Shown here: piece after piece, positions 1 to 58,354 of the stretch
Numbering within the stretch: position 1 is the first letter of the stretch
Layout of the letters: each line of letters begins with the position of its first letter
Assembly (NCBI GenBank): GCA_902779035.1
Contig: CACZAH010000005.1
Span: forward strand, 1-58,354
Source: an uncultured Erysipelotrichaceae bacterium
Lineage (GTDB): Bacteria > Bacillota_I > Bacilli_A > RF39 > UBA660
Direction of reading: 5' to 3'
Length of the DNA stretch: 58,354 bases
Position numbers and translations under genes: made by a program
Notes under the pieces: generated by a model
Databases searched by the model: none
What the model was told of the DNA's origin: nothing
The model's input: the letters and a program-made list of their open reading frames with translations, nothing else

Positions 1-115
1 TTACTTCATATTTTTATACTTCATATACATAATAATACTATATTTAAAGCATTGAACTTTAGATGCTTATAGACTTTGCGCCAGCAATTTGGTACAATAG
101 ATTTGAGGTGCGATT

Positions 116-1072
116 ATGAAAAAAAATAATGTAATAACTTTTAGAGTATGTGAGAAAACACAAAACATGATGGATGAAGAATTAGATTGGTGCAAGAGAG
201 AAAAAACTCCACCTTACGCTAAATGGCAAGCTAAAGATGGAGATACAGTAATTACTTTGTATAACTCTGGTAAAGTTGTATTTCAAGGAAGTGATGCAGA
301 TTTAGCAAGTTCTTTTTGGATTGATACAGAACGTATTAATAGTGGTAAAGTTGATATTAAAAGTTCTGAGTCAACAAAAAAAGATAAGTTAGATAAATCT
401 ATTAAAGTAGATCCTAAAATATATAATTCATCTAGTATTGGTTCTGATGAGGTTGGCACTGGTGATTACTTTGGACCAATTGTTGTAACTGCTGCATATG
501 TATCAAAAGAAAATATTCCCTACTTAGAAGAATTGGGAGTAAAAGATTCTAAACAAATGTTAGATGATAAAATATTAGAAGTAGTACCTAAAATAATTAA
601 GAAAATACCATATGAATCTATGATACTAACAAATACTGAATATAATAATAAATACTCTAAGGATTTAAATCTAAATAAAATAAAAGCAATCATGCATAAT
701 AATGTATTATATAAGTTAAGAGAGTCTACACAAGTATATGACTATATAATAGTAGATGAGTTTGCTAAAGACTTTATATATTATAATTACTTAAGAGATA
801 ATCCTAATGTTGTTAAAAATATTACATTCTTAACCAAAGGAGAAACTAAAAGTTTAGCAGTAGCTGCTGCATCATTAATATCAAGATATATTTTTATAAA
901 AGAATTTGATAAACTATCAGATAAAGTTGGGATAAATCTTCCTAAAGGTGCAGGAGATTATGTAGATGATATAGCTTACTCTATCGCAAAAGAAAAAGGT
1001 ATGGACTACCTTAAAGATATAGCAAAACTAAACTTTAAAAACACAAAGAAAGTAGAAGAAAGATTAAGATAA
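116..1072 (+). CDS. rnhC: Ribonuclease HIII
   Basis: N-terminal TBP-like domain (ITLYNSGKVVFQG), GSDEVGTGDYFGP, VKDSK, VAAASLISR, KLNFKNT motifs. Confidence 0.93.
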   Translation: MKKNNVITFRVCEKTQNMMDEELDWCKREKTPPYAKWQAKDGDTVITLYNSGKVVFQGSDADLASSFWIDTERINSGKVDIKSSESTKKDKLDKSIKVDPKIYNSSSIGSDEVGTGDYFGPIVVTAAYVSKENIPYLEELGVKDSKQMLDDKILEVVPKIIKKIPYESMILTNTEYNNKYSKDLNLNKIKAIMHNNVLYKLRESTQVYDYIIVDEFAKDFIYYNYLRDNPNVVKNITFLTKGETKSLAVAAASLISRYIFIKEFDKLSDKVGINLPKGAGDYVDDIAYSIAKEKGMDYLKDIAKLNFKNTKKVEERLR

Positions 1073-1075
1073 TAC

Positions 1076-1588
1076 TTACATAAGTACTATCTTTTTTTCT
1101 CCTTCATAATGGCATACACAATCATATTTATCATTAGAAATAATATAACTATTACATTTAATTTTATTAATATCTAGATTCTTAAAGAATTCATCATCAA
1201 AGTCCCCTAATAATTTACAGTATGCTTCTTTTTTTACCCAAGATAATCTATAGTTACTATCTACATTTTTTAAATATAAGCATCTAGCTGAATTACTTAT
1301 ATTAAATATGTCTTCTATATCAATACCCAACTCAATATCAGATACTACACATGCAATATAATTTTTAGAATGACTATAACTAAACCTAATATTAGAATTA
1401 ATTATATAAGGTTTACCATTATCTTTATACTTAATACTGTTTATATCAAATTTAATACCAATTTTATCTAACATATTACTAAGTAATGCAAATGCTTTTT
1501 TTGTTTCATCTTTAAAATTACAAAACTTAATATCATCTTTAATAATTATATCATCTTTATTTTTAATACATATATATATTTTATCCAT
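1076..1588 (-). CDS. 4'-phosphopantetheinyl transferase (Sfp-like)
   Basis: GKPY, FSYSHS, LGIDIE, WVKKEAYCK motifs; lies at the end of the NRPS operon. Confidence 0.88.
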   Translation of the reverse strand: MDKIYICIKNKDDIIIKDDIKFCNFKDETKKAFALLSNMLDKIGIKFDINSIKYKDNGKPYIINSNIRFSYSHSKNYIACVVSDIELGIDIEDIFNISNSARCLYLKNVDSNYRLSWVKKEAYCKLLGDFDDEFFKNLDINKIKCNSYIISNDKYDCVCHYEGEKKIVLM

Positions 1589-1600
1589 GCCTTATCCATA

Positions 1601-1891
1601 CTACTTAATATTTAAAATATCATTAAATCCCGTTACTTCAAAAATATCTAATACATCATCACATACATTAATTATTTCGAGAGTTCCTTTTTTATTCATC
1701 TCTTTTTGCATAGTTAATAATACTCTAAGTCCTGCAGATGATATATAGTTTAATTTTTTTAAATCTAACACTATATTTGTCTCATCTAACTTTTTATATT
1801 CACTTTCTAAATTAGGAGACGTAGTTGTATCTAATCTTCCTTCTAAACTTATAATAAGTTTATCTTCATTTTTATTTAAATTAATATTCAT
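1601..1891 (-). CDS. STAS-domain anti-sigma factor antagonist
   Basis: LEGRLDT, YISSAGLRVLL (phosphoacceptor Ser), IFEVTGF. Confidence 0.92.
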   Translation of the reverse strand: MNINLNKNEDKLIISLEGRLDTTTSPNLESEYKKLDETNIVLDLKKLNYISSAGLRVLLTMQKEMNKKGTLEIINVCDDVLDIFEVTGFNDILNIK

Positions 1892-1905
1892 AACATTCCT
1901 TCTTT

Positions 1906-3255
1906 CTATAAATAATTATACTTCTTTTTATATTTTATAATAAACACTATTGAGATAATAAGAGCAAGTGCTTCTGCCGTTGGCCATGATATCCAAAGTC
2001 CAATACCTTTAAACAAGTAAGAAAGTCCAAATAAACATATAACAAGTATTACTAGAGATCTTACTATCGATAAGAATCCTGATACTAAGCCATTAGAGAA
2101 TGCCGTAAATAATCCTGAATAGAATGTATTATAACCACAAAATATAGTGGCTAGTATTGATATATTTAATCCTAATTTAGTAATATTATAAATCTTAGTA
2201 CCTTCTTTAAAGAATATAGATATTATCTCATCATTAAAGATAAATACTATTGTCATTATAAGTATAGATATTAAGAATATCCAAATATTACTTAGTTTAA
2301 ACACATTCTTACGCTCAGCTATATTACCACTACCATAGTGATAACTAAATACAGGTTCTACTGCTGATGTAAATCCCATATATATTGCTTCTATAAAAAA
2401 TTGTAAGTAAAACACTATTGATAGAGAGCTTACGCCAATTTCTCCATAATATTTACCAGCAATATGATTCATAATCATAGTAGTTACTGCACCAGCTAGA
2501 TTAGATACCATATCAGATGAACCGTTAAATGATATTACACCTATTTCTTTTAAATTAAGTTTAGTAAACTTAATTGTATATTTACTTCTTTTAAATATTA
2601 TGTAGTAGAAGAAAGCAAATATAATAGTACTAGAGTATCCTATTACAGTAGCAATTCCTGCACCCCTAATACCTAAGTGTAAGTGCTTCATAAAAATATA
2701 ATCAAGTACACAGTTAAAAATCCCGCCTATCATTATAACTAAGGCAGCAGTAACACTCTTACCTTCGCCAATAATAAGTATCCCAAGTGCAGATTGTAAC
2801 ATGATAGTTATGGAAAAACTAGTCATAATTACATAATAATCTTTTAAATAACCAATATTACCACTAGTCGCACCACAAATACGCATAATTGGTTCTTGAA
2901 ATACTAGACATAATATAGTTAATATAACTGATAGAATAAGTGCAAATAAGATGGTATTAGAGAAAGACTTACTTGCATCATCAATATTACCCTCACCTAT
3001 TTTTTTTACTATTATTGCATTTGCTCCAGTTCCAAGCATTACACCAATTGCAACAAACAAGTATAAAAGAGGCATATATAAATTAACCGCACCAATAGCA
3101 AGTTCTCCTACATATTTTTCAATAAAGAATCCATCAACTGTTTGATAAAATGCAATAAATAGAAAAGTAAAGATACTAGGAAAAACAAATTTCATTAAAG
3201 AGAAGAAATCAAAATGCTTAGATAATTCTTTGTCTTCATTATTAATATTATCCAT
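1906..3255 (-). CDS. MATE family efflux transporter
   Basis: About 12 TM segments, YQTVDGFF, NCVLDYIF..GIRGAGIAT motifs. Confidence 0.9.
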   Translation of the reverse strand: MDNINNEDKELSKHFDFFSLMKFVFPSIFTFLFIAFYQTVDGFFIEKYVGELAIGAVNLYMPLLYLFVAIGVMLGTGANAIIVKKIGEGNIDDASKSFSNTILFALILSVILTILCLVFQEPIMRICGATSGNIGYLKDYYVIMTSFSITIMLQSALGILIIGEGKSVTAALVIMIGGIFNCVLDYIFMKHLHLGIRGAGIATVIGYSSTIIFAFFYYIIFKRSKYTIKFTKLNLKEIGVISFNGSSDMVSNLAGAVTTMIMNHIAGKYYGEIGVSSLSIVFYLQFFIEAIYMGFTSAVEPVFSYHYGSGNIAERKNVFKLSNIWIFLISILIMTIVFIFNDEIISIFFKEGTKIYNITKLGLNISILATIFCGYNTFYSGLFTAFSNGLVSGFLSIVRSLVILVICLFGLSYLFKGIGLWISWPTAEALALIISIVFIIKYKKKYNYL

Positions 3256-3268
3256 GATTACCTCAAAT

Positions 3269-6200
3269 TTATCTTTTCATACTAAAGATACTCATTACTT
3301 TCCTAAATATGCTATTATTTGTATCTAACTTCTTCTTTATATCTAATACAGTTATATCATCTTGTGTTGTATGATGAATTAAAAGCTGTGTTACTTTAAT
3401 GAATATATCTTTAAATTTAACCATAGATTCATTTTTATATCTACTTGATGCATAATCCATCATAATCTCTAGTCCATCACTACCATCTAATATTTGAATA
3501 TCAAGTAAATCTTGCGCAGCTGCTTGATTTTGTCTTACATCAATCATTTCGATATTCATATCACTAAGATCTCCACCATCTCTTATATCCTGTTGATATA
3601 AAAGGCAAGCACCATCTTCGGCAACTACATTAGCATCCAACTCTTCATACGGATAGCAACTATATTTAATACCCTCTTGTACTTGTTTATGAACACTTTG
3701 ATATAATTCTCTTACAGTTCTTTTATCACTTAATTTTAAAGCAACAGGTAATTCTCTAAATAATAGTCCGACACTAGACATTGAATAAATATCATCACGG
3801 CCATTATAAATCCATGATATCTTAATATTATTTTTTTTATTGTATATAGATATTGCAATTATTGCAACTGTAATAAAGAACTCATTTCTGCTTGTTTTAA
3901 ATTTCTTTTCTATTAGAGACATTTCTTCATCTTTAATATTTAAAGTAGACAATATATCTCCTATTTCATTTTCTCTTGATTCTTGATCAATCTTAGGGGC
4001 GGTTGACCACTCAATATTTTCATAAGTATCAGTAAAATACTTTTCTGCTTCTTGATAAAGAGTTGTATTCATCTCTTTTTCTCTTTTATCAAGAATATAA
4101 TAATAGTAATCTTTATCAATCTCAATACCCATATAAGACTTAACCATAGCTTCCATCAATACTTTAAATGAAGTACCATCAAATAGCGAATGATGAACAT
4201 CAAAGAATGCATATACATTTTTCTCTGTTTCAAATACACGACATCTATAAAGTCTAGAATTAGTAAGTTTAAATGGCATTACTAATGTATCTTTTATATT
4301 ATTAAAATCAAATTCTGAAATATGTTCTACTCTAATTTTTTCTAATACTTCCGGTGTATACTTTTGAACTATCTCTCCGTCATCATTAAAATGAAATGTT
4401 GTAAGAAGTGCTTTAAAATTCTTAATCGTATTATACATTGCTTTAGCTAAATCTTTAGCATTATATAAATTTTTATCTGCCTTTAACATAGTAAATAAGT
4501 TAAACATAGTAGATTTAGGAGTATATAATTGATAATCTACCATATATAATTGTTCAGCAGTAAGTTTGTGCTCTAGCTTCATTGACTCTTCATTTTTAAT
4601 TTCAGGTGAAACTCCGTCATCACTAACTATAGACTCACTATATATTTTCGCAATTTCTTTGGCATTTCTTCCTCTAAATATTTGAGCAACATTTAATCCT
4701 TCTAATTTTGATTCAACAATTACTTCAATTGCTCCTAGTGAATCTCCACCAAGTTCATAAAAATCATCATTAATACCTACTCTATCTAGTTTTAAAACTT
4801 TACTAAATGCATTACATATTGCCTTTTCAATGTCATTAGTAGGCTCCACATAGTTTGTTTTAAAATCTTTAGTATCAGGAACTGGTAGAGCTTTTCTATC
4901 TAATTTACCACTTGCTTTAAGTGGAATACTATCAATCTTCATAAAATATGCAGGAAGCATGTAATAAGGAAGTCTTTTTAATAACTCACTTCTAACGTCA
5001 TCTAAGTTAAACTCTACATCATCTTTATAATATGCACAAATATATGATTGATTAGCTTCATTAAATCCACGTACTACAACAAAACTAACATTAAGTACTT
5101 GTTTTACTGCAGCCTCTATTTCAGCAGGTTCTATTCTATTACCATTAATCTTAATCATATCATTATTACGTCCAAGTAAAACTAACTTTCCATTTGCATC
5201 AAACTTAGCTAAATCTCCTGAGTGATATATACCGTCCTTTAATGCTTTTTTAGTTTCTTCTTCTAGATTGATGTATCCCCTAAAATATGGATTATCAAAA
5301 CATAACTCTCCAGTTTCACCATTTTTTACTTCATTTCCTTCGTCATCTAATAATTTAATATTTAAATAAGGTAATGTTTTAGTTCCAATAGGACATGTTT
5401 CATAAGATTTATCTATCTTAAACATTGATACAATAAATGCACTTTCACTCATCATATAAGTATTACATAGTTTAACGCCTTTTAAATATACGTTATTAGC
5501 AGGTTCACTACCAACAATTAATGTTTTTAAAAATGGTCCAGTAGTTCCCTTTAACATTCTTACATAAGATGGAGTTAAGAATGTTAATGATATAGTTTTT
5601 TCTAACATGAATTTTTTTAAAGCAACAGGATTTTTTAATGTTGAATAAGATACAATATATAATTTTGCTTTATCAATTTCTGCACCATAATATAGTACAT
5701 ACATAATAAATATAGTTGAAGCAATAAAGTTAAGAGGTGCAACTAAAGCTCCATGTTCATTCTTTTTAACTAATGCCTCAGTCTCACTTATTTTAACAGA
5801 CTCAACGCTTCTTAAGATATTACCATACTCATGTAATACACCTTTAGGATTCCCCGTAGTACCTGATGTATAAATTGCAAATGCTGCATCATGCAAATCA
5901 GACTCTACATATCCATCAAGAGAATCTAACTTCATAATAGAGTCCCAAGTATCACTATTAATCTCTGCCTTACAATTACAATCTTTACGAATAAATTCTA
6001 TTCTATCAGGTGCATAATTATCCTCAACAACAGTAAATGCAGCCCCAGCTTTCCATACACCTACCATAGCCATTACTACCTGTACTCCACGTGGTAGATT
6101 AATTAAAACAAAATCTTCACGTCCTACACCAATACTTGTTAAATAATTATAAATCTTACCAGATACTTCATCAATTTTTGCATAACTAATACCTTTAGTA

Positions 6201-6277
6201 TTAACTTCATCAAAAAATAACGAATGATTTGGATTCTTTTTAACATTTTCACCAAACTTTTTTACAAAAGATTTCAC
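3269..6277 (-). CDS. Stand-alone NRPS-like protein, adenylation-thiolation-condensation (A-T-C)
   Basis: A core YTSGTTGNPKG, YHSGDL, KINGNRIEPAEIE, SGKLDRKALP; PCP DDFYELGGDSL; C-domain HHSLFDG; GTG start after GGAGG. Confidence 0.9.
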   Translation of the reverse strand: MKSFVKKFGENVKKNPNHSLFFDEVNTKGISYAKIDEVSGKIYNYLTSIGVGREDFVLINLPRGVQVVMAMVGVWKAGAAFTVVEDNYAPDRIEFIRKDCNCKAEINSDTWDSIMKLDSLDGYVESDLHDAAFAIYTSGTTGNPKGVLHEYGNILRSVESVKISETEALVKKNEHGALVAPLNFIASTIFIMYVLYYGAEIDKAKLYIVSYSTLKNPVALKKFMLEKTISLTFLTPSYVRMLKGTTGPFLKTLIVGSEPANNVYLKGVKLCNTYMMSESAFIVSMFKIDKSYETCPIGTKTLPYLNIKLLDDEGNEVKNGETGELCFDNPYFRGYINLEEETKKALKDGIYHSGDLAKFDANGKLVLLGRNNDMIKINGNRIEPAEIEAAVKQVLNVSFVVVRGFNEANQSYICAYYKDDVEFNLDDVRSELLKRLPYYMLPAYFMKIDSIPLKASGKLDRKALPVPDTKDFKTNYVEPTNDIEKAICNAFSKVLKLDRVGINDDFYELGGDSLGAIEVIVESKLEGLNVAQIFRGRNAKEIAKIYSESIVSDDGVSPEIKNEESMKLEHKLTAEQLYMVDYQLYTPKSTMFNLFTMLKADKNLYNAKDLAKAMYNTIKNFKALLTTFHFNDDGEIVQKYTPEVLEKIRVEHISEFDFNNIKDTLVMPFKLTNSRLYRCRVFETEKNVYAFFDVHHSLFDGTSFKVLMEAMVKSYMGIEIDKDYYYYILDKREKEMNTTLYQEAEKYFTDTYENIEWSTAPKIDQESRENEIGDILSTLNIKDEEMSLIEKKFKTSRNEFFITVAIIAISIYNKKNNIKISWIYNGRDDIYSMSSVGLLFRELPVALKLSDKRTVRELYQSVHKQVQEGIKYSCYPYEELDANVVAEDGACLLYQQDIRDGGDLSDMNIEMIDVRQNQAAAQDLLDIQILDGSDGLEIMMDYASSRYKNESMVKFKDIFIKVTQLLIHHTTQDDITVLDIKKKLDTNNSIFRKVMSIFSMKR

Positions 6278-6291
6278 AAATAAATTACCTC

Positions 6292-8295
6292 CTACTCATG
6301 CCTTTTTTCTATTGTTAGTATATTTTTATTATCTTTATATTCATATTCTACATTATCCATCATCTTTTTTACTAAGTAAATACCAAGCCCACCTATAGGT
6401 CTTTCATCAACACTTAAAGATAAATCCGGATCATCTTTTATAAGAGGATTAAAATGTTTACCATTATCAATAAAAGTTATAATCGTTTTATCATCATTAT
6501 CTTTAATACTAATTGTAACAGTATTATTAGTATCGTTATCAGAATATGCATAAGATACAATATTTACAAATATTTCTTCAACAACTAAATTAAATTTTTT
6601 AAGCAACTTACTATCTTTAATATCTTTAATCCCATCATCAATAAACTTAAGTACATTATTTAATTCATCCATACTAGCATTAAACTTTTTCTTCATTGCG
6701 CTATCTCCTTTATATATAAGTGCCATCATAGTTAAATCATCAAACTGTGTAGCCTCTCCTACAAATGTATCTACTTTATTTTTTACTTCATTTAATAATT
6801 CTTTTGTATTTAAATCTTTAAGCTCATTTAATGTATCAACCATTCTATCTAAGTTAAACATCTCAAGCTCACTATTAGTAGCTTCAGGTAGTCCATCAGT
6901 ATATAAGAATAACTTATCGCCCTTATTTAATATAACCTCATTATTTTTATATTCATAATCTTCCATCGCACCAATAGGAATTCCATGTTTTGTTTTATTT
7001 AATTTAAACCCATCACCATTTTTAAGCACAAAATCTTCATGACCAGCATTTGCAAATACTAACTTTCCTGTAGATAATTCAAATATTCCAAGCCATACTG
7101 TAACAAACATATTAGCCTTATTATTATTACATACCCTGTTATTTACCGTAGTTAATACCTGAGCTGGATCCTTAAGTGATAAAGAATACTCGGATATTAA
7201 TATCTTAGTTACCATCATAAATAAAGCAGCAGGAACTCCCTTACCAGATACATCTGCAATCACAAGCATTAAATGATCATCATCGATAAGATTAAAATCA
7301 TAGAAATCTCCACCAACTTCCTTAGCAGGAGTCATGGATGCATAAAGTTCAAATGATTCATTACTAGGAAAATTAGTAGGTAGAGAGTTTTCCTGTATTA
7401 AACTAGCTAGTTTTAACTCTGTACCAATACGTTCTTTTTCTTTAGTTGCAGCCTTAATATCTTCAATATACTTAATAGTATCCTTCTCCATCTTATCTAT
7501 AGAAAGAGCAAGAGAAGTAACCTCACTTATATTACTAATATTACTTAAATTATTCTTACTTCTATTACTTAGAGTCGCAAAACGTTTAGACTCCCTACTT
7601 ACCTTTTCAATAGGCCTTATAATTTGTTTCTTTAAGAAGTTTAAAGCCAGAATAATAGTAATAATAATTATAATAAAAGTTAATATACTTACATTAAAAA
7701 CATAACCAAATCTTGCCCTAGTTAAGCCTCTCATAAACCTTTGAACACATAAAATTGCTTTAACATTACCATTACTATCAGTAAGAGGAATAAGTGAAGT
7801 TATATGCGGTAAAGCACCATTTAAATTTCTATTTCTAATAACAGTAGCCCTAACTCTACCTCTTTCCATAATCTCTTTATAATGCTTTTCGTACTCCTTA
7901 TTTGTAGTTTTCTTCTTAGAACCAATAACCCAAGGAGTATAACCACTACCCGCACTAACAGAATTAAAAATACTAGTAAAATGCTTATAATCACTATCAG
8001 GTTTAATAACATAAATAACAGATACATCCTGTTTATTAGTTAGAATATTTAATCTATCATTAGTAATCTTATACTCTTCATTATCCCCATTACTCTCAAG
8101 ATATGACTCAAGATTATCTACTTTAATCAAAGCAGCAGCAGTTTTAGCAGTCCTATAAGCAGAATCATTATACTCATGCGTATAATACCTAGTAAATCTT
8201 CTATATCCTACAATAACCATCAATACAGCAAATGAAAGTAATAATATAACTATCGATCTTACAATAACATACTCCAAACTCTTATTCTTCTTCAA
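6292..8295 (-). CDS. Membrane sensor PP2C (RsbU/SpoIIE-like) phosphatase fused to RsbW-like anti-sigma kinase (HATPase_c_2)
   Basis: 2 TM + HAMP-like linker; VGGDFYD, IADVSGKG, YTDGLPEA, DDLT; C-terminal EEIFVNIVSYAY, DNGKHFNP, GGLGIYLVK. Confidence 0.88.
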   Translation of the reverse strand: MKKNKSLEYVIVRSIVILLLSFAVLMVIVGYRRFTRYYTHEYNDSAYRTAKTAAALIKVDNLESYLESNGDNEEYKITNDRLNILTNKQDVSVIYVIKPDSDYKHFTSIFNSVSAGSGYTPWVIGSKKKTTNKEYEKHYKEIMERGRVRATVIRNRNLNGALPHITSLIPLTDSNGNVKAILCVQRFMRGLTRARFGYVFNVSILTFIIIIITIILALNFLKKQIIRPIEKVSRESKRFATLSNRSKNNLSNISNISEVTSLALSIDKMEKDTIKYIEDIKAATKEKERIGTELKLASLIQENSLPTNFPSNESFELYASMTPAKEVGGDFYDFNLIDDDHLMLVIADVSGKGVPAALFMMVTKILISEYSLSLKDPAQVLTTVNNRVCNNNKANMFVTVWLGIFELSTGKLVFANAGHEDFVLKNGDGFKLNKTKHGIPIGAMEDYEYKNNEVILNKGDKLFLYTDGLPEATNSELEMFNLDRMVDTLNELKDLNTKELLNEVKNKVDTFVGEATQFDDLTMMALIYKGDSAMKKKFNASMDELNNVLKFIDDGIKDIKDSKLLKKFNLVVEEIFVNIVSYAYSDNDTNNTVTISIKDNDDKTIITFIDNGKHFNPLIKDDPDLSLSVDERPIGGLGIYLVKKMMDNVEYEYKDNKNILTIEKRHE

Positions 8296-8355
8296 AACAA
8301 CTCACCTTCAACATTTTAAGTATACCAAAATACGTACAAAATAACAATATAATTA

Positions 8356-8388
8356 AAAAATATTCCTAGTTTAATTAGGAATATTTTT
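8356..8388. terminator. Rho-independent terminator-like hairpin downstream of pilin-like pseudogene
   Basis: aaaaaatattcctagtt / aattaggaatattttt inverted repeat flanked by A/T tracts. Confidence 0.6.
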
Positions 8389-8419
8389 ACTAATTGCATG
8401 ATTAATTTACATATAATAT

Positions 8420-9294
8420 CTACTCAGTAGGAAGTACTGATTTATCTAGGATGATGACAGGACGAACAACAGGATTTATTAAAGCAACACTCGCATTTTT
8501 AAATTCACCATATTCCTCTACTACTATAATACCAGAATCCCCTGACAATGAGTTGGTCCAGTACGTATAATTTCTATTATAAATCCATTCATATTTTGGC
8601 AATTGTCTTATTTCTATTTCACAACTACCGCATGGTTTAACTTCTTTACTTTCAATTTCTATTTCATCTTGTAATATCAATCTTGCTTCACTTGCCGCTG
8701 GGGCTTGTGCTGTTTTCCAAGCATCAACTGTTGTTTTTACATATGAAGTAGAATAAACACTACTTTCTGAATGATATTGCATTCCTCCATAGCCATTTCT
8801 GTCATATGTTTGTGCTCCTGTACCATTTGAGTATGTTTGTACTTCTTCATATGATAATGGTTCTGCTTTTAACATTGTTACTGTTGATTCTGTTGCATCT
8901 GAATCTTTAATTACATAATAATTTATATTATTGTATGTAACTTGATCTCCTACGTATAGTTTTCTACATTTCTTCCTGTAACTGTACAACCTGCAAGATA
9001 TACACTTGAATCAGTGTTGATTTGTGTTGTTGAACACTCTACTTTATTTCCTGAGTATTCAATTGTTAGTTGTGATACTTCTGTTGGAAATTTACCTGTA
9101 TCAAGTAAATAACCTGCAATTGCTAGTTCAATACTTCTTCCATATGCATCAATACTTCGCCTGTCTGCAGAAATACGTGCTTTTCTAATTATATTCATAA
9201 CAAGTGGAGTAACTATTAATGCAATTATTGCCATAATTACTAATACTCCTATTAACTCGATTAATGTAAATGCATTTCTTTTACTATTTGCCAT
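8420..9294 (-). pseudogene. Frameshifted prepilin-type (class III signal) protein with C-terminal DUF6273/C-type-lectin-like domain
   Basis: ORFs 8950-9303 (KRNA|FTLIELI) and 8420-8989 align end to end with intact paralog 41607-42500; about 13 codons are missing at ~8950, causing a frameshift. Confidence 0.8.
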
Positions 9295-9376
9295 ATTTAT
9301 CATTCCTTTCCATTCAATCTTTTTAAAATTTTCTTTAAAGCATTACACACGCTAGTCACTAATGTGCTCTAATTAT

Positions 9377-9485
9377 ATCATGGACTTGTTTTTAGTGTAT
9401 ACCATGATTACACTTTTTATACATTTATTATTCCTATCTCGCCTCACCTTACCTTCTAATACTAGAGTCAACCCCTATTTTGAAA
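9377..9485 (-). promoter_or_regulatory. Conserved pilin-gene leader and collapsed promoter (TTGACT -35 kept, spacer and -10 missing)
   Basis: Colinear similarity to 42524-42652; the 21 nt T15AGTAAA present there is absent here. Confidence 0.65.
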
Positions 9486-9639
9486 AAATTTATTTTTCAT
9501 TACAAACAATTCTTATTTTACCTCCTTTTCATATTTATATTATGATGAAAAAAGCATTCCGTTTTTATGATTAACACGATAAAATTTAATTAAAGAAAGA
9601 AAGAAAGAGATTATTCTAACATTATTAGAAAGGAGGTTA

Positions 9640-9807
9640 ATGATATGGCTAATGAAAGTTGCAAAAGAAATGGGATATGATTTTACTTTAGAAGAATATA
9701 AAGATGCAAATGGTGTATATTTTAAGAAACTAGGAGTCTGGAAAACAATAAAAACACTCTGGCATTTTAGTAAAGTAGTTAAATCTGCAGAAAAAGAAAA
9801 TAAATAA
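9640..9807 (+). pseudogene. Small ORF or remnant with Nif11-like leader motif (VAKEMGYDFTLEEY)
   Basis: 55-aa ORF not in the track, downstream of AGGAGG (9631-9636); the best-spaced ATG (9645) is out of frame, suggesting an internal deletion. Confidence 0.4.
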
Positions 9808-9877
9808 ATGCTAAATGCTTACTAAAGTAAAATGGCTGAAAACAACGGCCATTTTACTTTTTATATTATCTAATGAA

Positions 9878-9940
9878 TACTCCCCGGGTCAAGACCTCGA
9901 TTGTCCTGATGGACAATCGACTCTCTTCGAGAGCGGGGTA
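9878..9940. repeat. GC-rich multi-branched palindrome (REP-like or structured RNA)
   Basis: Closing stem ccccg/cgggg enclosing arms ggtc/gacc, tcgattgtcc/ggacaatcga and ctctc/gagag. Confidence 0.6.
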
Positions 9941-9998
9941 TCTATAATCTGCAGTTTAACAACTGCTCACTTATTAAAATGTTGCAAACTGGATATTT

Positions 9999-11315
9999 TT
10001 ATCTAGAAATCCCCCAGAATCCTGATTTATTTGAACCTACTCTATAAATATAATCTTCCTTTTTTAATTTTCTGATTATTTTTTCTACATAACTTTCACT
10101 AATATTAACTTCATCTACTAGCTCTGATATAGTAATTCTTGAATTGTTTTTCATTTTATCTAATACTTTTTTCTCATTATCATTTAATTCAGTATAATCA
10201 TTATTGCTATTATTATTCTCTAATAATTCTTTATTAATAGGAATAGTTACTATTATTGTATTATCACTGATGTAAAATGCATCTTTCCCATACTTACTTA
10301 TGATAAGTGGAATCCCATGCCCAGTTTGATCTATTAAATCTAAATTAGTAAATATATTTAAAAGCGCAGAGTTTACTGGTTTACTTACCCCTTTAAAGAA
10401 ATCATCTTTATTAAGTGCTTTAGGTAATCCACCATTAGATACAATCTCAATTCTATCATCATAGATATAAACTGCTGGAGGTATCTTTTCAGTCCATCTA
10501 GTATGTACACATGCATTTAACCATGCTTCTTTAAAGCATGCATAATCAAAATAACTTTCCTCAACTCTTTTTATACCACCTAATTTTACTTTTGTTTCAT
10601 TAATTACATTCATATATTCTAAAACATCATTGACAGCAGTAATCAAGCATTTATTTCCATATTCTGTTCTTTTAACCATAACTGATTTATCAACTCCAGC
10701 AAATGTGACAACCTTAATAGATATATCATTAATATCGGATAATAGTTCTGCCATATAGTTATATCTACCATCACTAGTTAATAATTTCATATTATGTTCA
10801 AATTCTTTTTCATTTATATTATAACCATTTATAACATACAAATTCTTCAATGTTTTAAAAGTTAAATCAGTTCTAATAGTAGCCTCATCAACAATTAAAT
10901 CAGGTTCTCCTTTAGAATTAATTAATTGATATAACATTTCTGGCGAAACCTTTTTATCTTCATCAAAAGATCTAATATAGTATTTATCAAATGCAGAATA
11001 TATATTAGCATTACCTTTAGCGCTTACCTTAATAATTGTTTTATCATTAACTAATTCCATACTTATAACCGGAATAACTTGTGGTTTAATCCCTTCTGAT
11101 ATTTTTCTTGAAATATCTCTTAAAGTACTTTCAGTAACATCTTTCTGACCGATAATTGTACCATCGTTTTTAACACCAAAATAAAGTGTTGCTTCTCCAT
11201 GCTTATTAAGCATAGAAGACAGTGATATTACACCAGCCGTTAATTCACTTGTACTTTTTTTAAATTCAACTACTTCGCTTTCCATTCCTAAACTATTATT
11301 GTTTGATTCTTTCAT
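9999..11315 (-). CDS. AlbA_2 (Schlafen-like) + HATPase_c_4 + winged HTH protein (often annotated RecG-like or transcriptional regulator)
   Basis: ESEVVEFKKS, LYFGVKNDG, EAWLNACVH, DDRIEIVSNGGL, C-terminal HTH and RVGSNKSGFW. Confidence 0.85.
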   Translation of the reverse strand: MKESNNNSLGMESEVVEFKKSTSELTAGVISLSSMLNKHGEATLYFGVKNDGTIIGQKDVTESTLRDISRKISEGIKPQVIPVISMELVNDKTIIKVSAKGNANIYSAFDKYYIRSFDEDKKVSPEMLYQLINSKGEPDLIVDEATIRTDLTFKTLKNLYVINGYNINEKEFEHNMKLLTSDGRYNYMAELLSDINDISIKVVTFAGVDKSVMVKRTEYGNKCLITAVNDVLEYMNVINETKVKLGGIKRVEESYFDYACFKEAWLNACVHTRWTEKIPPAVYIYDDRIEIVSNGGLPKALNKDDFFKGVSKPVNSALLNIFTNLDLIDQTGHGIPLIISKYGKDAFYISDNTIIVTIPINKELLENNNSNNDYTELNDNEKKVLDKMKNNSRITISELVDEVNISESYVEKIIRKLKKEDYIYRVGSNKSGFWGISR

Positions 11316-11366
11316 ATTATCCCTCTTTCAAAAAATATTATATCATTAATTATCCTAAAACGCAAT

Positions 11367-11402
11367 TTATCCCTTACTTTATTCCTTACTTTATTCCTTA
11401 CT
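11367..11402. repeat. Three tandem 12-bp direct repeats (TTATTCCTTACT) upstream of AlbA_2 gene
   Basis: ttatcccttact ttattccttact ttattccttact. Confidence 0.8.
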
Positions 11403-11435
11403 ATCAAAAAAGTAGAATCCTATATTCTACTTTAA

Positions 11436-11864
11436 TTACTTCATTTGACTATCATTTAGTATTGATGTTTTGCATTTCATTTCAAGTTGTTTTACATTAT
11501 CATAATAACATGTACTAATACCTTTTTCATCAACACATTCTGTTGCTTTTTCACAAAGTTTTGCCTCTTCAGTTACTTTAGGATCATTTAACATTTTAAA
11601 TACTACATTAAGTAATAGTGATATTAATATAGTAACAATACTTAAAATAAGAAATAAGATTGCTATACCTTTACCTTTATAATTCATTCTTTTTAATGTT
11701 GCTAATCCTATTATTGCGAATATAAATGAAACTAATGATAAACAAAGACTTAAAGTTGTAAATAACTTAATATCTTTCATTATAAATGATAATACTATAA
11801 CTGCAACTAAAGCAATTATTGAAATAAGTACAAACGGACTGAACTTTTTATTCATACACTTCAC
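11436..11864 (-). CDS. Hypothetical membrane protein (3 TM, Cys-containing C-terminus)
   Basis: Hydrophobic segments, KGKGIAI motif; RBS GGAGG. Confidence 0.6.
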   Translation of the reverse strand: MKCMNKKFSPFVLISIIALVAVIVLSFIMKDIKLFTTLSLCLSLVSFIFAIIGLATLKRMNYKGKGIAILFLILSIVTILISLLLNVVFKMLNDPKVTEEAKLCEKATECVDEKGISTCYYDNVKQLEMKCKTSILNDSQMK

Positions 11865-11889
11865 CTCCTAACTAAACTATATAATAGAA

Positions 11890-12627
11890 TTACTTAATTT
11901 CTTTTTTACTACTAATTATACTGCCTAATATATAAGATACAATAATATATACTATACATATAATAATTACTGTTATCCCTTTATTATTAGTAGCATTTAC
12001 TATCCAAAATTTAGATATTCCAATATTAGTTTTAAATTTTAATAATGTATCTATTGTAAACAATAGTGTTGGAGCTAAAAAGTTTGTTAAAATACATGCA
12101 ACAAGTGCTCCACTTGGTTTAGATACAATTGATGATATTAATGTATATAATGATGCAATGCCTAGTAAATTGATATAACTAATACCTATTTTACCAAGTA
12201 CATTACTATTTAGCATTACAATTTTACCACCTGCTATAAATGTAACAATATAAGCAAATATAAATGAAGCAATAAACATAATTGTTACACCAAACATAAT
12301 AGTAAAAAATTTAGATGCAAATACTTGTTTTCTAGAAAAACCTCTAGCTATTATATTTTTCATAGTACCATTAGATACATCTAATGTGTAGAATAAAGCA
12401 ATAAATATTGCAACAAATAAATCAAATGAACCTGGATTTAAGAAATCTATAAGTGTATCATTAGAATTAATATTAAGTGTCTTATGTGTTATAAAGTTAG
12501 CAGTTACTACATTTGCAATTATTCCAAGTGATGCAAATGCGATAAGAACAATTGTACAGATATAAAATGATTTTTGTTTAAATAAATTATGAATATTAAA
12601 CTTATTTAATCTATTCATTAGTATCAC
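11890..12627 (-). CDS. ABC-2 type transporter permease
   Basis: Multi-TM, NGTMKNIIARGFSRKQVFASK; coupled to the ATPase. Confidence 0.85.
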   Translation of the reverse strand: MILMNRLNKFNIHNLFKQKSFYICTIVLIAFASLGIIANVVTANFITHKTLNINSNDTLIDFLNPGSFDLFVAIFIALFYTLDVSNGTMKNIIARGFSRKQVFASKFFTIMFGVTIMFIASFIFAYIVTFIAGGKIVMLNSNVLGKIGISYINLLGIASLYTLISSIVSKPSGALVACILTNFLAPTLLFTIDTLLKFKTNIGISKFWIVNATNNKGITVIIICIVYIIVSYILGSIISSKKEIK

Positions 12628-13513
12628 CTATCTTTCTAATAAAGTACTCTTCTAAACTATCCACCTCAGTATATATTTCACTAACTAGTATTCCTTTTTT
12701 TACTAAGTATTTATTGATTAAAGCACTACTTTCTAAGTTAGAATATAATACTAATTTATCCTTAATACTATCTATTTTCTTTATATCAAACTCACTCTTA
12801 ATTAATTCTTTTGCTTTTTCATTATCATCAGTTTTAATAATTAATTTATTCTTACAATTATTAATTAATTCTTTAGCAGATACTTCTTCAAGCAATACTC
12901 CATTATTAATAATTCCATACTTAGTAACTACTTTAGCAAGCTCATCAAGTAAATGACTTGATATTAAAAATGTAATACCTAATTCTTTATTAAGTTTTAA
13001 AATAACATCTCTAATCTCTTTAATACCTGCTGGATCTAATCCATTAATTGGTTCATCAAGTACCAAGAAATCAGGATCTCCTAAAAGTGCGATTGCAATA
13101 CCAAGTCTTTGTCGCATTCCAAGTGAGAAATCTCTTGCTTTCTTCTTACCAGTTTTATCAAGATTAACAAATTTTAATATATCATTAATCTTAGACTCAT
13201 CTGCTCCATATAATATTGAAAATCTCTTTAAATTTTCATATGCTGTTGCATTCTTATAAAGTCCTGGTGCTTCTATTAAAGAACCTATTTTATTACCAAC
13301 TTCTTCAATTCTTTTACCACCAAATAGTTCTACTTCTCCTGAACTAATACTAGTTAAAGATAAAACTGTACGCATAAATGTAGTTTTACCTGCACCATTC
13401 TTACCAATAAATCCGTATATATCTCCCTTATTAATAGTCATTGAAACACCATCAACAACTTTTCTTCTTCCATATAATTTAGTAAGTTTATTTGTTTTTA
13501 AAACTGTCTCCAT
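12611..13513 (-). CDS. ABC transporter ATP-binding protein (BcrA/lantibiotic-immunity-like)
   Basis: Walker A GKNGAGKT, FSLGMRQRL, LVLDEPINGLD, SSH. Confidence 0.92.
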   Translation of the reverse strand: METVLKTNKLTKLYGRRKVVDGVSMTINKGDIYGFIGKNGAGKTTFMRTVLSLTSISSGEVELFGGKRIEEVGNKIGSLIEAPGLYKNATAYENLKRFSILYGADESKINDILKFVNLDKTGKKKARDFSLGMRQRLGIAIALLGDPDFLVLDEPINGLDPAGIKEIRDVILKLNKELGITFLISSHLLDELAKVVTKYGIINNGVLLEEVSAKELINNCKNKLIIKTDDNEKAKELIKSEFDIKKIDSIKDKLVLYSNLESSALINKYLVKKGILVSEIYTEVDSLEEYFIRKIGDTNE

Positions 13514-13522
13514 AATACCTCC

Positions 13523-13837
13523 TTACTTTAATTTAACAGCAGTACCATATACTATAATTTCTGATGCCCCTTGCATTACACCAGATGAACCATATCTAAC
13601 ACCAACTATAGCATCCGCACCTAAACTGTTAGCTTCCTCTATCATACGCGATGTTGCAACACTTCTTGCCTCAGCAATCATCTTAGTATAGCTTTTTACC
13701 TCTCCACCTACGATATTTTTCATACCAGCAAGAAAATCTTTACCAATATTTTTTGATTGAACCATTTCTCCTTTAACAATACCTAATGCCTCAATAATCT
13801 CTTTTCCTGCAACATTTTCTGTTGTAACTATTAACAT
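13523..13837 (-). CDS. YbjQ/UPF0145 family protein
   Basis: LIVTTENVAGKEI..LGIVKG, GGEVKSY, GADAIVGVRY, YGTAVK. Confidence 0.9.
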   Translation of the reverse strand: MLIVTTENVAGKEIIEALGIVKGEMVQSKNIGKDFLAGMKNIVGGEVKSYTKMIAEARSVATSRMIEEANSLGADAIVGVRYGSSGVMQGASEIIVYGTAVKLK

Positions 13838-13930
13838 AAAACTCACCTCTCGCAATTATTATATAAAATTATTTAAAAAATTACTAGACCTTTTTTAAAA
13901 ATAAAAGCTGGGAATAAATCTCAGCTATAC

Positions 13931-15946
13931 TTAATTTGAATCTTTATTATTACGCATATCTATTGTTGCTTCATTAACTGCATCATCAAATGTTTTAATT
14001 GCATCAACAATCATCGAATATCCACTTGCTGCACCAAATCCATGGTCTAGATTCTTAAATAGTTTTTGTAATTTTCTTAAATATGCTATAACAGTTTTCT
14101 CTGGATATCCAACTAAATAGATTAAGAATTCATTACCATCTGTTCTAATTATTTCAGTATTAGGTAATTGTGAAGTAATTAATATATTAGCAGCTTGTAA
14201 TATTATCTTATCTCCTTCTTCTCTACCATAATTATCATTTATATATGCAATATTATTTAAATCTACTACAATAATTGATTGTGGATATACTTCAGACTCA
14301 TCCCACTCTTCTACTTTACTATTTAAATATGCTCTATTCTTAAGTGATGTTAATTGATCAATATATTTTAACTTTTCTTCTTTAGTTAAAGTAGTCTTTT
14401 TAGAATTACGTATCTTTTTAATTATTAATCTAATCTTATTAATTATTGCAAGTATTAATAATACAAATATAATAATTATAATCATTAACATCAAATAGAA
14501 ATAATCAACTGTGTTATAAGATATACTATTATATCCATCTTCTACTACACTATTTATATTAATATAATTTATATAGAAATCAAATAGTGTTGCGAATGTT
14601 GAGTTAATATTAGAATTATTAATAATAAAGTTATAATCTATATCACTAACTATAGAGTCTACTTTATAATTTTTAAAATTACGAGTCTTATAATATTCAA
14701 AATCTTCTAGATTAATAACTACTACTTCATTTGATTTCATAGAAGTAATTAATTTATGCATAGACGAGTATGTATTATACTTTACACCATTTGCTTTAAG
14801 TATTCCAGCAATCTTACTGTTATTTACAGTAACTACCTTATAATTCTTTAAATCACTAACACTTTTTACATTAACATGACTATTATACGGAGACAATACT
14901 ACCATTTTACTATTAATAGCAGACTTAGTAATAAATGAATCTTTCTTAATATTTATATCATTATTATTAAGCATAATATCTACTTTACCATTTTCATAAT
15001 CAGTAACAAGCGCTTCTATAGTATCATACTCTTTATACTTAATCTCTACACCTGCAAAATTACTAAATGATTTTAATATTAAGTTATTAATACCAGTAAG
15101 CTTACCTTTTACAAGTTTATCGTAAATACCATCTTCTACAAATCCATAAACATAAGTTTTAGATTTAATATCAGTTTGTTTTAAAGTTGGTACACTCTTA
15201 AAATCATAATAATTAGTAAGTAAATGGTTACTATATGATTTATTAAAGTTGCTTTTTGACCATTTACTATAGTACTTAGTTAATACACTATTAAGGTTAG
15301 CATCTCCCTTTAAAGTGATTACATAATCTTTAGTTTCTGACAAAAATTCATATGATATAGCAAGCCCTTTACTAGATGCATACTTTGTAATATCACTCTT
15401 AAGTAGTATTAAAGCATCTATATTACTTGCACTATTAATCATTTCCGATGCACTCTTATATGTTGTAAATGTATTAGTATCATTAAAGTAATTAGTAAAT
15501 TTATTTATATCAGACTCTAATATACCTATATTACTATTAGAAACAACACTAGTACTATTTATTACTTTAGCACTATTAAATACCATTACATAATTGTCAC
15601 GATATACTAGGATATCATTAGCATCACTCTTATCTTTAATAGTAAATGAATAACTATTCAAATCAGTATCCCCAACTCTAAAAGCTGAAGGATTAAAACT
15701 TAAATTAGTACTCTTAGATACATAGTTTAGAAAATCAAATATAACACCATTACCGTTATAAGTAAAAGCTGGAACATCATTTAATACAGATATATCTATT
15801 ACATTAGTTTTATTATTATCTATCCATTGTTTTTCTGCAATTGTTAATGTATCTTTTTTATTATTTAATACATAAAACAAAAAAAACAAAGATAATATTA
15901 CTAATATAGTTGATATTAATATTATTATTTTATTTTTCTTTTTCAT
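13931..15946 (-). CDS. Membrane protein with two extracellular solute-binding-like domains and a degenerate GGDEF domain
   Basis: DQLTSLKNR, DLNNIAYINDNYG..GD, signature RTDGNEF in place of GGDEF. Confidence 0.8.
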   Translation of the reverse strand: MKKKNKIIILISTILVILSLFFLFYVLNNKKDTLTIAEKQWIDNNKTNVIDISVLNDVPAFTYNGNGVIFDFLNYVSKSTNLSFNPSAFRVGDTDLNSYSFTIKDKSDANDILVYRDNYVMVFNSAKVINSTSVVSNSNIGILESDINKFTNYFNDTNTFTTYKSASEMINSASNIDALILLKSDITKYASSKGLAISYEFLSETKDYVITLKGDANLNSVLTKYYSKWSKSNFNKSYSNHLLTNYYDFKSVPTLKQTDIKSKTYVYGFVEDGIYDKLVKGKLTGINNLILKSFSNFAGVEIKYKEYDTIEALVTDYENGKVDIMLNNNDINIKKDSFITKSAINSKMVVLSPYNSHVNVKSVSDLKNYKVVTVNNSKIAGILKANGVKYNTYSSMHKLITSMKSNEVVVINLEDFEYYKTRNFKNYKVDSIVSDIDYNFIINNSNINSTFATLFDFYINYININSVVEDGYNSISYNTVDYFYLMLMIIIIIFVLLILAIINKIRLIIKKIRNSKKTTLTKEEKLKYIDQLTSLKNRAYLNSKVEEWDESEVYPQSIIVVDLNNIAYINDNYGREEGDKIILQAANILITSQLPNTEIIRTDGNEFLIYLVGYPEKTVIAYLRKLQKLFKNLDHGFGAASGYSMIVDAIKTFDDAVNEATIDMRNNKDSN

Positions 15947-15957
15947 AAATCACCTTA

Positions 15958-16392
15958 CTACCAAGCAAATGAATCTTTTGAATTATGTCTTGTAACGTTT
16001 ATAGGATATACTTCACTATCCTTATTATCACTAGTTACGTATAATGAGAAATCATAATATTTTAACTCTTTTTTACTAAAATCTTTAAGTAATTCATTAG
16101 ACATATTTTTAACAGTTTCGATATCAACATCCTCACTTAAATTAATAATAATTTTCACACTACATAGCTTAGTATATATATCAATATCATTAACTTTATC
16201 AATAGTCTTTATTGTCTCTTTTGCTTTCTTTATAGTTTTAGATGATATTTCATAGTTGTCACTATCACTACAACGAGAACCGTAAACACTTTTATTACCA
16301 CTAATTACTTTAATAAAAACAAAAAGTAAAATAATTAAGATAATGATACTACCTATAATAACCATTTTTTTATTTTTCAAAAGATTTTTCAT
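15958..16392 (-). CDS. Hypothetical membrane-anchored protein
   Basis: N-terminal TM, YGSRC motif; within operon. Confidence 0.6.
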   Translation of the reverse strand: MKNLLKNKKMVIIGSIIILIILLFVFIKVISGNKSVYGSRCSDSDNYEISSKTIKKAKETIKTIDKVNDIDIYTKLCSVKIIINLSEDVDIETVKNMSNELLKDFSKKELKYYDFSLYVTSDNKDSEVYPINVTRHNSKDSFAW

Positions 16393-16404
16393 AATACACA
16401 CTTC

Positions 16405-16812
16405 CTATTTTGCTTGTTTACTCTCTAGTTTATTTAATACTTCCTTAGTTACATCAATTGCCTTAGAGCGAATAGACTCTGCAGTTTTTTCCATAACTGG
16501 AGTACCTTTTTCTTTTACATACTCAACTAAATCCTCTGCTTTATCACGAATCTTCTTACCTTGTTTTTTCGCAATCTCAATAGCAGTTTCTTTATCAAGA
16601 TTTTTAATTCCATCTTTAATCTCGTTAATTTTAGCAATCACTGCTTCTTTTACTTCTTCCTTATCTAGTTCTTTAGCCTTTTTAACTAAATCATCCATCT
16701 TATCTTTTAACATCTTTCTAGTTTCTTTCCCACTACGTGGTGCGAATAAAATACCTAACCCTGCTCCTATAGCAGCTCCTAATACAAATTTTCCTAATCC
16801 TTTTTTACTCAT
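16405..16812 (-). CDS. YtxH domain protein
   Basis: FVLGAAIGAGLGILFAPRSGKETR. Confidence 0.9.
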   Translation of the reverse strand: MSKKGLGKFVLGAAIGAGLGILFAPRSGKETRKMLKDKMDDLVKKAKELDKEEVKEAVIAKINEIKDGIKNLDKETAIEIAKKQGKKIRDKAEDLVEYVKEKGTPVMEKTAESIRSKAIDVTKEVLNKLESKQAK

Positions 16813-17092
16813 CTAAATCATTTCCTTTCCTTTTGTTAATAAACTTATTAATTAAATTTGTAATCAAAAGTATTACTTTATCACTTATTTGATCAACAAA
16901 TGAACCAGTTTTCTCAAATACATTAAATACACCATCAGTCTTAGTTAGTTTATCATCAATAACTTCTAGTGTTTTATCTACTTTAGATATTGTCTTGATT
17001 AATTTTATGCCTATTATAATAAATATTATTACAAGTACTAGTAACGCCAGTATTAAATCTATTATTAGAAATTCTTTAAAATCAAGCGTCAT
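16805..17092 (-). CDS. Small membrane protein, DUF948/YtxG-like
   Basis: TM followed by coiled coil, directly upstream of ytxH-like gene. Confidence 0.55.
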   Translation of the reverse strand: MTLDFKEFLIIDLILALLVLVIIFIIIGIKLIKTISKVDKTLEVIDDKLTKTDGVFNVFEKTGSFVDQISDKVILLITNLINKFINKRKGNDLDE

Positions 17093-18065
17093 AAGCATCA
17101 TCTCCATCATACATAGTATCAATTAAATTAAATAAATCATCATCATCATCAAAACTACTTGTATCTTTATTTTTAGTATCTTTACTATCTTTATTAAGTA
17201 AACTATCTAACTCTTTACCAATATCCATTGTAATATTTTCTAAATCTCTTAAATCAGTGTCAGATTTAGTTGGTGTTGCTTCTTCTTCTAAATCATCAAA
17301 GAAATCAGTATCAACTCTCTTACTCTTAGTTTTATTCTCATCTTTAAAAAGAATTGAATTACTACCAAATAATGTATTTTCTAACTCATCTTCTAGTGTA
17401 CCATAAGCCTTTTCCCTTATTGAATCAACACTAAGTCCATCAACTGATTTATAGTTTTTATCATTTTTACTAACAATATCTTCTTTATGATAATTCTTAT
17501 CTAAAATACCATATACAGGAGATATTATTGGAGTAGGCTTAAACTTTAAAGGTTTAGCCTCAATCTTAGTATTACCTTGATAAGGCTCTTTAACTCCACC
17601 ATTTTCTTCATTATACTTCTCTAAATACTCAGTCGCACTTTTAAGTGGATCATAATCTTTCTTCTTCGTTTCAGTTTTAACATCTACATTATTATAACCA
17701 TACTTTGTATCTCTTGTATTTTTTTCTTCTACTTCACGATATTTCTCTTGCAAATCAAATTTATCATTATTATTACTTCTAGTCTCTTTAACATCTCTTT
17801 TAGGTTCAGCTTTCTTAAAGTAATTATCTAAATCATTGAAATCATCATCAGTAAAGAATACTGGTTTTTTCTCTTCCTTCTTCTCTGGTATTTTAAAATC
17901 ATCAAAATCATCATACGACCTAGTCTCACGAGTAGGTCTTTCCCAAGTAACTTTCTCTTGCTTTTTATCAGGAATAATCTGTTCAATTTTCACTTCATCC
18001 TTTGGTTTTTCATCTTCTACTACTTCTTCTGTAAACATATTTTTTACTTTGTCTAAAAACTTCAT
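17082..18065 (-). CDS. Hypothetical acidic, low-complexity protein
   Basis: Long ORF with RBS; conserved-looking FKPTPIISPVYG motif. Confidence 0.6.
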   Translation of the reverse strand: MKFLDKVKNMFTEEVVEDEKPKDEVKIEQIIPDKKQEKVTWERPTRETRSYDDFDDFKIPEKKEEKKPVFFTDDDFNDLDNYFKKAEPKRDVKETRSNNNDKFDLQEKYREVEEKNTRDTKYGYNNVDVKTETKKKDYDPLKSATEYLEKYNEENGGVKEPYQGNTKIEAKPLKFKPTPIISPVYGILDKNYHKEDIVSKNDKNYKSVDGLSVDSIREKAYGTLEDELENTLFGSNSILFKDENKTKSKRVDTDFFDDLEEEATPTKSDTDLRDLENITMDIGKELDSLLNKDSKDTKNKDTSSFDDDDDLFNLIDTMYDGDDAYDA

Positions 18066-18067
18066 AA

Positions 18068-18670
18068 TCAATCTCCTTCTTTTTCTTTTTGTAAAACAAA
18101 CTTCTCTGTTTTATCATTTGTCTTAAACAGATCATATTTACCTGCTTTATTAATTAAATATTCATCATCTAACATTGTTTTTATTAATCCTTTGTTATAT
18201 TTAATAGTTGATAATATATAGGATGCATTAAGTATTGTATTACTCAAATTATCTTTTGTAACTAAGGCTTCTATACGAGCATAGTTATAATAAAAATTAA
18301 CATAGTATAAATCATCTTTCTTTATTACTTCTACATATCCAGTCTTATCATTTCTATTTATCTTTTTAGAAAAATAAGCATAATCATTCTTTTTATACTC
18401 TATCTTATTCTTATAGTAGTAACTTACTATATCTACATATAAGTATAAATACTCACCCTTATAATATAACGTATGTGACAGATCATCAGTATCAATATGA
18501 GTAACTCCATTAGGAATATAATACTTATAACCTTGTCCATCTTTATTATATAAAGTATTATTCTTAGATAAAACTACATCAACGATATTATCAAGACTGT
18601 TAGTATCAATTCTAACAACTGAACATCCAGTTAGTATTAAAGTTAAAAGCAATAATATACATTTCTTCAT
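18068..18670 (-). CDS. Hypothetical lipoprotein
   Basis: Lipobox LTGC. Confidence 0.7.
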   Translation of the reverse strand: MKKCILLLLTLILTGCSVVRIDTNSLDNIVDVVLSKNNTLYNKDGQGYKYYIPNGVTHIDTDDLSHTLYYKGEYLYLYVDIVSYYYKNKIEYKKNDYAYFSKKINRNDKTGYVEVIKKDDLYYVNFYYNYARIEALVTKDNLSNTILNASYILSTIKYNKGLIKTMLDDEYLINKAGKYDLFKTNDKTEKFVLQKEKEGD

Positions 18671-18764
18671 AAATTCAATACTCCCTTTCCTACATTATAT
18701 CAGAATTATTCACAATTCAAACATCTTTTTACATATTTACATTAATTTAGTGTAAAGGATATGT

Positions 18765-19406
18765 CTAGTACTTTGTTACATCTATCATATATATTGGATA
18801 ACCTAGATTAGAAAACCTTTTTTCATACTCTGTTTCTACATTGGAAATATCATCACTATGTAAATCAAGACTAATATTATTAATGATATATCCATAGTCA
18901 GTTAGAGTCTTAATAGAATACTCAAATAGCTTTCTATTATCTGTTTTAAATATAATATGCTTAGTACTTTTAAATAAACTATCATATTTTTTTAAAAAGT
19001 TACTAGATGTAAGGCGTCTTTTCTCATGTCTATCTTTAGGCCATGGATCAGAGAAATTTAAATATATAGTATCTATTTCTTTATCAAATACCTTATCTAT
19101 ATACTCGGCATCCATCTTAATTAATTTTAGATTTTGTAATTCTATTCCTATATCTAATCTATCTAGTTTCTCTACCGCTCTTACCATTACACTATCATAC
19201 TTCTCAATACCTATATAGTTAATATCAGGATTATTCCGAGCCATACCTATTATAAAGTCACCTTTCCCCATACCTATTTCTATACATAATTTATTATCAT
19301 TATTAAATATACTCTTATATTTTCCTTTATAATCTTCATAATTTTTAATTATATAATTTGATGCATCTATCTTAATACTTGCATCTTTAACGTTTCTAAG
19401 TCTCAT
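18765..19406 (-). CDS. trmB: tRNA (guanine-N7)-methyltransferase
   Basis: MRLRN, IEIGMGKG, LNFSDPWPKDRHEKRRLT, FKTDN, TEYEKRF. Confidence 0.95.
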   Translation of the reverse strand: MRLRNVKDASIKIDASNYIIKNYEDYKGKYKSIFNNDNKLCIEIGMGKGDFIIGMARNNPDINYIGIEKYDSVMVRAVEKLDRLDIGIELQNLKLIKMDAEYIDKVFDKEIDTIYLNFSDPWPKDRHEKRRLTSSNFLKKYDSLFKSTKHIIFKTDNRKLFEYSIKTLTDYGYIINNISLDLHSDDISNVETEYEKRFSNLGYPIYMIDVTKY

Positions 19407-19515
19407 ACTATCAAATCCTCAACAATTGATATTATAGCAAATATCTAAATACGTTTCAACTTAAATTTTAAACATTTCTAGTTATTCGCATATATTATTA
19501 TGAACGGAGGAGTTT

Positions 19516-19812
19516 ATGAAAGATAAAAGAAATTGTAATGATTTTTCTTATCCGGTATATCCAATGGCCGGAGTACCAAATATGGTAAATCCAGCATTCA
19601 CAGCACCTATGATGCCACAACCAATTCCATATTACAATTATAATCAAACAAATATGAATACAAGTGATATTAGTAGTATTGAAAGAAGATTAAATAGTTT
19701 AGAAAACAGAGTTAGTAATCTAGAAAAGAAAATTAACAATTCAAACAATACCCCAAATTATAATGCCGGAAACAATAATACTTATACAGATTCTAATTAT
19801 TACATGGTTTAA
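19516..19812 (+). CDS. Hypothetical Pro/Asn/Tyr-rich protein (possibly spore-associated)
   Basis: GGAGG RBS, IERRLNSLENRVSNLE coiled coil; upstream of sspI. Confidence 0.55.
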   Translation: MKDKRNCNDFSYPVYPMAGVPNMVNPAFTAPMMPQPIPYYNYNQTNMNTSDISSIERRLNSLENRVSNLEKKINNSNNTPNYNAGNNNTYTDSNYYMV

Positions 19813-19868
19813 ACCATGTTTTTTGTATATTATTCTAAATTGTGTACATAATTTATTAGGAGGCTAAC

Positions 19869-20072
19869 ATGAATATAGATATACGTAAAAGTATTAAAGA
19901 TAATTTTAAAGACAGTAGTAATAATGATATTATAGAATCTATCGAAAATGCAATTAGTGATTCAGATGAAATTACTCTACCGGGTATGGGAGTATTCTTT
20001 GAAATTCTATGGAATAATTCTAATGAAAATGAAAGAAATAGTATAATTGAAAAAATAAAGAAAGGTTTGTAG
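19869..20072 (+). CDS. sspI: Small acid-soluble spore protein SspI
   Basis: MNIDIRKSI..E.TLPGMGVFFEILW. Confidence 0.85.
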   Translation: MNIDIRKSIKDNFKDSSNNDIIESIENAISDSDEITLPGMGVFFEILWNNSNENERNSIIEKIKKGL

Positions 20073-20083
20073 CCTTCCTTTTA

Positions 20084-20881
20084 CTATAGATAATAATTAT
20101 TAACTTGTAATTTTATATTTGGCATAGTTTTTGCTTTTACCTTATTCATATATTTATGATTATTACCAAATAAATAATCTGTTTTATCTAACTTTAACTC
20201 ACTATCATCAATACCATATGCATCCTTAAATAGATTATAAAAACTATTAGCAATTTCAATTTCTCGTAAATCATTTTTACTTAGAGGTCTATATGTACTT
20301 ATCTTTTTTAATGCTTTTTGATACGTTTTTAAATCTGTCTCTTTATCATTTTTCCAATAATTATATAACATGTCTTGATCCCAATCCAAAGAATTAAAAA
20401 TATGTTTTGAATTATGTTTTAATGCATTATTAATTTCATTTATCTTTTTATTTAATATAGTAATTTCTTTTCCTTTTATAGAATCATTATTTAAACTATT
20501 ATATATATTAACTAGAATTTCATCAGTAATTACTGCATCAAATATCTTAATTACTCTTGTAGAACTCGCAAGGGAAGTTTCGGCAGATAAAAGAAATCCA
20601 TATTTATCATCAAAAAAGCCCCAAAAACATTCCAAACTAATACTCTTACTTTCTAATAATTTTTTTGTATAATGATAAATATTATATTTATTAATAAGAT
20701 TATAAATCGATAATTCAGATAAAGTATATCTTTCTAAATCAGTAATACTATTATTAATACATGGTAATCCTAAATTAATTAAAGATTCTAAATATTCATA
20801 TTTGTCATTATTTAATATAGTTTTATATTTACTTAATAGATCAAGCAAATATGTTCTAGTTTTAAAGTACTTATCAATCAT
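20084..20881 (-). CDS. Hypothetical protein
   Basis: Long ORF co-oriented with glyQS operon. Confidence 0.55.
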   Translation of the reverse strand: MIDKYFKTRTYLLDLLSKYKTILNNDKYEYLESLINLGLPCINNSITDLERYTLSELSIYNLINKYNIYHYTKKLLESKSISLECFWGFFDDKYGFLLSAETSLASSTRVIKIFDAVITDEILVNIYNSLNNDSIKGKEITILNKKINEINNALKHNSKHIFNSLDWDQDMLYNYWKNDKETDLKTYQKALKKISTYRPLSKNDLREIEIANSFYNLFKDAYGIDDSELKLDKTDYLFGNNHKYMNKVKAKTMPNIKLQVNNYYL

Positions 20882-20885
20882 ATAA

Positions 20886-21860
20886 CTAATTTTCCTTACT
20901 TAAACTTAGTATTTTATTCTTAATAATACTATTTTCATATCTTTCAGTTAATTTTGCATCAGATAAATAATCTTGTTTAATACCTTCATTAACTGTATTT
21001 AAAAGCACCATTCTATGTTCAACTACATTAGCTTCTTTTATATTCAAAGCAAACAAGTAATTATATTTCGGATCTTTACTTTCAATAACCGCCTGTCCAT
21101 GGCGCATTACATCAGCACCATAAATATAAAGCGCATACAAGTAATTATAATTTGGATCTTTGCTTTTAATAACAACTTCACCATGTCTTTTTATATCAGC
21201 GCCAGGAACCTGAAAAGCAAATTCATAATTGTAAATTGGACTCTTGCTTTCAATTATTTTATTTGCGAATCGTATTTTATCACACGTTTCAATATAACAA
21301 GCACATTTTACAATATATTCTAAATCATCACTATTATATATAACATCAAGTAAAGGTTCTATATCTGTACCTTTTATATTTTTAGCAAATAAATAACAAC
21401 ACTCTGCTTTATTACTATCTAAAACAATCTTTTTATGTGCTTCTATATCTGCATCTTTAAAATTCAGTACATAATTTATTGATAAATCCGGATCTTTTTT
21501 ATTTAATATAACACGTTCTAATTCAGATTTTAATTGTTTATAAACATCACGATATCTAGTGGCAATTAAATAACAGATATCTGCATCATTACAACCAATA
21601 ATTGCCTTAGTTAATCCGATTTTAGTGTCAACATCAACAAAACACATCGTGTCAAACATTACACGAGTATTTCCGCTTTTTATAATAATACTAATATATT
21701 CTTCTTTATTATATACTTCTAGTTTTTCAATAAAATAGTATGCTAAGTGTGGATTACCTGATGCAATTACTGAATTTTTAAAAGTATCAATTACATATTT
21801 TTCCCCTTTTTTATCTCTTATTTTTTCTAAATCATCAATTATTTCCTTTACCTTATTCAT
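20886..21860 (-). CDS. Hypothetical helical repeat protein (~28-aa repeats)
   Basis: Repeats such as IESKDPKYNYLFALNIKEANV..H. Confidence 0.6.
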   Translation of the reverse strand: MNKVKEIIDDLEKIRDKKGEKYVIDTFKNSVIASGNPHLAYYFIEKLEVYNKEEYISIIIKSGNTRVMFDTMCFVDVDTKIGLTKAIIGCNDADICYLIATRYRDVYKQLKSELERVILNKKDPDLSINYVLNFKDADIEAHKKIVLDSNKAECCYLFAKNIKGTDIEPLLDVIYNSDDLEYIVKCACYIETCDKIRFANKIIESKSPIYNYEFAFQVPGADIKRHGEVVIKSKDPNYNYLYALYIYGADVMRHGQAVIESKDPKYNYLFALNIKEANVVEHRMVLLNTVNEGIKQDYLSDAKLTERYENSIIKNKILSLSKEN

Positions 21861-21880
21861 TTCCAAAACTCCCTTCAAAT

Positions 21881-23257
21881 TTAAAATCTTATTCTATCTT
21901 CAATAAACTTAACTATTTCATCTACATTAATAGTTATCTGTTCCATAGTATCTCTAAATCTTACTGTTACCGTATTATTATTTATTGTATCATCATCTAT
22001 AGTTATACAAAATGGTGTACCTATTACATCTGCTCTTCTATATCTTTTACCAATAGAACCACTAGTATCTATATCTGTCATAAAATATTTAGATAATTTA
22101 GTATATATTTCATTTGCTTTATCATTATGATACTTTTTAACAAGTGGTAATACACATACTTTGTAAGGAGCTAAGAAGTTAGATAGTTTTAATACTTCTC
22201 TTTCAGTTCCATCTTCTAATGTTTCAGTTGTATATGCATTAAAAAGTAGCGCAAGAACAGTTCTATCAAGTCCATAAGTAGATTCTACAATATATGGAAT
22301 ATACTTTTCATTAGTATCAGGATCTAAATATTCCATTGATTTTCCACTATATTCTTGGTGTCTTGTTAAATCAAAATTAGTACGATTATGAGTACCATTA
22401 ATCTCTCCCCAACCAAATGGAAATTTATATTCAATATCACACGCAGCTTTCGCATAATGCGCAAGTTTCTCATGATCATGAAATCTTAATTTATCTTCTG
22501 GAAGTCCTAAATCCATATAGAATTTCTTACCATATTCTTTAAAGTATTCATAAAGTTCCATATCACTTCCTTCTTTACAGAAAGTCTGATATTCCATTTG
22601 TTCAAACTCAATAGTTCTAAATGTAAAATTACCTGGTGTGATTTCATTTCTAAATGCTTTACCAATTTGACCTATACTAAAAGGTAGTTTAGCTCGCATA
22701 CTACGAGTAACATTCATATAGTTTACATACTCTCCTTGCGCGTTCTCTGGGCGTAAGTATACAATACTTTTAGAATCTTGTATTACTCCTCTATGAGTTT
22801 CAAACATTAATTTAAACTGTCTTATATCAGTAAAGTTAGTCTTACCACATTTAGGACAAGGTACTTTATTATCATTAATGTATTTTACCATCTCGCTGTT
22901 ACTCATAGCATCTCCAATACTACTATTAGTAAAATCATTAATTAAATTATCTGCCCTATGTCTTGTTTTACACTCCTTACAATCAAGTAATGGATCTGCA
23001 AATGATTCAACATGTCCTGATGCTTCCCAAACACGAGGATGCATTAGGATATCAGCATCTACTTCATATGCATTAGGACGCTCTTGAATAAAACGTTTTC
23101 TCCAAGCATCTTTTACATTATTTTTAAGTCTACTACCTAATGGACCATAATCCCAAGTATTTGCAAGTCCTCCATAAATTTCACTTCCTTGGTAAATAAA
23201 ACCATATTGTTTACAAAAATTAACTAATTTTTCCATATCCATATTCTTATTATCCAT
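21881..23257 (-). CDS. glyQS: Glycine--tRNA ligase (alpha2 type)
   Basis: GSEIYGGL, WDYGPLG, YLRPENAQG, GKAFRNEITPGNF, SIGKRYRR. Confidence 0.96.
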   Translation of the reverse strand: MDNKNMDMEKLVNFCKQYGFIYQGSEIYGGLANTWDYGPLGSRLKNNVKDAWRKRFIQERPNAYEVDADILMHPRVWEASGHVESFADPLLDCKECKTRHRADNLINDFTNSSIGDAMSNSEMVKYINDNKVPCPKCGKTNFTDIRQFKLMFETHRGVIQDSKSIVYLRPENAQGEYVNYMNVTRSMRAKLPFSIGQIGKAFRNEITPGNFTFRTIEFEQMEYQTFCKEGSDMELYEYFKEYGKKFYMDLGLPEDKLRFHDHEKLAHYAKAACDIEYKFPFGWGEINGTHNRTNFDLTRHQEYSGKSMEYLDPDTNEKYIPYIVESTYGLDRTVLALLFNAYTTETLEDGTEREVLKLSNFLAPYKVCVLPLVKKYHNDKANEIYTKLSKYFMTDIDTSGSIGKRYRRADVIGTPFCITIDDDTINNNTVTVRFRDTMEQITINVDEIVKFIEDRIRF

Positions 23258-23261
23258 AGTA

Positions 23262-23383
23262 TCAATCCTTTCTAAAAAACAAAGAGATTCTATAGTGTAG
23301 GGACGATTTTATCGTGGTTCCACCCTACTTAGAATCTCATTAAGTAATTGCTCACGAGTTTCCACCTCGGTCATTGCTTTCAT
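23262..23383 (-). promoter_or_regulatory. T-box riboswitch (Gly) with ultrashort stem I
   Basis: T-box AAGTAGGGTGGAACCACG (23330-23313) with antiterminator-type helices; GA-motif-flanked hairpin with GGA loop; sigma-A promoter TTTACA-17-TATAAT just upstream. Confidence 0.75.
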
Positions 23384-23416
23384 AAGTATTATATTACATT
23401 TAAATGAATTTGTAAA

Positions 23417-23452
23417 TATAATCATGAGCAAATATATAATCATGAGCAAATA
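23417..23452. repeat. Perfect 18-bp tandem duplication TATAATCATGAGCAAATA x2
   Basis: Direct reading; lies between the glyQS and tetR promoters. Confidence 0.8.
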
Positions 23453-23511
23453 AGCAAAGTAAATTGACTTATATTTTGTTTTATTATAAAATCATTCTAG
23501 GAAGTGGTTGT

Positions 23512-24117
23512 ATGAAGGGAATTATTTTATCTAAAATAGAAGAAAAGAAGCAAGAAAAAGAGAATAAACTATTATCATCTGCTTATAAACTATTCACTGA
23601 AAAAGGAATAAATACAACATCTATTCAAGATATTGTAGATGATGCAGGAGTTGCGAAAGGAACATTTTATTTATATTTTAAAGATAAATATGACTTGCAA
23701 AATAAATTAATAATTAAAAAATCACAACAATTATTTAAAGAAGCATTGGATAACCTAAACAAAGACATAATAATTAATTTTGAAGATCAATTAATATTTG
23801 TAATTGATTATATAATAAATATAGTTTCCCACGATAAAACATTAATTAATTTTATTGAAAAAGATTTATCACTTGGAATATATTCTGATGTAAATGAAAT
23901 AATTAATGATAATAAAACAGGTATTAAAGAAATATTTATAAAGGGTCTTAAAAAGCATAACATAAAACTTAAGAAACCTGATGTAACACTATTTATGATA
24001 ATTGAATTAACATCTTCTACTATATTTACATCAATTACTAAAAATAAACCTTTAAAAATAGATGAATATAAACCATATCTATATTCAGCCATTAGAAGAA
24101 TAATAAAAGAAAAGTAA
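23512..24117 (+). CDS. TetR/AcrR family transcriptional regulator
   Basis: LFTEKGINTTSIQDIVDDAGVAKGTFYLYFKDK; start uncertain. Confidence 0.92.
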   Translation: MKGIILSKIEEKKQEKENKLLSSAYKLFTEKGINTTSIQDIVDDAGVAKGTFYLYFKDKYDLQNKLIIKKSQQLFKEALDNLNKDIIINFEDQLIFVIDYIINIVSHDKTLINFIEKDLSLGIYSDVNEIINDNKTGIKEIFIKGLKKHNIKLKKPDVTLFMIIELTSSTIFTSITKNKPLKIDEYKPYLYSAIRRIIKEK

Positions 24118-24125
24118 GAATCACC

Positions 24126-25559
24126 TTACTTTTTTAAGTCACTTGCATTAATTTTTCCATCACCATTTACATCAGCAAGTAATTTTTGTGTTGTATCAAG
24201 TTCAATAATCTTAGCAATATATTTACTTAACATATTAGCATCAATCATGTTAACTTTATCATCCATATTTATATCTCCTACTTTGAACTTAGATGCAATA
24301 GCTTTAGCCAAACTATTAGCATCTTTATTATCAACAGCAGAATCTCCATTATAATCAGCATAATTTAACTGATCAATTGTAAGTTCTGTTTTCTTTAAAA
24401 TATAGTTTTCAATAATAGTAACATCTTCATGAGTAACTTTTCCATCTAAATTAACATCACCCTTCTGATACTTAGTATTACTGCCTACTTTATTTCTAAG
24501 AACAGCTACATCATTAATATCTATAACTCCATCTAAATTAACATCACATAAATTTAATTGTACTTTATTAGCAACAGTCACACCATTAAACATGTTTTGT
24601 AAGAGTGTTATATCATCATTATTAATTTTACCATCTAAGTTAATATCTCCAACTTGGTAATAATCAGATATAGTTTTAGCAAGTAAATCAACGTCAGTTA
24701 AATCAATAACTCCATCTTCATTCATATCAGAATACTTAAGTTGCTCTTTAGTTAATTTAATTTGATTAGCTACATATTTTTTTAGTAAAATTACATCATT
24801 TACATCAATTACATTATCATTATTAATATCTCCTAATGTATTGACTTTCATAATCTCACTATTTAGATACTCTTCTAATTCATATAAATCATTATTATCT
24901 ACTATACCATTATTATTATAATCTGCAACATTAATCTGTACTGTATTTAAAGAGGCCTGTTTCTTAAGATATTTACTAAGTAATTCTAAATCAGTTGTAT
25001 TAACTACACCATCTAAATTAATATCTCCTCTTTTATAATTAGCATATTTCGCATCAACAACAGTCTCCTTAACACATACATTGTTCTTATCAGTATATTC
25101 TTTAGGACATACAATAGATACTCCTATCTTAGATAAATACTCACTACCACTATTATGACCAGTTACATAAAGTCGAATATTTTCAGCATCTCCTACACTA
25201 AGTATTCCATCACTATTTACATCAGCTGCCATTAACTGAATTTCCGATAAATCTACAGTTTTAGCTAAATATTTATTAAGTAAGTCTAAATCATTGTTGT
25301 CTACTACCCCATCTAAATTAACATCTCCTAATATGTTAGCAGTAGTTGTCTCACTTTTTATACATTTATTATCACTTAATGTATAGCTATTATCATCACA
25401 ATAATAAAAACTAGTTGTAATAGAATTTCCCATTAAACTTTTCATACCTGTATTTCTTGCAATTAACTCATATATCATAAATGCAATTAATAATACTATA
25501 AACGACACGACTATTATTAGTGTAACCTTATTATTCTTTTTAAACGTCAATATAATCAC
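24126..25559 (-). CDS. Membrane-anchored protein with six tandem type I dockerin domains
   Basis: 12 GDxNxDG.V...D-type Ca-binding loops in six pairs; N-terminal TM. Confidence 0.85.
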   Translation of the reverse strand: MIILTFKKNNKVTLIIVVSFIVLLIAFMIYELIARNTGMKSLMGNSITTSFYYCDDNSYTLSDNKCIKSETTTANILGDVNLDGVVDNNDLDLLNKYLAKTVDLSEIQLMAADVNSDGILSVGDAENIRLYVTGHNSGSEYLSKIGVSIVCPKEYTDKNNVCVKETVVDAKYANYKRGDINLDGVVNTTDLELLSKYLKKQASLNTVQINVADYNNNGIVDNNDLYELEEYLNSEIMKVNTLGDINNDNVIDVNDVILLKKYVANQIKLTKEQLKYSDMNEDGVIDLTDVDLLAKTISDYYQVGDINLDGKINNDDITLLQNMFNGVTVANKVQLNLCDVNLDGVIDINDVAVLRNKVGSNTKYQKGDVNLDGKVTHEDVTIIENYILKKTELTIDQLNYADYNGDSAVDNKDANSLAKAIASKFKVGDINMDDKVNMIDANMLSKYIAKIIELDTTQKLLADVNGDGKINASDLKK

Positions 25560-25666
25560 CCTCTACATTACTATCATTAACTATAAACATTTTATAATAA
25601 ATATTACTCTTTGTCAATTATATTGACGAAAACAAATTTATAATTTATAATTTTCTTGGTGAGTTT

Positions 25667-26254
25667 ATGTATACCGTAAAAGAAAACATAGAAAAAACTA
25701 TTATTATAAATAAATCTAAGTTTATCTCTAAAGCTTATTTCGTAACTGATATAAGTGAAGCTAATTATATTCTTAATGAGATAAAGAATGAATATAATGA
25801 TGCAACCCATGTATGTTTTGGATATATAATTAATAATAATATTAAATATAGCGATGATGGGGAACCTAATAATACTGCAGGTCTACCCTTATATAATGCA
25901 ATTAGTAAGAATAATTTAAACTGCGTGCTAGTTGTAGTCATCAGATATTTTGGAGGAATTAAGTTAGGTGCTGGGGGATTAACTCGTGCTTACTCTAATA
26001 GTGCACTTGAAGTCATTAATAATAATATAACTGAACTAATAAGCGGTTATAGTGTAAAAATAGCTTTTGACTATAATTCCATTAAAAATGTTGAATATAT
26101 ATTAAAAGATGTCAATATAATAAGTAAGGATTATAATGATACTATAACTTTTATAGTTGAAATACCAGTAGATAAATTAGATATAATAAAAGAAAAGCTA
26201 AGTAATTATATAAAATCATTTAATACATTAAATAGTATTTATATACGAAAATAA
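25667..26254 (+). CDS. yigZ: YigZ/IMPACT family protein
   Basis: KSKFI, ATHVC, SDDGEP..TAG, RYFGGIKLGAGGLTRAY. Confidence 0.93.
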   Translation: MYTVKENIEKTIIINKSKFISKAYFVTDISEANYILNEIKNEYNDATHVCFGYIINNNIKYSDDGEPNNTAGLPLYNAISKNNLNCVLVVVIRYFGGIKLGAGGLTRAYSNSALEVINNNITELISGYSVKIAFDYNSIKNVEYILKDVNIISKDYNDTITFIVEIPVDKLDIIKEKLSNYIKSFNTLNSIYIRK

Positions 26255-26277
26255 TACCAAACACGGTATTATTTTAA

Positions 26278-27615
26278 TTATATTTTTCTATTTATTTTTG
26301 CATTGCCACATGGTGTTGGGCAGTGATATCCTGGATATTGACATCTTAGTTTATGTACATAAGGAGCTAATACTTTAACTAATTCTTTTTCGCCTTTTTC
26401 TTCTAATCCTTCATATATTGCTGGAATCATATGGGATATATAAGCTCTTTCTATTTCAAGTTGTGCACGACTACATGCACGCTCTTGACCTACAAATTTA
26501 ATAATATTTTTTAAAGAACCAATTCTATTTACCTTAATCATTTGTCCTTGCGGATATACATTTTTAACACTATTAATATCATTTACCCATTCATTAACAA
26601 GTTCATAATTACAGTTAAATACTTGTGGAATATAGCTAAAAAATCTATCTGGAATAATCATTTCACAATCAATAGTTCTATGGCGGTGCTCTTGAGCGAG
26701 ACAAGCCCATGATTCATAATTATTATATGATATTGTATATCCATATTCATTTTTACTATTTATTCCACTAAATTTATTACGATATGCAAATAAACTTAAA
26801 TCTACATTCTTATTATTTTTATAAACAAAATCATCACTACCACAATATTTTTTAATCTCTGGATAAGTCTTATATAGTTTTTCTTTTACTTCATCGCTTT
26901 TATTTGCTACTTCATATATACTATTCTTTGTAATAGTTACATTTTTCTCAGTACAAAGATTAATAAATTCTTTTAGATATGGCACTAACATACTTTCAAA
27001 TTCATTCATAGGATTATCAATAATCCTCTTCATATATACCATAATTTTATTAATTTGTATCCAAGGTACTGTATAAGATATACTTGTAGGCATAAATACA
27101 CTAATCATATATCTAGCGTTTTCTTGTGCGATCTTGTGCACTGCTTTTCTTGCACGAATCTCATTATCTTTACTTTGGTGAAGATAAAAACTTCCATACT
27201 GATTCCAAATCAGTTCTTCTAACTTAATTAACCATTTATCATATAGTTGTTTTTCACACTCTGTTATATACTCATTTGGTTCAACTTCAGTATAACGGAG
27301 TGACCTCTCATCAGCACTATACTGTTTTTCATTATTTAAAATCATACATAAAATTTTTGGAATACCAGTCAACTCTAAAGTAATATTCTGATGTTCTGAA
27401 GGAGTAGTATGGTCACTATAAATAGTACCAAGCCCCCTATTAATTAGTATAGCATCACTCTCGCTATTTCTAATATCACTAGGTGATATAGCTTCATTAT
27501 TAACTGTCTCTTTAAAACATAGAGCAGCTCTAACCCCAACATCCTTTAACGCTTCATATTGATCAAACTTACCATTCTTAACATAACAACCCCTAGGATT
27601 CAATTCTAACTTCAT
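26278..27615 (-). CDS. thyX: Divergent long-form FAD-dependent thymidylate synthase (ThyX-like)
   Basis: HTTPSEH, ERSLRY, ENARY, QEHRHR, RACSRAQLEI. Confidence 0.65.
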   Translation of the reverse strand: MKLELNPRGCYVKNGKFDQYEALKDVGVRAALCFKETVNNEAISPSDIRNSESDAILINRGLGTIYSDHTTPSEHQNITLELTGIPKILCMILNNEKQYSADERSLRYTEVEPNEYITECEKQLYDKWLIKLEELIWNQYGSFYLHQSKDNEIRARKAVHKIAQENARYMISVFMPTSISYTVPWIQINKIMVYMKRIIDNPMNEFESMLVPYLKEFINLCTEKNVTITKNSIYEVANKSDEVKEKLYKTYPEIKKYCGSDDFVYKNNKNVDLSLFAYRNKFSGINSKNEYGYTISYNNYESWACLAQEHRHRTIDCEMIIPDRFFSYIPQVFNCNYELVNEWVNDINSVKNVYPQGQMIKVNRIGSLKNIIKFVGQERACSRAQLEIERAYISHMIPAIYEGLEEKGEKELVKVLAPYVHKLRCQYPGYHCPTPCGNAKINRKI

Positions 27616-27705
27616 AAATACCTCCATCTTAAATATAACATGTTTAATATTAAGATTGCAAGCAAATAGAAAAAAAGTTGTATTTTTTCACAACTTTTAT
27701 ATATA

Positions 27706-29730
27706 TTACTGTACAATATTTAACTGTACATCTCCTTCTTTAACCTTTCTAATTAAGTCATAGTCAATAATTCCATTAGATAGATTAATAACTTCTTCAG
27801 CATATTCACTATAATGATTAATATAATCCATACTGATTGATGTATCAGACTCTAACTGTCTATATTCTTTTTTAGAACTATTATAATATAGCTTGTTAGT
27901 CATCCAGTTACCAGATGGAAATACTATTACATTCTCATCAGTACTAAATATATCATGTCCTAATGCATAAGGATTATATGTACCTAACATATTTTCAAGT
28001 GTTGGTGATACATCTATCATACCCATTACTTTATCAAATGTACCTACATAATCTGTGTTTATTTTATCTTTAGACCAAATTATGAATGGTACTTTTCTAT
28101 TTAATTCATAAGTATAATCATCTATTACATCCATTCTTTTAGTTGGATCTATTAATAGAGAATCATAATATTCACTAGTTATTAATTTTTCAAATTCACT
28201 TCTTTTAAGTTTTGCATCATGGTCCCCATATAATACAATTATTGTATTATCAAGCATACCTTTTTCTTCAAGAGATGTCATTAATTCTCCTATCGCTTCA
28301 TCAGCATAATGCACACTTTTTAAGTAGTTTCCCATCTTCGTTCCTTCTAAATAACTATATTCAGTCCCATCTTCTCCTTTAATATTAACTGAATAAGTAG
28401 AATGATCATTAATATCACTAAATGGAGTATGATTAGTAAGCATAAGAAGTAGTCCATACCATTTATCATGTTCAGCACTTATACCCTCTATTTTTTCAAT
28501 AGACTGTCTAAAGAATGATTTATCAGCTAGACCCAATCCTATTTCTTCATCTATTTCATAATCTTTCTTACTATAAAATCTATCATATCCTAAATGCTTA
28601 TGCATTATATCTCTATTCCATGCACTACCATTATTACCATGCATACTAAATACATAGTATCCTTTTTCTTTAAGTAATTTTTGAATAGTTACATAATCTC
28701 TATTAAAGTAATTCATAAATACTGTACCGTTTGAAGCAGGCATTAGGCCTGACGCGAATGTAAACTCTGAATCACTAGAAGTACCAGTAGACTCTTCTGC
28801 ATAGAAGTTATTAAAATAAATTCCTTCATGGGCTAGTTTATTTACATTAGGAGTTAATTCTTCACCATTAAATCTAAGATTCATAGTAAATCCTTGAATT
28901 GACTCTCCATGTATTACTAATACATTCTTACCTTCAAAAATATTAGTATATTTATTATCACTGCTTTTCTCTTTAGTTGAATAATACTCTCTAAATGTTT
29001 TAGCAGCCTCATCATATCCAAACATTGTATTTACTTTAGTTTTAATTAGACTAACTGCATCGTTTGCTTGATATATATAAATTCCAAATTCCATAACTAT
29101 TGATTGCCTATTCCACTGTTTATTAAGTCTTGATAAATCTGTTGATGTTAAGTGTGTTACAAACATACCTAAAGTAATTAACGCAACACCTAGTTCACTA
29201 AATAGTCTTTTTTTCTTTTTCTCTATTTTACTTACCTTAGTATAATAATCTTTCTTCTTTAATTGAAAATGAAAGAATAATAATACAAATGGAACTATAA
29301 AGAATATAAAGTCTTTAAACTCTAGTATATTTTGTATTACTGCATCAGTATATCCTGTAAGTTCTGTTGCGGTTGTAAGCATAGAAAATGATGCAAACGA
29401 TATATAGTTACTATAATATACACAGTTTATAAAACATACTAAGCTAAATACTATTGACCAAGAAAACAAATATTTAATTTGATTCTTTGATTTAAACAGA
29501 TGAGCAAATGCTCCTACTGTAATTAATATAGTAAGATCACCTAATAATGGTTTTATATCAAATATATTTTTTACGGTAAAATGTCTAAGCATTACACCAT
29601 TAATTAAGTTTACAATAACAAATATTTCAACAAGCAAATTAGTTTTTAAGTATAATCCTATTTTTTTAAAAATTTTTAAAACTAATCTCTTTGTTTTATT
29701 AATATATTTTTCTAAATTAAATTTCTTCAT
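27706..29730 (-). CDS. ltaS: Lipoteichoic acid synthase family protein
   Basis: 5 TM + sulfatase domain, NVLVIHGES, GTSSDSEF, TNHTPF, YGDH. Confidence 0.88.
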   Translation of the reverse strand: MKKFNLEKYINKTKRLVLKIFKKIGLYLKTNLLVEIFVIVNLINGVMLRHFTVKNIFDIKPLLGDLTILITVGAFAHLFKSKNQIKYLFSWSIVFSLVCFINCVYYSNYISFASFSMLTTATELTGYTDAVIQNILEFKDFIFFIVPFVLLFFHFQLKKKDYYTKVSKIEKKKKRLFSELGVALITLGMFVTHLTSTDLSRLNKQWNRQSIVMEFGIYIYQANDAVSLIKTKVNTMFGYDEAAKTFREYYSTKEKSSDNKYTNIFEGKNVLVIHGESIQGFTMNLRFNGEELTPNVNKLAHEGIYFNNFYAEESTGTSSDSEFTFASGLMPASNGTVFMNYFNRDYVTIQKLLKEKGYYVFSMHGNNGSAWNRDIMHKHLGYDRFYSKKDYEIDEEIGLGLADKSFFRQSIEKIEGISAEHDKWYGLLLMLTNHTPFSDINDHSTYSVNIKGEDGTEYSYLEGTKMGNYLKSVHYADEAIGELMTSLEEKGMLDNTIIVLYGDHDAKLKRSEFEKLITSEYYDSLLIDPTKRMDVIDDYTYELNRKVPFIIWSKDKINTDYVGTFDKVMGMIDVSPTLENMLGTYNPYALGHDIFSTDENVIVFPSGNWMTNKLYYNSSKKEYRQLESDTSISMDYINHYSEYAEEVINLSNGIIDYDLIRKVKEGDVQLNIVQ

Positions 29731-29752
29731 ATCACACCACCACTTAATTATA

Positions 29753-30883
29753 TCATTTATTATTTTTTTTCTCAATTTGATAGTTTATACCTAAAAACTC
29801 ACACATTATATCATTAGATAAATATATATAATCGTTACTAATCTTTATATTATATTCATCTACTACTAATTTATTTTCACAAACTAATTTTTTTACAATA
29901 TCTAATTTTAATGGATTAAAATCATATCTGGATTCAAATTCTAATATATTAATACCATCTAATTTCCTAAAACCTAAAATAAATGCATTTTCTATCGTCT
30001 CATTATATGATAATTTCTTACCTTCTAATCTATAATTACCAGCAATATATTTAGTAATACTTCTTGTATTATCATATCTATTATCATCTATATATCCTGA
30101 AGCTCCTACTCCAAATCCATAATAGTATTCATTATTCCAATAAGTAAGATTATGCCTAGATTCATACCCAAGCTCACTAAAATTACTTATCTCATAATGT
30201 TTATACTTACCTTTTAGCTTATCAATAATTAATTTATACATCTCATAATCAATATCTTCATCTATATTTTTTAATTTATTATTATACATTACAGTATTCT
30301 TCTCAATAATAAGTGAATATGTAGATATATGAGGTATATCTAGACTAAGAAAATTATCTATATCAGTTTCTAACTCTTTAATAGTCTCACTAGGTATTGC
30401 ATACATTAAATCAATATTTATATTAGTAAAATACTTCTTACATAAATTAATTCTATCAATAATATCTATATCATATCTTCTACTTAATATTTTAAGTATT
30501 CTTTTATTAAATGATTCTACACCAATACTTATTCTATTTACTCTATTGTTTTTAAGCAATATAAGTAATTCTTCACTAATATCTTCTAAATTACATTCAA
30601 GAGTAAACTCATAATTATCACTTATATTTAGTTTATTAATAATATTAAATAATTTATTTAATTCATTAGCACTAAGAATACTTGGTGTACCACCACCAAT
30701 ATAAATAGTATCAAGAACTTCTCCTTTATAATACTTAGAAATCTCACAATCTAAAGCAGTTAAATAATCAGAAACTAAGTTAGTACTATAATATACCTTA
30801 CAAAAATCACAATAAGCACATATTGCATTACAAAAAGGAATATGAATGTAACAAGATTTAACACTACTTTTTAAATCTTCCAT
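29753..30883 (-). CDS. hemW: Radical SAM heme chaperone HemW (HemN-like)
   Basis: YIHIPFCNAICAYCDF, GGGTPS, YEISNF, HNLTYW. Confidence 0.92.
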   Translation of the reverse strand: MEDLKSSVKSCYIHIPFCNAICAYCDFCKVYYSTNLVSDYLTALDCEISKYYKGEVLDTIYIGGGTPSILSANELNKLFNIINKLNISDNYEFTLECNLEDISEELLILLKNNRVNRISIGVESFNKRILKILSRRYDIDIIDRINLCKKYFTNINIDLMYAIPSETIKELETDIDNFLSLDIPHISTYSLIIEKNTVMYNNKLKNIDEDIDYEMYKLIIDKLKGKYKHYEISNFSELGYESRHNLTYWNNEYYYGFGVGASGYIDDNRYDNTRSITKYIAGNYRLEGKKLSYNETIENAFILGFRKLDGINILEFESRYDFNPLKLDIVKKLVCENKLVVDEYNIKISNDYIYLSNDIMCEFLGINYQIEKKNNK

Positions 30884-31361
30884 CACTATTTCTTTCCTGT
30901 TTTAAGTAAGTATCATTACCATGCATTAAATTAGCTAATTTATGATTATTTAATACATTTTTAACCTTTAATCCTAAATCAACATCTATTAAAAATATTC
31001 TTTTAGTTATATCATTATGAATAGTATCTTTAGTATATCCAGTTTGATTTACCACCTCATCAATAGATAGTCCATTAGCAACCATATTAGACACCATTAA
31101 TACTCTATTTCTAACGTTTTCATCTTCTACAGTCTTAGGTTTATTGCCATTTAAAATATTATGAATATATTCTACAGTTTCAGGATTCATCTGAATAAAT
31201 CTGTGTAAGTAATCTTTCACTGTTACATAACTAATACTCTTTCCTTTATCGTTTAAATATTTCGCACATTTTCTACAAGACGGATCAAATCCATATAAAT
31301 AATACTTTCCAACTGCATTAATTAATTCTAATCTTTCTTCTTCACTAAAAGTTCTTGCCAT
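30864..31361 (-). CDS. Hypothetical HTH-like protein between lepA and hemW
   Basis: SIDEVVNQTGYTKDTIHNDI resembles a helix-turn-helix. Confidence 0.55.
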   Translation of the reverse strand: MARTFSEEERLELINAVGKYYLYGFDPSCRKCAKYLNDKGKSISYVTVKDYLHRFIQMNPETVEYIHNILNGNKPKTVEDENVRNRVLMVSNMVANGLSIDEVVNQTGYTKDTIHNDITKRIFLIDVDLGLKVKNVLNNHKLANLMHGNDTYLKQERNSDGRFKK

Positions 31362-31363
31362 AT

Positions 31364-33160
31364 TTATTCCTCCATAGAGAGTACTGCTAAAAATGCTTCC
31401 TGTGGCACTTCAACATTACCTACCATTTTCATTCTTTTCTTACCTTCTTTTTGTGCTTCTAAAAGTTTACGCTTTCTAGATACATCTCCACCGTAACACT
31501 TCGCAAGCACATTTTTTCTAACTGCTTTAATATCAGTTCTAGCTATTGCCTTAGTACCAATTACTGCTTGTATTGGTATTTCAAATTGTTGACGAGGTAT
31601 TAGTTTACGTAAATTCTCTACTATTGCTTTACCTCTATTATAAGCAAAGTCTTTATGTACAATTAGGCTTAATGCATCTACTATCTTACCATTTAGAAGT
31701 ATATCCATTTTAACTAATTTAGACTCTTTATAACCAATTACTTCATAGTCAAACGAAGCATATCCTTTCGTAGTTGACTTTAATCTATCAAAGAAATCAT
31801 ATACTATTTCTGATAAAGGTATTTCATAATGAATATTTACTCTAGTACTGTCTATATATTCCATTGATACATAATTACCTCTTTTATCCTGACATAGTTT
31901 CATAATCGAACCTATATATTCACTGGGTACAAAGATATTTGTTTTAATGAAAGGCTCAAGTATTTTACTTATTCTCCCTCTTTCTGGCATCTTAGATGGT
32001 GAGTCAATATAAATACTAGTGTCATCAGTAAGTTCTACTTTATATACTACACTAGGACTAGTTGCGATTAAATCTATATTAAACTCACGTTCAATACGTT
32101 CTTCAATTATCTCCATATGAAGTAGACCTAAAAATCCACACCTAAATCCAAAACCTAATGCCTCACTAGTTTCTGGCTCATACTCTAATGATGCATCATT
32201 TAACTTTAACTTATCTAGTGCTTCTCTTAAAGCTGGAAACTTATTAGATTCTATTGGATATAATCCGCAGAATACCATTGGTTTCATTGGTTTATATCCT
32301 GATAGTGCCTCAGTATTAGTACCCGATAAAATAATTGTATCTCCTACTTTAACATCACTAATACTTTTAATACTGGCAGTAATAAAACCAACTTCACCAC
32401 TAACTAGTTTATCTTTCAAAGATTCTTTTGGAGTATGCACACCAACACTAACTACTTCATATTCAGCGTTAGTTGCAAGCATCTTAATCTTATCTCCTAC
32501 TTTAATTTCTCCATTAAAGATACGTGTTAATATTACAATACCACGATATGCATCAAAGTATGAATCAAATATTAATGCTTGTAACTCGTTAGAATTACTA
32601 GTTGGAGCAGGTACTCTTTTTATTACTTCTTCAACTAATTCTTTAATACCTACACCCGTTTTACCACTACAAAGAAGTATTTCATCCTCACTAAATCCAA
32701 GTGAATCTACTAACTCTTTTTTAACTCTATCTACATCTGCATTAGGTAAATCTATCTTATTTATAACAGGTATAATAGTTAGATTATTCTCTATTGCAAG
32801 ATACAAGTTAGCTAGAGTTTGTGCTTCTATACCTTGAGCAGCATCTACAACAAGTATTGCACCTTCACATGCAGCAAGACTCCTTGATACTTCATAAGAA
32901 AAATCAACATGTCCTGGTGTATCTATTAAGTTTAAAGTATACTCAGTACCATCTAATTTATATTTTAATTCTACTGCATTTAATTTAATTGTAATTCCTC
33001 TCTCACGCTCAATATCCATACTATCTAGCATTTGTGACTTAATTTCTCTTTTAGTAACTGCATTAGTTACTTCAAGAATTCTATCAGCAATTGTACTTTT
33101 GCCATGATCGATATGAGCAATAATTGAAAAATTACGTAAACAATTCATATTCATAAACAT
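31364..33160 (-). CDS. lepA: Elongation factor 4
   Basis: [40 protein letters not shown]. Confidence 0.97.
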
Positions 33161-33216
33161 CACATAAGTAATTGTATCATATAAAGTAAAAAAACTCTAT
33201 TATTTATAAATTTTTT

Positions 33217-34758
33217 CTACTTAATATAATCATTTATATAAGGTATAACTTGTTTCTTTCTTGATGTTAAGCCTTTAATAAATACTCCTTCATATATATC
33301 ACTAGGATTAAATGAATCTTTTAACATTTCTTCACAACCACTAGTATATAGAATATAAGAACCATTATTAAGTACATCAGTAATAATAAATATTATAAAC
33401 TCTAACCCTTGATTATTACATCTATCTTCCATTATAGATATATATTCATCTTTATCTTTCATAATACTATCAATATCTAGAGTAATAGTCTGTCCAACTG
33501 CATACTTCTTATCATCTACCTGGAAATTCTTATAATCCTGAGTTAATACTTCTAACTTAGTTAAACCTTCAATACTAGTTCCAGCTTTAAGCATTTCTTT
33601 ATAATAAGATTTATAATCAATGTTCATATCATGAGCAAGTAATTCTACTGTTATTTTATCAAGTTCTGTTGTTGTACTACTAGTAAGACATAATGTATCA
33701 GAAAGTATTCCCGAAATCATCATACCTTTAATCTCATATGGAATATCAATTAATCTTTCTCTATACATTTGATAAACTATTGTATTAGTACTACCTACTG
33801 CCATATTTCTAAAGTTAATAGGATCACTTGTAGATAAATCACCTATTTTATGATGATCAACCACTTCAATAATATTTGCTTCATTAAGTCCATCTACACT
33901 CTGCGCTGATTCATTATGATCAACAAGTATAACTTTTTTATTATGTTTAATATTCTTATCAGTTACTCTAATAAGCCCTAAACATTCATTCCTTTTACCA
34001 ATTACAGGATAGTTATTATGTCCAAGTCTTTTTGCTTCTTTTAAAAACTCATAGAAGTTATCATTTTGATTAAATTTATAAAAATTATTCTCATTCATTA
34101 AATTCTTTATATAGACACTATTCATTACTCTTTTTATAGTTTTAAATAAATCTAAATTAGTTTTAATTACATTTATTCTTTTTTCTTTTAATTCTTCTAA
34201 TTCAGCATTACTAATATTATCAAACACTATAATAGTATTAATAAAATTATTGTCTTCTATTGAAATATATTTATCTTTAACAACTATATTGCCTAATATT
34301 TCATCACTAAATTTAGATATAGTCTCTCCATTAACCAACTTAATTAAATTACCAAATGATGTTTCAATATTATAATCATCATTAATCATTCTTCTAACTA
34401 TATCTTTAGATGTAATTACTCCAATAATTTTTTTATTCTTGTCTACTACAGGTGCACCTGTAATACCATGTTCATTAAAATATTTATAAGTATCAATAAT
34501 AGTATCATTTTCATATACTTGATACCCTTTACAATAATCAACATCTTTAATCTGCAATCTAACACTATCTAAATACTTAGGTTCTTTTACTTTAAAATAA
34601 TCAAGTACAAATTTTGTTTCTTTATTAATTTCACCTAATACTCTAGCTTCGGCATTCATACCTAATCTTCTTTTTAGATGCGCAACAGCAATCGCACTAG
34701 TCACACTATCTGTATCTGGCTTTTGATGACCAAATACATATACTTTTTCTCTTGCCAT
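33217..34758 (-). CDS. ppaC: Mn-dependent inorganic pyrophosphatase with CBS domains
   Basis: GHQKPDTDS, LVDHNE, DHH, SDT, SRKKQ; CBS insert. Confidence 0.9.
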   Translation of the reverse strand: MAREKVYVFGHQKPDTDSVTSAIAVAHLKRRLGMNAEARVLGEINKETKFVLDYFKVKEPKYLDSVRLQIKDVDYCKGYQVYENDTIIDTYKYFNEHGITGAPVVDKNKKIIGVITSKDIVRRMINDDYNIETSFGNLIKLVNGETISKFSDEILGNIVVKDKYISIEDNNFINTIIVFDNISNAELEELKEKRINVIKTNLDLFKTIKRVMNSVYIKNLMNENNFYKFNQNDNFYEFLKEAKRLGHNNYPVIGKRNECLGLIRVTDKNIKHNKKVILVDHNESAQSVDGLNEANIIEVVDHHKIGDLSTSDPINFRNMAVGSTNTIVYQMYRERLIDIPYEIKGMMISGILSDTLCLTSSTTTELDKITVELLAHDMNIDYKSYYKEMLKAGTSIEGLTKLEVLTQDYKNFQVDDKKYAVGQTITLDIDSIMKDKDEYISIMEDRCNNQGLEFIIFIITDVLNNGSYILYTSGCEEMLKDSFNPSDIYEGVFIKGLTSRKKQVIPYINDYIK

Positions 34759-34785
34759 AACTCCTCCTAACTTTTCCATTTCTAT

Positions 34786-36903
34786 CTAGCTTCTATTTTC
34801 TAAATTCACTTCAAGTATTCCAGATACTTGTGAACCTTCAGGTATACTTTGTGATACTGCATAACCTGTACCATTTATTTTATAATCAATTCCAAGTAAT
34901 TTACACAATCTTACTACATCATTTCTAGACCAACCTGTTATATTTGGCATAGTTATTATTTCTCCATCTGTTACCAAGAATACTTTATAGTTATTAACTA
35001 ATATAGTACCTTTATTAGGATACTGTTTAATTATTTTATCTCCACTTCCTATTACTACAGTATTAATACCTTTACTATTTAAATCATTAACTATATCAGA
35101 AATATTTTTTCCTAAATAGTAATCAGATTTAATAATTTTACTAACGCTCTCTCCTTCATTAAACATATTATAGTATTTAGCAATATTCTTAGTTAATTCT
35201 TGAATAGAATCAGATAAAGCATAATTTTGATTATGGCTTGGTTTCTTAGTTGCTGCATATATTATTATTTTAGGATTATCCTTAGGATACATCATTGAAA
35301 TAGATGATATATAATCTGTTGTACCTGTTAAATACCTACCATTTTCATAAATTTGAGCTGTACCAGTTTTACCAATGATACCAAAATTTTCAATATAGTA
35401 TTTATGACCCGTTGCCCAATCATCACTAACTACTTTCTCCATTAAATCCTTTATTTTAACAACAGTATCATGACTTACCACATTATTAGTTTTCTTTATT
35501 TTAGTAATAGTTTCTTTATTATTCTTCTTACTATCTGTTTTGTCTACAATATGTGGTTTTACCATTACTCCATCATTAGCTATTATCGATAAAGCTTGCA
35601 AGTGTTGAATAGGAGTTGTAAGTATACCTTGACCATAACCTGCTGCATATACTTCTATTGGATATCTAAAGTTTAGTTTACCAGTAGCCTCCCCCGATAA
35701 CTCAATACCAGTAGTATCTCCAAATCCATATTTAGTAAAACATTCTTTTAATTCATCACGAGATAAATACTTAGAAATTATATTAGCTATCGCAGTATTA
35801 CTAGAATATTCAAATCCAGTATCATAACTAATCTCTCCCCAGCCATTTTTATCCCAGTCATTGATCTGATCTTCTTCATCAACTTTAAAGTAACCAGATT
35901 TATATTTTTCTTCCCCGTTATATACACCTTTTTCCATCGCACACATATAAGTATATATCTTCATTGTACTACCTGGTTCAAAGGTATATGATACAAGCGG
36001 ATTTTCATAAGACATATCAGCAGGTATATTATTAGGATCAAATGATGTAGATGAGCTACTACCTAGAATAGCCCCTGTTTTTGCATCCATTACTTCTATT
36101 AATGTCCATTCTGGTTCATACTCAGAATCTACTTTATATATCGCACTTTCAACAAACCTTTGAATACTGGAATCAATTGTTAAGTAGATATCATCCCCAT
36201 CTATTGCATCAACATTCTCCTCAGGTGTATTAGGAATCTTATACCCAAACTTATCTTGTTCATATCTATCATAACCATTAATGCCTGTTAATATATCATT
36301 AAATTTTGCTTCTATACCAAGTTTCCCTGCAATTATTCCATTATCATCTGGCTTAGCATAACCAACTATATATGATGCAAAATTACCTGATGGATAATAC
36401 CTATTTACTGTTTTTTCAAAATCTAATCCAGCAATTTCTAAAGACTCTATTTCTTTTTTCTTTAACTCAGTTATATTTCTACCAAATGCTCCAAATTGTA
36501 CTTGATATTGTTTTTTGTTAAGGCGCTCTAATATATATTCATAATCTGCCCCCAACACTTGTGAGAGTTTACGAGCAGTATCCTCTTTATCTATTACATG
36601 AGCAGGTTTATTATTACTATCAACCCTTTTCTCATCTAAGTAAGCAATTAATGTATATGATGTTACATTTAGAGCAAGAGTATCCCCATTTACATCAAAA
36701 ATATGACCACGTTCTGCAATTTTTTCTTTAGTTACAGTATTTCTATTAGCTGCAAACTTAGTCATATCAATACCATATATTTTACGAGATAATGATAAAT
36801 ATGCATATTGACCATACAATATTAAAATAAAAACTAAAAAAATAAAAAATAATATATTTGCTGATTTCCATTTAGTTCTAATCTTCTTATTATGCTTCTT
36901 CAT
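34786..36903 (-). CDS. Class B penicillin-binding protein with PASTA domains (Pbp2B/FtsI-like)
   Basis: RG.IFD, EPGSTMK, YSSN, GKTGTAQ, two PASTA repeats. Confidence 0.9.
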   Translation of the reverse strand: MKKHNKKIRTKWKSANILFFIFLVFILILYGQYAYLSLSRKIYGIDMTKFAANRNTVTKEKIAERGHIFDVNGDTLALNVTSYTLIAYLDEKRVDSNNKPAHVIDKEDTARKLSQVLGADYEYILERLNKKQYQVQFGAFGRNITELKKKEIESLEIAGLDFEKTVNRYYPSGNFASYIVGYAKPDDNGIIAGKLGIEAKFNDILTGINGYDRYEQDKFGYKIPNTPEENVDAIDGDDIYLTIDSSIQRFVESAIYKVDSEYEPEWTLIEVMDAKTGAILGSSSSTSFDPNNIPADMSYENPLVSYTFEPGSTMKIYTYMCAMEKGVYNGEEKYKSGYFKVDEEDQINDWDKNGWGEISYDTGFEYSSNTAIANIISKYLSRDELKECFTKYGFGDTTGIELSGEATGKLNFRYPIEVYAAGYGQGILTTPIQHLQALSIIANDGVMVKPHIVDKTDSKKNNKETITKIKKTNNVVSHDTVVKIKDLMEKVVSDDWATGHKYYIENFGIIGKTGTAQIYENGRYLTGTTDYISSISMMYPKDNPKIIIYAATKKPSHNQNYALSDSIQELTKNIAKYYNMFNEGESVSKIIKSDYYLGKNISDIVNDLNSKGINTVVIGSGDKIIKQYPNKGTILVNNYKVFLVTDGEIITMPNITGWSRNDVVRLCKLLGIDYKINGTGYAVSQSIPEGSQVSGILEVNLENRS

Positions 36904-36984
36904 ATTCACCATCCTCATCTACTCTACTTACATTTTACCATAATATTAAAAAAATATATACAATCTTGTATAAACTTTTTTAAA

Positions 36985-39900
36985 TTAATTAACTAATGTA
37001 TAATTCATATCTACAATCTTTTTATCTAATATTGAATAAAGGTAAGTATAAACTTTCTTACCAGTAATACGCTCTATATAATTCTTATATCCTTCTAACT
37101 GTTTAATATAAGCAGTATCACTTGTATTCTTTAACTTATAATCAATTATATTAATATAGTTATCATACTCAAGCATTAAGTCAATAAAACCATGATATTC
37201 TATATTACCTAATACATATTTAAACTCATACTCTTTATATATCTTACAATTTAAATTATGCATTATATCACTATCTAAGAAGGCCTTAATAAACTCGATA
37301 TAATTCTTATCAATAATATTATAGTTAGGATTTTTAAAATCAATCATCTCAAGTATATAGTGTATCTTAGTTCCTAAATCAATATTCTTCTGTTCTTTCT
37401 TACTAATAACCTCTTTATTACTTTTAGAAAAATGTTTACTACCTAACTCATTATATGTAATATCTAACTCTTTATCTTTAATATAATCGTCAGTTTCAGT
37501 TATATATTTACTTATATCAGGATTAATTATATCTTTATAATTAGAATCAATATCAACATCTACATTCTTAATAGTACCCTCTATTACACTATATATAGAG
37601 TTAAGTATATCTAAAAAAGACATGTATTTAAGTTTAACAATATCATTAAATGGTTCTTCATTATACTTAAGACTAGTTACTATAATCATTTTCTCTCTAG
37701 CTCTAGTAAGTCCTACATAAAATAGTCTAATTTTTTCCGATATCTCTTCTTTTATATAATTATCACGAACTAACTCTTTAACAAATGTATCATTAATACT
37801 ATCAGTAAATATAGGTAGTATCATACCATACTTATCATAATAAAATAGTGTTTCTTTTAAATCTCTAATATTAAACTTTTTATGCATTCCTGTGTAGTAG
37901 CACACCGGAAACTCTAACCCTTTAGATTTATGAATATTCATAATCTTAACAGAATCACCACTATCAGTATTAAGAGAATACTTTATCTCAGTCTTATCTA
38001 TATTATTTAAATAATTTATAAACTCATTGTTACTATAACCTAAGTTATCTAAATTACGAGCTATATCTGATAAATAATAGATTCTAACTATAGTATCATT
38101 AATACTTCCTACTTTAATAGTTTTATTATATATATCAAATACTTCTACTACTCTATTTAATAATTCAATATTATTTATATTATCTAACTCATAACTAATA
38201 GCCTGACACTTTTTAAATATAGTACTTTCAAATATCTTATTATCTTTAATAGTATTAAATATCTCATTATCACTAATAGAAAATAAATAACTTCTAGCTA
38301 TACTTACATAATAATATCTAAACTCTCTATCGTATTTTTTATTCTTAATCTTATTTATTAGATTTAATATATTTTTAATAAGAATAATATCCGTACCATC
38401 AGATAGTACATTATCCATATACATAACAAGAGGTATATTTAAATACTCAAATATCTGTTTATACTTTAAAAACTCAGTATTCCTATCCATAATAATACAT
38501 ATATCACTATAAGTAATATCACGCATCTTAAAAGTCTTCTTATCCATTACTTGATATTTATTATCTATCTTATTCTTAATATCACGAGCAGTTATAAATA
38601 TTTCTGCTTCTTCTTTAGTATAAGACTTATCCTCACTCTCTTCATAATTAAGTATAGTTAAGTAATTACTAGGATCTATATTATAAGCAGTATTACCAAA
38701 TACCATTTGATGAGACTTAATATAATCTGCTCCACCTATATCTAAACTCATTACTTTATTAAATATATCATTAATCGCATCTAATACTTCTTTACGGGAT
38801 CTAAAATTCTTAAGTAAATCAATCTTATATCCTCCATTATTATCCTGATAGTTAATATACTTCTCTTTAAATATATTAGGATTAGCATTTCTAAAACGAT
38901 ATATAGATTGTTTAATATCCCCTACCATATATACATTATTATTGCTTATTAGATTAATAAAAGTTTCCTGTAAGTCACTAGTATCCTGATACTCATCTAC
39001 CATAATCTCGTTATAGTAGTTCTTTAACTCTTCTCTAATACTAGGATTATCACGAACTACTTTTATTGCCATCTTAGCTATATCTATAAATTCATAAGAA
39101 TTATTATCACTTTTAAATTTATTAATTCTACTATCTAACTTATTAATAATCTCAATTATAATACTTGCATAATCTCTAGTATCTAATAACTCATCTAAGT
39201 TATAACTACATAATCTTTTAATCTCTTTAATTAAATCACTAATATTATTCTTATACTTCTTAGTTAAATCATCAGCTTTAGAAAGCCTAGGTAATTTAAT
39301 ATCAATATTATTATTAATATCTTCTATAGTCTTAGACATAAGTAATGGATTTAAAACTTCAGTAATCTTATCATAATAAGTTCCATCACAGTAACTCATT
39401 AAATAATTTAAATTATACTTAATCTCTTTAATCTTATTTAATAGTAATTCTAAGTAATCATTTTTTAATATATTAATATTAGTATCATGATAATACTCAC
39501 TAATATAATTATCTAAATACTCTTTCTTATCAATCTTTAAATCTAAGCTATTACTAATCTTAATAATAGAATTGATTAAATCTTTATCATCCTTAAAACA
39601 ATAATCATTAACTAATTTAGTAAATAATTCATTAGGATTACTATAATACTCATTAAATATATCATTCATAATCTCTAACTTCTTAATATTAATAATAGAA
39701 GAATCAATAATACTTATATTCTTACTAATATTAAGTAAATAACTATACTTCTTAACTATATATAATGAATAAGAATCAAAAGTAGTAATAAAAGATGCAT
39801 CAATTAAATCAAGTTGTCTATCTAATTTATTAGATATTATCTTATCCCTAATTCTACCCTTCATCTCTTTAGCAGCCTCTTTAGTAAAAGTTAGAATAAG

Positions 39901-40050
39901 TAACTTATCTATATCAACACCATCATTTAATTTACGTATAACTCTTTCCGATAATACAGCAGTCTTACCTGATCCAGCTCCCGCACTAACTATAATAGAA
40001 GTCTTATCTTTATCAATAGCAAGTTGTTGGTCTAAAGTAAACTTAGGCAT
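36985..40050 (-). CDS. addA: UvrD-type helicase/nuclease AddA
   Basis: SAGAGSGKT, VDEYQD, VGDIKQSIYRFR, IHKSKGLEF, YVGLTRA, C-terminal IIDYK nuclease; ATG 40050 after AGGAGG. Confidence 0.88.
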   Translation of the reverse strand: MPKFTLDQQLAIDKDKTSIIVSAGAGSGKTAVLSERVIRKLNDGVDIDKLLILTFTKEAAKEMKGRIRDKIISNKLDRQLDLIDASFITTFDSYSLYIVKKYSYLLNISKNISIIDSSIINIKKLEIMNDIFNEYYSNPNELFTKLVNDYCFKDDKDLINSIIKISNSLDLKIDKKEYLDNYISEYYHDTNINILKNDYLELLLNKIKEIKYNLNYLMSYCDGTYYDKITEVLNPLLMSKTIEDINNNIDIKLPRLSKADDLTKKYKNNISDLIKEIKRLCSYNLDELLDTRDYASIIIEIINKLDSRINKFKSDNNSYEFIDIAKMAIKVVRDNPSIREELKNYYNEIMVDEYQDTSDLQETFINLISNNNVYMVGDIKQSIYRFRNANPNIFKEKYINYQDNNGGYKIDLLKNFRSRKEVLDAINDIFNKVMSLDIGGADYIKSHQMVFGNTAYNIDPSNYLTILNYEESEDKSYTKEEAEIFITARDIKNKIDNKYQVMDKKTFKMRDITYSDICIIMDRNTEFLKYKQIFEYLNIPLVMYMDNVLSDGTDIILIKNILNLINKIKNKKYDREFRYYYVSIARSYLFSISDNEIFNTIKDNKIFESTIFKKCQAISYELDNINNIELLNRVVEVFDIYNKTIKVGSINDTIVRIYYLSDIARNLDNLGYSNNEFINYLNNIDKTEIKYSLNTDSGDSVKIMNIHKSKGLEFPVCYYTGMHKKFNIRDLKETLFYYDKYGMILPIFTDSINDTFVKELVRDNYIKEEISEKIRLFYVGLTRAREKMIIVTSLKYNEEPFNDIVKLKYMSFLDILNSIYSVIEGTIKNVDVDIDSNYKDIINPDISKYITETDDYIKDKELDITYNELGSKHFSKSNKEVISKKEQKNIDLGTKIHYILEMIDFKNPNYNIIDKNYIEFIKAFLDSDIMHNLNCKIYKEYEFKYVLGNIEYHGFIDLMLEYDNYINIIDYKLKNTSDTAYIKQLEGYKNYIERITGKKVYTYLYSILDKKIVDMNYTLVN

Positions 40051-40092
40051 ATAACACCTCCTAAACAATGTAATGTAATATAATTATACAAT

Positions 40093-41574
40093 CTTATAAC
40101 CGGACAGTTTTTCATATAGAGCAAAATCGAGGATTTATACCCTCGACTCTTTTCATTGCTTATACGACATTTTTCTGCTAAAATATAAATAGAAAAAAAT
40201 AAAAGAAAGCAGGTTGTCGTATGAATAAAGTATATAATAGTCAAGATGAAATTGCAAGTAATATCGTGGAACTTTTAAAAAAATGTGGAATTTTAAGAAA
40301 AACTTGTGCTTAAGATTATACCTTATATTATTATCGGAATGATTTCAGCTAGTTCTTCTGTTGCTTCTGATATTGCTGCCAAGTTAAAAGGAAGTTTTTC
40401 TTTAGTTCAGCATGATTCCGTTATCAGAAGAATAAAAAGATTTTTTACTAATAAACTTTTTAACCCCTATGATTTTTACGATAAAATCATAAGATTTGTT
40501 ATTTCTAATTATACTATAAAGCATAGTGATAAACGTGTACACATAGTTTTTGACCATATGTTTTCTCACGATAATTACACTGTTTTTATGATTACATTAA
40601 GAGTGGTGAAACTTGTGCATTCCGTTATGGTTTAGATGCTATAAAGGGAAAGATGAGCCTAAAGCATTGGATAAGGGAATGTTAAAAAAAGGAATCTCAT
40701 ATGCGTCATCACTATTTCCAGCTGACTATGACTTAATATTTCTTGCTGATAGATGGTTTAATTCAACTTTACTTCTTGATCATATTGATTCCTTAGGAAG
40801 AACCTATGTTGTTAGACTAAAAGGAAATATAAGGTGTTATGTTTATGATAAAAAAGAGGGGCATAAAATTTGGACAACTACTGGTAATTTATACGCTTAT
40901 GAAAACAAATCAGCATTCTATAATGATATTGAAATTACTAACAAGCAATTTAAAACAAATATCACAGTAAGTAAAAAGAAAGGTGTTAAAGAACCATGGA
41001 TTGTTGCCACAAATTGAGATACTAAAAGAGCTATTAAAGATTATGGTTATCGCTTTGGTGGAATAGAAACAGTATTTAAAAATCAAAAATCTAATGGTTT
41101 TTATTTAGAATCAACGGTTAAAGCTGATATCAAATATTTTGAATCAATGTATACTTTTGTCTATTTTCTGTACTTTTTCTTACAATATATGGAGCAAATT
41201 ATACTAAAAACTCCAAATGTTATAAAAACGTCAAAGTTACTACCCACAAATATATCAATGGAACTAAAACACGAGTTATGTCTTTGTTTAGCATAGGACT
41301 AATGTTATTTAATAAAGCAATAAATTCCCTGAAATACATTCGGATACCTTTCGCACTAAAATTGTACGATACCTAAATACTCACTTATACAATTGATGAA
41401 TGTTTTAAAAATTCAAAATTTGAATTCTTTTTGGCATGTGCATTTTTAAGTGTTACATGCATAATTAATGAAACAAACCGTGAATATCGTCAACTACTGG
41501 ACGAATATATTCACGGTTTTTCCATCATTTATCCCCTAAATTACAACGGTTTTCTAAAACTGTCCGGTTATAAG
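40093..41574 (+). mobile_element. Degenerate IS4-like DDE insertion sequence (~1.48 kb)
   Basis: Perfect 19-bp terminal IRs cttataaccggacagtttt (40093-40111) / aaaactgtccggttataag (41556-41574); no flanking TSD seen. Confidence 0.85.
40221..41376 (+). pseudogene. Transposase pseudogene with multiple frameshifts and a stop
   Basis: Fragments with HIVFD, FLADRWF, EPWIVATN, YGYRFGGIETVFKNQKSNGF (DDE, YREK-like). Confidence 0.85.
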
Positions 41575-41606
41575 TTAATGAGACCTTAATGAGACCAGAG
41601 CCCTGT

Positions 41607-42500
41607 TCATGCCGAGATTTCAGATTTAGAAAGTATTATAACTGGACGAACTTTGCCACCTAAATTGACATCATTGTAGGTCAAACGCCCATCATATACC
41701 ATATACCAAACTCTATTTGATGATCCGTTATATGAACTCATTGTCCAATATTGCAAACCATTATATAACCAATTTGGAACATTCTCACCTTTTGAATAAC
41801 TTGTTTCTGAATTTTTTATATATCCCAAATTTATTAGATCTTCTACCGTTATTAAGCGAACTTCTTCAGTTTCTGGTGCATTAACTACTTTCCAAGCATC
41901 TAATGTAGTTTTAATGTATGAACCATCATATTCGTTACTATTTGAATGATACATCATATTTCCAACTCCACCTCCAATCACATCAGCTCCAGGTGAATAC
42001 TCTATAATTTCATCAGAACTCAATGGCTCTTTTTTTAACAACTTAACATTCAATTGTTTAGAATCACTATTCTCTATTACATAATAATCAACACCATTAT
42101 ATGTTACTTCATCTCCTACTGAATATGTATCATATGTTACAACTTGTAATTTTCCATACTCATAATCACCTGTACTTCTTCCAGCAACAGTACATCCAGT
42201 TAAGTATACAGAGGAATCACTGTTTAACTGTGTAGTTTCACATACTACTTCATTACCACTATATTCAATTGTAAGTTGATCTATTGATGTTGGAAACCTT
42301 CCTGTATCTAGTAAATATGAAGCTATTGCTAGTTCTATAGATCTACCATATGCATCTACACTACGTCTATCTGCAGATATTCTAGCTTTTCTTATTATGT
42401 TCATTACAAGTGGAGTAACTATTAAAGCGATAATTGCCATTATTACTAATACTGCTATTAACTCTATCAGAGTAAAAGCATTTCTTTTTCTTTTAAACAT
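41607..42500 (-). CDS. Prepilin-type N-terminal cleavage protein with C-terminal DUF6273/C-type-lectin-like domain
   Basis: KRNA|FTLIELIAVLVI; C-terminus YWTMS..VWY..VRPVIIL. Confidence 0.85.
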   Translation of the reverse strand: MFKRKRNAFTLIELIAVLVIMAIIALIVTPLVMNIIRKARISADRRSVDAYGRSIELAIASYLLDTGRFPTSIDQLTIEYSGNEVVCETTQLNSDSSVYLTGCTVAGRSTGDYEYGKLQVVTYDTYSVGDEVTYNGVDYYVIENSDSKQLNVKLLKKEPLSSDEIIEYSPGADVIGGGVGNMMYHSNSNEYDGSYIKTTLDAWKVVNAPETEEVRLITVEDLINLGYIKNSETSYSKGENVPNWLYNGLQYWTMSSYNGSSNRVWYMVYDGRLTYNDVNLGGKVRPVIILSKSEISA

Positions 42501-42609
42501 AAATTACCTTCTTTCTTATAATTTCATGGATTCTATTTTTAGTGTATACCATGATTACACTTTTATACACTCTACAATACTATCTTTCATCACCTTACCT
42601 TCTGATATT

Positions 42610-42638
42610 AGTTTACTAAAAAAAAAAAAAAAAGTCAA
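42610..42638 (-). promoter_or_regulatory. Sigma-A promoter with homopolymeric T16 tract forming the spacer
   Basis: Minus strand TTGACT-T15AG (17 bp)-TAAACT; A16 at 42618-42633 on +. Confidence 0.8.
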
Positions 42639-42813
42639 CCCTATTTTGAAAATTTGTTAACTTTTACAATTATCTTACCTAATTGTTATTGACACATGTA
42701 TTATACGTGTTAAAATATTTATTCGGATATGTTTGAATTTCAGATGTTTTCCTTTCGTAAAAACAATTTGGCTTATGAAACAGTGGGTTTTGGTTACGAA
42801 AGGATGTGGTAGT

Positions 42814-42885
42814 ATGACTAAGAGAGAATTACGATTAGTAATAATCATTTTAGTTCTAATTATCATAATAATTTTAAGTAATTAG
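42814..42885 (+). CDS. Putative type I toxin peptide 1 (MTKRELRLVIIILVLIIIIILSN)
   Basis: AAAGGA RBS pairable with upstream tttcctttcgtaa; single TM helix; not in ORF track. Confidence 0.7.
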   Translation: MTKRELRLVIIILVLIIIIILSN

Positions 42886-42997
42886 AAAAAACATCTGAAA
42901 CATTATAAGCCTGTTTCAGATGTCCCCACGTTAGGGAAACGTCTGACAACCACTTCAAACGTATCCTTTTTTATTATATGAAGCATTGCTTCCTATA
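42886..42997 (-). ncRNA. Putative antisense antitoxin RNA 1
   Basis: Convergent promoter TTGCAC-17-TATTAT (~43028-43000); terminator acatctgaaaca/tgtttcagatgt + T tract. Confidence 0.65.
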
Positions 42998-43189
42998 TAC
43001 ATAATATCACAAAAATTAGATTTGTGCAAATAGAACTTGGAAAAAAATATTTAATTTTATTACATTAATTTAGTTGCACCATTCATCTATTTTGTGTTAT
43101 AATGTACCCGGATACGTTTGAAATTCAGATGCTTCCTCCTATTATTATCAGGGGACTTTGGTCTAATCTTAATATATAGGAGGTACAAT

Positions 43190-43285
43190 ATGAAAAATAC
43201 TACCAGAGAAAAATTTCTGTGTGTTTTTATATTTCTATTATTAGTGATAATTATATTACTTGTAATAGTACTTATCAAAAGATAA
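43190..43285 (+). CDS. Putative type I toxin peptide 2 (MKNTTREKFLCVFIFLLLVIIILLVIVLIKR)
   Basis: AGGAGG RBS pairable with upstream cctcctat; single TM helix with basic tail; not in ORF track. Confidence 0.72.
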   Translation: MKNTTREKFLCVFIFLLLVIIILLVIVLIKR

Positions 43286-43407
43286 GCAAAGGCATCTGAT
43301 TCAACTATGTTGTTTCAGATGCCAACCACAAATTTAAATTGAGGAAGCGTCTGATTAACACATCAAACGTATCCTTTTTTTATTATATGAAGCATTGCTT
43401 CCTATAT
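43286..43407 (-). ncRNA. Putative antisense antitoxin RNA 2
   Basis: Near-identical convergent promoter TTGCAC-17-TATTAT (~43438-43410); terminator ggcatctga/tcagatgcc. Confidence 0.65.
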
Positions 43408-43467
43408 ACATAATATCACAAAATTTAGATTTGTGCAAATGAGTATCCAAAAATCCTGAATTTGATT

Positions 43468-43710
43468 TTATATCATTTTATCAATGTTCTTTGGTACTTT
43501 ATCATTTACTACCGCACTAATTATTTTATCTTCTTGCTCTTTAGTTACATTTCTACCTGTTACTTTAGATAATGTTTGTATTACCTCTCGAAGACTACCT
43601 TCATTTTTTAAGTCTGTTTCTTGTAACTTTTTAGCAAGTCCTAAAATAGTTTCCTTATTTACATTAGTTTTCTTTTCTACTCTATCAAAAAATCTATTAG
43701 AAAAAGCCAT
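43468..43710 (-). CDS. spoVIF: Stage VI sporulation protein F
   Basis: FFDRVEKKTNV..LA..LQ..DLKNE..LREVI, VTKEQEDKII. Confidence 0.85.
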   Translation of the reverse strand: MAFSNRFFDRVEKKTNVNKETILGLAKKLQETDLKNEGSLREVIQTLSKVTGRNVTKEQEDKIISAVVNDKVPKNIDKMI

Positions 43711-43746
43711 ATACCCTCCTAAATTAATATATGACTTTTTATTATT

Positions 43747-44649
43747 TTAGTTACTTATTTCTAGTTTTAATATTTTATAATTATCAAGTAATTTATTATA
43801 TATAACTTCATCCTCAGTAGGTTCATAATTTGCTATCATATTGAAATTATTATACTCACCTGTTTTTATAGATTTAAATGCTTTACTAAATAAATCAGCA
43901 GTATCCTTATCATACATAACTTCAATTAAACTAAGTAAACTATTATATGTTCTAGAAGTTAATTCTTCTGGCTCACCAAAATATATAATCTTTTTACCAT
44001 TATCTTCTATCTTATAGAATATTAAATTACCTTTTGCTGATTGTGCATAACCATCACTAACTAACTTATCTTTAAATACTACAAAATCATCAGTATTAAA
44101 ATATACATCAGCTACGCTTCCAAGTTCAAACTTTTTATTAACTTTAAACTTATAGATATTATTCTCTTTATCAGAATATATTTCTATACCATTTCTTTTA
44201 ATATTCATCTTTGTATAATCTAAACTACCCAATATAGATGATATATACCCTTTATCATTGCCATTAACTTGTCCAATTGCATCAGCTACACTATATAATA
44301 ACTTACCTTTTAATAATATATTTTTATCTTTCTTAGGTATTGTATAAGTTAATATATTATTATCTAATGTTCCAACTAAATTATCATTAGTCTCGTCATT
44401 ACTAATATTTATAGTAATTGTATCATCAGTTGTTTTTACATCTAAATTATAATATCTACTAACTGATAAATAGTTCTCATCTTTCTTAATATGTTTAACC
44501 AATTTCTTTAATTTGAAATTAGAATGATTAAAATCAAATATAAGCATAACTATTAGTATTGTAAATAAGAATCCAGATAATCCTGATGATAGGACTAATA
44601 GCTTTCTTCTTAGTCTTTTACTACGCACATTACCAACTCCTATTATCAT
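43747..44649 (-). CDS. Hypothetical membrane-anchored protein
   Basis: N-terminal TM, long ORF. Confidence 0.6.
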   Translation of the reverse strand: MIIGVGNVRSKRLRRKLLVLSSGLSGFLFTILIVMLIFDFNHSNFKLKKLVKHIKKDENYLSVSRYYNLDVKTTDDTITINISNDETNDNLVGTLDNNILTYTIPKKDKNILLKGKLLYSVADAIGQVNGNDKGYISSILGSLDYTKMNIKRNGIEIYSDKENNIYKFKVNKKFELGSVADVYFNTDDFVVFKDKLVSDGYAQSAKGNLIFYKIEDNGKKIIYFGEPEELTSRTYNSLLSLIEVMYDKDTADLFSKAFKSIKTGEYNNFNMIANYEPTEDEVIYNKLLDNYKILKLEISN

Positions 44650-44727
44650 TATATAATAAATTTAAAAAAAATAATAGATAGTTGTTTAAATTTATTAAAA
44701 TTGGTTATAATAATTATAAGGTGAGTT

Positions 44728-45657
44728 ATGAAAAAGAAAGTATTATTAATAATTATTGGTATTATAGTTATAATTGGAAGTGTTAGTGGTGTTTTAGTAA
44801 TAAAACATATTAATTATACTAAGACATATGAGTATAAGTTTACTAAGATCGGTTATAGTAAGGAAGAAGTTAAATTATTAGAAAAGGAATTAAAGAATGA
44901 AGAATTAGATACACTATTAAATAGAAAATACAATAAGAATATAACTAAGTTTATTAAGGAGAAGTATTTTATATTTAACAACTTAGATGAGTATTTAAAG
45001 TATTTAAAAGATAATAAAGATAAAAATTTAACTGATGTTATAGCTATAGTAAACACTAATTCTAATAATGAGTTTTATAGTAATACTAAGAAAACAGATA
45101 TAAGTAAGAATGAACTTATGTTAGTTAATAAATATAACTATTTAACTAGTGATTATAATCCAGATGATTTAGAAGAATTATCTAATGTTTATGCATATGG
45201 TACTAATCAAATGCTAAGGCATGATGCATATAATGCTTTTATTGAGATGTGGAATAAAGCTAGTGAAGATGGATATAAGTTAATAGTTAATTCATCTTAT
45301 AGAAGTTATGAAGAACAAGAGAAGATTTATAATGATTATTCTAGTTGGTATGGGGATAATGATGCAGATAAGAAAGCTGCTCGCCCAGGATATTCAGAAC
45401 ATCAAACAGGTCTTGCTTTAGATATTCAATCATATTGTTCTGAAGAAAAAAAGTTTGATGAATGTCCAGAGTTTACATGGTTATCGAATAATGCATATAA
45501 ATATGGGTTTATTATAAGATATCCTAAAGATTTAGAACATATTACTGGATACAATTATGAATCTTGGCATTATAGATATGTAGGAGTAAAAGCTAGTACT
45601 TATATTCATGATAATAACATTTCTTTTGATGAATATTATGCTTATTTTATAAAATAA
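44728..45657 (+). CDS. M15B D,D-carboxypeptidase (VanY/LdcB-like), membrane-anchored
   Basis: LVNK, SSYRSY, ARPGYSEHQTGLALD, ESWHYRYVG. Confidence 0.9.
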   Translation: MKKKVLLIIIGIIVIIGSVSGVLVIKHINYTKTYEYKFTKIGYSKEEVKLLEKELKNEELDTLLNRKYNKNITKFIKEKYFIFNNLDEYLKYLKDNKDKNLTDVIAIVNTNSNNEFYSNTKKTDISKNELMLVNKYNYLTSDYNPDDLEELSNVYAYGTNQMLRHDAYNAFIEMWNKASEDGYKLIVNSSYRSYEEQEKIYNDYSSWYGDNDADKKAARPGYSEHQTGLALDIQSYCSEEKKFDECPEFTWLSNNAYKYGFIIRYPKDLEHITGYNYESWHYRYVGVKASTYIHDNNISFDEYYAYFIK

Positions 45658-45681
45658 TTAATATCTTACATATAATATAAT

Positions 45682-46269
45682 ATGAAAGATATTAATTTAG
45701 TTATTAATCCAGATGATTATCTAGTATTAGTCAATAAACATAATAAATTATCTAGTACTTATATACCTAGTGATTTAGAATTAATTAATGAACTCTATAG
45801 TGATTCAAAACAGTATTTAAGAAAAAAAGCAAGGAGTGCCTTTGAAAGCATGACTAATGACGCAAAAAAGATAGGTCTTAATATAATAGCAGTATCAACT
45901 TATCGTAGTTATGATTACCAAGATAAATTATTTAATAAATATGTAAAAGAAAAAGGAATAGATTATGCAAGTATGTGTAGTGCGAGATCAGGGCATTCTG
46001 AACACCAATTAGGACTTGCAGTAGATATTGCAAATGATAATTTAGATTATGATAACTTTGATAAAACTAAAGAGTCTAATTGGGTAAAGAACAATGCATA
46101 TAAATATGGATTCATACTAAGGTATCCTTTAGATAAAGTAGATATTACCGGTTATAAGTATGAACCATGGCACTATAGATATATTGATTCAATTAATTTA
46201 GCTAAATATTTATATGATAATAATCTAACTCTAGAAGAGTATAATAAAACTCGAAATAATCTCGAGTAA
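45682..46269 (+). CDS. Second M15B carboxypeptidase (catalytic domain only)
   Basis: STYRSY, SEHQLGLAVD, EPWHYRY; no signal peptide. Confidence 0.88.
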   Translation: MKDINLVINPDDYLVLVNKHNKLSSTYIPSDLELINELYSDSKQYLRKKARSAFESMTNDAKKIGLNIIAVSTYRSYDYQDKLFNKYVKEKGIDYASMCSARSGHSEHQLGLAVDIANDNLDYDNFDKTKESNWVKNNAYKYGFILRYPLDKVDITGYKYEPWHYRYIDSINLAKYLYDNNLTLEEYNKTRNNLE

Positions 46270-46390
46270 TTTTTTATTTGGTACGGACAAATAGTATATC
46301 CGAAACCTTAGGAATAGTTGATAAACAACTAATCACTAAAAAAATAATAACATAATTTTTTAAATTAATAAAGATTAACCTATAAATTTA

Positions 46391-47820
46391 CAGGATAAAA
46401 TCATCCGACTAGGATAAATCGACATAATATAATTGTTTATGGCAAGAATATTGAAATTCTACTGATACAAAGATTTCAATATTTTTTCTATTTCATACTC
46501 ATAATCCATTGCAATACTAAATCTAATATCATTCATACTTAGTTTTGTTTTTTTTTAAATATTTTCAACATAGATAAACAAAATTTTCTTATTATGTTAA
46601 GGTTTTTCTGTGTATTTTCAACAAAACAAGTATTTTTGTCTTCTTGAAATACTGTGTCTAAATAAAAATGCAATTGATTCTCGATACACCACTCATTTCG
46701 TATTCCACTGCTAAGTATTTCAATTTCCTTAGAATCAATATTCGATATAAAGTATCTAGTATCAGTTTTTGTTTCGTTATTTTCTACATAAGTTCTTTTT
46801 GCAATTCCAATCGATTTTAATTTAAGCCATTTTTCCTTGTTAGGTAGCCAATCTATGTCGTTTATAAAAATATATTCTGTTTTTTCAACAGTTCCATGTG
46901 CTTTTTCTACAACTAATTTATAAGATTCTTTTTTTGCTTCATTATATAATTTGTTATCACTAAAATATTCTACAAGATTATTTTCTAATGCCTCCTGATT
47001 ACCTTTAACAGGAGCAATATAGTATCCTTCGTTTCCAGCAATATAATCGATAGTATCTTTTTGAGTGCTTAAAGCATCAAAAGTAACTAAAGTATTTTTA
47101 ACATTTACTCGTTTAAGTAATTCTGGACCAGTTAGTATTTCATTTGTCTTATCACCAATAAATTCAGTAGCTTCACAATTACCGTTTTTTACTGAAACAA
47201 TACTCATTGCGTTCATTTTAGATACTTTACCATTTTTCGATGATTTCCTATCAGAAGAATTGGCTATTTTACCATCCATTGGCTTAATATCTTCAATTAT
47301 TAAATCACCATTTTGATATAATGGTGCATTATTCTTTAAGAAATTATTCATTACCTTTACGCATAACTGCTCTAAGTCAGCAGGTTTTATATATGAAATA
47401 ACTCTTCTTAATGTTGATATAGATGGCATTCCATTATCGAAATATATATGTCTATCAAGCCAGTTAAAATGTTTACACATAAACAAATATATCTCTGTAA
47501 ATCTATTGCAGTTTGCCATCATAGCAAAAATTAATGTAAGAATAATATTTTCTAAAGAGTGCATTATATGTTCTTCGTCTCTTTTATCCACAACATAAAT
47601 AGCATTTGCTTCAATTTCATATATTAATTCACAGCAAACATTAATATTTTCTATTTCATTTTCATTAATTATATATTTATCAGAAATAATACTTGATAAT
47701 TTATCAAGGACTTTAGATTTTCTAGACATTAAGCATACCTTCTTTCAATTTATTTCATGATACTAAAAAAGGATAATATAGCAATATCCTCATTTTCCCT
47801 AGTCAGATGATTTTATCTTG
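46391..47820 (-). mobile_element. ISAs1-family insertion sequence
   Basis: Imperfect 23-bp IRs caggataaaatcatccgactagg / cctagtcagatgattttatcttg; 9-bp TSD ataaattta on both sides. Confidence 0.88.
46459..47729 (-). CDS. ISAs1 transposase, frameshifted in an A9 run near the C-terminus
   Basis: MDGK, KTNEI, VTFDA..TQK, VKGNQ, HG, WCIENQLH..LDTVFQED; reading continues in another frame to 46459. Confidence 0.85.
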
Positions 47821-47821
47821 A

Positions 47822-47873
47822 TAAATTTAGAAAAAAAAGTTGATTTTTAAATTTAGAAAAAAAAGTTGATTTT
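47822..47873. repeat. 26-bp tandem duplication next to the IS end
   Basis: taaatttagaaaaaaaagttgatttt x2, containing a TTGATT -35. Confidence 0.75.
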
Positions 47874-47923
47874 TAAATTAATTATGCTATAATATATCTT
47901 GACTTTGTTTTGGGGGGATATAT

Positions 47924-48460
47924 ATGGACAAAAACAAATTAATAAAAGTTAAAAAAAGATTATTAGCATTAGGATTAGCGAGTGTAATGCTTGGGACTGC
48001 TGGTTGTACTAGCAATAAAGATGAAAATGGTGTTCCTGAAAGATATGATATTCCATCTAAATATTCAAACATAGAAGATTATTATAAATATGTAATGCAA
48101 AATGGTGAAGCTGTAAAATTATATAAAGCAGAAAATGTTTATTTATTATTTGATAAAGAAACATATGATGCAGAAGAATACATCTTTGATACTGTTCTCG
48201 GGAGATATGGTGGCCAATTATATGACTTAGAAAGTGAAGAATTGCTTGTATATTCTGGTGGAATTAGTTACACTTATAATGAAAAATACAATAATTATTT
48301 AAAAGAGAATAATTACCATGTCTGTCTTAAAGATGTAAGTGATTATGTTGAAGGACATGTTGGTAAAGAATATTATTCACTTGATGAAATAAGAGAGTTA
48401 GAACCTCGAATCGCTGAAAGCTTAAAAATAATTAATTCTGCTAAAGTTAAAACAAAATAA
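47924..48460 (+). CDS. Hypothetical lipoprotein
   Basis: Lipobox TAGC. Confidence 0.7.
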   Translation: MDKNKLIKVKKRLLALGLASVMLGTAGCTSNKDENGVPERYDIPSKYSNIEDYYKYVMQNGEAVKLYKAENVYLLFDKETYDAEEYIFDTVLGRYGGQLYDLESEELLVYSGGISYTYNEKYNNYLKENNYHVCLKDVSDYVEGHVGKEYYSLDEIRELEPRIAESLKIINSAKVKTK

Positions 48461-48561
48461 TAATGTTATTATACATAATTATTTATTAATGGGAATACTA
48501 TGTAATGTAGTGCAAGTGTCCATGGATTGACTTTAAATACAATATGTGCTACAATTTAATT

Positions 48562-48669
48562 ACTCAATGACCAAGGGTTATATGAGTCCTGGAGACGCAA
48601 CTTTTAAAAGTTGCGTTATCCGTTTATACTAAAATGAAAAGCCTCTTAATTTGTTTAAGAGACTTTTTT
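48562..48669 (+). ncRNA. Putative structured sRNA convergent with the DUF3800 operon
   Basis: Promoter TTGACT-17-TACAAT (48527-48555), no ORF, hairpins, terminator hairpin + T tract at 48637-48669. Confidence 0.55.
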
Positions 48670-49167
48670 ATATTTATTATATTCTTTTAATACATTTTGT
48701 AGATATCCAGGTTCATCAATTAAATATGAACTTATAATATACATATCATTTTTGTTTCTTTCAAGAATTATTATATAACTATATAAATCATCACTATACA
48801 ATAACTTAGTTCTTTTAGTGTTTTTATATGGAGCAGTCCATATTTTTATTTTGCTACATTCCAAATCATCACAAGTAGGACAATTTAAATAGTTTTTTAT
48901 CATTGGAGCAACATAATTTATAAAATATGCACGTGGTTCTTTCATTCTAATTTTCATACCTAATGTTTTTTGAGTCTTAGTAGTTAAATGAAAAAATCCC
49001 TGCATTCTATTATCTTCAAATGGTGTAGTAAACACTTTAATTTTCATTTCATTTATTTTTAAATCACCATAATATATATTTTTCATAAAATAATCATATA
49101 ATTCGTCATCTGTAGTAGTTTCAGGTAGTGGACCATTTAATCCACATTTGTTTTTAAAGGGTATCAT
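48655..49167 (-). CDS. Hypothetical protein coupled to DUF3800 gene (resembles phage P1 Rlf-type partner)
   Basis: Likely start MIPFKNK overlaps upstream stop; GFFHLTT, YIIILE..MYIISSY. Confidence 0.55.
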   Translation of the reverse strand: MIPFKNKCGLNGPLPETTTDDELYDYFMKNIYYGDLKINEMKIKVFTTPFEDNRMQGFFHLTTKTQKTLGMKIRMKEPRAYFINYVAPMIKNYLNCPTCDDLECSKIKIWTAPYKNTKRTKLLYSDDLYSYIIILERNKNDMYIISSYLIDEPGYLQNVLKEYNKYKKVS

Positions 49168-49855
49168 CTCTTGATCTCCAAATAAATATATTAAATTTCG
49201 TATTACTATAATATGATGAAGTATCGAAATCATTTTGATACCATTTTTTAATTTCATTAATAATATTTAGCTTTACACTATTACCAGAAAGATTCCTATA
49301 ATAATATGATAATGCTCCAATCAAGATATCGTTAATTTGTAATATTGGTGCTTCATAAGATCTAATTGGTTGAACCTTTTTTATAGTTTTTTTATTAGTA
49401 TCTTGCATTTTAATTCTTAAATAATCAAGCATTACTTGATGATAATAATATGAATTAGTATCTTTTATATCAGGATAAATATTATATGAATTTCCTGGAA
49501 TAATAATATATTTTAACATTTCATAATATGTCTTGTGATAGAATTCATTTTCAGTTTGATTATATTTTTCATGGTCTAATTTTGTTTTATCAATAACAAT
49601 AACTCTAAATTTTAAATCATCATTATTAAAAAAATAATTAATAATATCTAAATATAATTTTTCGGTTTTTTTATCAATTTTATTCCATTTTAATTCTATT
49701 TTATTAGAAATATTATAATTTTCCTTTAAATGTTCTATATATTCATTTACCTTTTTTACTTTAATCTTTGGACAATAAACTGCTCCAATTAACATATATT
49801 TGCTGTCATTACTTGCTAGATGGCAACTTTCATCACAATAAACACTGTATTCCAT
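49154..49855 (-). CDS. DUF3800 domain protein (RNase H-like fold)
   Basis: VYCDESCHL, ELKW, LQINDILIGA. Confidence 0.85.
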   Translation of the reverse strand: MEYSVYCDESCHLASNDSKYMLIGAVYCPKIKVKKVNEYIEHLKENYNISNKIELKWNKIDKKTEKLYLDIINYFFNNDDLKFRVIVIDKTKLDHEKYNQTENEFYHKTYYEMLKYIIIPGNSYNIYPDIKDTNSYYYHQVMLDYLRIKMQDTNKKTIKKVQPIRSYEAPILQINDILIGALSYYYRNLSGNSVKLNIINEIKKWYQNDFDTSSYYSNTKFNIFIWRSRDDTL

Positions 49856-49920
49856 ATGAATCCTCCTTTTAATTAATTATTATATCACTAATACTCGATA
49901 ATTTATTAACATTTCTTAAA

Positions 49921-50200
49921 TTATCTTTCAAAATCATCTTTTTCTTTGCTTAAATCTAAATTTTCAATGTCATCATCATCTAAAACATTATCATTATACA
50001 TATCATTAACAACATCAATGTATTTATCATCTTTATCATACCAACTATGAAGTTTATCATGTAAGAAAGATATTAACTTACTAAATTTATCCTTCCAATA
50101 ATCCAGTGTATTCTTTAAATCATTTATTTTAGATTTTAAAAATGATATTTCATTATCTTTTTCTTTAATTGTATCATTTAAAGTTTTAACTCTTAAAGTT
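49921..50200 (-). pseudogene. C-terminal coiled-coil remnant, possibly of a mobilization protein
   Basis: Start-less frame TLRVKTLNDTIKEKDNEI...SKEKDDFER*. Confidence 0.35.
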
Positions 50201-50322
50201 AGTGCTTAATAACAGCAATTTATCATGATGTACCTCCATTTCTAGAGAATACCTCTTTCATTGGTTATATATAATATCATTTTTCAAAGATTTGTCAATT
50301 CCATGATTAGTGAATGATAGTA

Positions 50323-50598
50323 TTTAGATAGTTTTTAAATAATCTTCTAATTCAGATAATTTAATCTTATTGGATAAATTTTCAATAAAGACTTCATTAG
50401 AATAATTAAATATTAAGAAAGTTTTATCTTTTATGATAATTCTGTTAGGTTCAATATAAGTCAAATTAGTTCTATCTATTTTTCTAATATTTTCATTAAT
50501 AATTGTTGGTGTAGTTTTTGCTAACTCACATATTAGTTCTAATTTTTTTTAATGATTCTTTCTTCAATAGGTAATTCTTCTTTAATAATATTTACCAT
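50323..50598 (-). pseudogene. Frameshifted small hypothetical gene
   Basis: RBS GAAAGGA, MVNIIKEELPIEERII then frameshift in an A run to KLELICELAKTT...LEDYLKTI*. Confidence 0.45.
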
Positions 50599-50706
50599 AA
50601 TACCATCCTTTCTTCTAGGATAGTTTTTAACAACAAAAAAACTAATCCGTATCACGAATTAGTTATTTATCAAACTCAAACATAAAAGTTCGAGCAGAAT
50701 TCCTCT

Positions 50707-50783
50707 TGGTAGCGACGGAGGGAGTTGAACCCCCGACACCATGGGTATGAACCATGTGCTCTAGCCAACTGAGCTACATCGCC
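50707..50783 (-). tRNA. tRNA-Met (CAT), elongator type, CCA encoded
   Basis: GGCGATGTAGCTCAGTTGGCTAGAGC-CATGG TTCATAC CCATG-GGTTCAA-CGTCGCTACCA cloverleaf. Confidence 0.95.
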
Positions 50784-50877
50784 ATAAACGAGAACAAGTT
50801 AATTTTAGCACACTTTTTCATTTGACGCAATACCCTTTTTTAATTTTATCCACAAAAAAAGCACTTTTCAATGCTTT

Positions 50878-51597
50878 TTAACTAAAAAACTTAGGAACTA
50901 ATTCAATCATTACGAAAGTTGCAACTGCAACAGCAGGTACAAATACATAAACTAATTTATTTTTATTAATACTAGTTATGTCACTAAGTCCTTGATATAA
51001 ATGTGTTAAATAGAAGATTGCCCCTAATAATAGAACGATAATTGCAAATTTAACTGATAAAAATGTAAGTATTAATGCTGCAACTGTAGTTAATGTTGTA
51101 AATATAGAACACACACCAACTAATGCAAAAGATGTTTTAATATCCATTTTGTCTTTTAATATTGGATTTGCAATTACAAATAATACTAAGGCACATACCG
51201 CAAACCAGAATACCACAAATAATAGTCCCATAAAGAATATTCTACCAAATGGAAGTGACATACCAGCACTAGACATAAGTGAGCCATATCCACCAAACAT
51301 TCCCATTAAACCACCAACTGCTTTATCAATAAAGAAATAGAAGAACAATCCACTAACTAAACAATTAATTACAATTGCAATTATTCCAAGTAAGAATTTA
51401 TCTCCTTTTGCATACTCTTTAATAGTATCACTAGGACGAGTAAATATTCCTTTAATTATATTTAAATAATCATTAAACCCTTGATTAACATCTATACTAC
51501 CAGCAGCAGTTGTATTAGTCTTTACTGTATTTTGAGAGCAAGTACAAACCTCTCCTTCTTCTAATTTTTTTCCACACTTTGTACAAAATTTTGCCAT
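50878..51597 (-). CDS. Zinc-ribbon + Yip1-like membrane protein
   Basis: FCTKCG..CTC; IFTRPSDT; 5 TM. Confidence 0.7.
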   Translation of the reverse strand: MAKFCTKCGKKLEEGEVCTCSQNTVKTNTTAAGSIDVNQGFNDYLNIIKGIFTRPSDTIKEYAKGDKFLLGIIAIVINCLVSGLFFYFFIDKAVGGLMGMFGGYGSLMSSAGMSLPFGRIFFMGLLFVVFWFAVCALVLFVIANPILKDKMDIKTSFALVGVCSIFTTLTTVAALILTFLSVKFAIIVLLLGAIFYLTHLYQGLSDITSINKNKLVYVFVPAVAVATFVMIELVPKFFS

Positions 51598-51612
51598 ATT
51601 TTATTCCTCCTT

Positions 51613-52857
51613 CTAATATTTTGAAAAATATGTCTCTAATTCAGATACATCTACTAAATAGTATGATCCTTTATTATATGTTAATTTTACATCCATATAA
51701 TCATAATCTGAATCAGAATGAGTTTTTTCATTATTACTGTAATCATTATACTTAATTGTATAATCATAATTTACTTTAAATTCAACGTCTATATATCCGT
51801 TTGAATCTAAATCAATATCATAAACAGTTGCATCAGTTACAGTAAAACTTGTCAAAATATTTGATTCACTACCTAAATCACTAACAAATTCATTATAACT
51901 TTGTTCTAACTTAGTTAAGTCATTACCACTTACATTAAAGTTGCTTTTGATATCTGCAAAACTTTTCTTTGCAATTGCAGATGTATAGATTGTAGTAATA
52001 TCTTTTTTAGCTACTTCAATAATCTTATTTTTAGCAGCATCAGTCATAGAATCTTCATCAAATGATACTGTATGATTACTATTATAGCTTGATGGAGTAA
52101 CTTTTTCTTCTATCTCTAATCCCGATGGTAATACTGCTTTAACTACAGTTTCATAAGCAAATACTTGAGGTAATACATATACATCATATTCATTTGATGA
52201 CTTAGATGAATTTAAATATTTCTTATCTACATTAATACCACCAAACGTTAATTTAGAACCTTTAGTAACTTTTAATGTATAGTCTTTCACAACAGTAGTA
52301 TTAATAGAATCACTAATCTTCCAATTATCAAAGAATACATATTTTTTACTCTTATCTTTAGTTAAACTAACTTTTCCATTTGATTCACTACTACTATTTT
52401 TAGTTGTATAAGTAAACTTAACAGTAGCTTGTAATTTACCAGTTGAGTATTCTACATCAGTAATTTTATAATTAGTAATAGAAGTGTCTTCTAATTCTTC
52501 TTTTACATAATCACTAAATACTTTTTTAGATACAAAAGTAGAATCTCCACTAATATTTAAATAACTATATAATCTATTACCATCTTTATTAATTACTGCC
52601 TGAATATACTCTTTTGCAACATTCTTAGGATTAGTAATATTACCTAGTACCACAAATAAAGCTACAAATGCAACAACAACTAAAGCAATTACTCCAATAA
52701 TAATCTTAGTAGATTTAGTCATTGGCTTCTTAGGTGTATTATTTACGACATTCTTGGTTTTAGTTTTTTTCACCTCAACAACTTCTAACTTTGCTCCACA
52801 TTCTTTACAAAATGCATCACCTTTTTTGTTCTTTGTACCACATTCACCGCAAAACAT
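51613..52857 (-). CDS. Zinc-ribbon membrane protein, TcaA-like
   Basis: FCGECG..FCKECG, TM, K..KYVFFDNWKI. Confidence 0.7.
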   Translation of the reverse strand: MFCGECGTKNKKGDAFCKECGAKLEVVEVKKTKTKNVVNNTPKKPMTKSTKIIIGVIALVVVAFVALFVVLGNITNPKNVAKEYIQAVINKDGNRLYSYLNISGDSTFVSKKVFSDYVKEELEDTSITNYKITDVEYSTGKLQATVKFTYTTKNSSSESNGKVSLTKDKSKKYVFFDNWKISDSINTTVVKDYTLKVTKGSKLTFGGINVDKKYLNSSKSSNEYDVYVLPQVFAYETVVKAVLPSGLEIEEKVTPSSYNSNHTVSFDEDSMTDAAKNKIIEVAKKDITTIYTSAIAKKSFADIKSNFNVSGNDLTKLEQSYNEFVSDLGSESNILTSFTVTDATVYDIDLDSNGYIDVEFKVNYDYTIKYNDYSNNEKTHSDSDYDYMDVKLTYNKGSYYLVDVSELETYFSKY

Positions 52858-52917
52858 CTTCTTACCTCCTCTCTATTTTAATTTTACAATTTTCGTATCA
52901 CTTAGTCAAGATAAATA

Positions 52918-53517
52918 TCAATATTTGTATTTTTTTATATATCTACCATGCCCTGCTAAATTAATATCACACTCTTCAATTTCAAGGTTAGTAACACATC
53001 TATCTATACCATAGAAAGCCTTTAATTTTTCAACCATCATTATATATCTTATAATTGCGTCTTTATACATTTTATCATCAATAAGACTAACAATTGGACT
53101 AATATAATTATAGAAGATTTTTGCTGCAACTAACCTATTTTGTTTGTCATTTTCTAAATGTTTACATATTATAGGTCCTACTACATCATATTCTACTAAT
53201 AAATTATTATACTCTGAATTCTTCAAATATTTATTTCTAAAATTTCTTAAAGTATTAATATAATGATTAGAATCACTTAAATTAAGTAAATTGCATAGAA
53301 GTGTTGTTATATAACAACTACTACTAGTTTTTGAATTACTAAAATCTATTGCATTGTTAATAGTAGAACTATCCCTCGAGTATGCTTTAGTATAACTTGA
53401 ACATGCTGTATCTGTAGCTAGATGTCTATCATACTTTTTATTACAATAATACTTCCCATAACAATTTCCTCCATAATCTAAATCTAGATATGTACAACTT
53501 CCACATATTTTACTCAT
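52918..53517 (-). CDS. Cys-rich protein with CFI-box-CTERM-like domain
   Basis: CGSC..C..C N-terminus; CYITT..LRNFRNKYL..EYDVVGP. Confidence 0.6.
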   Translation of the reverse strand: MSKICGSCTYLDLDYGGNCYGKYYCNKKYDRHLATDTACSSYTKAYSRDSSTINNAIDFSNSKTSSSCYITTLLCNLLNLSDSNHYINTLRNFRNKYLKNSEYNNLLVEYDVVGPIICKHLENDKQNRLVAAKIFYNYISPIVSLIDDKMYKDAIIRYIMMVEKLKAFYGIDRCVTNLEIEECDINLAGHGRYIKKYKY

Positions 53518-53587
53518 AAATTCTCCTTTCAATTAATTGATATTATAGCACTATGCATTTTAAAAGCCAAGAATAAATCTTGACATA

Positions 53588-54778
53588 TTATAATATAATC
53601 TTAAATACCGTTTTATTATTATTAGAAGATGCTTCAATAGTACCATTATGATTATTAACAATGTTTTTCGCAATTGCAAGTCCTAATCCATATCTATTCT
53701 CACTTCTATTCCTTGATTTATCTACACGATAGAATCTTTCAAATATCTTTTCTTTATCTTCATTTTTTATCTCATCGCCTGTATTAGTTATTTCAATATT
53801 AATATTATTTTTATTTTTATGCATAGCAACTTCTATACAAGAATCTTTATAACTATGTTTAATAGCATTATCAAGAATAATTGATATTAATCTTTCTATA
53901 TCTTCTTTTATACACATATAATTTATATTATCTTCTATATTAGTATCAATACCTACATTTTTTTCATATGCAATACTCTCAAATGTTAGACATATCTTAC
54001 TAACTATTTTAGATATATTTTCTAATCTATATAATTCTTTTTTAACTCCAGTTTCTAACTTAGATAAATCAAGCAAATTACTTATTAGCCTATTCATTCT
54101 ATCTGTTTCATATTTTATATTATCAATATATTTTTGATTACTACTACCTACTTTTATTTCATCAGATGATGCCATAATAATAGCTAGAGGTGTCTTTAAT
54201 TCATGTGATGCATCAGCAATAAATTCTTTTTGTTTTTTATAGGATTCTATTGCTGGTCTTGTTATCCAATCAGTAATTATTTTTGATATTAAATATATAA
54301 TTATTTCACTAAATATAAAAAGTATTATTGATTTAATTAATGTACTTATAAGTTTATTATTAGTACTCTTAGTATTTATTATAATAATCATATTACCAGT
54401 TTTGTTATAAGAGTATTTGTTCATATACAAGTTACCTATATGATAATCATTATTTTTATTTAATAAATTAGTTGCGATAGTTTTAATATCAAAACTACTA
54501 TTATCATTACTATGACTTACTATTCTATCTATCTTATTATTATTTAAATATACTGTATATACTTCATAATCCATAATAATCATATTATCTATATCTCTAG
54601 GTTTATGATTATCTTCTATTTTATTAGGTATCATTCTATCTATATTATTTAAATTTCTTCTAACACTCTCATACTCTCTTTTATATATTTGATAATTGTA
54701 TATAGTAATCCCTATAATTAAGAAAGATGAAATAAGTAAAAATATAGTAAAGAATGTCTTTTTATTTAATCTCTTCAT
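53588..54778 (-). CDS. Sensor histidine kinase
   Basis: ADASHELKTPL, LDNAIKH, FERFYRVD, GLGLAIA. Confidence 0.93.
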   Translation of the reverse strand: MKRLNKKTFFTIFLLISSFLIIGITIYNYQIYKREYESVRRNLNNIDRMIPNKIEDNHKPRDIDNMIIMDYEVYTVYLNNNKIDRIVSHSNDNSSFDIKTIATNLLNKNNDYHIGNLYMNKYSYNKTGNMIIIINTKSTNNKLISTLIKSIILFIFSEIIIYLISKIITDWITRPAIESYKKQKEFIADASHELKTPLAIIMASSDEIKVGSSNQKYIDNIKYETDRMNRLISNLLDLSKLETGVKKELYRLENISKIVSKICLTFESIAYEKNVGIDTNIEDNINYMCIKEDIERLISIILDNAIKHSYKDSCIEVAMHKNKNNINIEITNTGDEIKNEDKEKIFERFYRVDKSRNRSENRYGLGLAIAKNIVNNHNGTIEASSNNNKTVFKIIL

Positions 54779-55451
54779 TATTATACTCCATCTTATATCC
54801 TAAATTTCTTGCTGATTTAATACTTACTTTAGAATCTATTATTTTTAATTTCTTTCTAATAAATGATAAATATGCTTCTAAGTTATTAGATATAATATCA
54901 CTATCCATTCCCCATACTTTATCATATATCAATTCTTTTGATAATACTTGATTCGGATTATTTAAGAAGTATTCAAGTAATTGAAACTCTTTATTAATTA
55001 TATTAATAGAATCATTTGTATTCTTATTAATTAAATTACATTTTTTCAAATCTAGATATATATCACCAAACTCTATAGTATTAGTATCGTTGCTCTTTTT
55101 CCTTAATTGAACATTAACTCTAGCTACTAACTCATCAATATGAAAAGGCTTAGTAAGATAATCATCAGTACCAAGTTCAAAACCAAGTAATTTATCATCA
55201 AGTTCTCCCTTAGCCGTTAACATAATTACTTTAGCTTTAATATTATTCTTTCTAATATTCTTTAAGATTTCTATACCACTTACATTAGGAAGCATAATGT
55301 CAAGAATTATCAAATCATAAATATCAGTTAAAGCATTATACATTCCATCTTCACCATCATTTGATATATCAACTGTGTATTTTTCTTTTTTTAGTCTATC
55401 ACTTACTAATTCAGCAAGTCTAGCCTCATCCTCAACAACAAGTATACGCAT
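54762..55451 (-). CDS. OmpR-family response regulator
   Basis: LVVEDE, LDIMLP, MLTA, DDYLTKPF, winged helix. Confidence 0.93.
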   Translation of the reverse strand: MRILVVEDEARLAELVSDRLKKEKYTVDISNDGEDGMYNALTDIYDLIILDIMLPNVSGIEILKNIRKNNIKAKVIMLTAKGELDDKLLGFELGTDDYLTKPFHIDELVARVNVQLRKKSNDTNTIEFGDIYLDLKKCNLINKNTNDSINIINKEFQLLEYFLNNPNQVLSKELIYDKVWGMDSDIISNNLEAYLSFIRKKLKIIDSKVSIKSARNLGYKMEYNNEEIK

Positions 55452-55550
55452 AATCCACCTCAATTAAATAATATAATACTTTTATTAAATAAATGTTAAA
55501 TACATTATATTATTTGAGTATTAAAAAAGCAAGCAACATATGCTTACTAA

Positions 55551-56378
55551 TTATAGATTTTTAATATTATTGTTATATTTATTACGCTTTAGTTTTAACT
55601 GTTTTGATATACCATATTTTAAAATATCAACATATTCTGAACTTGCAAAATCCTTATCCTCTTCCATCTTTTTCATTTTATCTAATACTTCAACTGAATC
55701 TTCATACACTAATACATCATGTTTTACAAGTTTTAAATAATCTTTATATCTCATCATAGAGTTATGCGCAAAATCATACATCACACCATTATCAACTATA
55801 AATGAATGATAACCTCTACCAACTAATTCTTTATCCTCCAAAGCCACCACAACCTTTTGTGTCTTATTAATATTTGCCTCTCTCATAAATGTTGAGGTAA
55901 CTGCATGACAATATCCGCGATATTCATCTATTAATTCTCTTTCTAAAGGTACGTGAGAAAATCGAATTTTATCATTAGAAGGAGTAATAATTTCAATTTC
56001 TTTATGATCTTTACCATCAATAATTTTAGCACTTTTAATCAATCCTAATTCAACATAAGAGTTAAAAGCACGCTCTACAAAATCAAAACCATTATCTAGT
56101 AAATTATTACTACAATTTGTTAAAAAATTTCCATATAACCAGTTTACACTAATTCTATCTATTATATTTTTCTTACACCATTTTTTAAATTTATCTGGAA
56201 AATTACAATATTCTAAAAGCAGATAAGTAATAACAAGATGATTATTCACATCTTCCTTAGTATTTAAAAAATGTTTTACTTGTCTTTTTATATTAAACAG
56301 AATTAGATTTAGTTCAAACTCATTTAATGCATCATACATTTTTTCATTCTTTTTAAATTGCCAATTATATTTATTCAT
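55551..56378 (-). CDS. Hypothetical protein (possible Cys-His-Asp papain/transglutaminase-like core)
   Basis: GYCHAV..YHSFI..YDF. Confidence 0.5.
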   Translation of the reverse strand: MNKYNWQFKKNEKMYDALNEFELNLILFNIKRQVKHFLNTKEDVNNHLVITYLLLEYCNFPDKFKKWCKKNIIDRISVNWLYGNFLTNCSNNLLDNGFDFVERAFNSYVELGLIKSAKIIDGKDHKEIEIITPSNDKIRFSHVPLERELIDEYRGYCHAVTSTFMREANINKTQKVVVALEDKELVGRGYHSFIVDNGVMYDFAHNSMMRYKDYLKLVKHDVLVYEDSVEVLDKMKKMEEDKDFASSEYVDILKYGISKQLKLKRNKYNNNIKNL

Positions 56379-56457
56379 AAATTTTTCACCTGGGTAGTTA
56401 TTATAAACATTTATTTGAAAAAGTCAAATTCACATTTTAATTAAAACCAACCATAAA

Positions 56458-57315
56458 TTATTTACCAGCAACTTCTTCACTAATTACATCAGTTTCATAT
56501 AAAGTTTTTAACTTATTCTTTTTTTCTAATTCTTTTAAACTTTTATTAGGAGTTGGTAAATCTTCTGGCATAGTTCCACCTAACTCTTTAATAGTATTTC
56601 TTATCTTCTTAGCTACTTCATAATGAGTAATATTAGCATTACCTTCGCCTTTGATATTATCATTTTTTAGTTTCTGTTCTGTCTGTGATATTCTAAATAA
56701 GTTTGCAATAAGTTCATCACTACACATATTATCTAATATATCCTCTCTATACCTTAAACCTTTCCTTTTAAAAATATCATCTGCTGTCTCTCCATTATAT
56801 AATCCTTTATAGCCATAATTGTGAAACTTATCAAAGTTCTTAACTCCAGCATGTTTTGCAGTTTGATTTAAAGAATAATTACCTTTTCTAGTTAAACTTC
56901 GCTGATAAAATCTTTTTTCATCTTCTGATAATTTATTATATTCTTGTTCTAATAATTCCTGTTTCCTTGTTTGTACTGCAAAGTATGTTTGAGCAAGAGC
57001 AATAACTTTTTTCCTTGAATCTCCATTTTGTGCGATTAAATAACAGCCATAACGTGATAATTTGTAATCTTTTACTTCTCTCCAAGAATCACCTGTTTGG
57101 ACCATTTTGGCGGCTCCGACAAAATGGTCCAATAATTCAACATTGCTATTAATACAAGCATTAATCGCTTTATCTATAACTCCTTTAAATTTACGCCATT
57201 CTTTATAATCTAAAACTTTTTGCAATTCCCTAGCTAACCAATATTCATCCCCGTTTTCATCTGCATGTTTGATATCTTCAAATACTTTTTCATTTATAAC
57301 TTCTAAATCATTCAT
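56458..57315 (-). CDS. dinD: DNA damage-inducible protein D family (copy 1, intact)
   Basis: FEDIKH..EYWLAREL, LSRYGCYLIAQNGD, AQTYFAVQTRKQE, GGTMPEDLPTP. Confidence 0.9.
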   Translation of the reverse strand: MNDLEVINEKVFEDIKHADENGDEYWLARELQKVLDYKEWRKFKGVIDKAINACINSNVELLDHFVGAAKMVQTGDSWREVKDYKLSRYGCYLIAQNGDSRKKVIALAQTYFAVQTRKQELLEQEYNKLSEDEKRFYQRSLTRKGNYSLNQTAKHAGVKNFDKFHNYGYKGLYNGETADDIFKRKGLRYREDILDNMCSDELIANLFRISQTEQKLKNDNIKGEGNANITHYEVAKKIRNTIKELGGTMPEDLPTPNKSLKELEKKNKLKTLYETDVISEEVAGK

Positions 57316-57335
57316 CTAATCATCCTCCATTATTA

Positions 57336-58171
57336 CTATTTACTAACATTTTTCTCATTAATTACATTATTAAGTTTTAATTTATTCTCTTTTTCTAACT
57401 CTTTTAAACTTTTATTAGGAGTTGGTAAATCTTCTGGCATAGTTCCACCTAACTCTTTAATAGTATTTCTTATCTTCTTACCTACTTCATAATGAGTTCA
57501 CCTTTAACATCATCATTCTTTAGTTTAGCTTCGGTTTGAACTATTCTAAATAAATTATCGGCAAGTTCTTCACTACCCATATTATCAAGTATATCTTCTC
57601 TATACCTTAAACCTTTCCTTTTAAAAATATCATCTGCTGTCTCTCCATTATATAATCCCTTATATCCATAATTATGAAACTTATCAAAGTTCTTAACTCC
57701 AGCATGTTTTGCAGTTTGATTTAAAGAATAATTACCTTTTCTAGTTAAATTACGTCGATAAAGTCTTTTTTCATCTTCTGATAATTTATTATATTCTTGT
57801 TCTAATAACTCCTGTTTTCTTGTTTGTACTGCAAAGTATGTTTGAGCAAAAGCTACTATTGGTTTTGAAGAGTCAGAATTTTGAACTATTAAATAGCATG
57901 CATATCTACTTAATCTATAATCATTTAGTTTTCTTTTTGCATTTGAGCCAATATTCACCATTACGGCCATTTGGACGAAATGGTTTTTAACAATTTGGCC
58001 ACTATTTTCACATGAAATCATTGCTTTTTTTATCGAAGGCAAAAACTTTCTATATTCTCCATATTTTAATATTTTTCCTAATTCCCTTGCATACCAGTAT
58101 TCACATCCTTTTTCATCTATATGCTTAATATCTTCAAAGATTTTTACATTTATAACTTCTAAATTATTCAT
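57336..58171 (-). pseudogene. dinD: DinD family copy 2, 16-nt deletion frameshift near 57498
   Basis: Lacks the GNANI codons of copy 1; downstream frame continues HYEVGKKIRNT...NVSK*. Confidence 0.85.
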
Positions 58172-58192
58172 CTAATCATCCTCCGTTTTTAT

Positions 58193-58354
58193 TTATTTAC
58201 TAATAATTTTTTCATTAATTACACTCACAAATTTTAACTTATTCTCTTTTTTTAGCTCTTTTAAACTTTTATTAGGAGTTGGTAAATCTTCTGGCATAGT
58301 TCCACCTAACTCTTTAATAGTATTTCTTATCTTCTTACCTACTTCATAATGAGT
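58193..58354 (-). CDS. dinD: DinD family copy 3, C-terminal part (truncated by window end)
   Basis: THYEVGKKIRNTIKELGGTMPEDLPTPNKSLKEL...IISK*. Confidence 0.85.
   Translation of the reverse strand, partial: THYEVGKKIRNTIKELGGTMPEDLPTPNKSLKELKKENKLKFVSVINEKIISK

Follow-up and report, generated by a model that had tools for sequence, protein, structure and literature searches.

Two similar loci on the minus strand, about 33 kb apart, lie in the 58,354-nucleotide stretch of DNA analysed here (the window), and they raise the question whether this bacterium carries a pair of old pilin duplicates or part of a repertoire of variable surface proteins. The first-pass annotation had taken them for individually switched, antigenically variable type IV pilin-like adhesins, possibly remote targets of a DGR. 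That interpretation is largely supported for the family to which the loci belong and partly for the loci themselves. The reading we prefer, with a probability of roughly 0.6, is that both belong to a family of modular type IV pilins that is specific to its lineage and much expanded, with lectin-like tips, DGR rewriting of those tips and promoters switched by repeat tracts.

The loci were found where they had been placed, and sequence alignment identifies them as paralogs, here called W1 (locus 1) and W2 (locus 2). Their features are as follows.

8420-9483, minus strand: W1, whole locus (sequence and alignment)
8950..9303, minus strand: 5' part of W1, a 117-aa ORF encoding the prepilin signal and the pilin head (ORF; N_methyl 29.0 bits)
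8420..8989, minus strand: 3' part of W1, a 189-aa frame with the C-terminal module in the other reading frame (alignment)
41607-42660, minus strand: W2, whole locus (sequence and alignment)
41607..42500, minus strand: intact 297-aa modular prepilin of W2, composed of a class III signal (MFKRKRNA/FTLIE), a pilin head (residues 1 to ~116) and a DUF6273-like module (residues 117-297) (ORF; N_methyl 30.1 bits; structure models)
41643..41720, minus strand: VR-equivalent of W2, residues 261-286, SNRVWYMVYDGRLTYNDVNLGGKVRP, ending GTTCGTCCAG (hypervariable columns of the 120-homolog alignment)
41470..41530, minus strand: strong hairpin ~80-135 nt past the W2 stop codon (fold -21 kcal/mol, z = -4.96), likely a terminator

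The high similarity that had been noticed over the first ~110 residues is borne out by protein alignment, 92 of the first 113 amino acids being identical (81%, E 5e-66), and the motif RKARISADRRS.DAYGRSIELAIA.YLLDTG.FPT falls inside this stretch. The C-terminal parts have diverged as described (72/174 identical, 41%, E 3e-31) and retain YWT and VRPVIIL (GTTCGTCC). That nothing else is kept was an overstatement, since three further blocks persist, VGD.VTYN..YYVI, LK.EPLS and Y..SY.KTT.DAWK..AP. The two modules differ along their whole length and not in the VR alone. A Pfam scan of the window ORFs shows the 33 kb between the loci to be unrelated housekeeping DNA, and the family has only two copies within the window.

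W1 had been read as a single gene, and its division into two frames was missed. Relative to W2 it has a 40-nt deletion, seen as a 40-column alignment gap directly after the pilin head with its junction near 8953-8957; because this shifts the frame, the locus is split into the 117-aa ORF, whose stop codon arises from the frameshift, and the 189-aa frame. The 5' part is 82% identical to locus L018 of a relative, and the 3' part is 67% identical to the intact L018, with 68 of the 73 last aligned residues the same; the tip of the W1 subtype is conserved across genomes. W1 belongs to a non-diversified subtype and has decayed: besides this frameshift, it has lost the repeat tract and -10 hexamer of its upstream cassette.

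At E<=0.001, 1862 proteins are homologous to W2, and the best 120 of them show 56-100% identity across 93-100% of the query. In precomputed annotation 119 of these 120 carry N_methyl and 29 carry N_methyl together with PF19789. Three related MAGs, labelled Erysipelotrichaceae or Bacillales, contain 53 dispersed family loci (11, 17 and 25 per genome), with several different types of C-terminal module behind one type of head. Homology, domain make-up and paralog counts are observed directly. The suggested repertoire is supported at the level of the family, by genome-wide paralog count, while the window itself offers two copies, one of them frameshifted.

The C-terminal module was compared with known domains by profile and by structure. 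PF19789 (DUF6273) scores 15.9 bits on W2, under its cutoff of 23.5, gives no match to the C-terminal part of W1, and reaches 25.4 bits on the homolog P0004. The W2 domain model (pLDDT 91.9) resembles solved DUF6273/C-type-lectin-like members, Foldseek returning a probability of 1.00 both to 9qa6 (E 1.2e-3), a structure bearing DUF6273, and to 8q4e_A (E 4.2e-3; TM-score 0.60 on target), the Lcl C-terminal domain, termed C-type-lectin-like in the accessible part of its source (PMC11162425). Foldseek gave the W2 domain no match at E<=0.001, classical C-type lectin domains reached a probability of ~0.1 only, and the matches listed include no known DGR variable protein. On the model, then, the module is DUF6273-type, C-type-lectin-like and of a ligand-binding type, and the structure predictions agree with the lectin-like tip first proposed from the C-terminal motif.

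In relatives, cassettes of a MutS-like gene, Avd, RT and template repeat (TR) adjoin family genes. The order in L010 is family gene, MutS_I-like, bAvd, RVT_1 and then TR; further RT, Avd and MutS-like sets adjoin family genes in L025, L046 and L048, and RT fragments lie beside family genes in L007 and L044. Mismatches in three TR/VR pairs fall on TR adenines in 12/14 (p=5.6e-5), 16/17 (p=1.4e-7) and 10/18 (p=0.0015) cases, and adenine-specific pairs occur at L010, L025 and L046. The L007 template aligns with the VRs of six genes, with 3-9 mismatches at 54 non-A positions and 12-18 at 26 A positions, and VRs that have no RT in the flanks covered by the analysis match a template located elsewhere. 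Among the best 120 homologs K/E/Q/M/W make up 4.3% of the 13 hypervariable columns, the figure for the 12 variable columns taken as controls being 23.6%; at family level, the VR closes the lectin-like domain at its C-terminus, and its variable positions are restricted to residues that AAY codons can reach. The cassettes and the A-biased TR/VR pairs are observed directly in relatives, and they support diversification of the tips by DGRs.

The window, as had been stated, has neither RT nor template repeat. RVT_1 and bAvd are absent from the Pfam scan of its 51 ORFs of 100 aa or more, the RT, Avd and MutS-like proteins of relatives find no match in it by tblastn at E <= 1e-3, and a repeat search for a TR of W1 or W2 returned only W1/W2 pairs. 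The VR-equivalent of W2 is enriched in C-ending codons (4/24 vs 10/273, p=0.019), all 13 of its hypervariable residues belong to the AAY-reachable set, and its GC rises to 0.36-0.40, more weakly than the 0.47-0.57 of verified VRs. Three of the 13 hypervariable codons end in A (AGA, GTA and TTA), and these count against templating because AAY template codons cannot yield A-ending codons. The W2 tip matches none of the three templates found in relatives, 22-26 of 54-59 non-A positions being mismatched. The only near-identical database protein, P0001, differs from W2 by one residue, number 241, and has the same VR. The suggestion of remote DGR targets thus applies to the family, where adenine-specific TR/VR pairs stand beside family genes; it does not extend to the conserved tip of W1, and W2, unmatched by these three templates, may be acted upon by a DGR at present.

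Upstream of the two genes the following elements were recognized.

42610..42638, minus strand: distal promoter-like site of W2, with TTGACT, a 17-nt spacer given as T16 (42618-42633) + AG, and TAAACT (promoter scan, 9/12 matches)
42501..42609, minus strand: W2 leader common to W1, with AGAAGGTAAGG, AGATAG and the inverted repeat AGTGTA..TACACT (alignments)
9369..9483, minus strand: W1 copy of the upstream cassette, with TTGACT at 9466-9471 (alignments)
9372-9401, minus strand: proximal site of W1, TATACA-18-TATAAT with a TG motif (promoter scan)

The common upstream sequence that had been reported is present over about 115 nt (9483-9369 vs 42650-42515), with a 21-nt gap on the W1 side, where neither T tract nor -10 hexamer is left. 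AGATAG in the W2 leader is a vestigial, RBS-like element. The leader RNA folds with z = -3.1 for W2 vs +0.5 for its W1 counterpart, and no Rfam family was matched in the W2 leader.

Base-for-base homology links the W2 cassette to cassettes of relatives with 6 to 19 T. A tract, either poly-T or (TA)n, lies between TTGnnn and a -10-like hexamer at 22 of 57 gene starts (W2 and 21 in relatives, W1 not being among them), giving spacers of 7 to 23 nt. Six of the 14 poly-T tracts 10 nt or longer are found no more than 160 nt upstream of a family gene, and so are 13 of the 54 (TA) tracts with 5 or more units, counted strand-wise; this zone amounts to 0.5% of strand space. Tract length differs in 5 of 8 pairs with similar flanks; these lengths, which come from short-read MAGs, are error-prone, and the variation is one between copies. 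No (TA)n promoter out of 14 has a 17-nt spacer, the values being 7, 9, 9, 9, 11, 13, 13, 13, 15, 15, 15, 15, 19 and 23. In 6 of 11 folded poly-T upstream regions, W2 not being one of the 11, a short hairpin immediately precedes the tract, an arrangement like that of an intrinsic terminator.

The position and the length spread of the tracts are matters of observation. With its 17-nt spacer the T16 tract would leave W2 ON-competent, and the genes may switch between ON and OFF. The length-variable spacers offer a candidate mechanism, unseen by the first-pass annotation, for the individual switching that it had proposed; W1, without a tract, falls outside it. An invertible-promoter switch was also considered and rejected, as just imperfect AT-rich pairs (73-86% complementary), differing between W1 and W2, were found.

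One might regard W1 and W2 as ordinary diverged minor-pilin paralogs whose upstream homology dates from an old duplication and whose poly-T is incidental AT-rich DNA or the tail of a terminator, neither gene being switched or diversified. This explanation survives better than the other alternatives and is still unlikely. Just two copies in 58 kb, one broken, and the lack of DGR parts in the window would suit it, as would a W2 VR which no template matches, which has codons impossible from AAY templating and which recurs in P0001; a short hairpin precedes some poly-T tracts in relatives, and T runs are not rare because the genome has 26% GC. It does not account, however, for the base-for-base homology of the W2 cassette to cassettes of 6 to 19 T, for the strong concentration of long tracts 5' of family genes, or for the DGR residue spectrum in the hypervariable columns of the 120 closest homologs of W2.

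The main source of tip diversity might also be recombination or gene conversion between paralogs, modules being shuffled behind a homogenised 5' cassette and DGR action limited to a few members. The paralog pairs L014/L021 and L004/L038 are 96-100% identical over promoter and first codons and then 30-60%, L004/L044 is a mosaic, distinct module types occur behind the same head, and the differences between W1 and W2 span the module beyond the VR, all of which agrees with such shuffling. It would not, however, produce A-specific TR/VR pairs or the residue spectrum of the hypervariable columns, and as the main source of diversity we consider it rather improbable; recombination and DGR action are not mutually exclusive. 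Variation of the Neisseria pilE/pilS type, with a single expression locus and silent copies devoid of promoter and 5' coding end, was rejected, the copies examined having their own signal-peptide start and upstream region.

W1 and W2 have the class III N-terminal motif (basic leader, Gly/Ala at -1, F+1, E+5 and a hydrophobic stretch), both reading RNA|FTLIELI. The Ala that had been pointed out before FTLIE is present in both and common in the family, with 57 Ala vs 62 Gly among the best 120 of the 1862 homologs and 18 vs 38 at 56 family gene starts. Both N_methyl scores lie above the cutoff of 21.2 bits, and TIGR02532 gives 26.2 bits against a cutoff of 16.3. The family head finds GspG/ComGC N-terminal matches, partial only, and a profile search against the PDB hit MshA, GspG and PilE at the alpha-1 helix (E 2e-4 to 0.1). 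The W2 model has a long helix at residues 11-66 followed by strands, with pLDDT <50 for much of residues 35-119, including 81-119. In related MAGs T2SSF (pilC), Peptidase_A24 (pilD) and Wzy_C cluster with a 127-aa short family pilin. At the level of the family the pilin-like character is supported. As to pilus machinery, pilC and pilD occur in relatives; none was found in the window by Pfam scan of ORFs or tblastn, and a motif screen of ~800 kb of relatives' flanks, insensitive because it also missed two RTs, found no PilB-type ATPase.

By analogy with archaea, which have sugar-binding proteins with class III signals, the prepilin-type N-terminus might serve only to display lectin modules at the cell surface, as a membrane anchor or export signal processed by a peptidase, and the proteins would then not be filament subunits. 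The poorly defined head model (pLDDT <50 at residues 81-119), the failure of the same insensitive screen to find a PilB-type ATPase, the unusual number of bulky "pilins" (11-25 per genome) and the C-terminal membrane-spanning tail of some members (L011 228-1490, L037) lean that way, yet this is the least probable of the alternatives, for the head is 62% identical to the short pilin sited directly after pilC, pilD and the Wzy_C gene, and modular pilins that assemble into filaments are described in the accessible text of published work (PMC8179133, PMC9934059).

In the expanded modular-pilin reading, the conserved head of ~115 aa would be built into a type IV filament, and the DUF6273-type, C-type-lectin-like, ligand-binding module fused C-terminally to it would be displayed for adhesion. 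Variation would arise at three levels. Many dispersed paralogs would carry different modules; the surface segment between V-W and V-R-P would be rewritten by adenine-specific mutagenic retrohoming from a template repeat, with DGR cassettes adjoining some members and other members seemingly targeted in trans; and in many members the -35 and -10 hexamers are separated by a tract of poly-T or (TA)n, whose slipped-strand changes in length would turn each gene on or off independently. The terms "adhesin" and "antigenically variable" may be apt. The fuller version, in which a low-GC gut/rumen Firmicutes lineage has three-layer surface variation on its type IV pilus subunits, with dozens of fusion genes each slipped-strand switched, several chromosomal DGRs rewriting many tips in trans and W2 a live member, we put forward only tentatively.

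Haemophilus influenzae hifA/hifB have (TA)n between -35 and -10, and the vlp promoters of Mycoplasma hyorhinis are switched by a poly-A tract. As there, a simple repeat forms the promoter spacer, and here its length differs among near-identical cassettes. Unlike either, this family has two repeat types and consists of pilin-lectin fusions, some of them also DGR targets, in which switching is presumed. The modular type IV pilins of Streptococcus sanguinis belong to a pilus locus and are not many dispersed copies; we know of no hypermutation or promoter repeats in them. What they have in common with the present family, according to the available text (PMC8179133, PMC9934059), is that a Gram-positive monoderm joins a pilin to a bulky module that binds ligands, in PilB a vWA module and in PilC a lectin module. 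In the type V pilus tip adhesins of Bacteroides the adhesive portion of a pilus protein is likewise the target of a DGR; as far as the accessible text describes them, these differ in pilus class, in having no prepilin signal and in phylum (10.1101/2024.11.15.621889).

DUF6273/C-type-lectin-like DGR variable proteins, namely the Faecalibacterium prophage targets and the tentaclins, have the VR at the C-terminus of a DUF6273-like domain, as here, with hypervariable and fixed positions interleaved, adenine-specific mismatches, and Avd and RT (PMC11792537, PMC10743442, from the parts available). Those are phage tail or receptor-binding proteins, whereas the present targets are prepilin-head fusions, chromosomal and multi-copy, and the cassettes here add a MutS-like gene and have the TR after the RT. 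Cellular DGRs of the Treponema denticola type, with remote targets, are alike in that one template seemingly serves several dispersed genes, and MSL-containing "architecture D" DGRs have the same accessory set of MutS-like and Avd (PMC5758913). In the accessible text of that 2017 survey seven is the highest count of non-adjacent targets and the word pilin does not occur; compared with its DGRs, the genomes here have 11-25 family loci and several cassettes each.

Separately, DGRs, modular pilins and promoter switches made of repeat tracts are all known; in the present case the three seem to come together in a single gene family, which is a visible part of small, low-GC genomes. The plain label "prepilin-type cleavage/methylation domain protein" is unsuitable for such genes. 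If the three-layer reading is true, the DGR targets per genome would exceed the maximum of seven non-adjacent targets in the available text of the 2017 survey (PMC5758913), and repeat-tract phase variation would for the first time be seen to act on the same genes as DGR hypermutation. Confirmation would add prepilin-lectin fusions as a major class of cellular DGR targets, would provide a tractable system, its genes and promoters both being short, in which to study how expression switching and targeted hypermutation are combined, and would show how a gut/rumen commensal derives very many binding specificities from a few dozen genes.

The first-pass annotation had paired two loci on the strength of similar N-termini, diverging C-termini and some 110–130 nt of common upstream DNA, and alignment agrees on all three points. 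W1 (locus 1) and W2 (locus 2) are 81% identical over 113 aa at the N-terminus and 41% identical over 174 aa at the C-terminus, and they share approximately 115 nt of upstream DNA, interrupted by a 21-nt gap in W1. In the DNA alignment a 40-column gap in W1 directly past the pilin head shifts its frame. The coding sequences are:

41607–42500, minus strand: W2, intact 297-aa ORF for a prepilin-type protein
8950–9303, minus strand: 5' frame of W1, 117 aa, overlapping the 3' frame
8420–8989, minus strand: 3' frame of W1, 189 aa, overlapping the 5' frame

The 33 kb separating the two loci hold unrelated genes, including a glycyl-tRNA-synthetase-like gene, LepA, a PBP and a UvrD-type helicase, and six-frame motif scans of the window (26% GC) revealed no third family copy. 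W2 lies within a mobile-element-rich stretch, since DDE transposase fragments (40306–41017) are found directly downstream and a full DDE_Tnp_1 transposase (46539–47729) 4 kb upstream. Two modules in tandem at 42700–43440, spaced by about 400 nt, look like type I toxin-antitoxin pairs and gave no Rfam match; each carries one repeat and one small ORF:

42967–43031 and 43376–43440, minus strand: 65-nt promoter-like repeat, 98% identical
42733–42885 and 43118–43285, plus strand: small ORF with a very hydrophobic peptide at its end

Elsewhere in the window, ORF 24126–25559 specifies a protein of 477 aa which carries six dockerin type I repeats and shows no evident catalytic domain, and ORF 20886–21878, which is without a Pfam match, contains two 84-nt tandem units (21003–21170, 70% identical). 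A tandem array of ~855-nt units (repeat families D1, D2 and D5, 79–93% identical) occupies 55551–58354 and continues past the window end; its units encode:

56458–57315 and 57482–58171: BRO-N domain proteins

The N-termini of both W1 and W2 match the N_methyl motif, and their first ~70 residues match the GspG and ComGC models; the alpha-1 helices of solved pilins are hit by a profile built from 42 homologs. Alanine at position -1 is one of two common family states (57 Ala versus 62 Gly among the best 120 of 1862 homologs). A 671-aa GGDEF protein (13931–15946) has a weak, sub-threshold ComGF-like stretch (20.5 bits, cutoff 27), and this pilin link is probably spurious.

The C-terminal module of W2 matches DUF6273 below the Pfam threshold (15.9 bits versus a cutoff of 23.5), and close homologs exceed that cutoff and also touch Lcl_C/DUF1566. 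The AlphaFold2 model of residues 117–297 is confident (pLDDT 91.9). Because Foldseek results with the full-length model were dominated by the long helix, the C-terminal domain was used alone; its best two PDB matches, which include the Thomasclavelia ramosa IgA peptidase, reached a probability of 1.00. The account of that peptidase in PMC12402451 annotates its N-terminal domain as DUF6273. The C-type-lectin fold originally proposed for this module is thus supported for the model through its DUF6273 and DUF1566 relatives, but not directly, since classical C-type lectins ranked below the best matches with a probability of only ~0.1 and no match was returned at E≤0.001.

A search of a 5.8-billion-protein set returned 1862 proteins at E≤0.001, the best 120 of which are full-length and 56–100% identical. 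Of the 54 loci which a scan of genome contigs gave, one is a Cellvibrionaceae T2SS locus with no relation to the family. Just three metagenome-assembled genomes (MAGs) of relatives account for the remaining 53, with 17, 11 and 25 each, so that the count of paralogs stands at two in the window and 53 in these genomes, where they are scattered across many contigs and often at contig ends. All 53 have the pilin head in common and the C-terminal modules vary; most terminate in VRPVI.L.KS, and a group of ~480–500 aa ends otherwise. Two flanking genes, L011 228–1490 and one in L037, encode prepilin proteins with more divergent heads and a C-terminal membrane-spanning tail. Pairs of paralogs are up to 96–100% identical over the promoter and first codons and diverge sharply thereafter, a pattern indicative of recombination at their common 5' end.

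Of the pilus machinery, pilC- and pilD-type genes do occur in two of the three MAGs, but none was found within the window. In these two, a T2SSF (PilC) gene, an A24 prepilin peptidase gene and a Wzy_C-type gene lie directly upstream of a 127-aa short pilin which shares 62% identity with the W1 and W2 heads. A motif screen of the flanks of the relatives' loci detected no PilB-type ATPase; this screen is crude, having also missed two reverse transcriptases (RTs) which tblastn found. "PilB-like" Walker A matches adjoining family genes in L010 and L031 were rejected, as they belong to ABC exporter pairs. Such a pair (ABC_membrane plus ABC_tran, 595–601 aa each) is conserved in two MAGs, following a family pilin with a repeat-tract promoter:

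L010 10001–14603: family pilin followed by the ABC exporter pair
L031 6556–11166: family pilin followed by the ABC exporter pair

The Wzy_C (O-antigen-ligase-like) gene has the prepilin peptidase gene on one side and the short pilin gene on the other (L045 2339–3748; L011 16798–17997; L040 15990–17468). It is reminiscent of pilin O-glycosylases and suggests that pilins may be glycosylated in the relatives.

Upstream of the relatives' family genes, the gap from a -35-like TTGnnn to a -10-like hexamer is precisely where a simple repeat lies; two MAGs have (TA)n there and the remaining one poly-T. A tract between the hexamers is present at 22 of 57 gene starts, W2 among them, with spacers of 7–23 nt; no (TA)n promoter shows the 17-nt length that is optimal. 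Long tracts cluster near family genes: the 160 nt upstream of these genes make up 0.5% of strand space and contain 6 of the 14 poly-T tracts which reach 10 nt or more, together with 13 of the 54 (TA) tracts which have 5 or more units, those of the latter kind being counted on both strands. Tract length differs in five of eight pairs with flanks at least 80% identical (for example, T8 versus T17), repeat-tract lengths in MAGs being uncertain. Repeat-tract promoters are known from Haemophilus hif and Mycoplasma vlp.

The alignment of the W2 upstream region to the poly-T cassettes covers TTGAC, the T tract, the -10 hexamer, TAATAT, AAGGTAA and AGATAG, and a promoter scan gave TTGACT-17-TAAACT. 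Of the regulatory cassette which the two window loci were said to share, this repeat-tract promoter layout is found in W2 and the relatives, with their differing tract lengths, but not in W1, which is without the T tract and -10 hexamer; W1 has a proximal promoter-like site, TATACA-18-TATAAT. Slipped-strand switching of family promoters is a putative mechanism, a candidate drawn from these sequences. Inversion of the promoter was rejected, as conserved flanking inverted repeats were not found. In 6 of 11 poly-T upstream regions folded (W2 not among them) a short terminator-like hairpin just precedes the tract.

The ribosome-binding site in the relatives is AGATAGGAG, and the window leader runs an extra 75–135 nt past the AGATAGGAG site. 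The part downstream of AGATAG is specific to the window's lineage, because a search of all 54 loci for its conserved 28-nt core, allowing 6 mismatches at most, turned up nothing beyond the window's own two copies; the relatives do have the promoter part in common with the window. The RNA fold of this leader is significant in W2 only, not in W1. Comparison with Rfam for a known RNA or riboswitch gave no family that reached the gathering score, and the best E value in the two regions was no lower than 0.14.

Several family genes of the relatives adjoin diversity-generating retroelements (DGRs). In L010 the family gene (16564–17577) is followed by MutS_I-like, bAvd and RVT_1 genes, and an 87-nt repeat of its 3' end lies directly past the RT; this order is the MutS-like (MSL)-containing architecture outlined in a 2017 DGR survey (PMC5758913). 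By tblastn, RT, Avd and MutS-like sets adjoin family genes in L025, L046 and L048, and RT fragments occur in L007 and L044. Mismatches between template repeat (TR) and variable repeat (VR) fall at template adenines in 12 of 14 cases in L010, 16 of 17 in L025 and 10 of 18 in L046.

Six family genes, located on other contigs and spanning all three MAGs, have VRs to which the L007 template aligns, with mismatches at 3–9 of 54 non-adenine and 12–18 of 26 adenine positions, and the L048 template has a match in the VR of L019. Neither motif screen nor tblastn found an RT in the flanks of several of these template-matched genes, which fits DGR action in trans on several members of the family. Approximately 100 nt past the TR are conserved among three DGRs (L007 371–480; L010 19856–19960; L048 7725–7620, minus strand) and may form the structure which the DGR RNA requires for priming. 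A resemblance of the DNA downstream of W2 to this region was rejected, the scattered short matches being taken as chance.

The proposal that such genes are remote DGR targets is supported for the family, through these cassettes and adenine-located mismatches, but the VR of W2 matches none of three templates from the relatives. As the first-pass annotation had stated, a search of the window found no TR. Among the 120 closest listed homologs of W2, 13 positions in the interval from V-W to V-R-P (residues 263–282) stand out by their peak entropy and interleave with fixed scaffold positions. N, S, Y, D, G and R dominate these columns, and K/E/Q/M/W make up 4.3% versus 23.6% in 12 other variable columns, a residue spectrum that would be expected from AAY template codons.

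For W2 itself the evidence is mixed. Each of its 13 residues in these columns could arise from an AAY codon, and C-ending codons are enriched in the VR segment (p=0.019); against targeting count the 3 of 13 hypervariable codons which end in A and the weak rise in GC of that segment. The single near-identical protein among the homologs listed has an identical VR. We put the probability that W2 is a current target of a DGR elsewhere in the genome at about 0.4, somewhat short of even; alternatively, W2 may be a former target which is now drifting. The C-terminal frame of W1 is 67% identical to L018, an intact gene of another MAG, and 68 of the last 73 aligned residues are identical, VR-equivalent included; this subtype is therefore not diversified.

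The components of this system are known ones: modular pilins, DUF6273 DGR targets, MSL-type DGRs with remote targets, and repeat-tract promoters. Accounts in PMC8179133 and PMC5758913 describe the first and third of these, and passages of PMC11792537 and PMC10743442 present DUF6273 as a phage DGR target domain with the VR at its C-terminal end; one survey mentions a "G-type pilin" domain with a VR as a rare case (PMC11661182). A full-text literature search found no account in which type IV pilin-lectin fusions form an expanded family of DGR targets, or in which DGR targets have repeat-tract promoters. To this family the window supplies one live member, W2, and one dead member, W1.

Follow-up and report, generated by a model that had tools for sequence, protein, structure and literature searches.

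In the T-box leaders of actinobacterial ileS genes, the specifier codon sits in a small loop. Stem I of these leaders (that of Mycobacterium tuberculosis ileS, for example) is short and makes no elbow contact, as described in extracts of PMC7583486 and PMC11297988; partial accounts also give them a Stem II and a Stem IIA/B pseudoknot, and have them hide the ribosome-binding site. In extracts of PMC11297988, Stem II, with the IIA/B pseudoknot, is said to compensate where the elbow contact is missing. A long Stem I is generally required by transcriptional T-boxes according to extracts of PMC7583486, which also describe a purine string of Stem III that latches last, provided that the tRNA held is uncharged, and a steric filter in the form of a G-U pair at the base of helix A2. 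Of Stem III, only the ends matter for function in the account excerpted from PMC11404447.

The known kind of T-box closest to the leader described here is the glyQS T-box without Stem II. In common with the glyQS T-boxes of B. subtilis and G. kaustophilus, the leader has a K-turn at its base, a short helix with a glycine codon above it and a purine after the codon; it has no Stem II, and it shares the bulge UGGAACC, a U-run terminator and a GlyRS gene downstream. It differs from them in having no part of Stem I past the codon, the elbow platform included, and in placing the codon in the end loop after a U. Its terminator draws the 5' strand from the Stem III region and not from the A1 and A2 3' strands; in the clade of the locus studied, the Stem III hairpin itself is missing. 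A short Stem I without elbow contact is shared with the actinobacterial ileS leaders, from which it differs in lacking Stem II and the pseudoknot, in serving glycine and in having a conserved U-run terminator. A partial survey of the literature yielded no description of a minimal glycine T-box with a flanking terminator. The comparative evidence presented here suggests, with a probability of about 0.6, that a minimal glycine T-box riboswitch controls the sole glyQS-type GlyRS gene of its genome by transcription termination.

The leader and its gene

The leader occupies positions 23274-23381 of the window (the whole 58,354-nt stretch of DNA that was analysed) and lies on the minus strand, the strand having been left unstated in the earlier note (Table 1). 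The promoter, short Stem I, antiterminator and Shine-Dalgarno region that the note had named were all found in place. Downstream is an open reading frame of 458 amino acids (21881-23257, minus strand) that encodes a GlyRS with the tRNA-synt_2b and HGTP_anticodon domains (class II core). A search of the 1.19-Mb, 90% complete genome identified this as the only GlyRS gene: the glyQ alpha subunit was not found, and the search for a second GlyRS copy returned nothing beyond a 27%-identical anticodon-domain match. Of the assembled RNA contigs from relatives, one reaches across the coding part of GlyRS as far as 23252, and 23258-23505 is covered by none.

Table 1. Elements of the glycine T-box leader and their positions in the window
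Element	Position	Strand	Remark
Promoter-like site TTTACA-17-TATAAT	TTTACA 23416-23411, TATAAT 23393-23388	-	11/12 consensus matches
K-turn strands GCAAUGA / GAGC	23377-23371 / 23353-23350	-	Base of the short Stem I
Specifier hairpin CGAG / loop GUGGAAA / CUCG	23369-23366 / 23365-23359 / 23358-23355	-	4 bp, 7-nt end loop
Specifier codon GGA	23363-23361	-	In end loop; U before, A after
Single-stranded linker AAUUACUUAAU	23349-23339	-	11 nt, between Stem I and discriminator
Flanking helix / terminator 5' strand GAGAUUCU	23338-23331	-	Corresponds to relatives' purine flank plus Stem III 5' strand
Purine flank AAG (RAG flank)	23330-23328	-	Its G is the first G of A1
Helix A1 GUAGGG / CCCUAC	23328-23323 / 23302-23297	-	Antiterminator
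T-box bulge UGGAACC	23322-23316	-	7 nt, between A1 and A2
Helix A2 ACGAU-AAA-AUCGU	23315-23303	-	Antiterminator
Linker ACUAU	23296-23292	-	A1 3' strand to flanking helix
Flanking helix / terminator 3' strand AGAAUCUC	23291-23284	-	Pairs with 23338-23331, encloses antiterminator
U-run UUUGUUUUUU	23283-23274	-	Immediately 3' of flanking helix
Ribosome-binding site AAAGGA	23271-23266	-	GlyRS gene
Start codon AUG	23257-23255	-	GlyRS gene

The specifier, GGA, matches the GlyRS gene that the leader precedes. The genome contains two tRNA-Gly genes (UCC and GCC), both ending in U73-CCA, and the UGGA of the bulge between A1 and A2 is complementary to the UCCA end of both. A K-turn was recognized at the sequence level by the pattern GC-AAU-GA ... 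GA-GC. The Rfam T-box model (RF00230) matched 23296-23437 on the minus strand with 39 bits (E 2.8e-7), below its gathering cut-off of 93 bits. As the earlier note had recognized, there was neither a distal platform nor a Stem II: a long Stem I with an elbow-docking platform of interdigitated T-loops was absent from the leader, 92 Stem I positions of the Rfam model being reduced to 5 bases, and just 11 nt (23349-23339) separate Stem I from the discriminator. The Stem II with S-turn as well as the Stem IIA/B pseudoknot of actinobacterial ileS leaders were likewise absent, and the corresponding linker of relatives is 9-15 nt long.

From its sequence, the promoter-like site would start the transcript near 23381, which leaves about 4 nt ahead of the K-turn stem. 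In 92 of 100 relatives, by an uncontrolled count, the end of such a site (at least 9 of 12 positions) is 6-30 nt ahead of the K-turn. If the resemblance to a T-box were due to chance, or the transcript had been mis-assigned, the true start would lie further upstream and the leader would carry a normal long Stem I. A promoter scan of the region returned four sites, compared with 3.2 +/- 1.7 in shuffles; taken by itself, the promoter match is thus within chance in this AT-rich region, and the promoter region of a TetR-family gene lies just upstream. This alternative is nevertheless very improbable, since conservation among relatives covers the K-turn and hairpin but does not extend to the 60 nt that precede the K-turn, and since Rfam finds no Stem I. 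A long Stem I would have been detected, because ten other T-boxes of the same genome, all with a full Stem I, score 75-137 bits with Rfam.

The folding energy of the whole leader was unexceptional (z -1.54; 13 of 200 shuffles fold equally well), and it was the comparative evidence that proved decisive for the reality of the leader. Prior to synthesis of the 3' strand, the nascent RNA has a lowest-energy fold (23339-23364, minus strand) in which UGGAAACUCGU, covering the specifier together with the 3' half of Stem I, is paired with AAUGAGAUUCUA. The codon and the terminator 5' strand would both be hidden by this fold, and the substitutions in relatives are compatible with it. As a switch, the UGGAAACUCGU/AAUGAGAUUCUA fold was rejected, as it gives the wrong regulatory sign.

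Two other features of the neighborhood were observed. One is a direct repeat in tandem, some 17 nt long (ATCATGAGCAAATA...), which may be an operator; it occupies 23420-23450, in the gap that separates the TetR-family gene (23464-24117, plus strand) from the divergently oriented glyQS promoter. The other is a 477-aa open reading frame (24126-25559, minus strand) that carries six dockerin type I repeats (E 4.9e-60), in a genome no larger than 1.19 Mb.

Conservation across the family

A covariance model was built from 11 short leaders and searched in 151 genomes, approximately one per genus, of the family, which we take to belong to the order RF39. Full-length matches of at least 57.7 bits were obtained in 120 of the 151 genomes; 29 gave only weaker matches, which were the discriminator parts of other T-boxes, and two gave none. 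When 100 of the matching loci were fetched and rescanned, all matched again (74-116 bits), and 12 further loci had the same design by eye, so that 112 of the 120 matches were inspected and all were alike. In a class-wide sample, matches of at least 60 bits were found in 12 of 13 family genomes and in none of 137 genomes from 25 other families.

The association with the synthetase gene was also consistent, GlyRS lying downstream on the same strand in 97 of the 100 related loci. Starting from the gene, 30 GlyRS loci of relatives comprised 12 with the short leader, four with a full-length T-box and 14 with neither within 400 nt; for three of these 14, the model found a short leader further upstream. 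In 17 of 20 relatives Rfam gave 34-48 bits, and the other three had no hit with an E value of 0.001 or below. Scores of 34-48 bits against a cut-off of 93 set the family apart from known glyQS T-boxes, and can explain why the design is unannotated so far.

The family consensus reads GCGAUGA, one base, a stem of 3-5 bp, a loop with U-GG-N-A, the return strand and GAGC. U-G-G-N is present in the loop of all 100 relatives aligned, and the hairpin closes 2-4 nt past the codon in every one, with no distal Stem I. As assigned by script, the codon is GGA in 83 relatives, GGC in 11, GGU in three and GGG in three, although four loci were misparsed or ambiguous (L090, L115, L131 and L106) and two (L069 and L107) admit either reading, GGG or GGA. 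Variation is confined to the third base of the codon, which fits a glycine specifier. The proposal of the earlier note that this is a glycine T-box with an ultrashort Stem I, made up of a K-turn, a short stem and a GGN in the end loop, therefore agrees with what is found in 120 of 151 family genomes.

In a model-fitted alignment of the 100 relatives, which is biased toward the fitted structure, 95.8% of cells were paired and 14 of 16 pairs changed on both sides. That level of pairing was reached by none of 500 shuffles, and slid partners gave 44-54%. The K-turn stem (helix 1) was 95% paired and the hairpin (helix 2) 86.7%, with two-sided changes at all six of their pairs; A1 and A2 were 99.3% paired, with two-sided changes at eight of ten. 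The GC pairs flanking the K-turn also covary (GC 79, GU 9, AU 7). With full-length matches in 120 of 151 genomes and covariation in four helices, the suggestion that the leader represents a minimal T-box class, and not a vestige, was upheld. On these sequence comparisons, the minimal leader is a conserved class that is common to more than 100 genera of gut and rumen Bacilli with genomes of about 1 Mb.

The discriminator of the family resembles that of known glyQS T-boxes in two further respects, the purine flanks around Stem III and the G-U pair at the base of A2. The latter was found in 84 of 100 relatives, the window having A-U. In 98 of the 100, the stretch from Stem I to A1 holds a purine flank, then the hairpin AUUCU-UCU-AGAAU (Stem III) and then AA; a Stem III with 5'-RRRxG and 3'-AA flanks is thus present in the family (98/100), and in the window its hairpin is absent.

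One locus bears on the origin of the design. L020, from a related family (GlyRS 74% identical), resembles the minimal leader in its K-turn, in a GGA followed by A, in a GAUUCC..GGAAU Stem III and in the bulge UGGAACC, and differs in having a long Stem I and a terminator that, by eye, uses the 3' strand of A1. As this full-length form has the same K-turn and codon and a similar Stem III, the minimal form probably arose by deletion of the distal Stem I.

A probable terminator that flanks the antiterminator

No alternative terminator hairpin had been seen in the earlier note. This is correct for the canonical kind, which was sought and rejected, there being no downstream complement of the A1/A2 3' strand; however, GAGATTCT pairs with AGAATCTC directly before the U-run, in a terminator-like arrangement. 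The Stem III region is the partner of the strand that leads into the U-run, and the helix that results lies around the antiterminator without overlapping its 3' strand: A1 and A2 are enclosed, and the Stem III hairpin is excluded. A simple terminator scan of the region returned no terminator, but it considered loops of 3-8 nt only and was thereby blind to a flanking terminator.

This arrangement was found across the family. A U-run follows the T-box by 38-52 nt in 99 of the 100 relatives, the exception being L070, which has only UUUUCAAAUUUU. The 13-15 nt preceding the U-run form a predicted duplex with the 40 nt preceding A1 (the Stem III region) at a mean of -12.2 kcal/mol, and at -8 kcal/mol or below in 96 of 99 loci; the mean with the canonical partner (the 3' strands of A2 and A1) was only -3.3 kcal/mol. 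As controls, a shuffled strand gave -4.7 kcal/mol and a strand from another genome -8.1 kcal/mol, the observed duplex being better than the shuffled one in 99 of 99 loci and better than the swapped one in 89 of 99. In the window (L045), the GAGAUUCU/AGAAUCUC duplex is predicted at -13.4 kcal/mol.

The partner of the terminator strand varies: it is the loop and 3' strand of Stem III in 45 loci, the purine flank and 5' strand in 23 and both in 31. The flanking helix was also visible in a plain MAFFT alignment of 74 sequences, comprising the first and third of these kinds, in which ten pairs were 79-85% paired compared with 32-54% for slid partners. Two-sided changes were seen at two of the pairs, in 12 and 19 of the 74 sequences. 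The 23 sequences of the second kind and two from the window's own genus were left out of this set because they use another register.

Flanking terminators are not restricted to the minimal leader. Among the other T-boxes of the window's genome, which have a full Stem I, they were assigned by script in L003-L006 and by eye in L002, L009 and L010; the script mis-set the U-run in several, L003-L006 being clear. The canonical partner is used by L001 and L007, and by three distant glyQS T-boxes (L035, L036 and L038). A further full-length T-box was noted at L008 (G000 contig C17, 1501-1685, minus strand; 86.6 bits; bulge UGGC), directly upstream of two tandem tRNA-Asn(GUU) genes (1332-1486, minus strand), with no U-run terminator and no protein gene between T-box and tRNA genes. 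The placement of a T-box before tRNA genes is unusual.

Transcription or translation

The earlier note had proposed a translational T-box. In such a switch AGAAUCUCUUU would have two alternative partners: GAGAUUCU, with which the ribosome-binding site stays free, and AAAGGAUU, with which it is hidden; uncharged tRNA-Gly would favor the first state. Both pairings are indeed possible in the window, and ultrashort Stem I forms have so far been described for translational T-boxes, as far as extracts of PMC7583486 go. In addition, the lowest-energy fold of the isolated 3' segment has the ribosome-binding 4-mer fully paired in 43 of 89 relatives. The second of the two pairings is weak, however: the helix that hides the ribosome-binding site is predicted at -4.4 to -5.1 kcal/mol in the window, compared with about -13 kcal/mol for the competing helix, and over the 89 relatives its mean is -4.0 kcal/mol, compared with -2.8 kcal/mol when shuffled (z about -0.7). 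Moreover, the lowest-energy fold of the full leader in the window leaves the ribosome-binding site free.

In most loci the ribosome-binding site lies 10-25 nt after the U-run, but the start codon is 54-106 nt beyond the T-box match in 6 of 98 loci, and in 21 of 97 another open reading frame lies ahead of GlyRS, by 312-1446 nt. The intervening frames encode a LOG-family (PF03641) protein, a xylose-isomerase-like TIM barrel or an unknown product (L044, L047, L048, L062, L072, L081, L091, L105, L109 and L121 are among these loci). In both groups the helix and U-run stay beside the T-box, and what is conserved is thus their place next to the T-box, with no fixed relation to the ribosome-binding site. 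As a separate observation, the intervening frame in L112, and perhaps in L118, encodes a 474-aa class II synthetase-like protein.

Termination is favored because the helix and U-run stay beside the T-box wherever the gene begins and because only a weak helix is available to hide the ribosome-binding site. The translational proposal was not supported, in view of the finding that a U-run, shared by 99 of 100 relatives, directly follows the supposed anti-sequestrator helix, and a purely translational T-box is regarded as unlikely. A translational component to a terminating leader is possible, as the U-rich sequence can pair weakly with the nearby ribosome-binding site.

Loss of Stem III in the clade of the window

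Among 80 loci whose GlyRS is 77-98% identical, the loop and 3' strand of Stem III were absent from the three closest only. The window keeps the flanks of Stem III, AUGAG and AAG, without the hairpin. The hairpin is also absent from L033 and L034, which are distant members of the same genus, and from L142, which belongs to another genus; Stem III has disappeared on at least three occasions, none of which removed the flanking helix or the U-run.

One account of the window's clade is that its element is a decaying T-box, which has lost Stem III and no longer senses tRNA, and which acts as a constitutive, leaky attenuator or as a stabilizing 5' structure. Several observations are in keeping with decay. 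Extracts of PMC7583486 report no appreciable tRNA binding by an antiterminator without Stem III, which they describe as indispensable for binding of the tRNA 3' end. Among the 80 close GlyRS loci the hairpin is missing in this clade only; it is missing again in L033, L034 and L142; and the base pair of A2 is A-U in the window, compared with G-U in 84 of 100 relatives. The short leader of L034 (G007) has lost both the GGN codon (UUGAAA) and the UGGN bulge (UGAAAAAGC), with flanking helix and U-run retained, and looks like a decaying copy.

The pattern of substitution in the window's own clade points the other way. Leaders of the clade have diverged by 1.5-6%, compared with 26-30% at four-fold sites. 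Between two species of the clade, the leader is identical at 129 of 131 positions, compared with a difference of 26% at four-fold sites and an alignment of the upstream DNA at only 58%. Two compensating pair changes distinguish the specifier stem of the window from that of its relatives (CGAG/CUCG compared with UAAG/CUUA), and the loop and bulge are unchanged. To judge from these sequences, the leader of the clade is under strong constraint. Together with the retention of flanking helix and U-run in each of the losses of Stem III, of which there are at least three, this makes decay a rather unlikely account, though one that carries some weight.

A possible mechanism

It is tentatively proposed, at somewhat less than even odds, that a T-box of about 100 nt senses tRNA-Gly by only two contacts, codon with anticodon and NCCA end with bulge, and does so without an elbow platform or Stem II. 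The leader would act during transcription and would have a switch topology that is new, with a terminator that flanks the intact antiterminator and competes with the latch formed by Stem III and the purines. In the window's clade the Stem III hairpin would be dispensable as well, a bare purine strand serving both as the latch and as the 5' strand of the terminator.

In the termination reading favored above, uncharged tRNA-Gly would bind by its anticodon and 3' end, and Stem III with its purine flanks would lock onto the duplex between tRNA and bulge. The locked Stem III strand could not pair with the downstream strand, and RNA polymerase would pass the U-run. When uncharged tRNA is lacking, the weak, A-U-rich Stem III of 5 bp would be invaded, giving a long hairpin of flanking helix, A1 and A2 beside the U-run, and transcription would stop. 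The last, charge-sensitive step of latching is the one that would be read by a terminator strand in competition for Stem III or its purine flank.

A terminator stem that encloses a folded insert of 40-50 nt is unusual. The flanking helix and the A1 and A2 helices are nested, so that it is not obviously incompatible with tRNA binding, and we infer that its exclusion rests on docking of Stem III and the purines. In the window's own clade, the purine strand (AUGAG..AAG) docking on the tRNA-bulge duplex would compete directly with the GAGAUUCU/AGAAUCUC helix, which is the least certain step of the proposal. Strong G-C codon-anticodon pairs are cited for glycine T-boxes in extracts of PMC7583486 and PMC11404447; strong G-C codon pairs, together with the U and A that are conserved on either side of the codon, may help to offset the lost elbow and Stem II contacts. 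A different role for Stem III, in which its strand AUUCU is an 'anti-specifier' for the loop sequence UGGAA, was rejected, because members of the family with a GGC codon keep the same AUUCU.

Implications

If the proposed reading holds, the element contradicts the statement, made in extracts of PMC7583486, that transcriptional T-boxes generally need a long, elbow-gripping Stem I, and the statement in partial accounts that forms with a short Stem I are translational and lean on Stem II. The leader of the window's own clade would contradict a third, likewise from excerpted sources, that every T-box identified to date has a Stem III. The minimal leader would set a lower bound on the RNA needed to read the identity and charge of a tRNA while being transcribed, and the flanking terminator would be a second way of coupling the T-box discriminator to termination. 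It would also explain the under-annotation of T-boxes in reduced genomes, in which Rfam scores are about half the cut-off. For the organisms themselves, it would mean that a very large uncultured lineage of the gut and rumen keeps an essential synthetase under a leader that has neither a long Stem I nor a Stem II.

Follow-up and report, generated by a model that had tools for sequence, protein, structure and literature searches.

Why should a homopolymer of sixteen bases stand just upstream of a gene for a pilin-like protein? The window, that is, the whole stretch of 58,354 nt analysed here, encodes SpoIIE, SpoIIID, SpoVIF, LepA, a PBP, an AddA-like helicase and a protein with six dockerin repeats, and has the appearance of a spore-former chromosome; the G+C content of the source genome is about 26%. 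Its A/T homopolymers comprise nine runs of 8 nt, one of 9 nt and one of 16 nt. The earlier note had described this A16 as the longest run that it noticed, and our count bears this out, as it is the sole A/T run above 9 nt in 58,354 nt. From base composition, 0.012 runs of at least 16 nt are expected in the window. The elements around the tract are as follows.

41607-42500, minus strand: gene for a 297-aa prepilin-type protein with a class III signal/N-methylation motif (KRNA|FTLIE), an N-terminal helix and a lectin-like head
42593-42603, minus strand: AGAAGGTAAGG, the conserved 5' end of the leader, with transcription predicted to begin at about A 42603, 7 nt past the -10
42610-42615, minus strand: putative -10 hexamer TAAACT, joined to T16 by AG at 42617-42616
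42618-42633, minus strand: T16 homopolymer (A16 on the plus strand), read directly and uninterrupted
42633-42638, minus strand: putative -35 hexamer TTGACT, 5/6 to TTGACA, its last base being the first T of T16
42639-42660, minus strand: conserved upstream motif (TTAACAAATTT...GGG), directly 5' of the -35, with variants in paralogues

On the minus strand the locus reads TTGACT, T15 plus AG as a 17-nt spacer, and TAAACT, exactly as had been claimed before, and 109 nt separate this promoter from the downstream prepilin-type gene (41607-42500, minus strand). The uninterrupted T16 is longer than the roughly 9 nt from which mononucleotide runs are counted as prone to slippage, and homopolymer lengths in assemblies may be wrong by at least one base. 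A TTGAC followed within 3 nt by the start of a T run of at least 7 nt occurs at this site only when both strands of the window are scanned. The length of the tract far exceeds chance, whereas the promoter hexamers alone do not: they match at 9 of 12 positions and are one among 23 promoter-like sites in 2.5 kb, with shuffled sequences giving 17.9 ± 4.4. Since the hexamer match is no better than in shuffles, support for the promoter comes from its relatives and not from the window.

The reading that we favour, and consider probable, is that T16 forms the sigma-A-type spacer of a slipped-strand contingency promoter belonging to a stand-alone, lectin-headed type IV pilin-like gene. The interpretation given in the earlier note is thereby supported, so far as a comparison of sequences can reach. 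Uninterrupted mononucleotide runs of such length are intrinsically unstable, and slipped-strand mispairing at replication would add T units to the tract or remove them, so that the distance between the -35 and the -10 would shift by single bases. We infer that such slippage takes place in T16 at high frequency. The optimal spacer of sigma-70/sigma-A promoters is 17 nt; because the window spacer has this length, the window allele should be ON, an expectation whose whole basis is the 17-nt rule. A spacer of 17 nt would fire, one of 16 or 18 nt would be weaker, and those further off would be silent. If many paralogues switched independently in this way, each cell would display a random, heritable and reversible subset of lectin-headed pilins.

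The family to which the gene belongs is large. In metagenomes, 1,862 cluster representatives are homologous to the 297-aa protein at E ≤ 0.001 (among 3,024 candidates), and the best 120 of these 1,862 share 56-100% identity with it over 93-100% of the query; a 100%-identical protein is known from another assembly (P0001). Our scan of species-representative genomes returned 58 loci from 109 candidate stretches, 57 of which come from just three uncultured genomes: 19 from RUG14702 (CADCIZ01, labelled 'Erysipelotrichaceae bacterium RUG14702'), 12 from CAMJTE01 and 26 from CAMKGA01 (both labelled 'Bacillales'). The remaining locus, L058 from Cellvibrionaceae (36% identity over 72 residues), was excluded from all counts as an unrelated pilin. 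The DNA beside L034 is 87.5% identical to the start of addA in the window, that of L024 is 87% identical to the window spoVIF, and window positions 43031-42593, which lead up to the pilin gene and include the tract, are 79-86% identical to positions 2398-2841 of L006. These identities indicate that the window organism is a close relative of the three genomes. We thus deal with a large paralogous family, of which 12-26 copies were found per related genome.

Upstream of about half of the paralogues the elements stand in one order: a TTTAACAAATTT-like motif in many cases, (C/G)TTGnnn, the repeat, G, GA or AG, TAnAnT, 3-9 nt and finally (C)A(T/G/A)AAGGTAA. This composite layout is present in 29 promoters of related loci and in the window. 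The parsing pattern, applied to the 57 loci and the window, demanded a TTG beside the repeat, TAnAnT and GTAA, so that the conservation of these three elements among the 30 tabulated promoters is partly by construction. The leader start (C)A(T/G/A)AAGGTAA is, on the other hand, invariant in five of five long-leader promoters in alignments made free of the pattern. Two promoters missed by the strict pattern, L006 (leader GGCAAGG, -10 TACAAT) and L054 (-35 TTAATA), were read by eye. The predicted window promoter fits the family frame base for base. Its TAAACT is also found as the -10 of L026 and L044 and of the upstream L053 promoter; in other paralogues TAGACT, TATACT, TATAAT or TAGAAT stands equally far from the leader start. 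As the same frame of -35, repeat, -10 and AAGGTAA recurs in 29 paralogue promoters from three genomes, the hexamers TTGACT and TAAACT proposed in the earlier note are likely to be the real ones. Variants of TTTAACAAATTT followed by GG(T/C) precede the TTG in the window, L002, L008, L009, L011, L015 and L037; this conserved motif 5' of the -35 may act as an UP-like element or bind a regulator.

The association of repeats with these promoters is seen in several counts. A looser pattern, with the -35 written as TT[G/A]nnn, gave 32 matches on both strands of the 57 loci (0-6 in 20 shuffles), and 30 of the 32 have a prepilin motif no more than 450 nt downstream. Among 30 repeats of at least 10 nt (A/T runs or TA repeats), 18 fall within 120 nt before pilin-like starts, zones that amount to 2% of the sequence (6,476 of the 325,654 nt). 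Of the 12 left, three (in L006, L016 and L043) belong to the same kind of promoter, lying further upstream or before another pilin-like gene. For repeats of at least 13 nt in the 325,654 nt the association is complete, with 15 of 15 at such promoters.

The tracts differ in length among paralogues and genomes. CAMKGA01 has poly-T tracts of T6 (L015, L033 and L040), T8 (L008 and L028), T9 (L044) and T10 (L018), together with the long tracts T16 (L041), T17 (L032), T18 (L046) and T19 (L026). In CADCIZ01 and CAMJTE01 most tracts are TA dinucleotides of 6-22 nt, and poly-T is also found there, in L006 (T14), L030 (T8) and the upstream promoter of L053 (T6). These last three are the closest analogues of the window promoter; in the second pilin paralogue of the window, described below, the tract is deleted. 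Invariant tract length, which the earlier note had named as the outcome that would speak against phase variation, is not what the family displays: the tract varies among paralogues and species from T6 to T19 and from 6 to 22 nt of TA, and the spacers from 6 to 23 nt. In the 30 promoters the predicted spacers are 6, 7 (two promoters), 8 (two), 9 (five), 10, 11, 13 (three), 15 (six), 17 (three), 18, 19 (three), 20 and 23 nt. Only four of the 30 (window, L028, L041 and L032) lie at 16-18 nt. The 15 promoters of the TA type, with spacers of 7-15, 19 and 23 nt, all fall outside this range. Either nearly all copies are OFF in the assembled consensus, or the -35 of the TA type is misplaced, or length acts in a graded manner.

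Pairs of promoters with similar flanks illustrate the differences (the flank comparison leaves out the rows for L033 and L040, in which a downstream AT stretch was picked). For instance, L008 (T8) and L032 (T17) of the same genome have flanks identical at 52/61 and 53/62 positions, and L018 (T10) and L028 (T8) at 46/48 and 51/63. Between different genomes, the TA tracts of L002 and L037 measure 17 and 13 nt (flanks 53/62 and 58/61). For L034 and L029 the lengths are 15 and 23 nt (43/63 upstream and 59/60 downstream), while the window T16 faces T14 in L006 (45/62 and 38/63). One pair from two genomes, L019 and L052, has an identical tract and flanks of 60/60 on each side; the length did not vary here, or else one piece of DNA was binned twice. 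Since the paralogue flanks have diverged by about 5-30%, the length differences demonstrate instability over evolutionary time and not high-frequency switching. A significant hairpin, with the TTGCGT '-35' as its 3' arm, precedes the T run of L041, L044 and L046 (z -3.2, -3.2 and -2.3), and the run may double there as a terminator tail; the fold of L032 (z 0.43) has no such hairpin.

The product of the gene has the features of a type IV pilin. Its N-terminus, MFKRKRNA|FTLIELIAVLVIMAIIA, consists of a short basic leader with A at -1, F at +1 and E at +5, followed by a hydrophobic helix, and it matches PF07963 with E 3.3e-7 and 30.1 bits, the cut-off being 21.2; all 30 aligned sequences share E13. 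An AlphaFold2 model built with 30 homologues (mean pLDDT 83.5) predicts a helix at residues 11-66 and then a beta-rich head, with strands at 85-92, 98-105 and others. A class III signal peptide and, in the model, a long N-terminal helix on a beta head are thus both present, as in type IV pilins. In Foldseek searches of the PDB the model matched 8q4e_A, the C-terminal domain of Legionella Lcl (probability 1.00, TM by target 0.64), 9qa6, the IgA peptidase of Thomasclavelia ramosa (E 5.5e-4), as well as numerous C-type lectin domains, many at E 0.04-0.2. Structure matches in the ESM Atlas include DUF6273 clusters, and the nearest cluster there is named 'DUF6273/Prokaryotic N-terminal methylation motif domain-containing protein'. 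The window protein itself gave no match to the DUF6273 (PF19789) or Lcl_C HMMs at E ≤ 0.01, whereas among its aligned homologues (60-69% identical) 22 of 30 hit PF19789, the best at E 7.8e-6, and 7 of 30 hit Lcl_C (PF07603), so that membership is assigned by homology and not directly. On the model, the head domain is predicted to have a C-type-lectin-like (DUF6273/Lcl_C-like) fold. With a prepilin N-terminus (PF07963, 30.1 bits) and a lectin-like head, the term 'pilin-like adhesin' in the earlier note is reasonable. A lectin-headed pilin of this kind would presumably assemble into a pilus and bind a ligand. The 44 ORFs of the window include no pilus machinery genes.

Between the promoter and the gene lies a leader with the following elements.

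42501-42603, minus strand: 5' leader, from the predicted start to the gene
42541-42571, minus strand: predicted leader stem-loop, GUGUAUA...UAUACAC
42506-42513, minus strand: ribosome-binding site AAGAAGGT, before the ATG at 42500 and unpaired in the leader fold

Transcription is predicted to start at about 42603 on the grounds of the 7-nt distance from the -10. The leader folds with a minimum free energy of -16.3 kcal/mol (z -2.29; 3 of 200 shuffles are as stable), and the stretch with the stem-loop is near-identical in both window paralogues. A known riboswitch or sRNA was considered for the leader and ruled out by Rfam scans: at gathering thresholds the whole window gave one tRNA only, and none of the five matches (E 3.2-4.9) from a permissive scan of 42400-43500 came anywhere near its gathering score. 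An 11-codon upstream frame after the Shine-Dalgarno-like start of the leader was likewise discarded, because it is conserved neither in window paralogue 2 nor in L053.

The window also contains a second member of the family.

8420-9303, minus strand: second pilin paralogue, split into frames of 117 and 189 aa, a probable pseudogene
9451-9471, minus strand: promoter remnant of this paralogue, with TTGACT (9466-9471) almost directly joined to the leader start

The N-terminus of this paralogue is nearly identical to that of the 297-aa protein. In its upstream region TTGACT and the sequence that precedes this -35 are kept, as are the leader start AGAAGGTAAGGTGA and a near-identical leader stretch; the tract and the -10 hexamer are both missing. 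With these two elements absent and the frame broken, it looks like a dead copy in which promoter and reading frame have both been lost.

Could the tract serve some other purpose than that of a slipped-strand spacer? We regard as unlikely, though worth keeping in view, a reading in which tract length works as a rheostat, setting the phasing of the core promoter or its distance to the TTTAACAAATTT-like element, or the curvature of the DNA, with graded output and with TTGACT not acting as a functional -35. The conserved motif just upstream of the TTG in many paralogues agrees with it, and so do the 26 of 30 parsed spacers outside 16-18 nt, which would be odd if 17 nt were the sole active state. 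A T-tract rheostat beside a -35 has moreover been described for sabA of H. pylori (PMC4081817). The repeat nevertheless always abuts TTGnnn and ends 1-2 nt from TAnAnT, and the window spacer is exactly 17 nt long. Even less is to be said for a tract that plays no part in switching, whether as stable, AT-rich filler or as the remnant tail of a terminator; the variation among paralogues would then be slow neutral drift, and this we find quite improbable. A genome of about 26% G+C, the hairpins that precede the T runs of L041, L044 and L046 like those of intrinsic terminators, and the identical tracts of L019 and L052 would suit it. It is countered by the 0.012 such runs expected in the window, by the placement of all 15 repeats of at least 13 nt in 325,654 nt at these promoters, by the occupation of the same spacer by two repeat chemistries, and by the general instability of long uninterrupted mononucleotide runs. 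In addition, the window tract has no preceding terminator hairpin: an intrinsic terminator reading was rejected because none stands before T16 (fold z -1.44; -0.43 for a longer piece), and terminator-like sites at 41300-43800 number zero.

The tract could also belong to the DNA on its other side, where a divergent unit is found.

42689-42716, plus strand: predicted promoter of the divergent unit, an 11/12 match with TG
42814-42885, plus strand: gene for a small hydrophobic peptide, downstream of that promoter
43031-43440: second copy of the small-peptide module, without an A-tract at the matching place

Here A16 would be an upstream A-tract of the promoter at 42689-42716 and so serve the small-peptide gene; the strength of this promoter match and the position of the tract, 56-71 nt upstream of its -35, are in keeping with the idea. 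We nonetheless hold it to be very improbable, as the second module copy has no tract at the matching place and as tracts occur at pilin promoters with different upstream neighbours (in L026 a tRNA-like sequence, in L041 the end of a gene). Pfam searches with the two small hydrophobic peptides gave nothing below E 0.9. An artefact of assembly or sequencing, by which the run or its length would not be real, has the least to recommend it and is hardly credible: long homopolymers are indeed error-prone, yet both flanks align with L006 across the tract, and tracts of T14-T19 recur at homologous sites in independent assemblies, even if the exact length may be off by at least one base.

A slipped-strand contingency promoter at this gene would have several known counterparts. 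In the vlp genes of Mycoplasma hyorhinis the tract sits between the -35 and the -10. According to a published account (PMC10502178), the promoter of each vlp family member contains a poly-A tract in which insertions and deletions produce ON and OFF states. The likeness would extend to a multigene family of surface proteins, one transcription unit per gene, a homopolymeric A/T tract in the promoter and, if the genes described here switch, a combinatorial repertoire. The vlp products, however, are lipoproteins, whereas those described here are prepilin-type proteins with a lectin-like head in a walled, spore-forming Firmicute. For Vmm of M. mycoides, the same source (PMC10502178) describes control of transcription by dinucleotide indels in a repetitive promoter region, an arrangement similar to that of the TA-type promoters (L002, L029 and others). 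Only one lipoprotein gene is concerned in Vmm, and not a multigene pilin-like family.

A parallel for the exchange of repeat types comes from hifA and hifB of H. influenzae, where (TA)9-11 sets the spacing of -10 and -35, its place being taken by A17 or A12 in some copies of hifA (PMC2651432). A repeat occupies the spacer of pilin genes there and the predicted spacer here, and the interchange of poly-A and TA in hifA matches the interchange of poly-T and TA in our family. In contrast, the hif genes encode chaperone-usher fimbriae of a Gram-negative pathogen and form a divergent pair at one to four loci, as opposed to 12-26 stand-alone type IV pilin-like genes per genome. In porA, which the earlier note cites, and opc of Neisseria meningitidis, a homopolymer within or beside the core promoter modulates expression; these differ in having G/C tracts at single loci for Gram-negative outer-membrane proteins.

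The head domain has its own parallels. DUF6273 domains of phage receptor-binding proteins are C-type-lectin-like and are targets of diversity-generating retroelements (PMC10743442), so that this fold has served more than once where ligand binding varies. The fold of the head and the HMM matches of its homologues connect our protein to the DUF6273/Lcl_C domains known in phages, in Legionella Lcl and in the IgA peptidase of T. ramosa. The difference is that the domain is fused here to a prepilin N-terminus, and that it would be varied, if at all, by the choice among paralogues and not by retroelement mutagenesis.

Repeat-driven contingency promoters are textbook matter in pathogens with small genomes, among them Mycoplasma, Neisseria, Haemophilus, Helicobacter and Campylobacter. 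Among the papers listed in searches of open-access full text we found no description of a contingency promoter in spore-forming commensal Firmicutes or for their type IV pilin families, nor of phase variation of Erysipelotrichaceae pilins; the open-access literature on DUF6273, judged by title, has none on pilins. The mechanism is therefore of a known kind, and the gene family and the lineage appear to be new for it. In its full extent our proposal is a tentative one, plausible but open to real doubt: an uncultured, spore-forming, Erysipelotrichaceae-like lineage of the gut or rumen would subject dozens of stand-alone, lectin-headed type IV pilin genes to combinatorial, repeat-driven phase variation. 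It would use poly-T and TA chemistries in one and the same spacer, in cassettes often flanked by an IS element and small toxin-antitoxin-like modules that perhaps aid their spread.

If this is true, the family would be the counterpart, in a walled commensal Firmicute, of the Mycoplasma vlp and Vmm systems. Erysipelotrichia and Mollicutes are related, and the strategy might therefore predate the mycoplasmas. A stochastic repertoire of lectin-like pili would bear on how such bacteria meet changing glycan surfaces, host antibodies and phages in the gut or rumen, and the paralogues would offer a ready natural set of promoters graded by spacer length. With 1,862 clusters in metagenomes the family is a large one, and such behaviour could therefore be common in the field though unseen in culture.

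The chromosomal slot of the pilin-like cassettes is kept between the window and its relatives while the occupant differs, as seen at two pilin-like loci of related genomes:

L034 3001-5139, compared with window 39000-42500: RUG14702, in which a paralogue with a TA-type promoter (one with a TA-dinucleotide tract), merely 48% identical, lies immediately 5' of addA
L017 1303-3900, compared with window 43757-46251: CAMKGA01, in which a paralogue with a non-repeat promoter lies 3' of the VanY gene and the 300-aa ORF

Different occupants of the same slot suggest that the cassettes are replaced or converted at a fixed site. Less than 40 nt separate the stop of the window's pilin gene from the start of a degenerate IS4-like element (window 40094-41589), which carries DDE_Tnp_1 fragments in broken frames. 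Copies with 71-85% identity are also found at pilin-like loci of the relatives:

L020 4013-5498, IS4-like copy
L021 4048-5554, IS4-like copy
L047 4997-5700, IS4-like copy
L023 1860-2376, IS4-like copy

The copies in L020 and L021 begin 25-40 nt past the end of the pilin-like protein match, and those in L047 and L023 lie farther 3' of the pilin-like gene. Either the element targets the ends of pilin-like genes, or gene and IS travel jointly.

GC skew is approximately -0.2 to -0.4 across most of the window and near zero (-0.19 to +0.11) at 40001-50000, an interval which looks rearranged or acquired. Genes occur there in both orientations, together with two IS elements:

40094-41589, the degenerate IS4-like copy
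46539-47729, an intact-looking transposase

Elsewhere in the window, the second pilin-like paralogue (8420-9303) is divided into two frames within the variable linker, and its promoter (9451-9471) no longer has the spacer or the -10 hexamer; the copy is therefore probably a pseudogene. A single-module NRPS-like protein with AMP-binding, carrier and condensation domains is encoded at 3269-6277, adjoining a MatE transporter and a SpoIIE-type phosphatase. The 477-aa product of 24126-25559 carries six dockerin type I repeats (E 4.9e-60), in keeping with a gut or rumen habitat in which fibre is degraded.

Two small-peptide modules, spaced about 409 nt apart, are arranged in tandem upstream of the window's pilin gene (42700-43450):

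42814-42885, plus strand, small ORF of module 1: 23 aa, very hydrophobic, with a ribosome-binding site
43190-43285, plus strand, small ORF of module 2: 31 aa, very hydrophobic, with a ribosome-binding site
42935-43031 and 43343-43440, direct repeats

On the minus strand, either module has a promoter-like site convergent to the peptide gene, as well as hairpins, and the short motifs CATCTGAA and CAAACGTATCC occur repeatedly between the two transcripts. In layout, the modules presumably resemble Fst/par-like type I toxin-antitoxin loci; neither Pfam nor Rfam gave a match to them. The same module is present 5' of pilin-like genes in two related loci, L006 and L011.

The conserved predicted transcript start AGAAGGTAAGGTGA, found at window 42593-42603 and in relatives, places a Shine-Dalgarno-like sequence at the extreme 5' end, an arrangement that we take to be similar to Bacillus 5' mRNA stabilisers. 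In TA-type relatives, a 5' hairpin is formed by AAGGTAAG pairing with TACCTT downstream. Two tandem promoters are found in one related locus (L053 2692-2925), where the upstream one is a copy of the window type with only T6 and a spacer of 7. Between it and the second promoter, which is TA-type and precedes the pilin-like gene, lie leader-like sequence (approximately 190 nt) and then a terminator-like hairpin with T7. It is possible that the conserved leader forms a short transcript of its own. In three further loci, a hairpin overlaps the repeat promoter:

L041 2920-2953, hairpin
L044 2928-2953, hairpin
L046 2910-2950, hairpin

Their '-35' TTGCGT is the 3' arm of the hairpin ACGCAA...TTGCGT, which has an A run on its 5' side and a long T run on its 3' side; the repeat promoter therefore shares sequence with a bidirectional terminator. 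Poly-T promoters of the family may have arisen through such an overlap.
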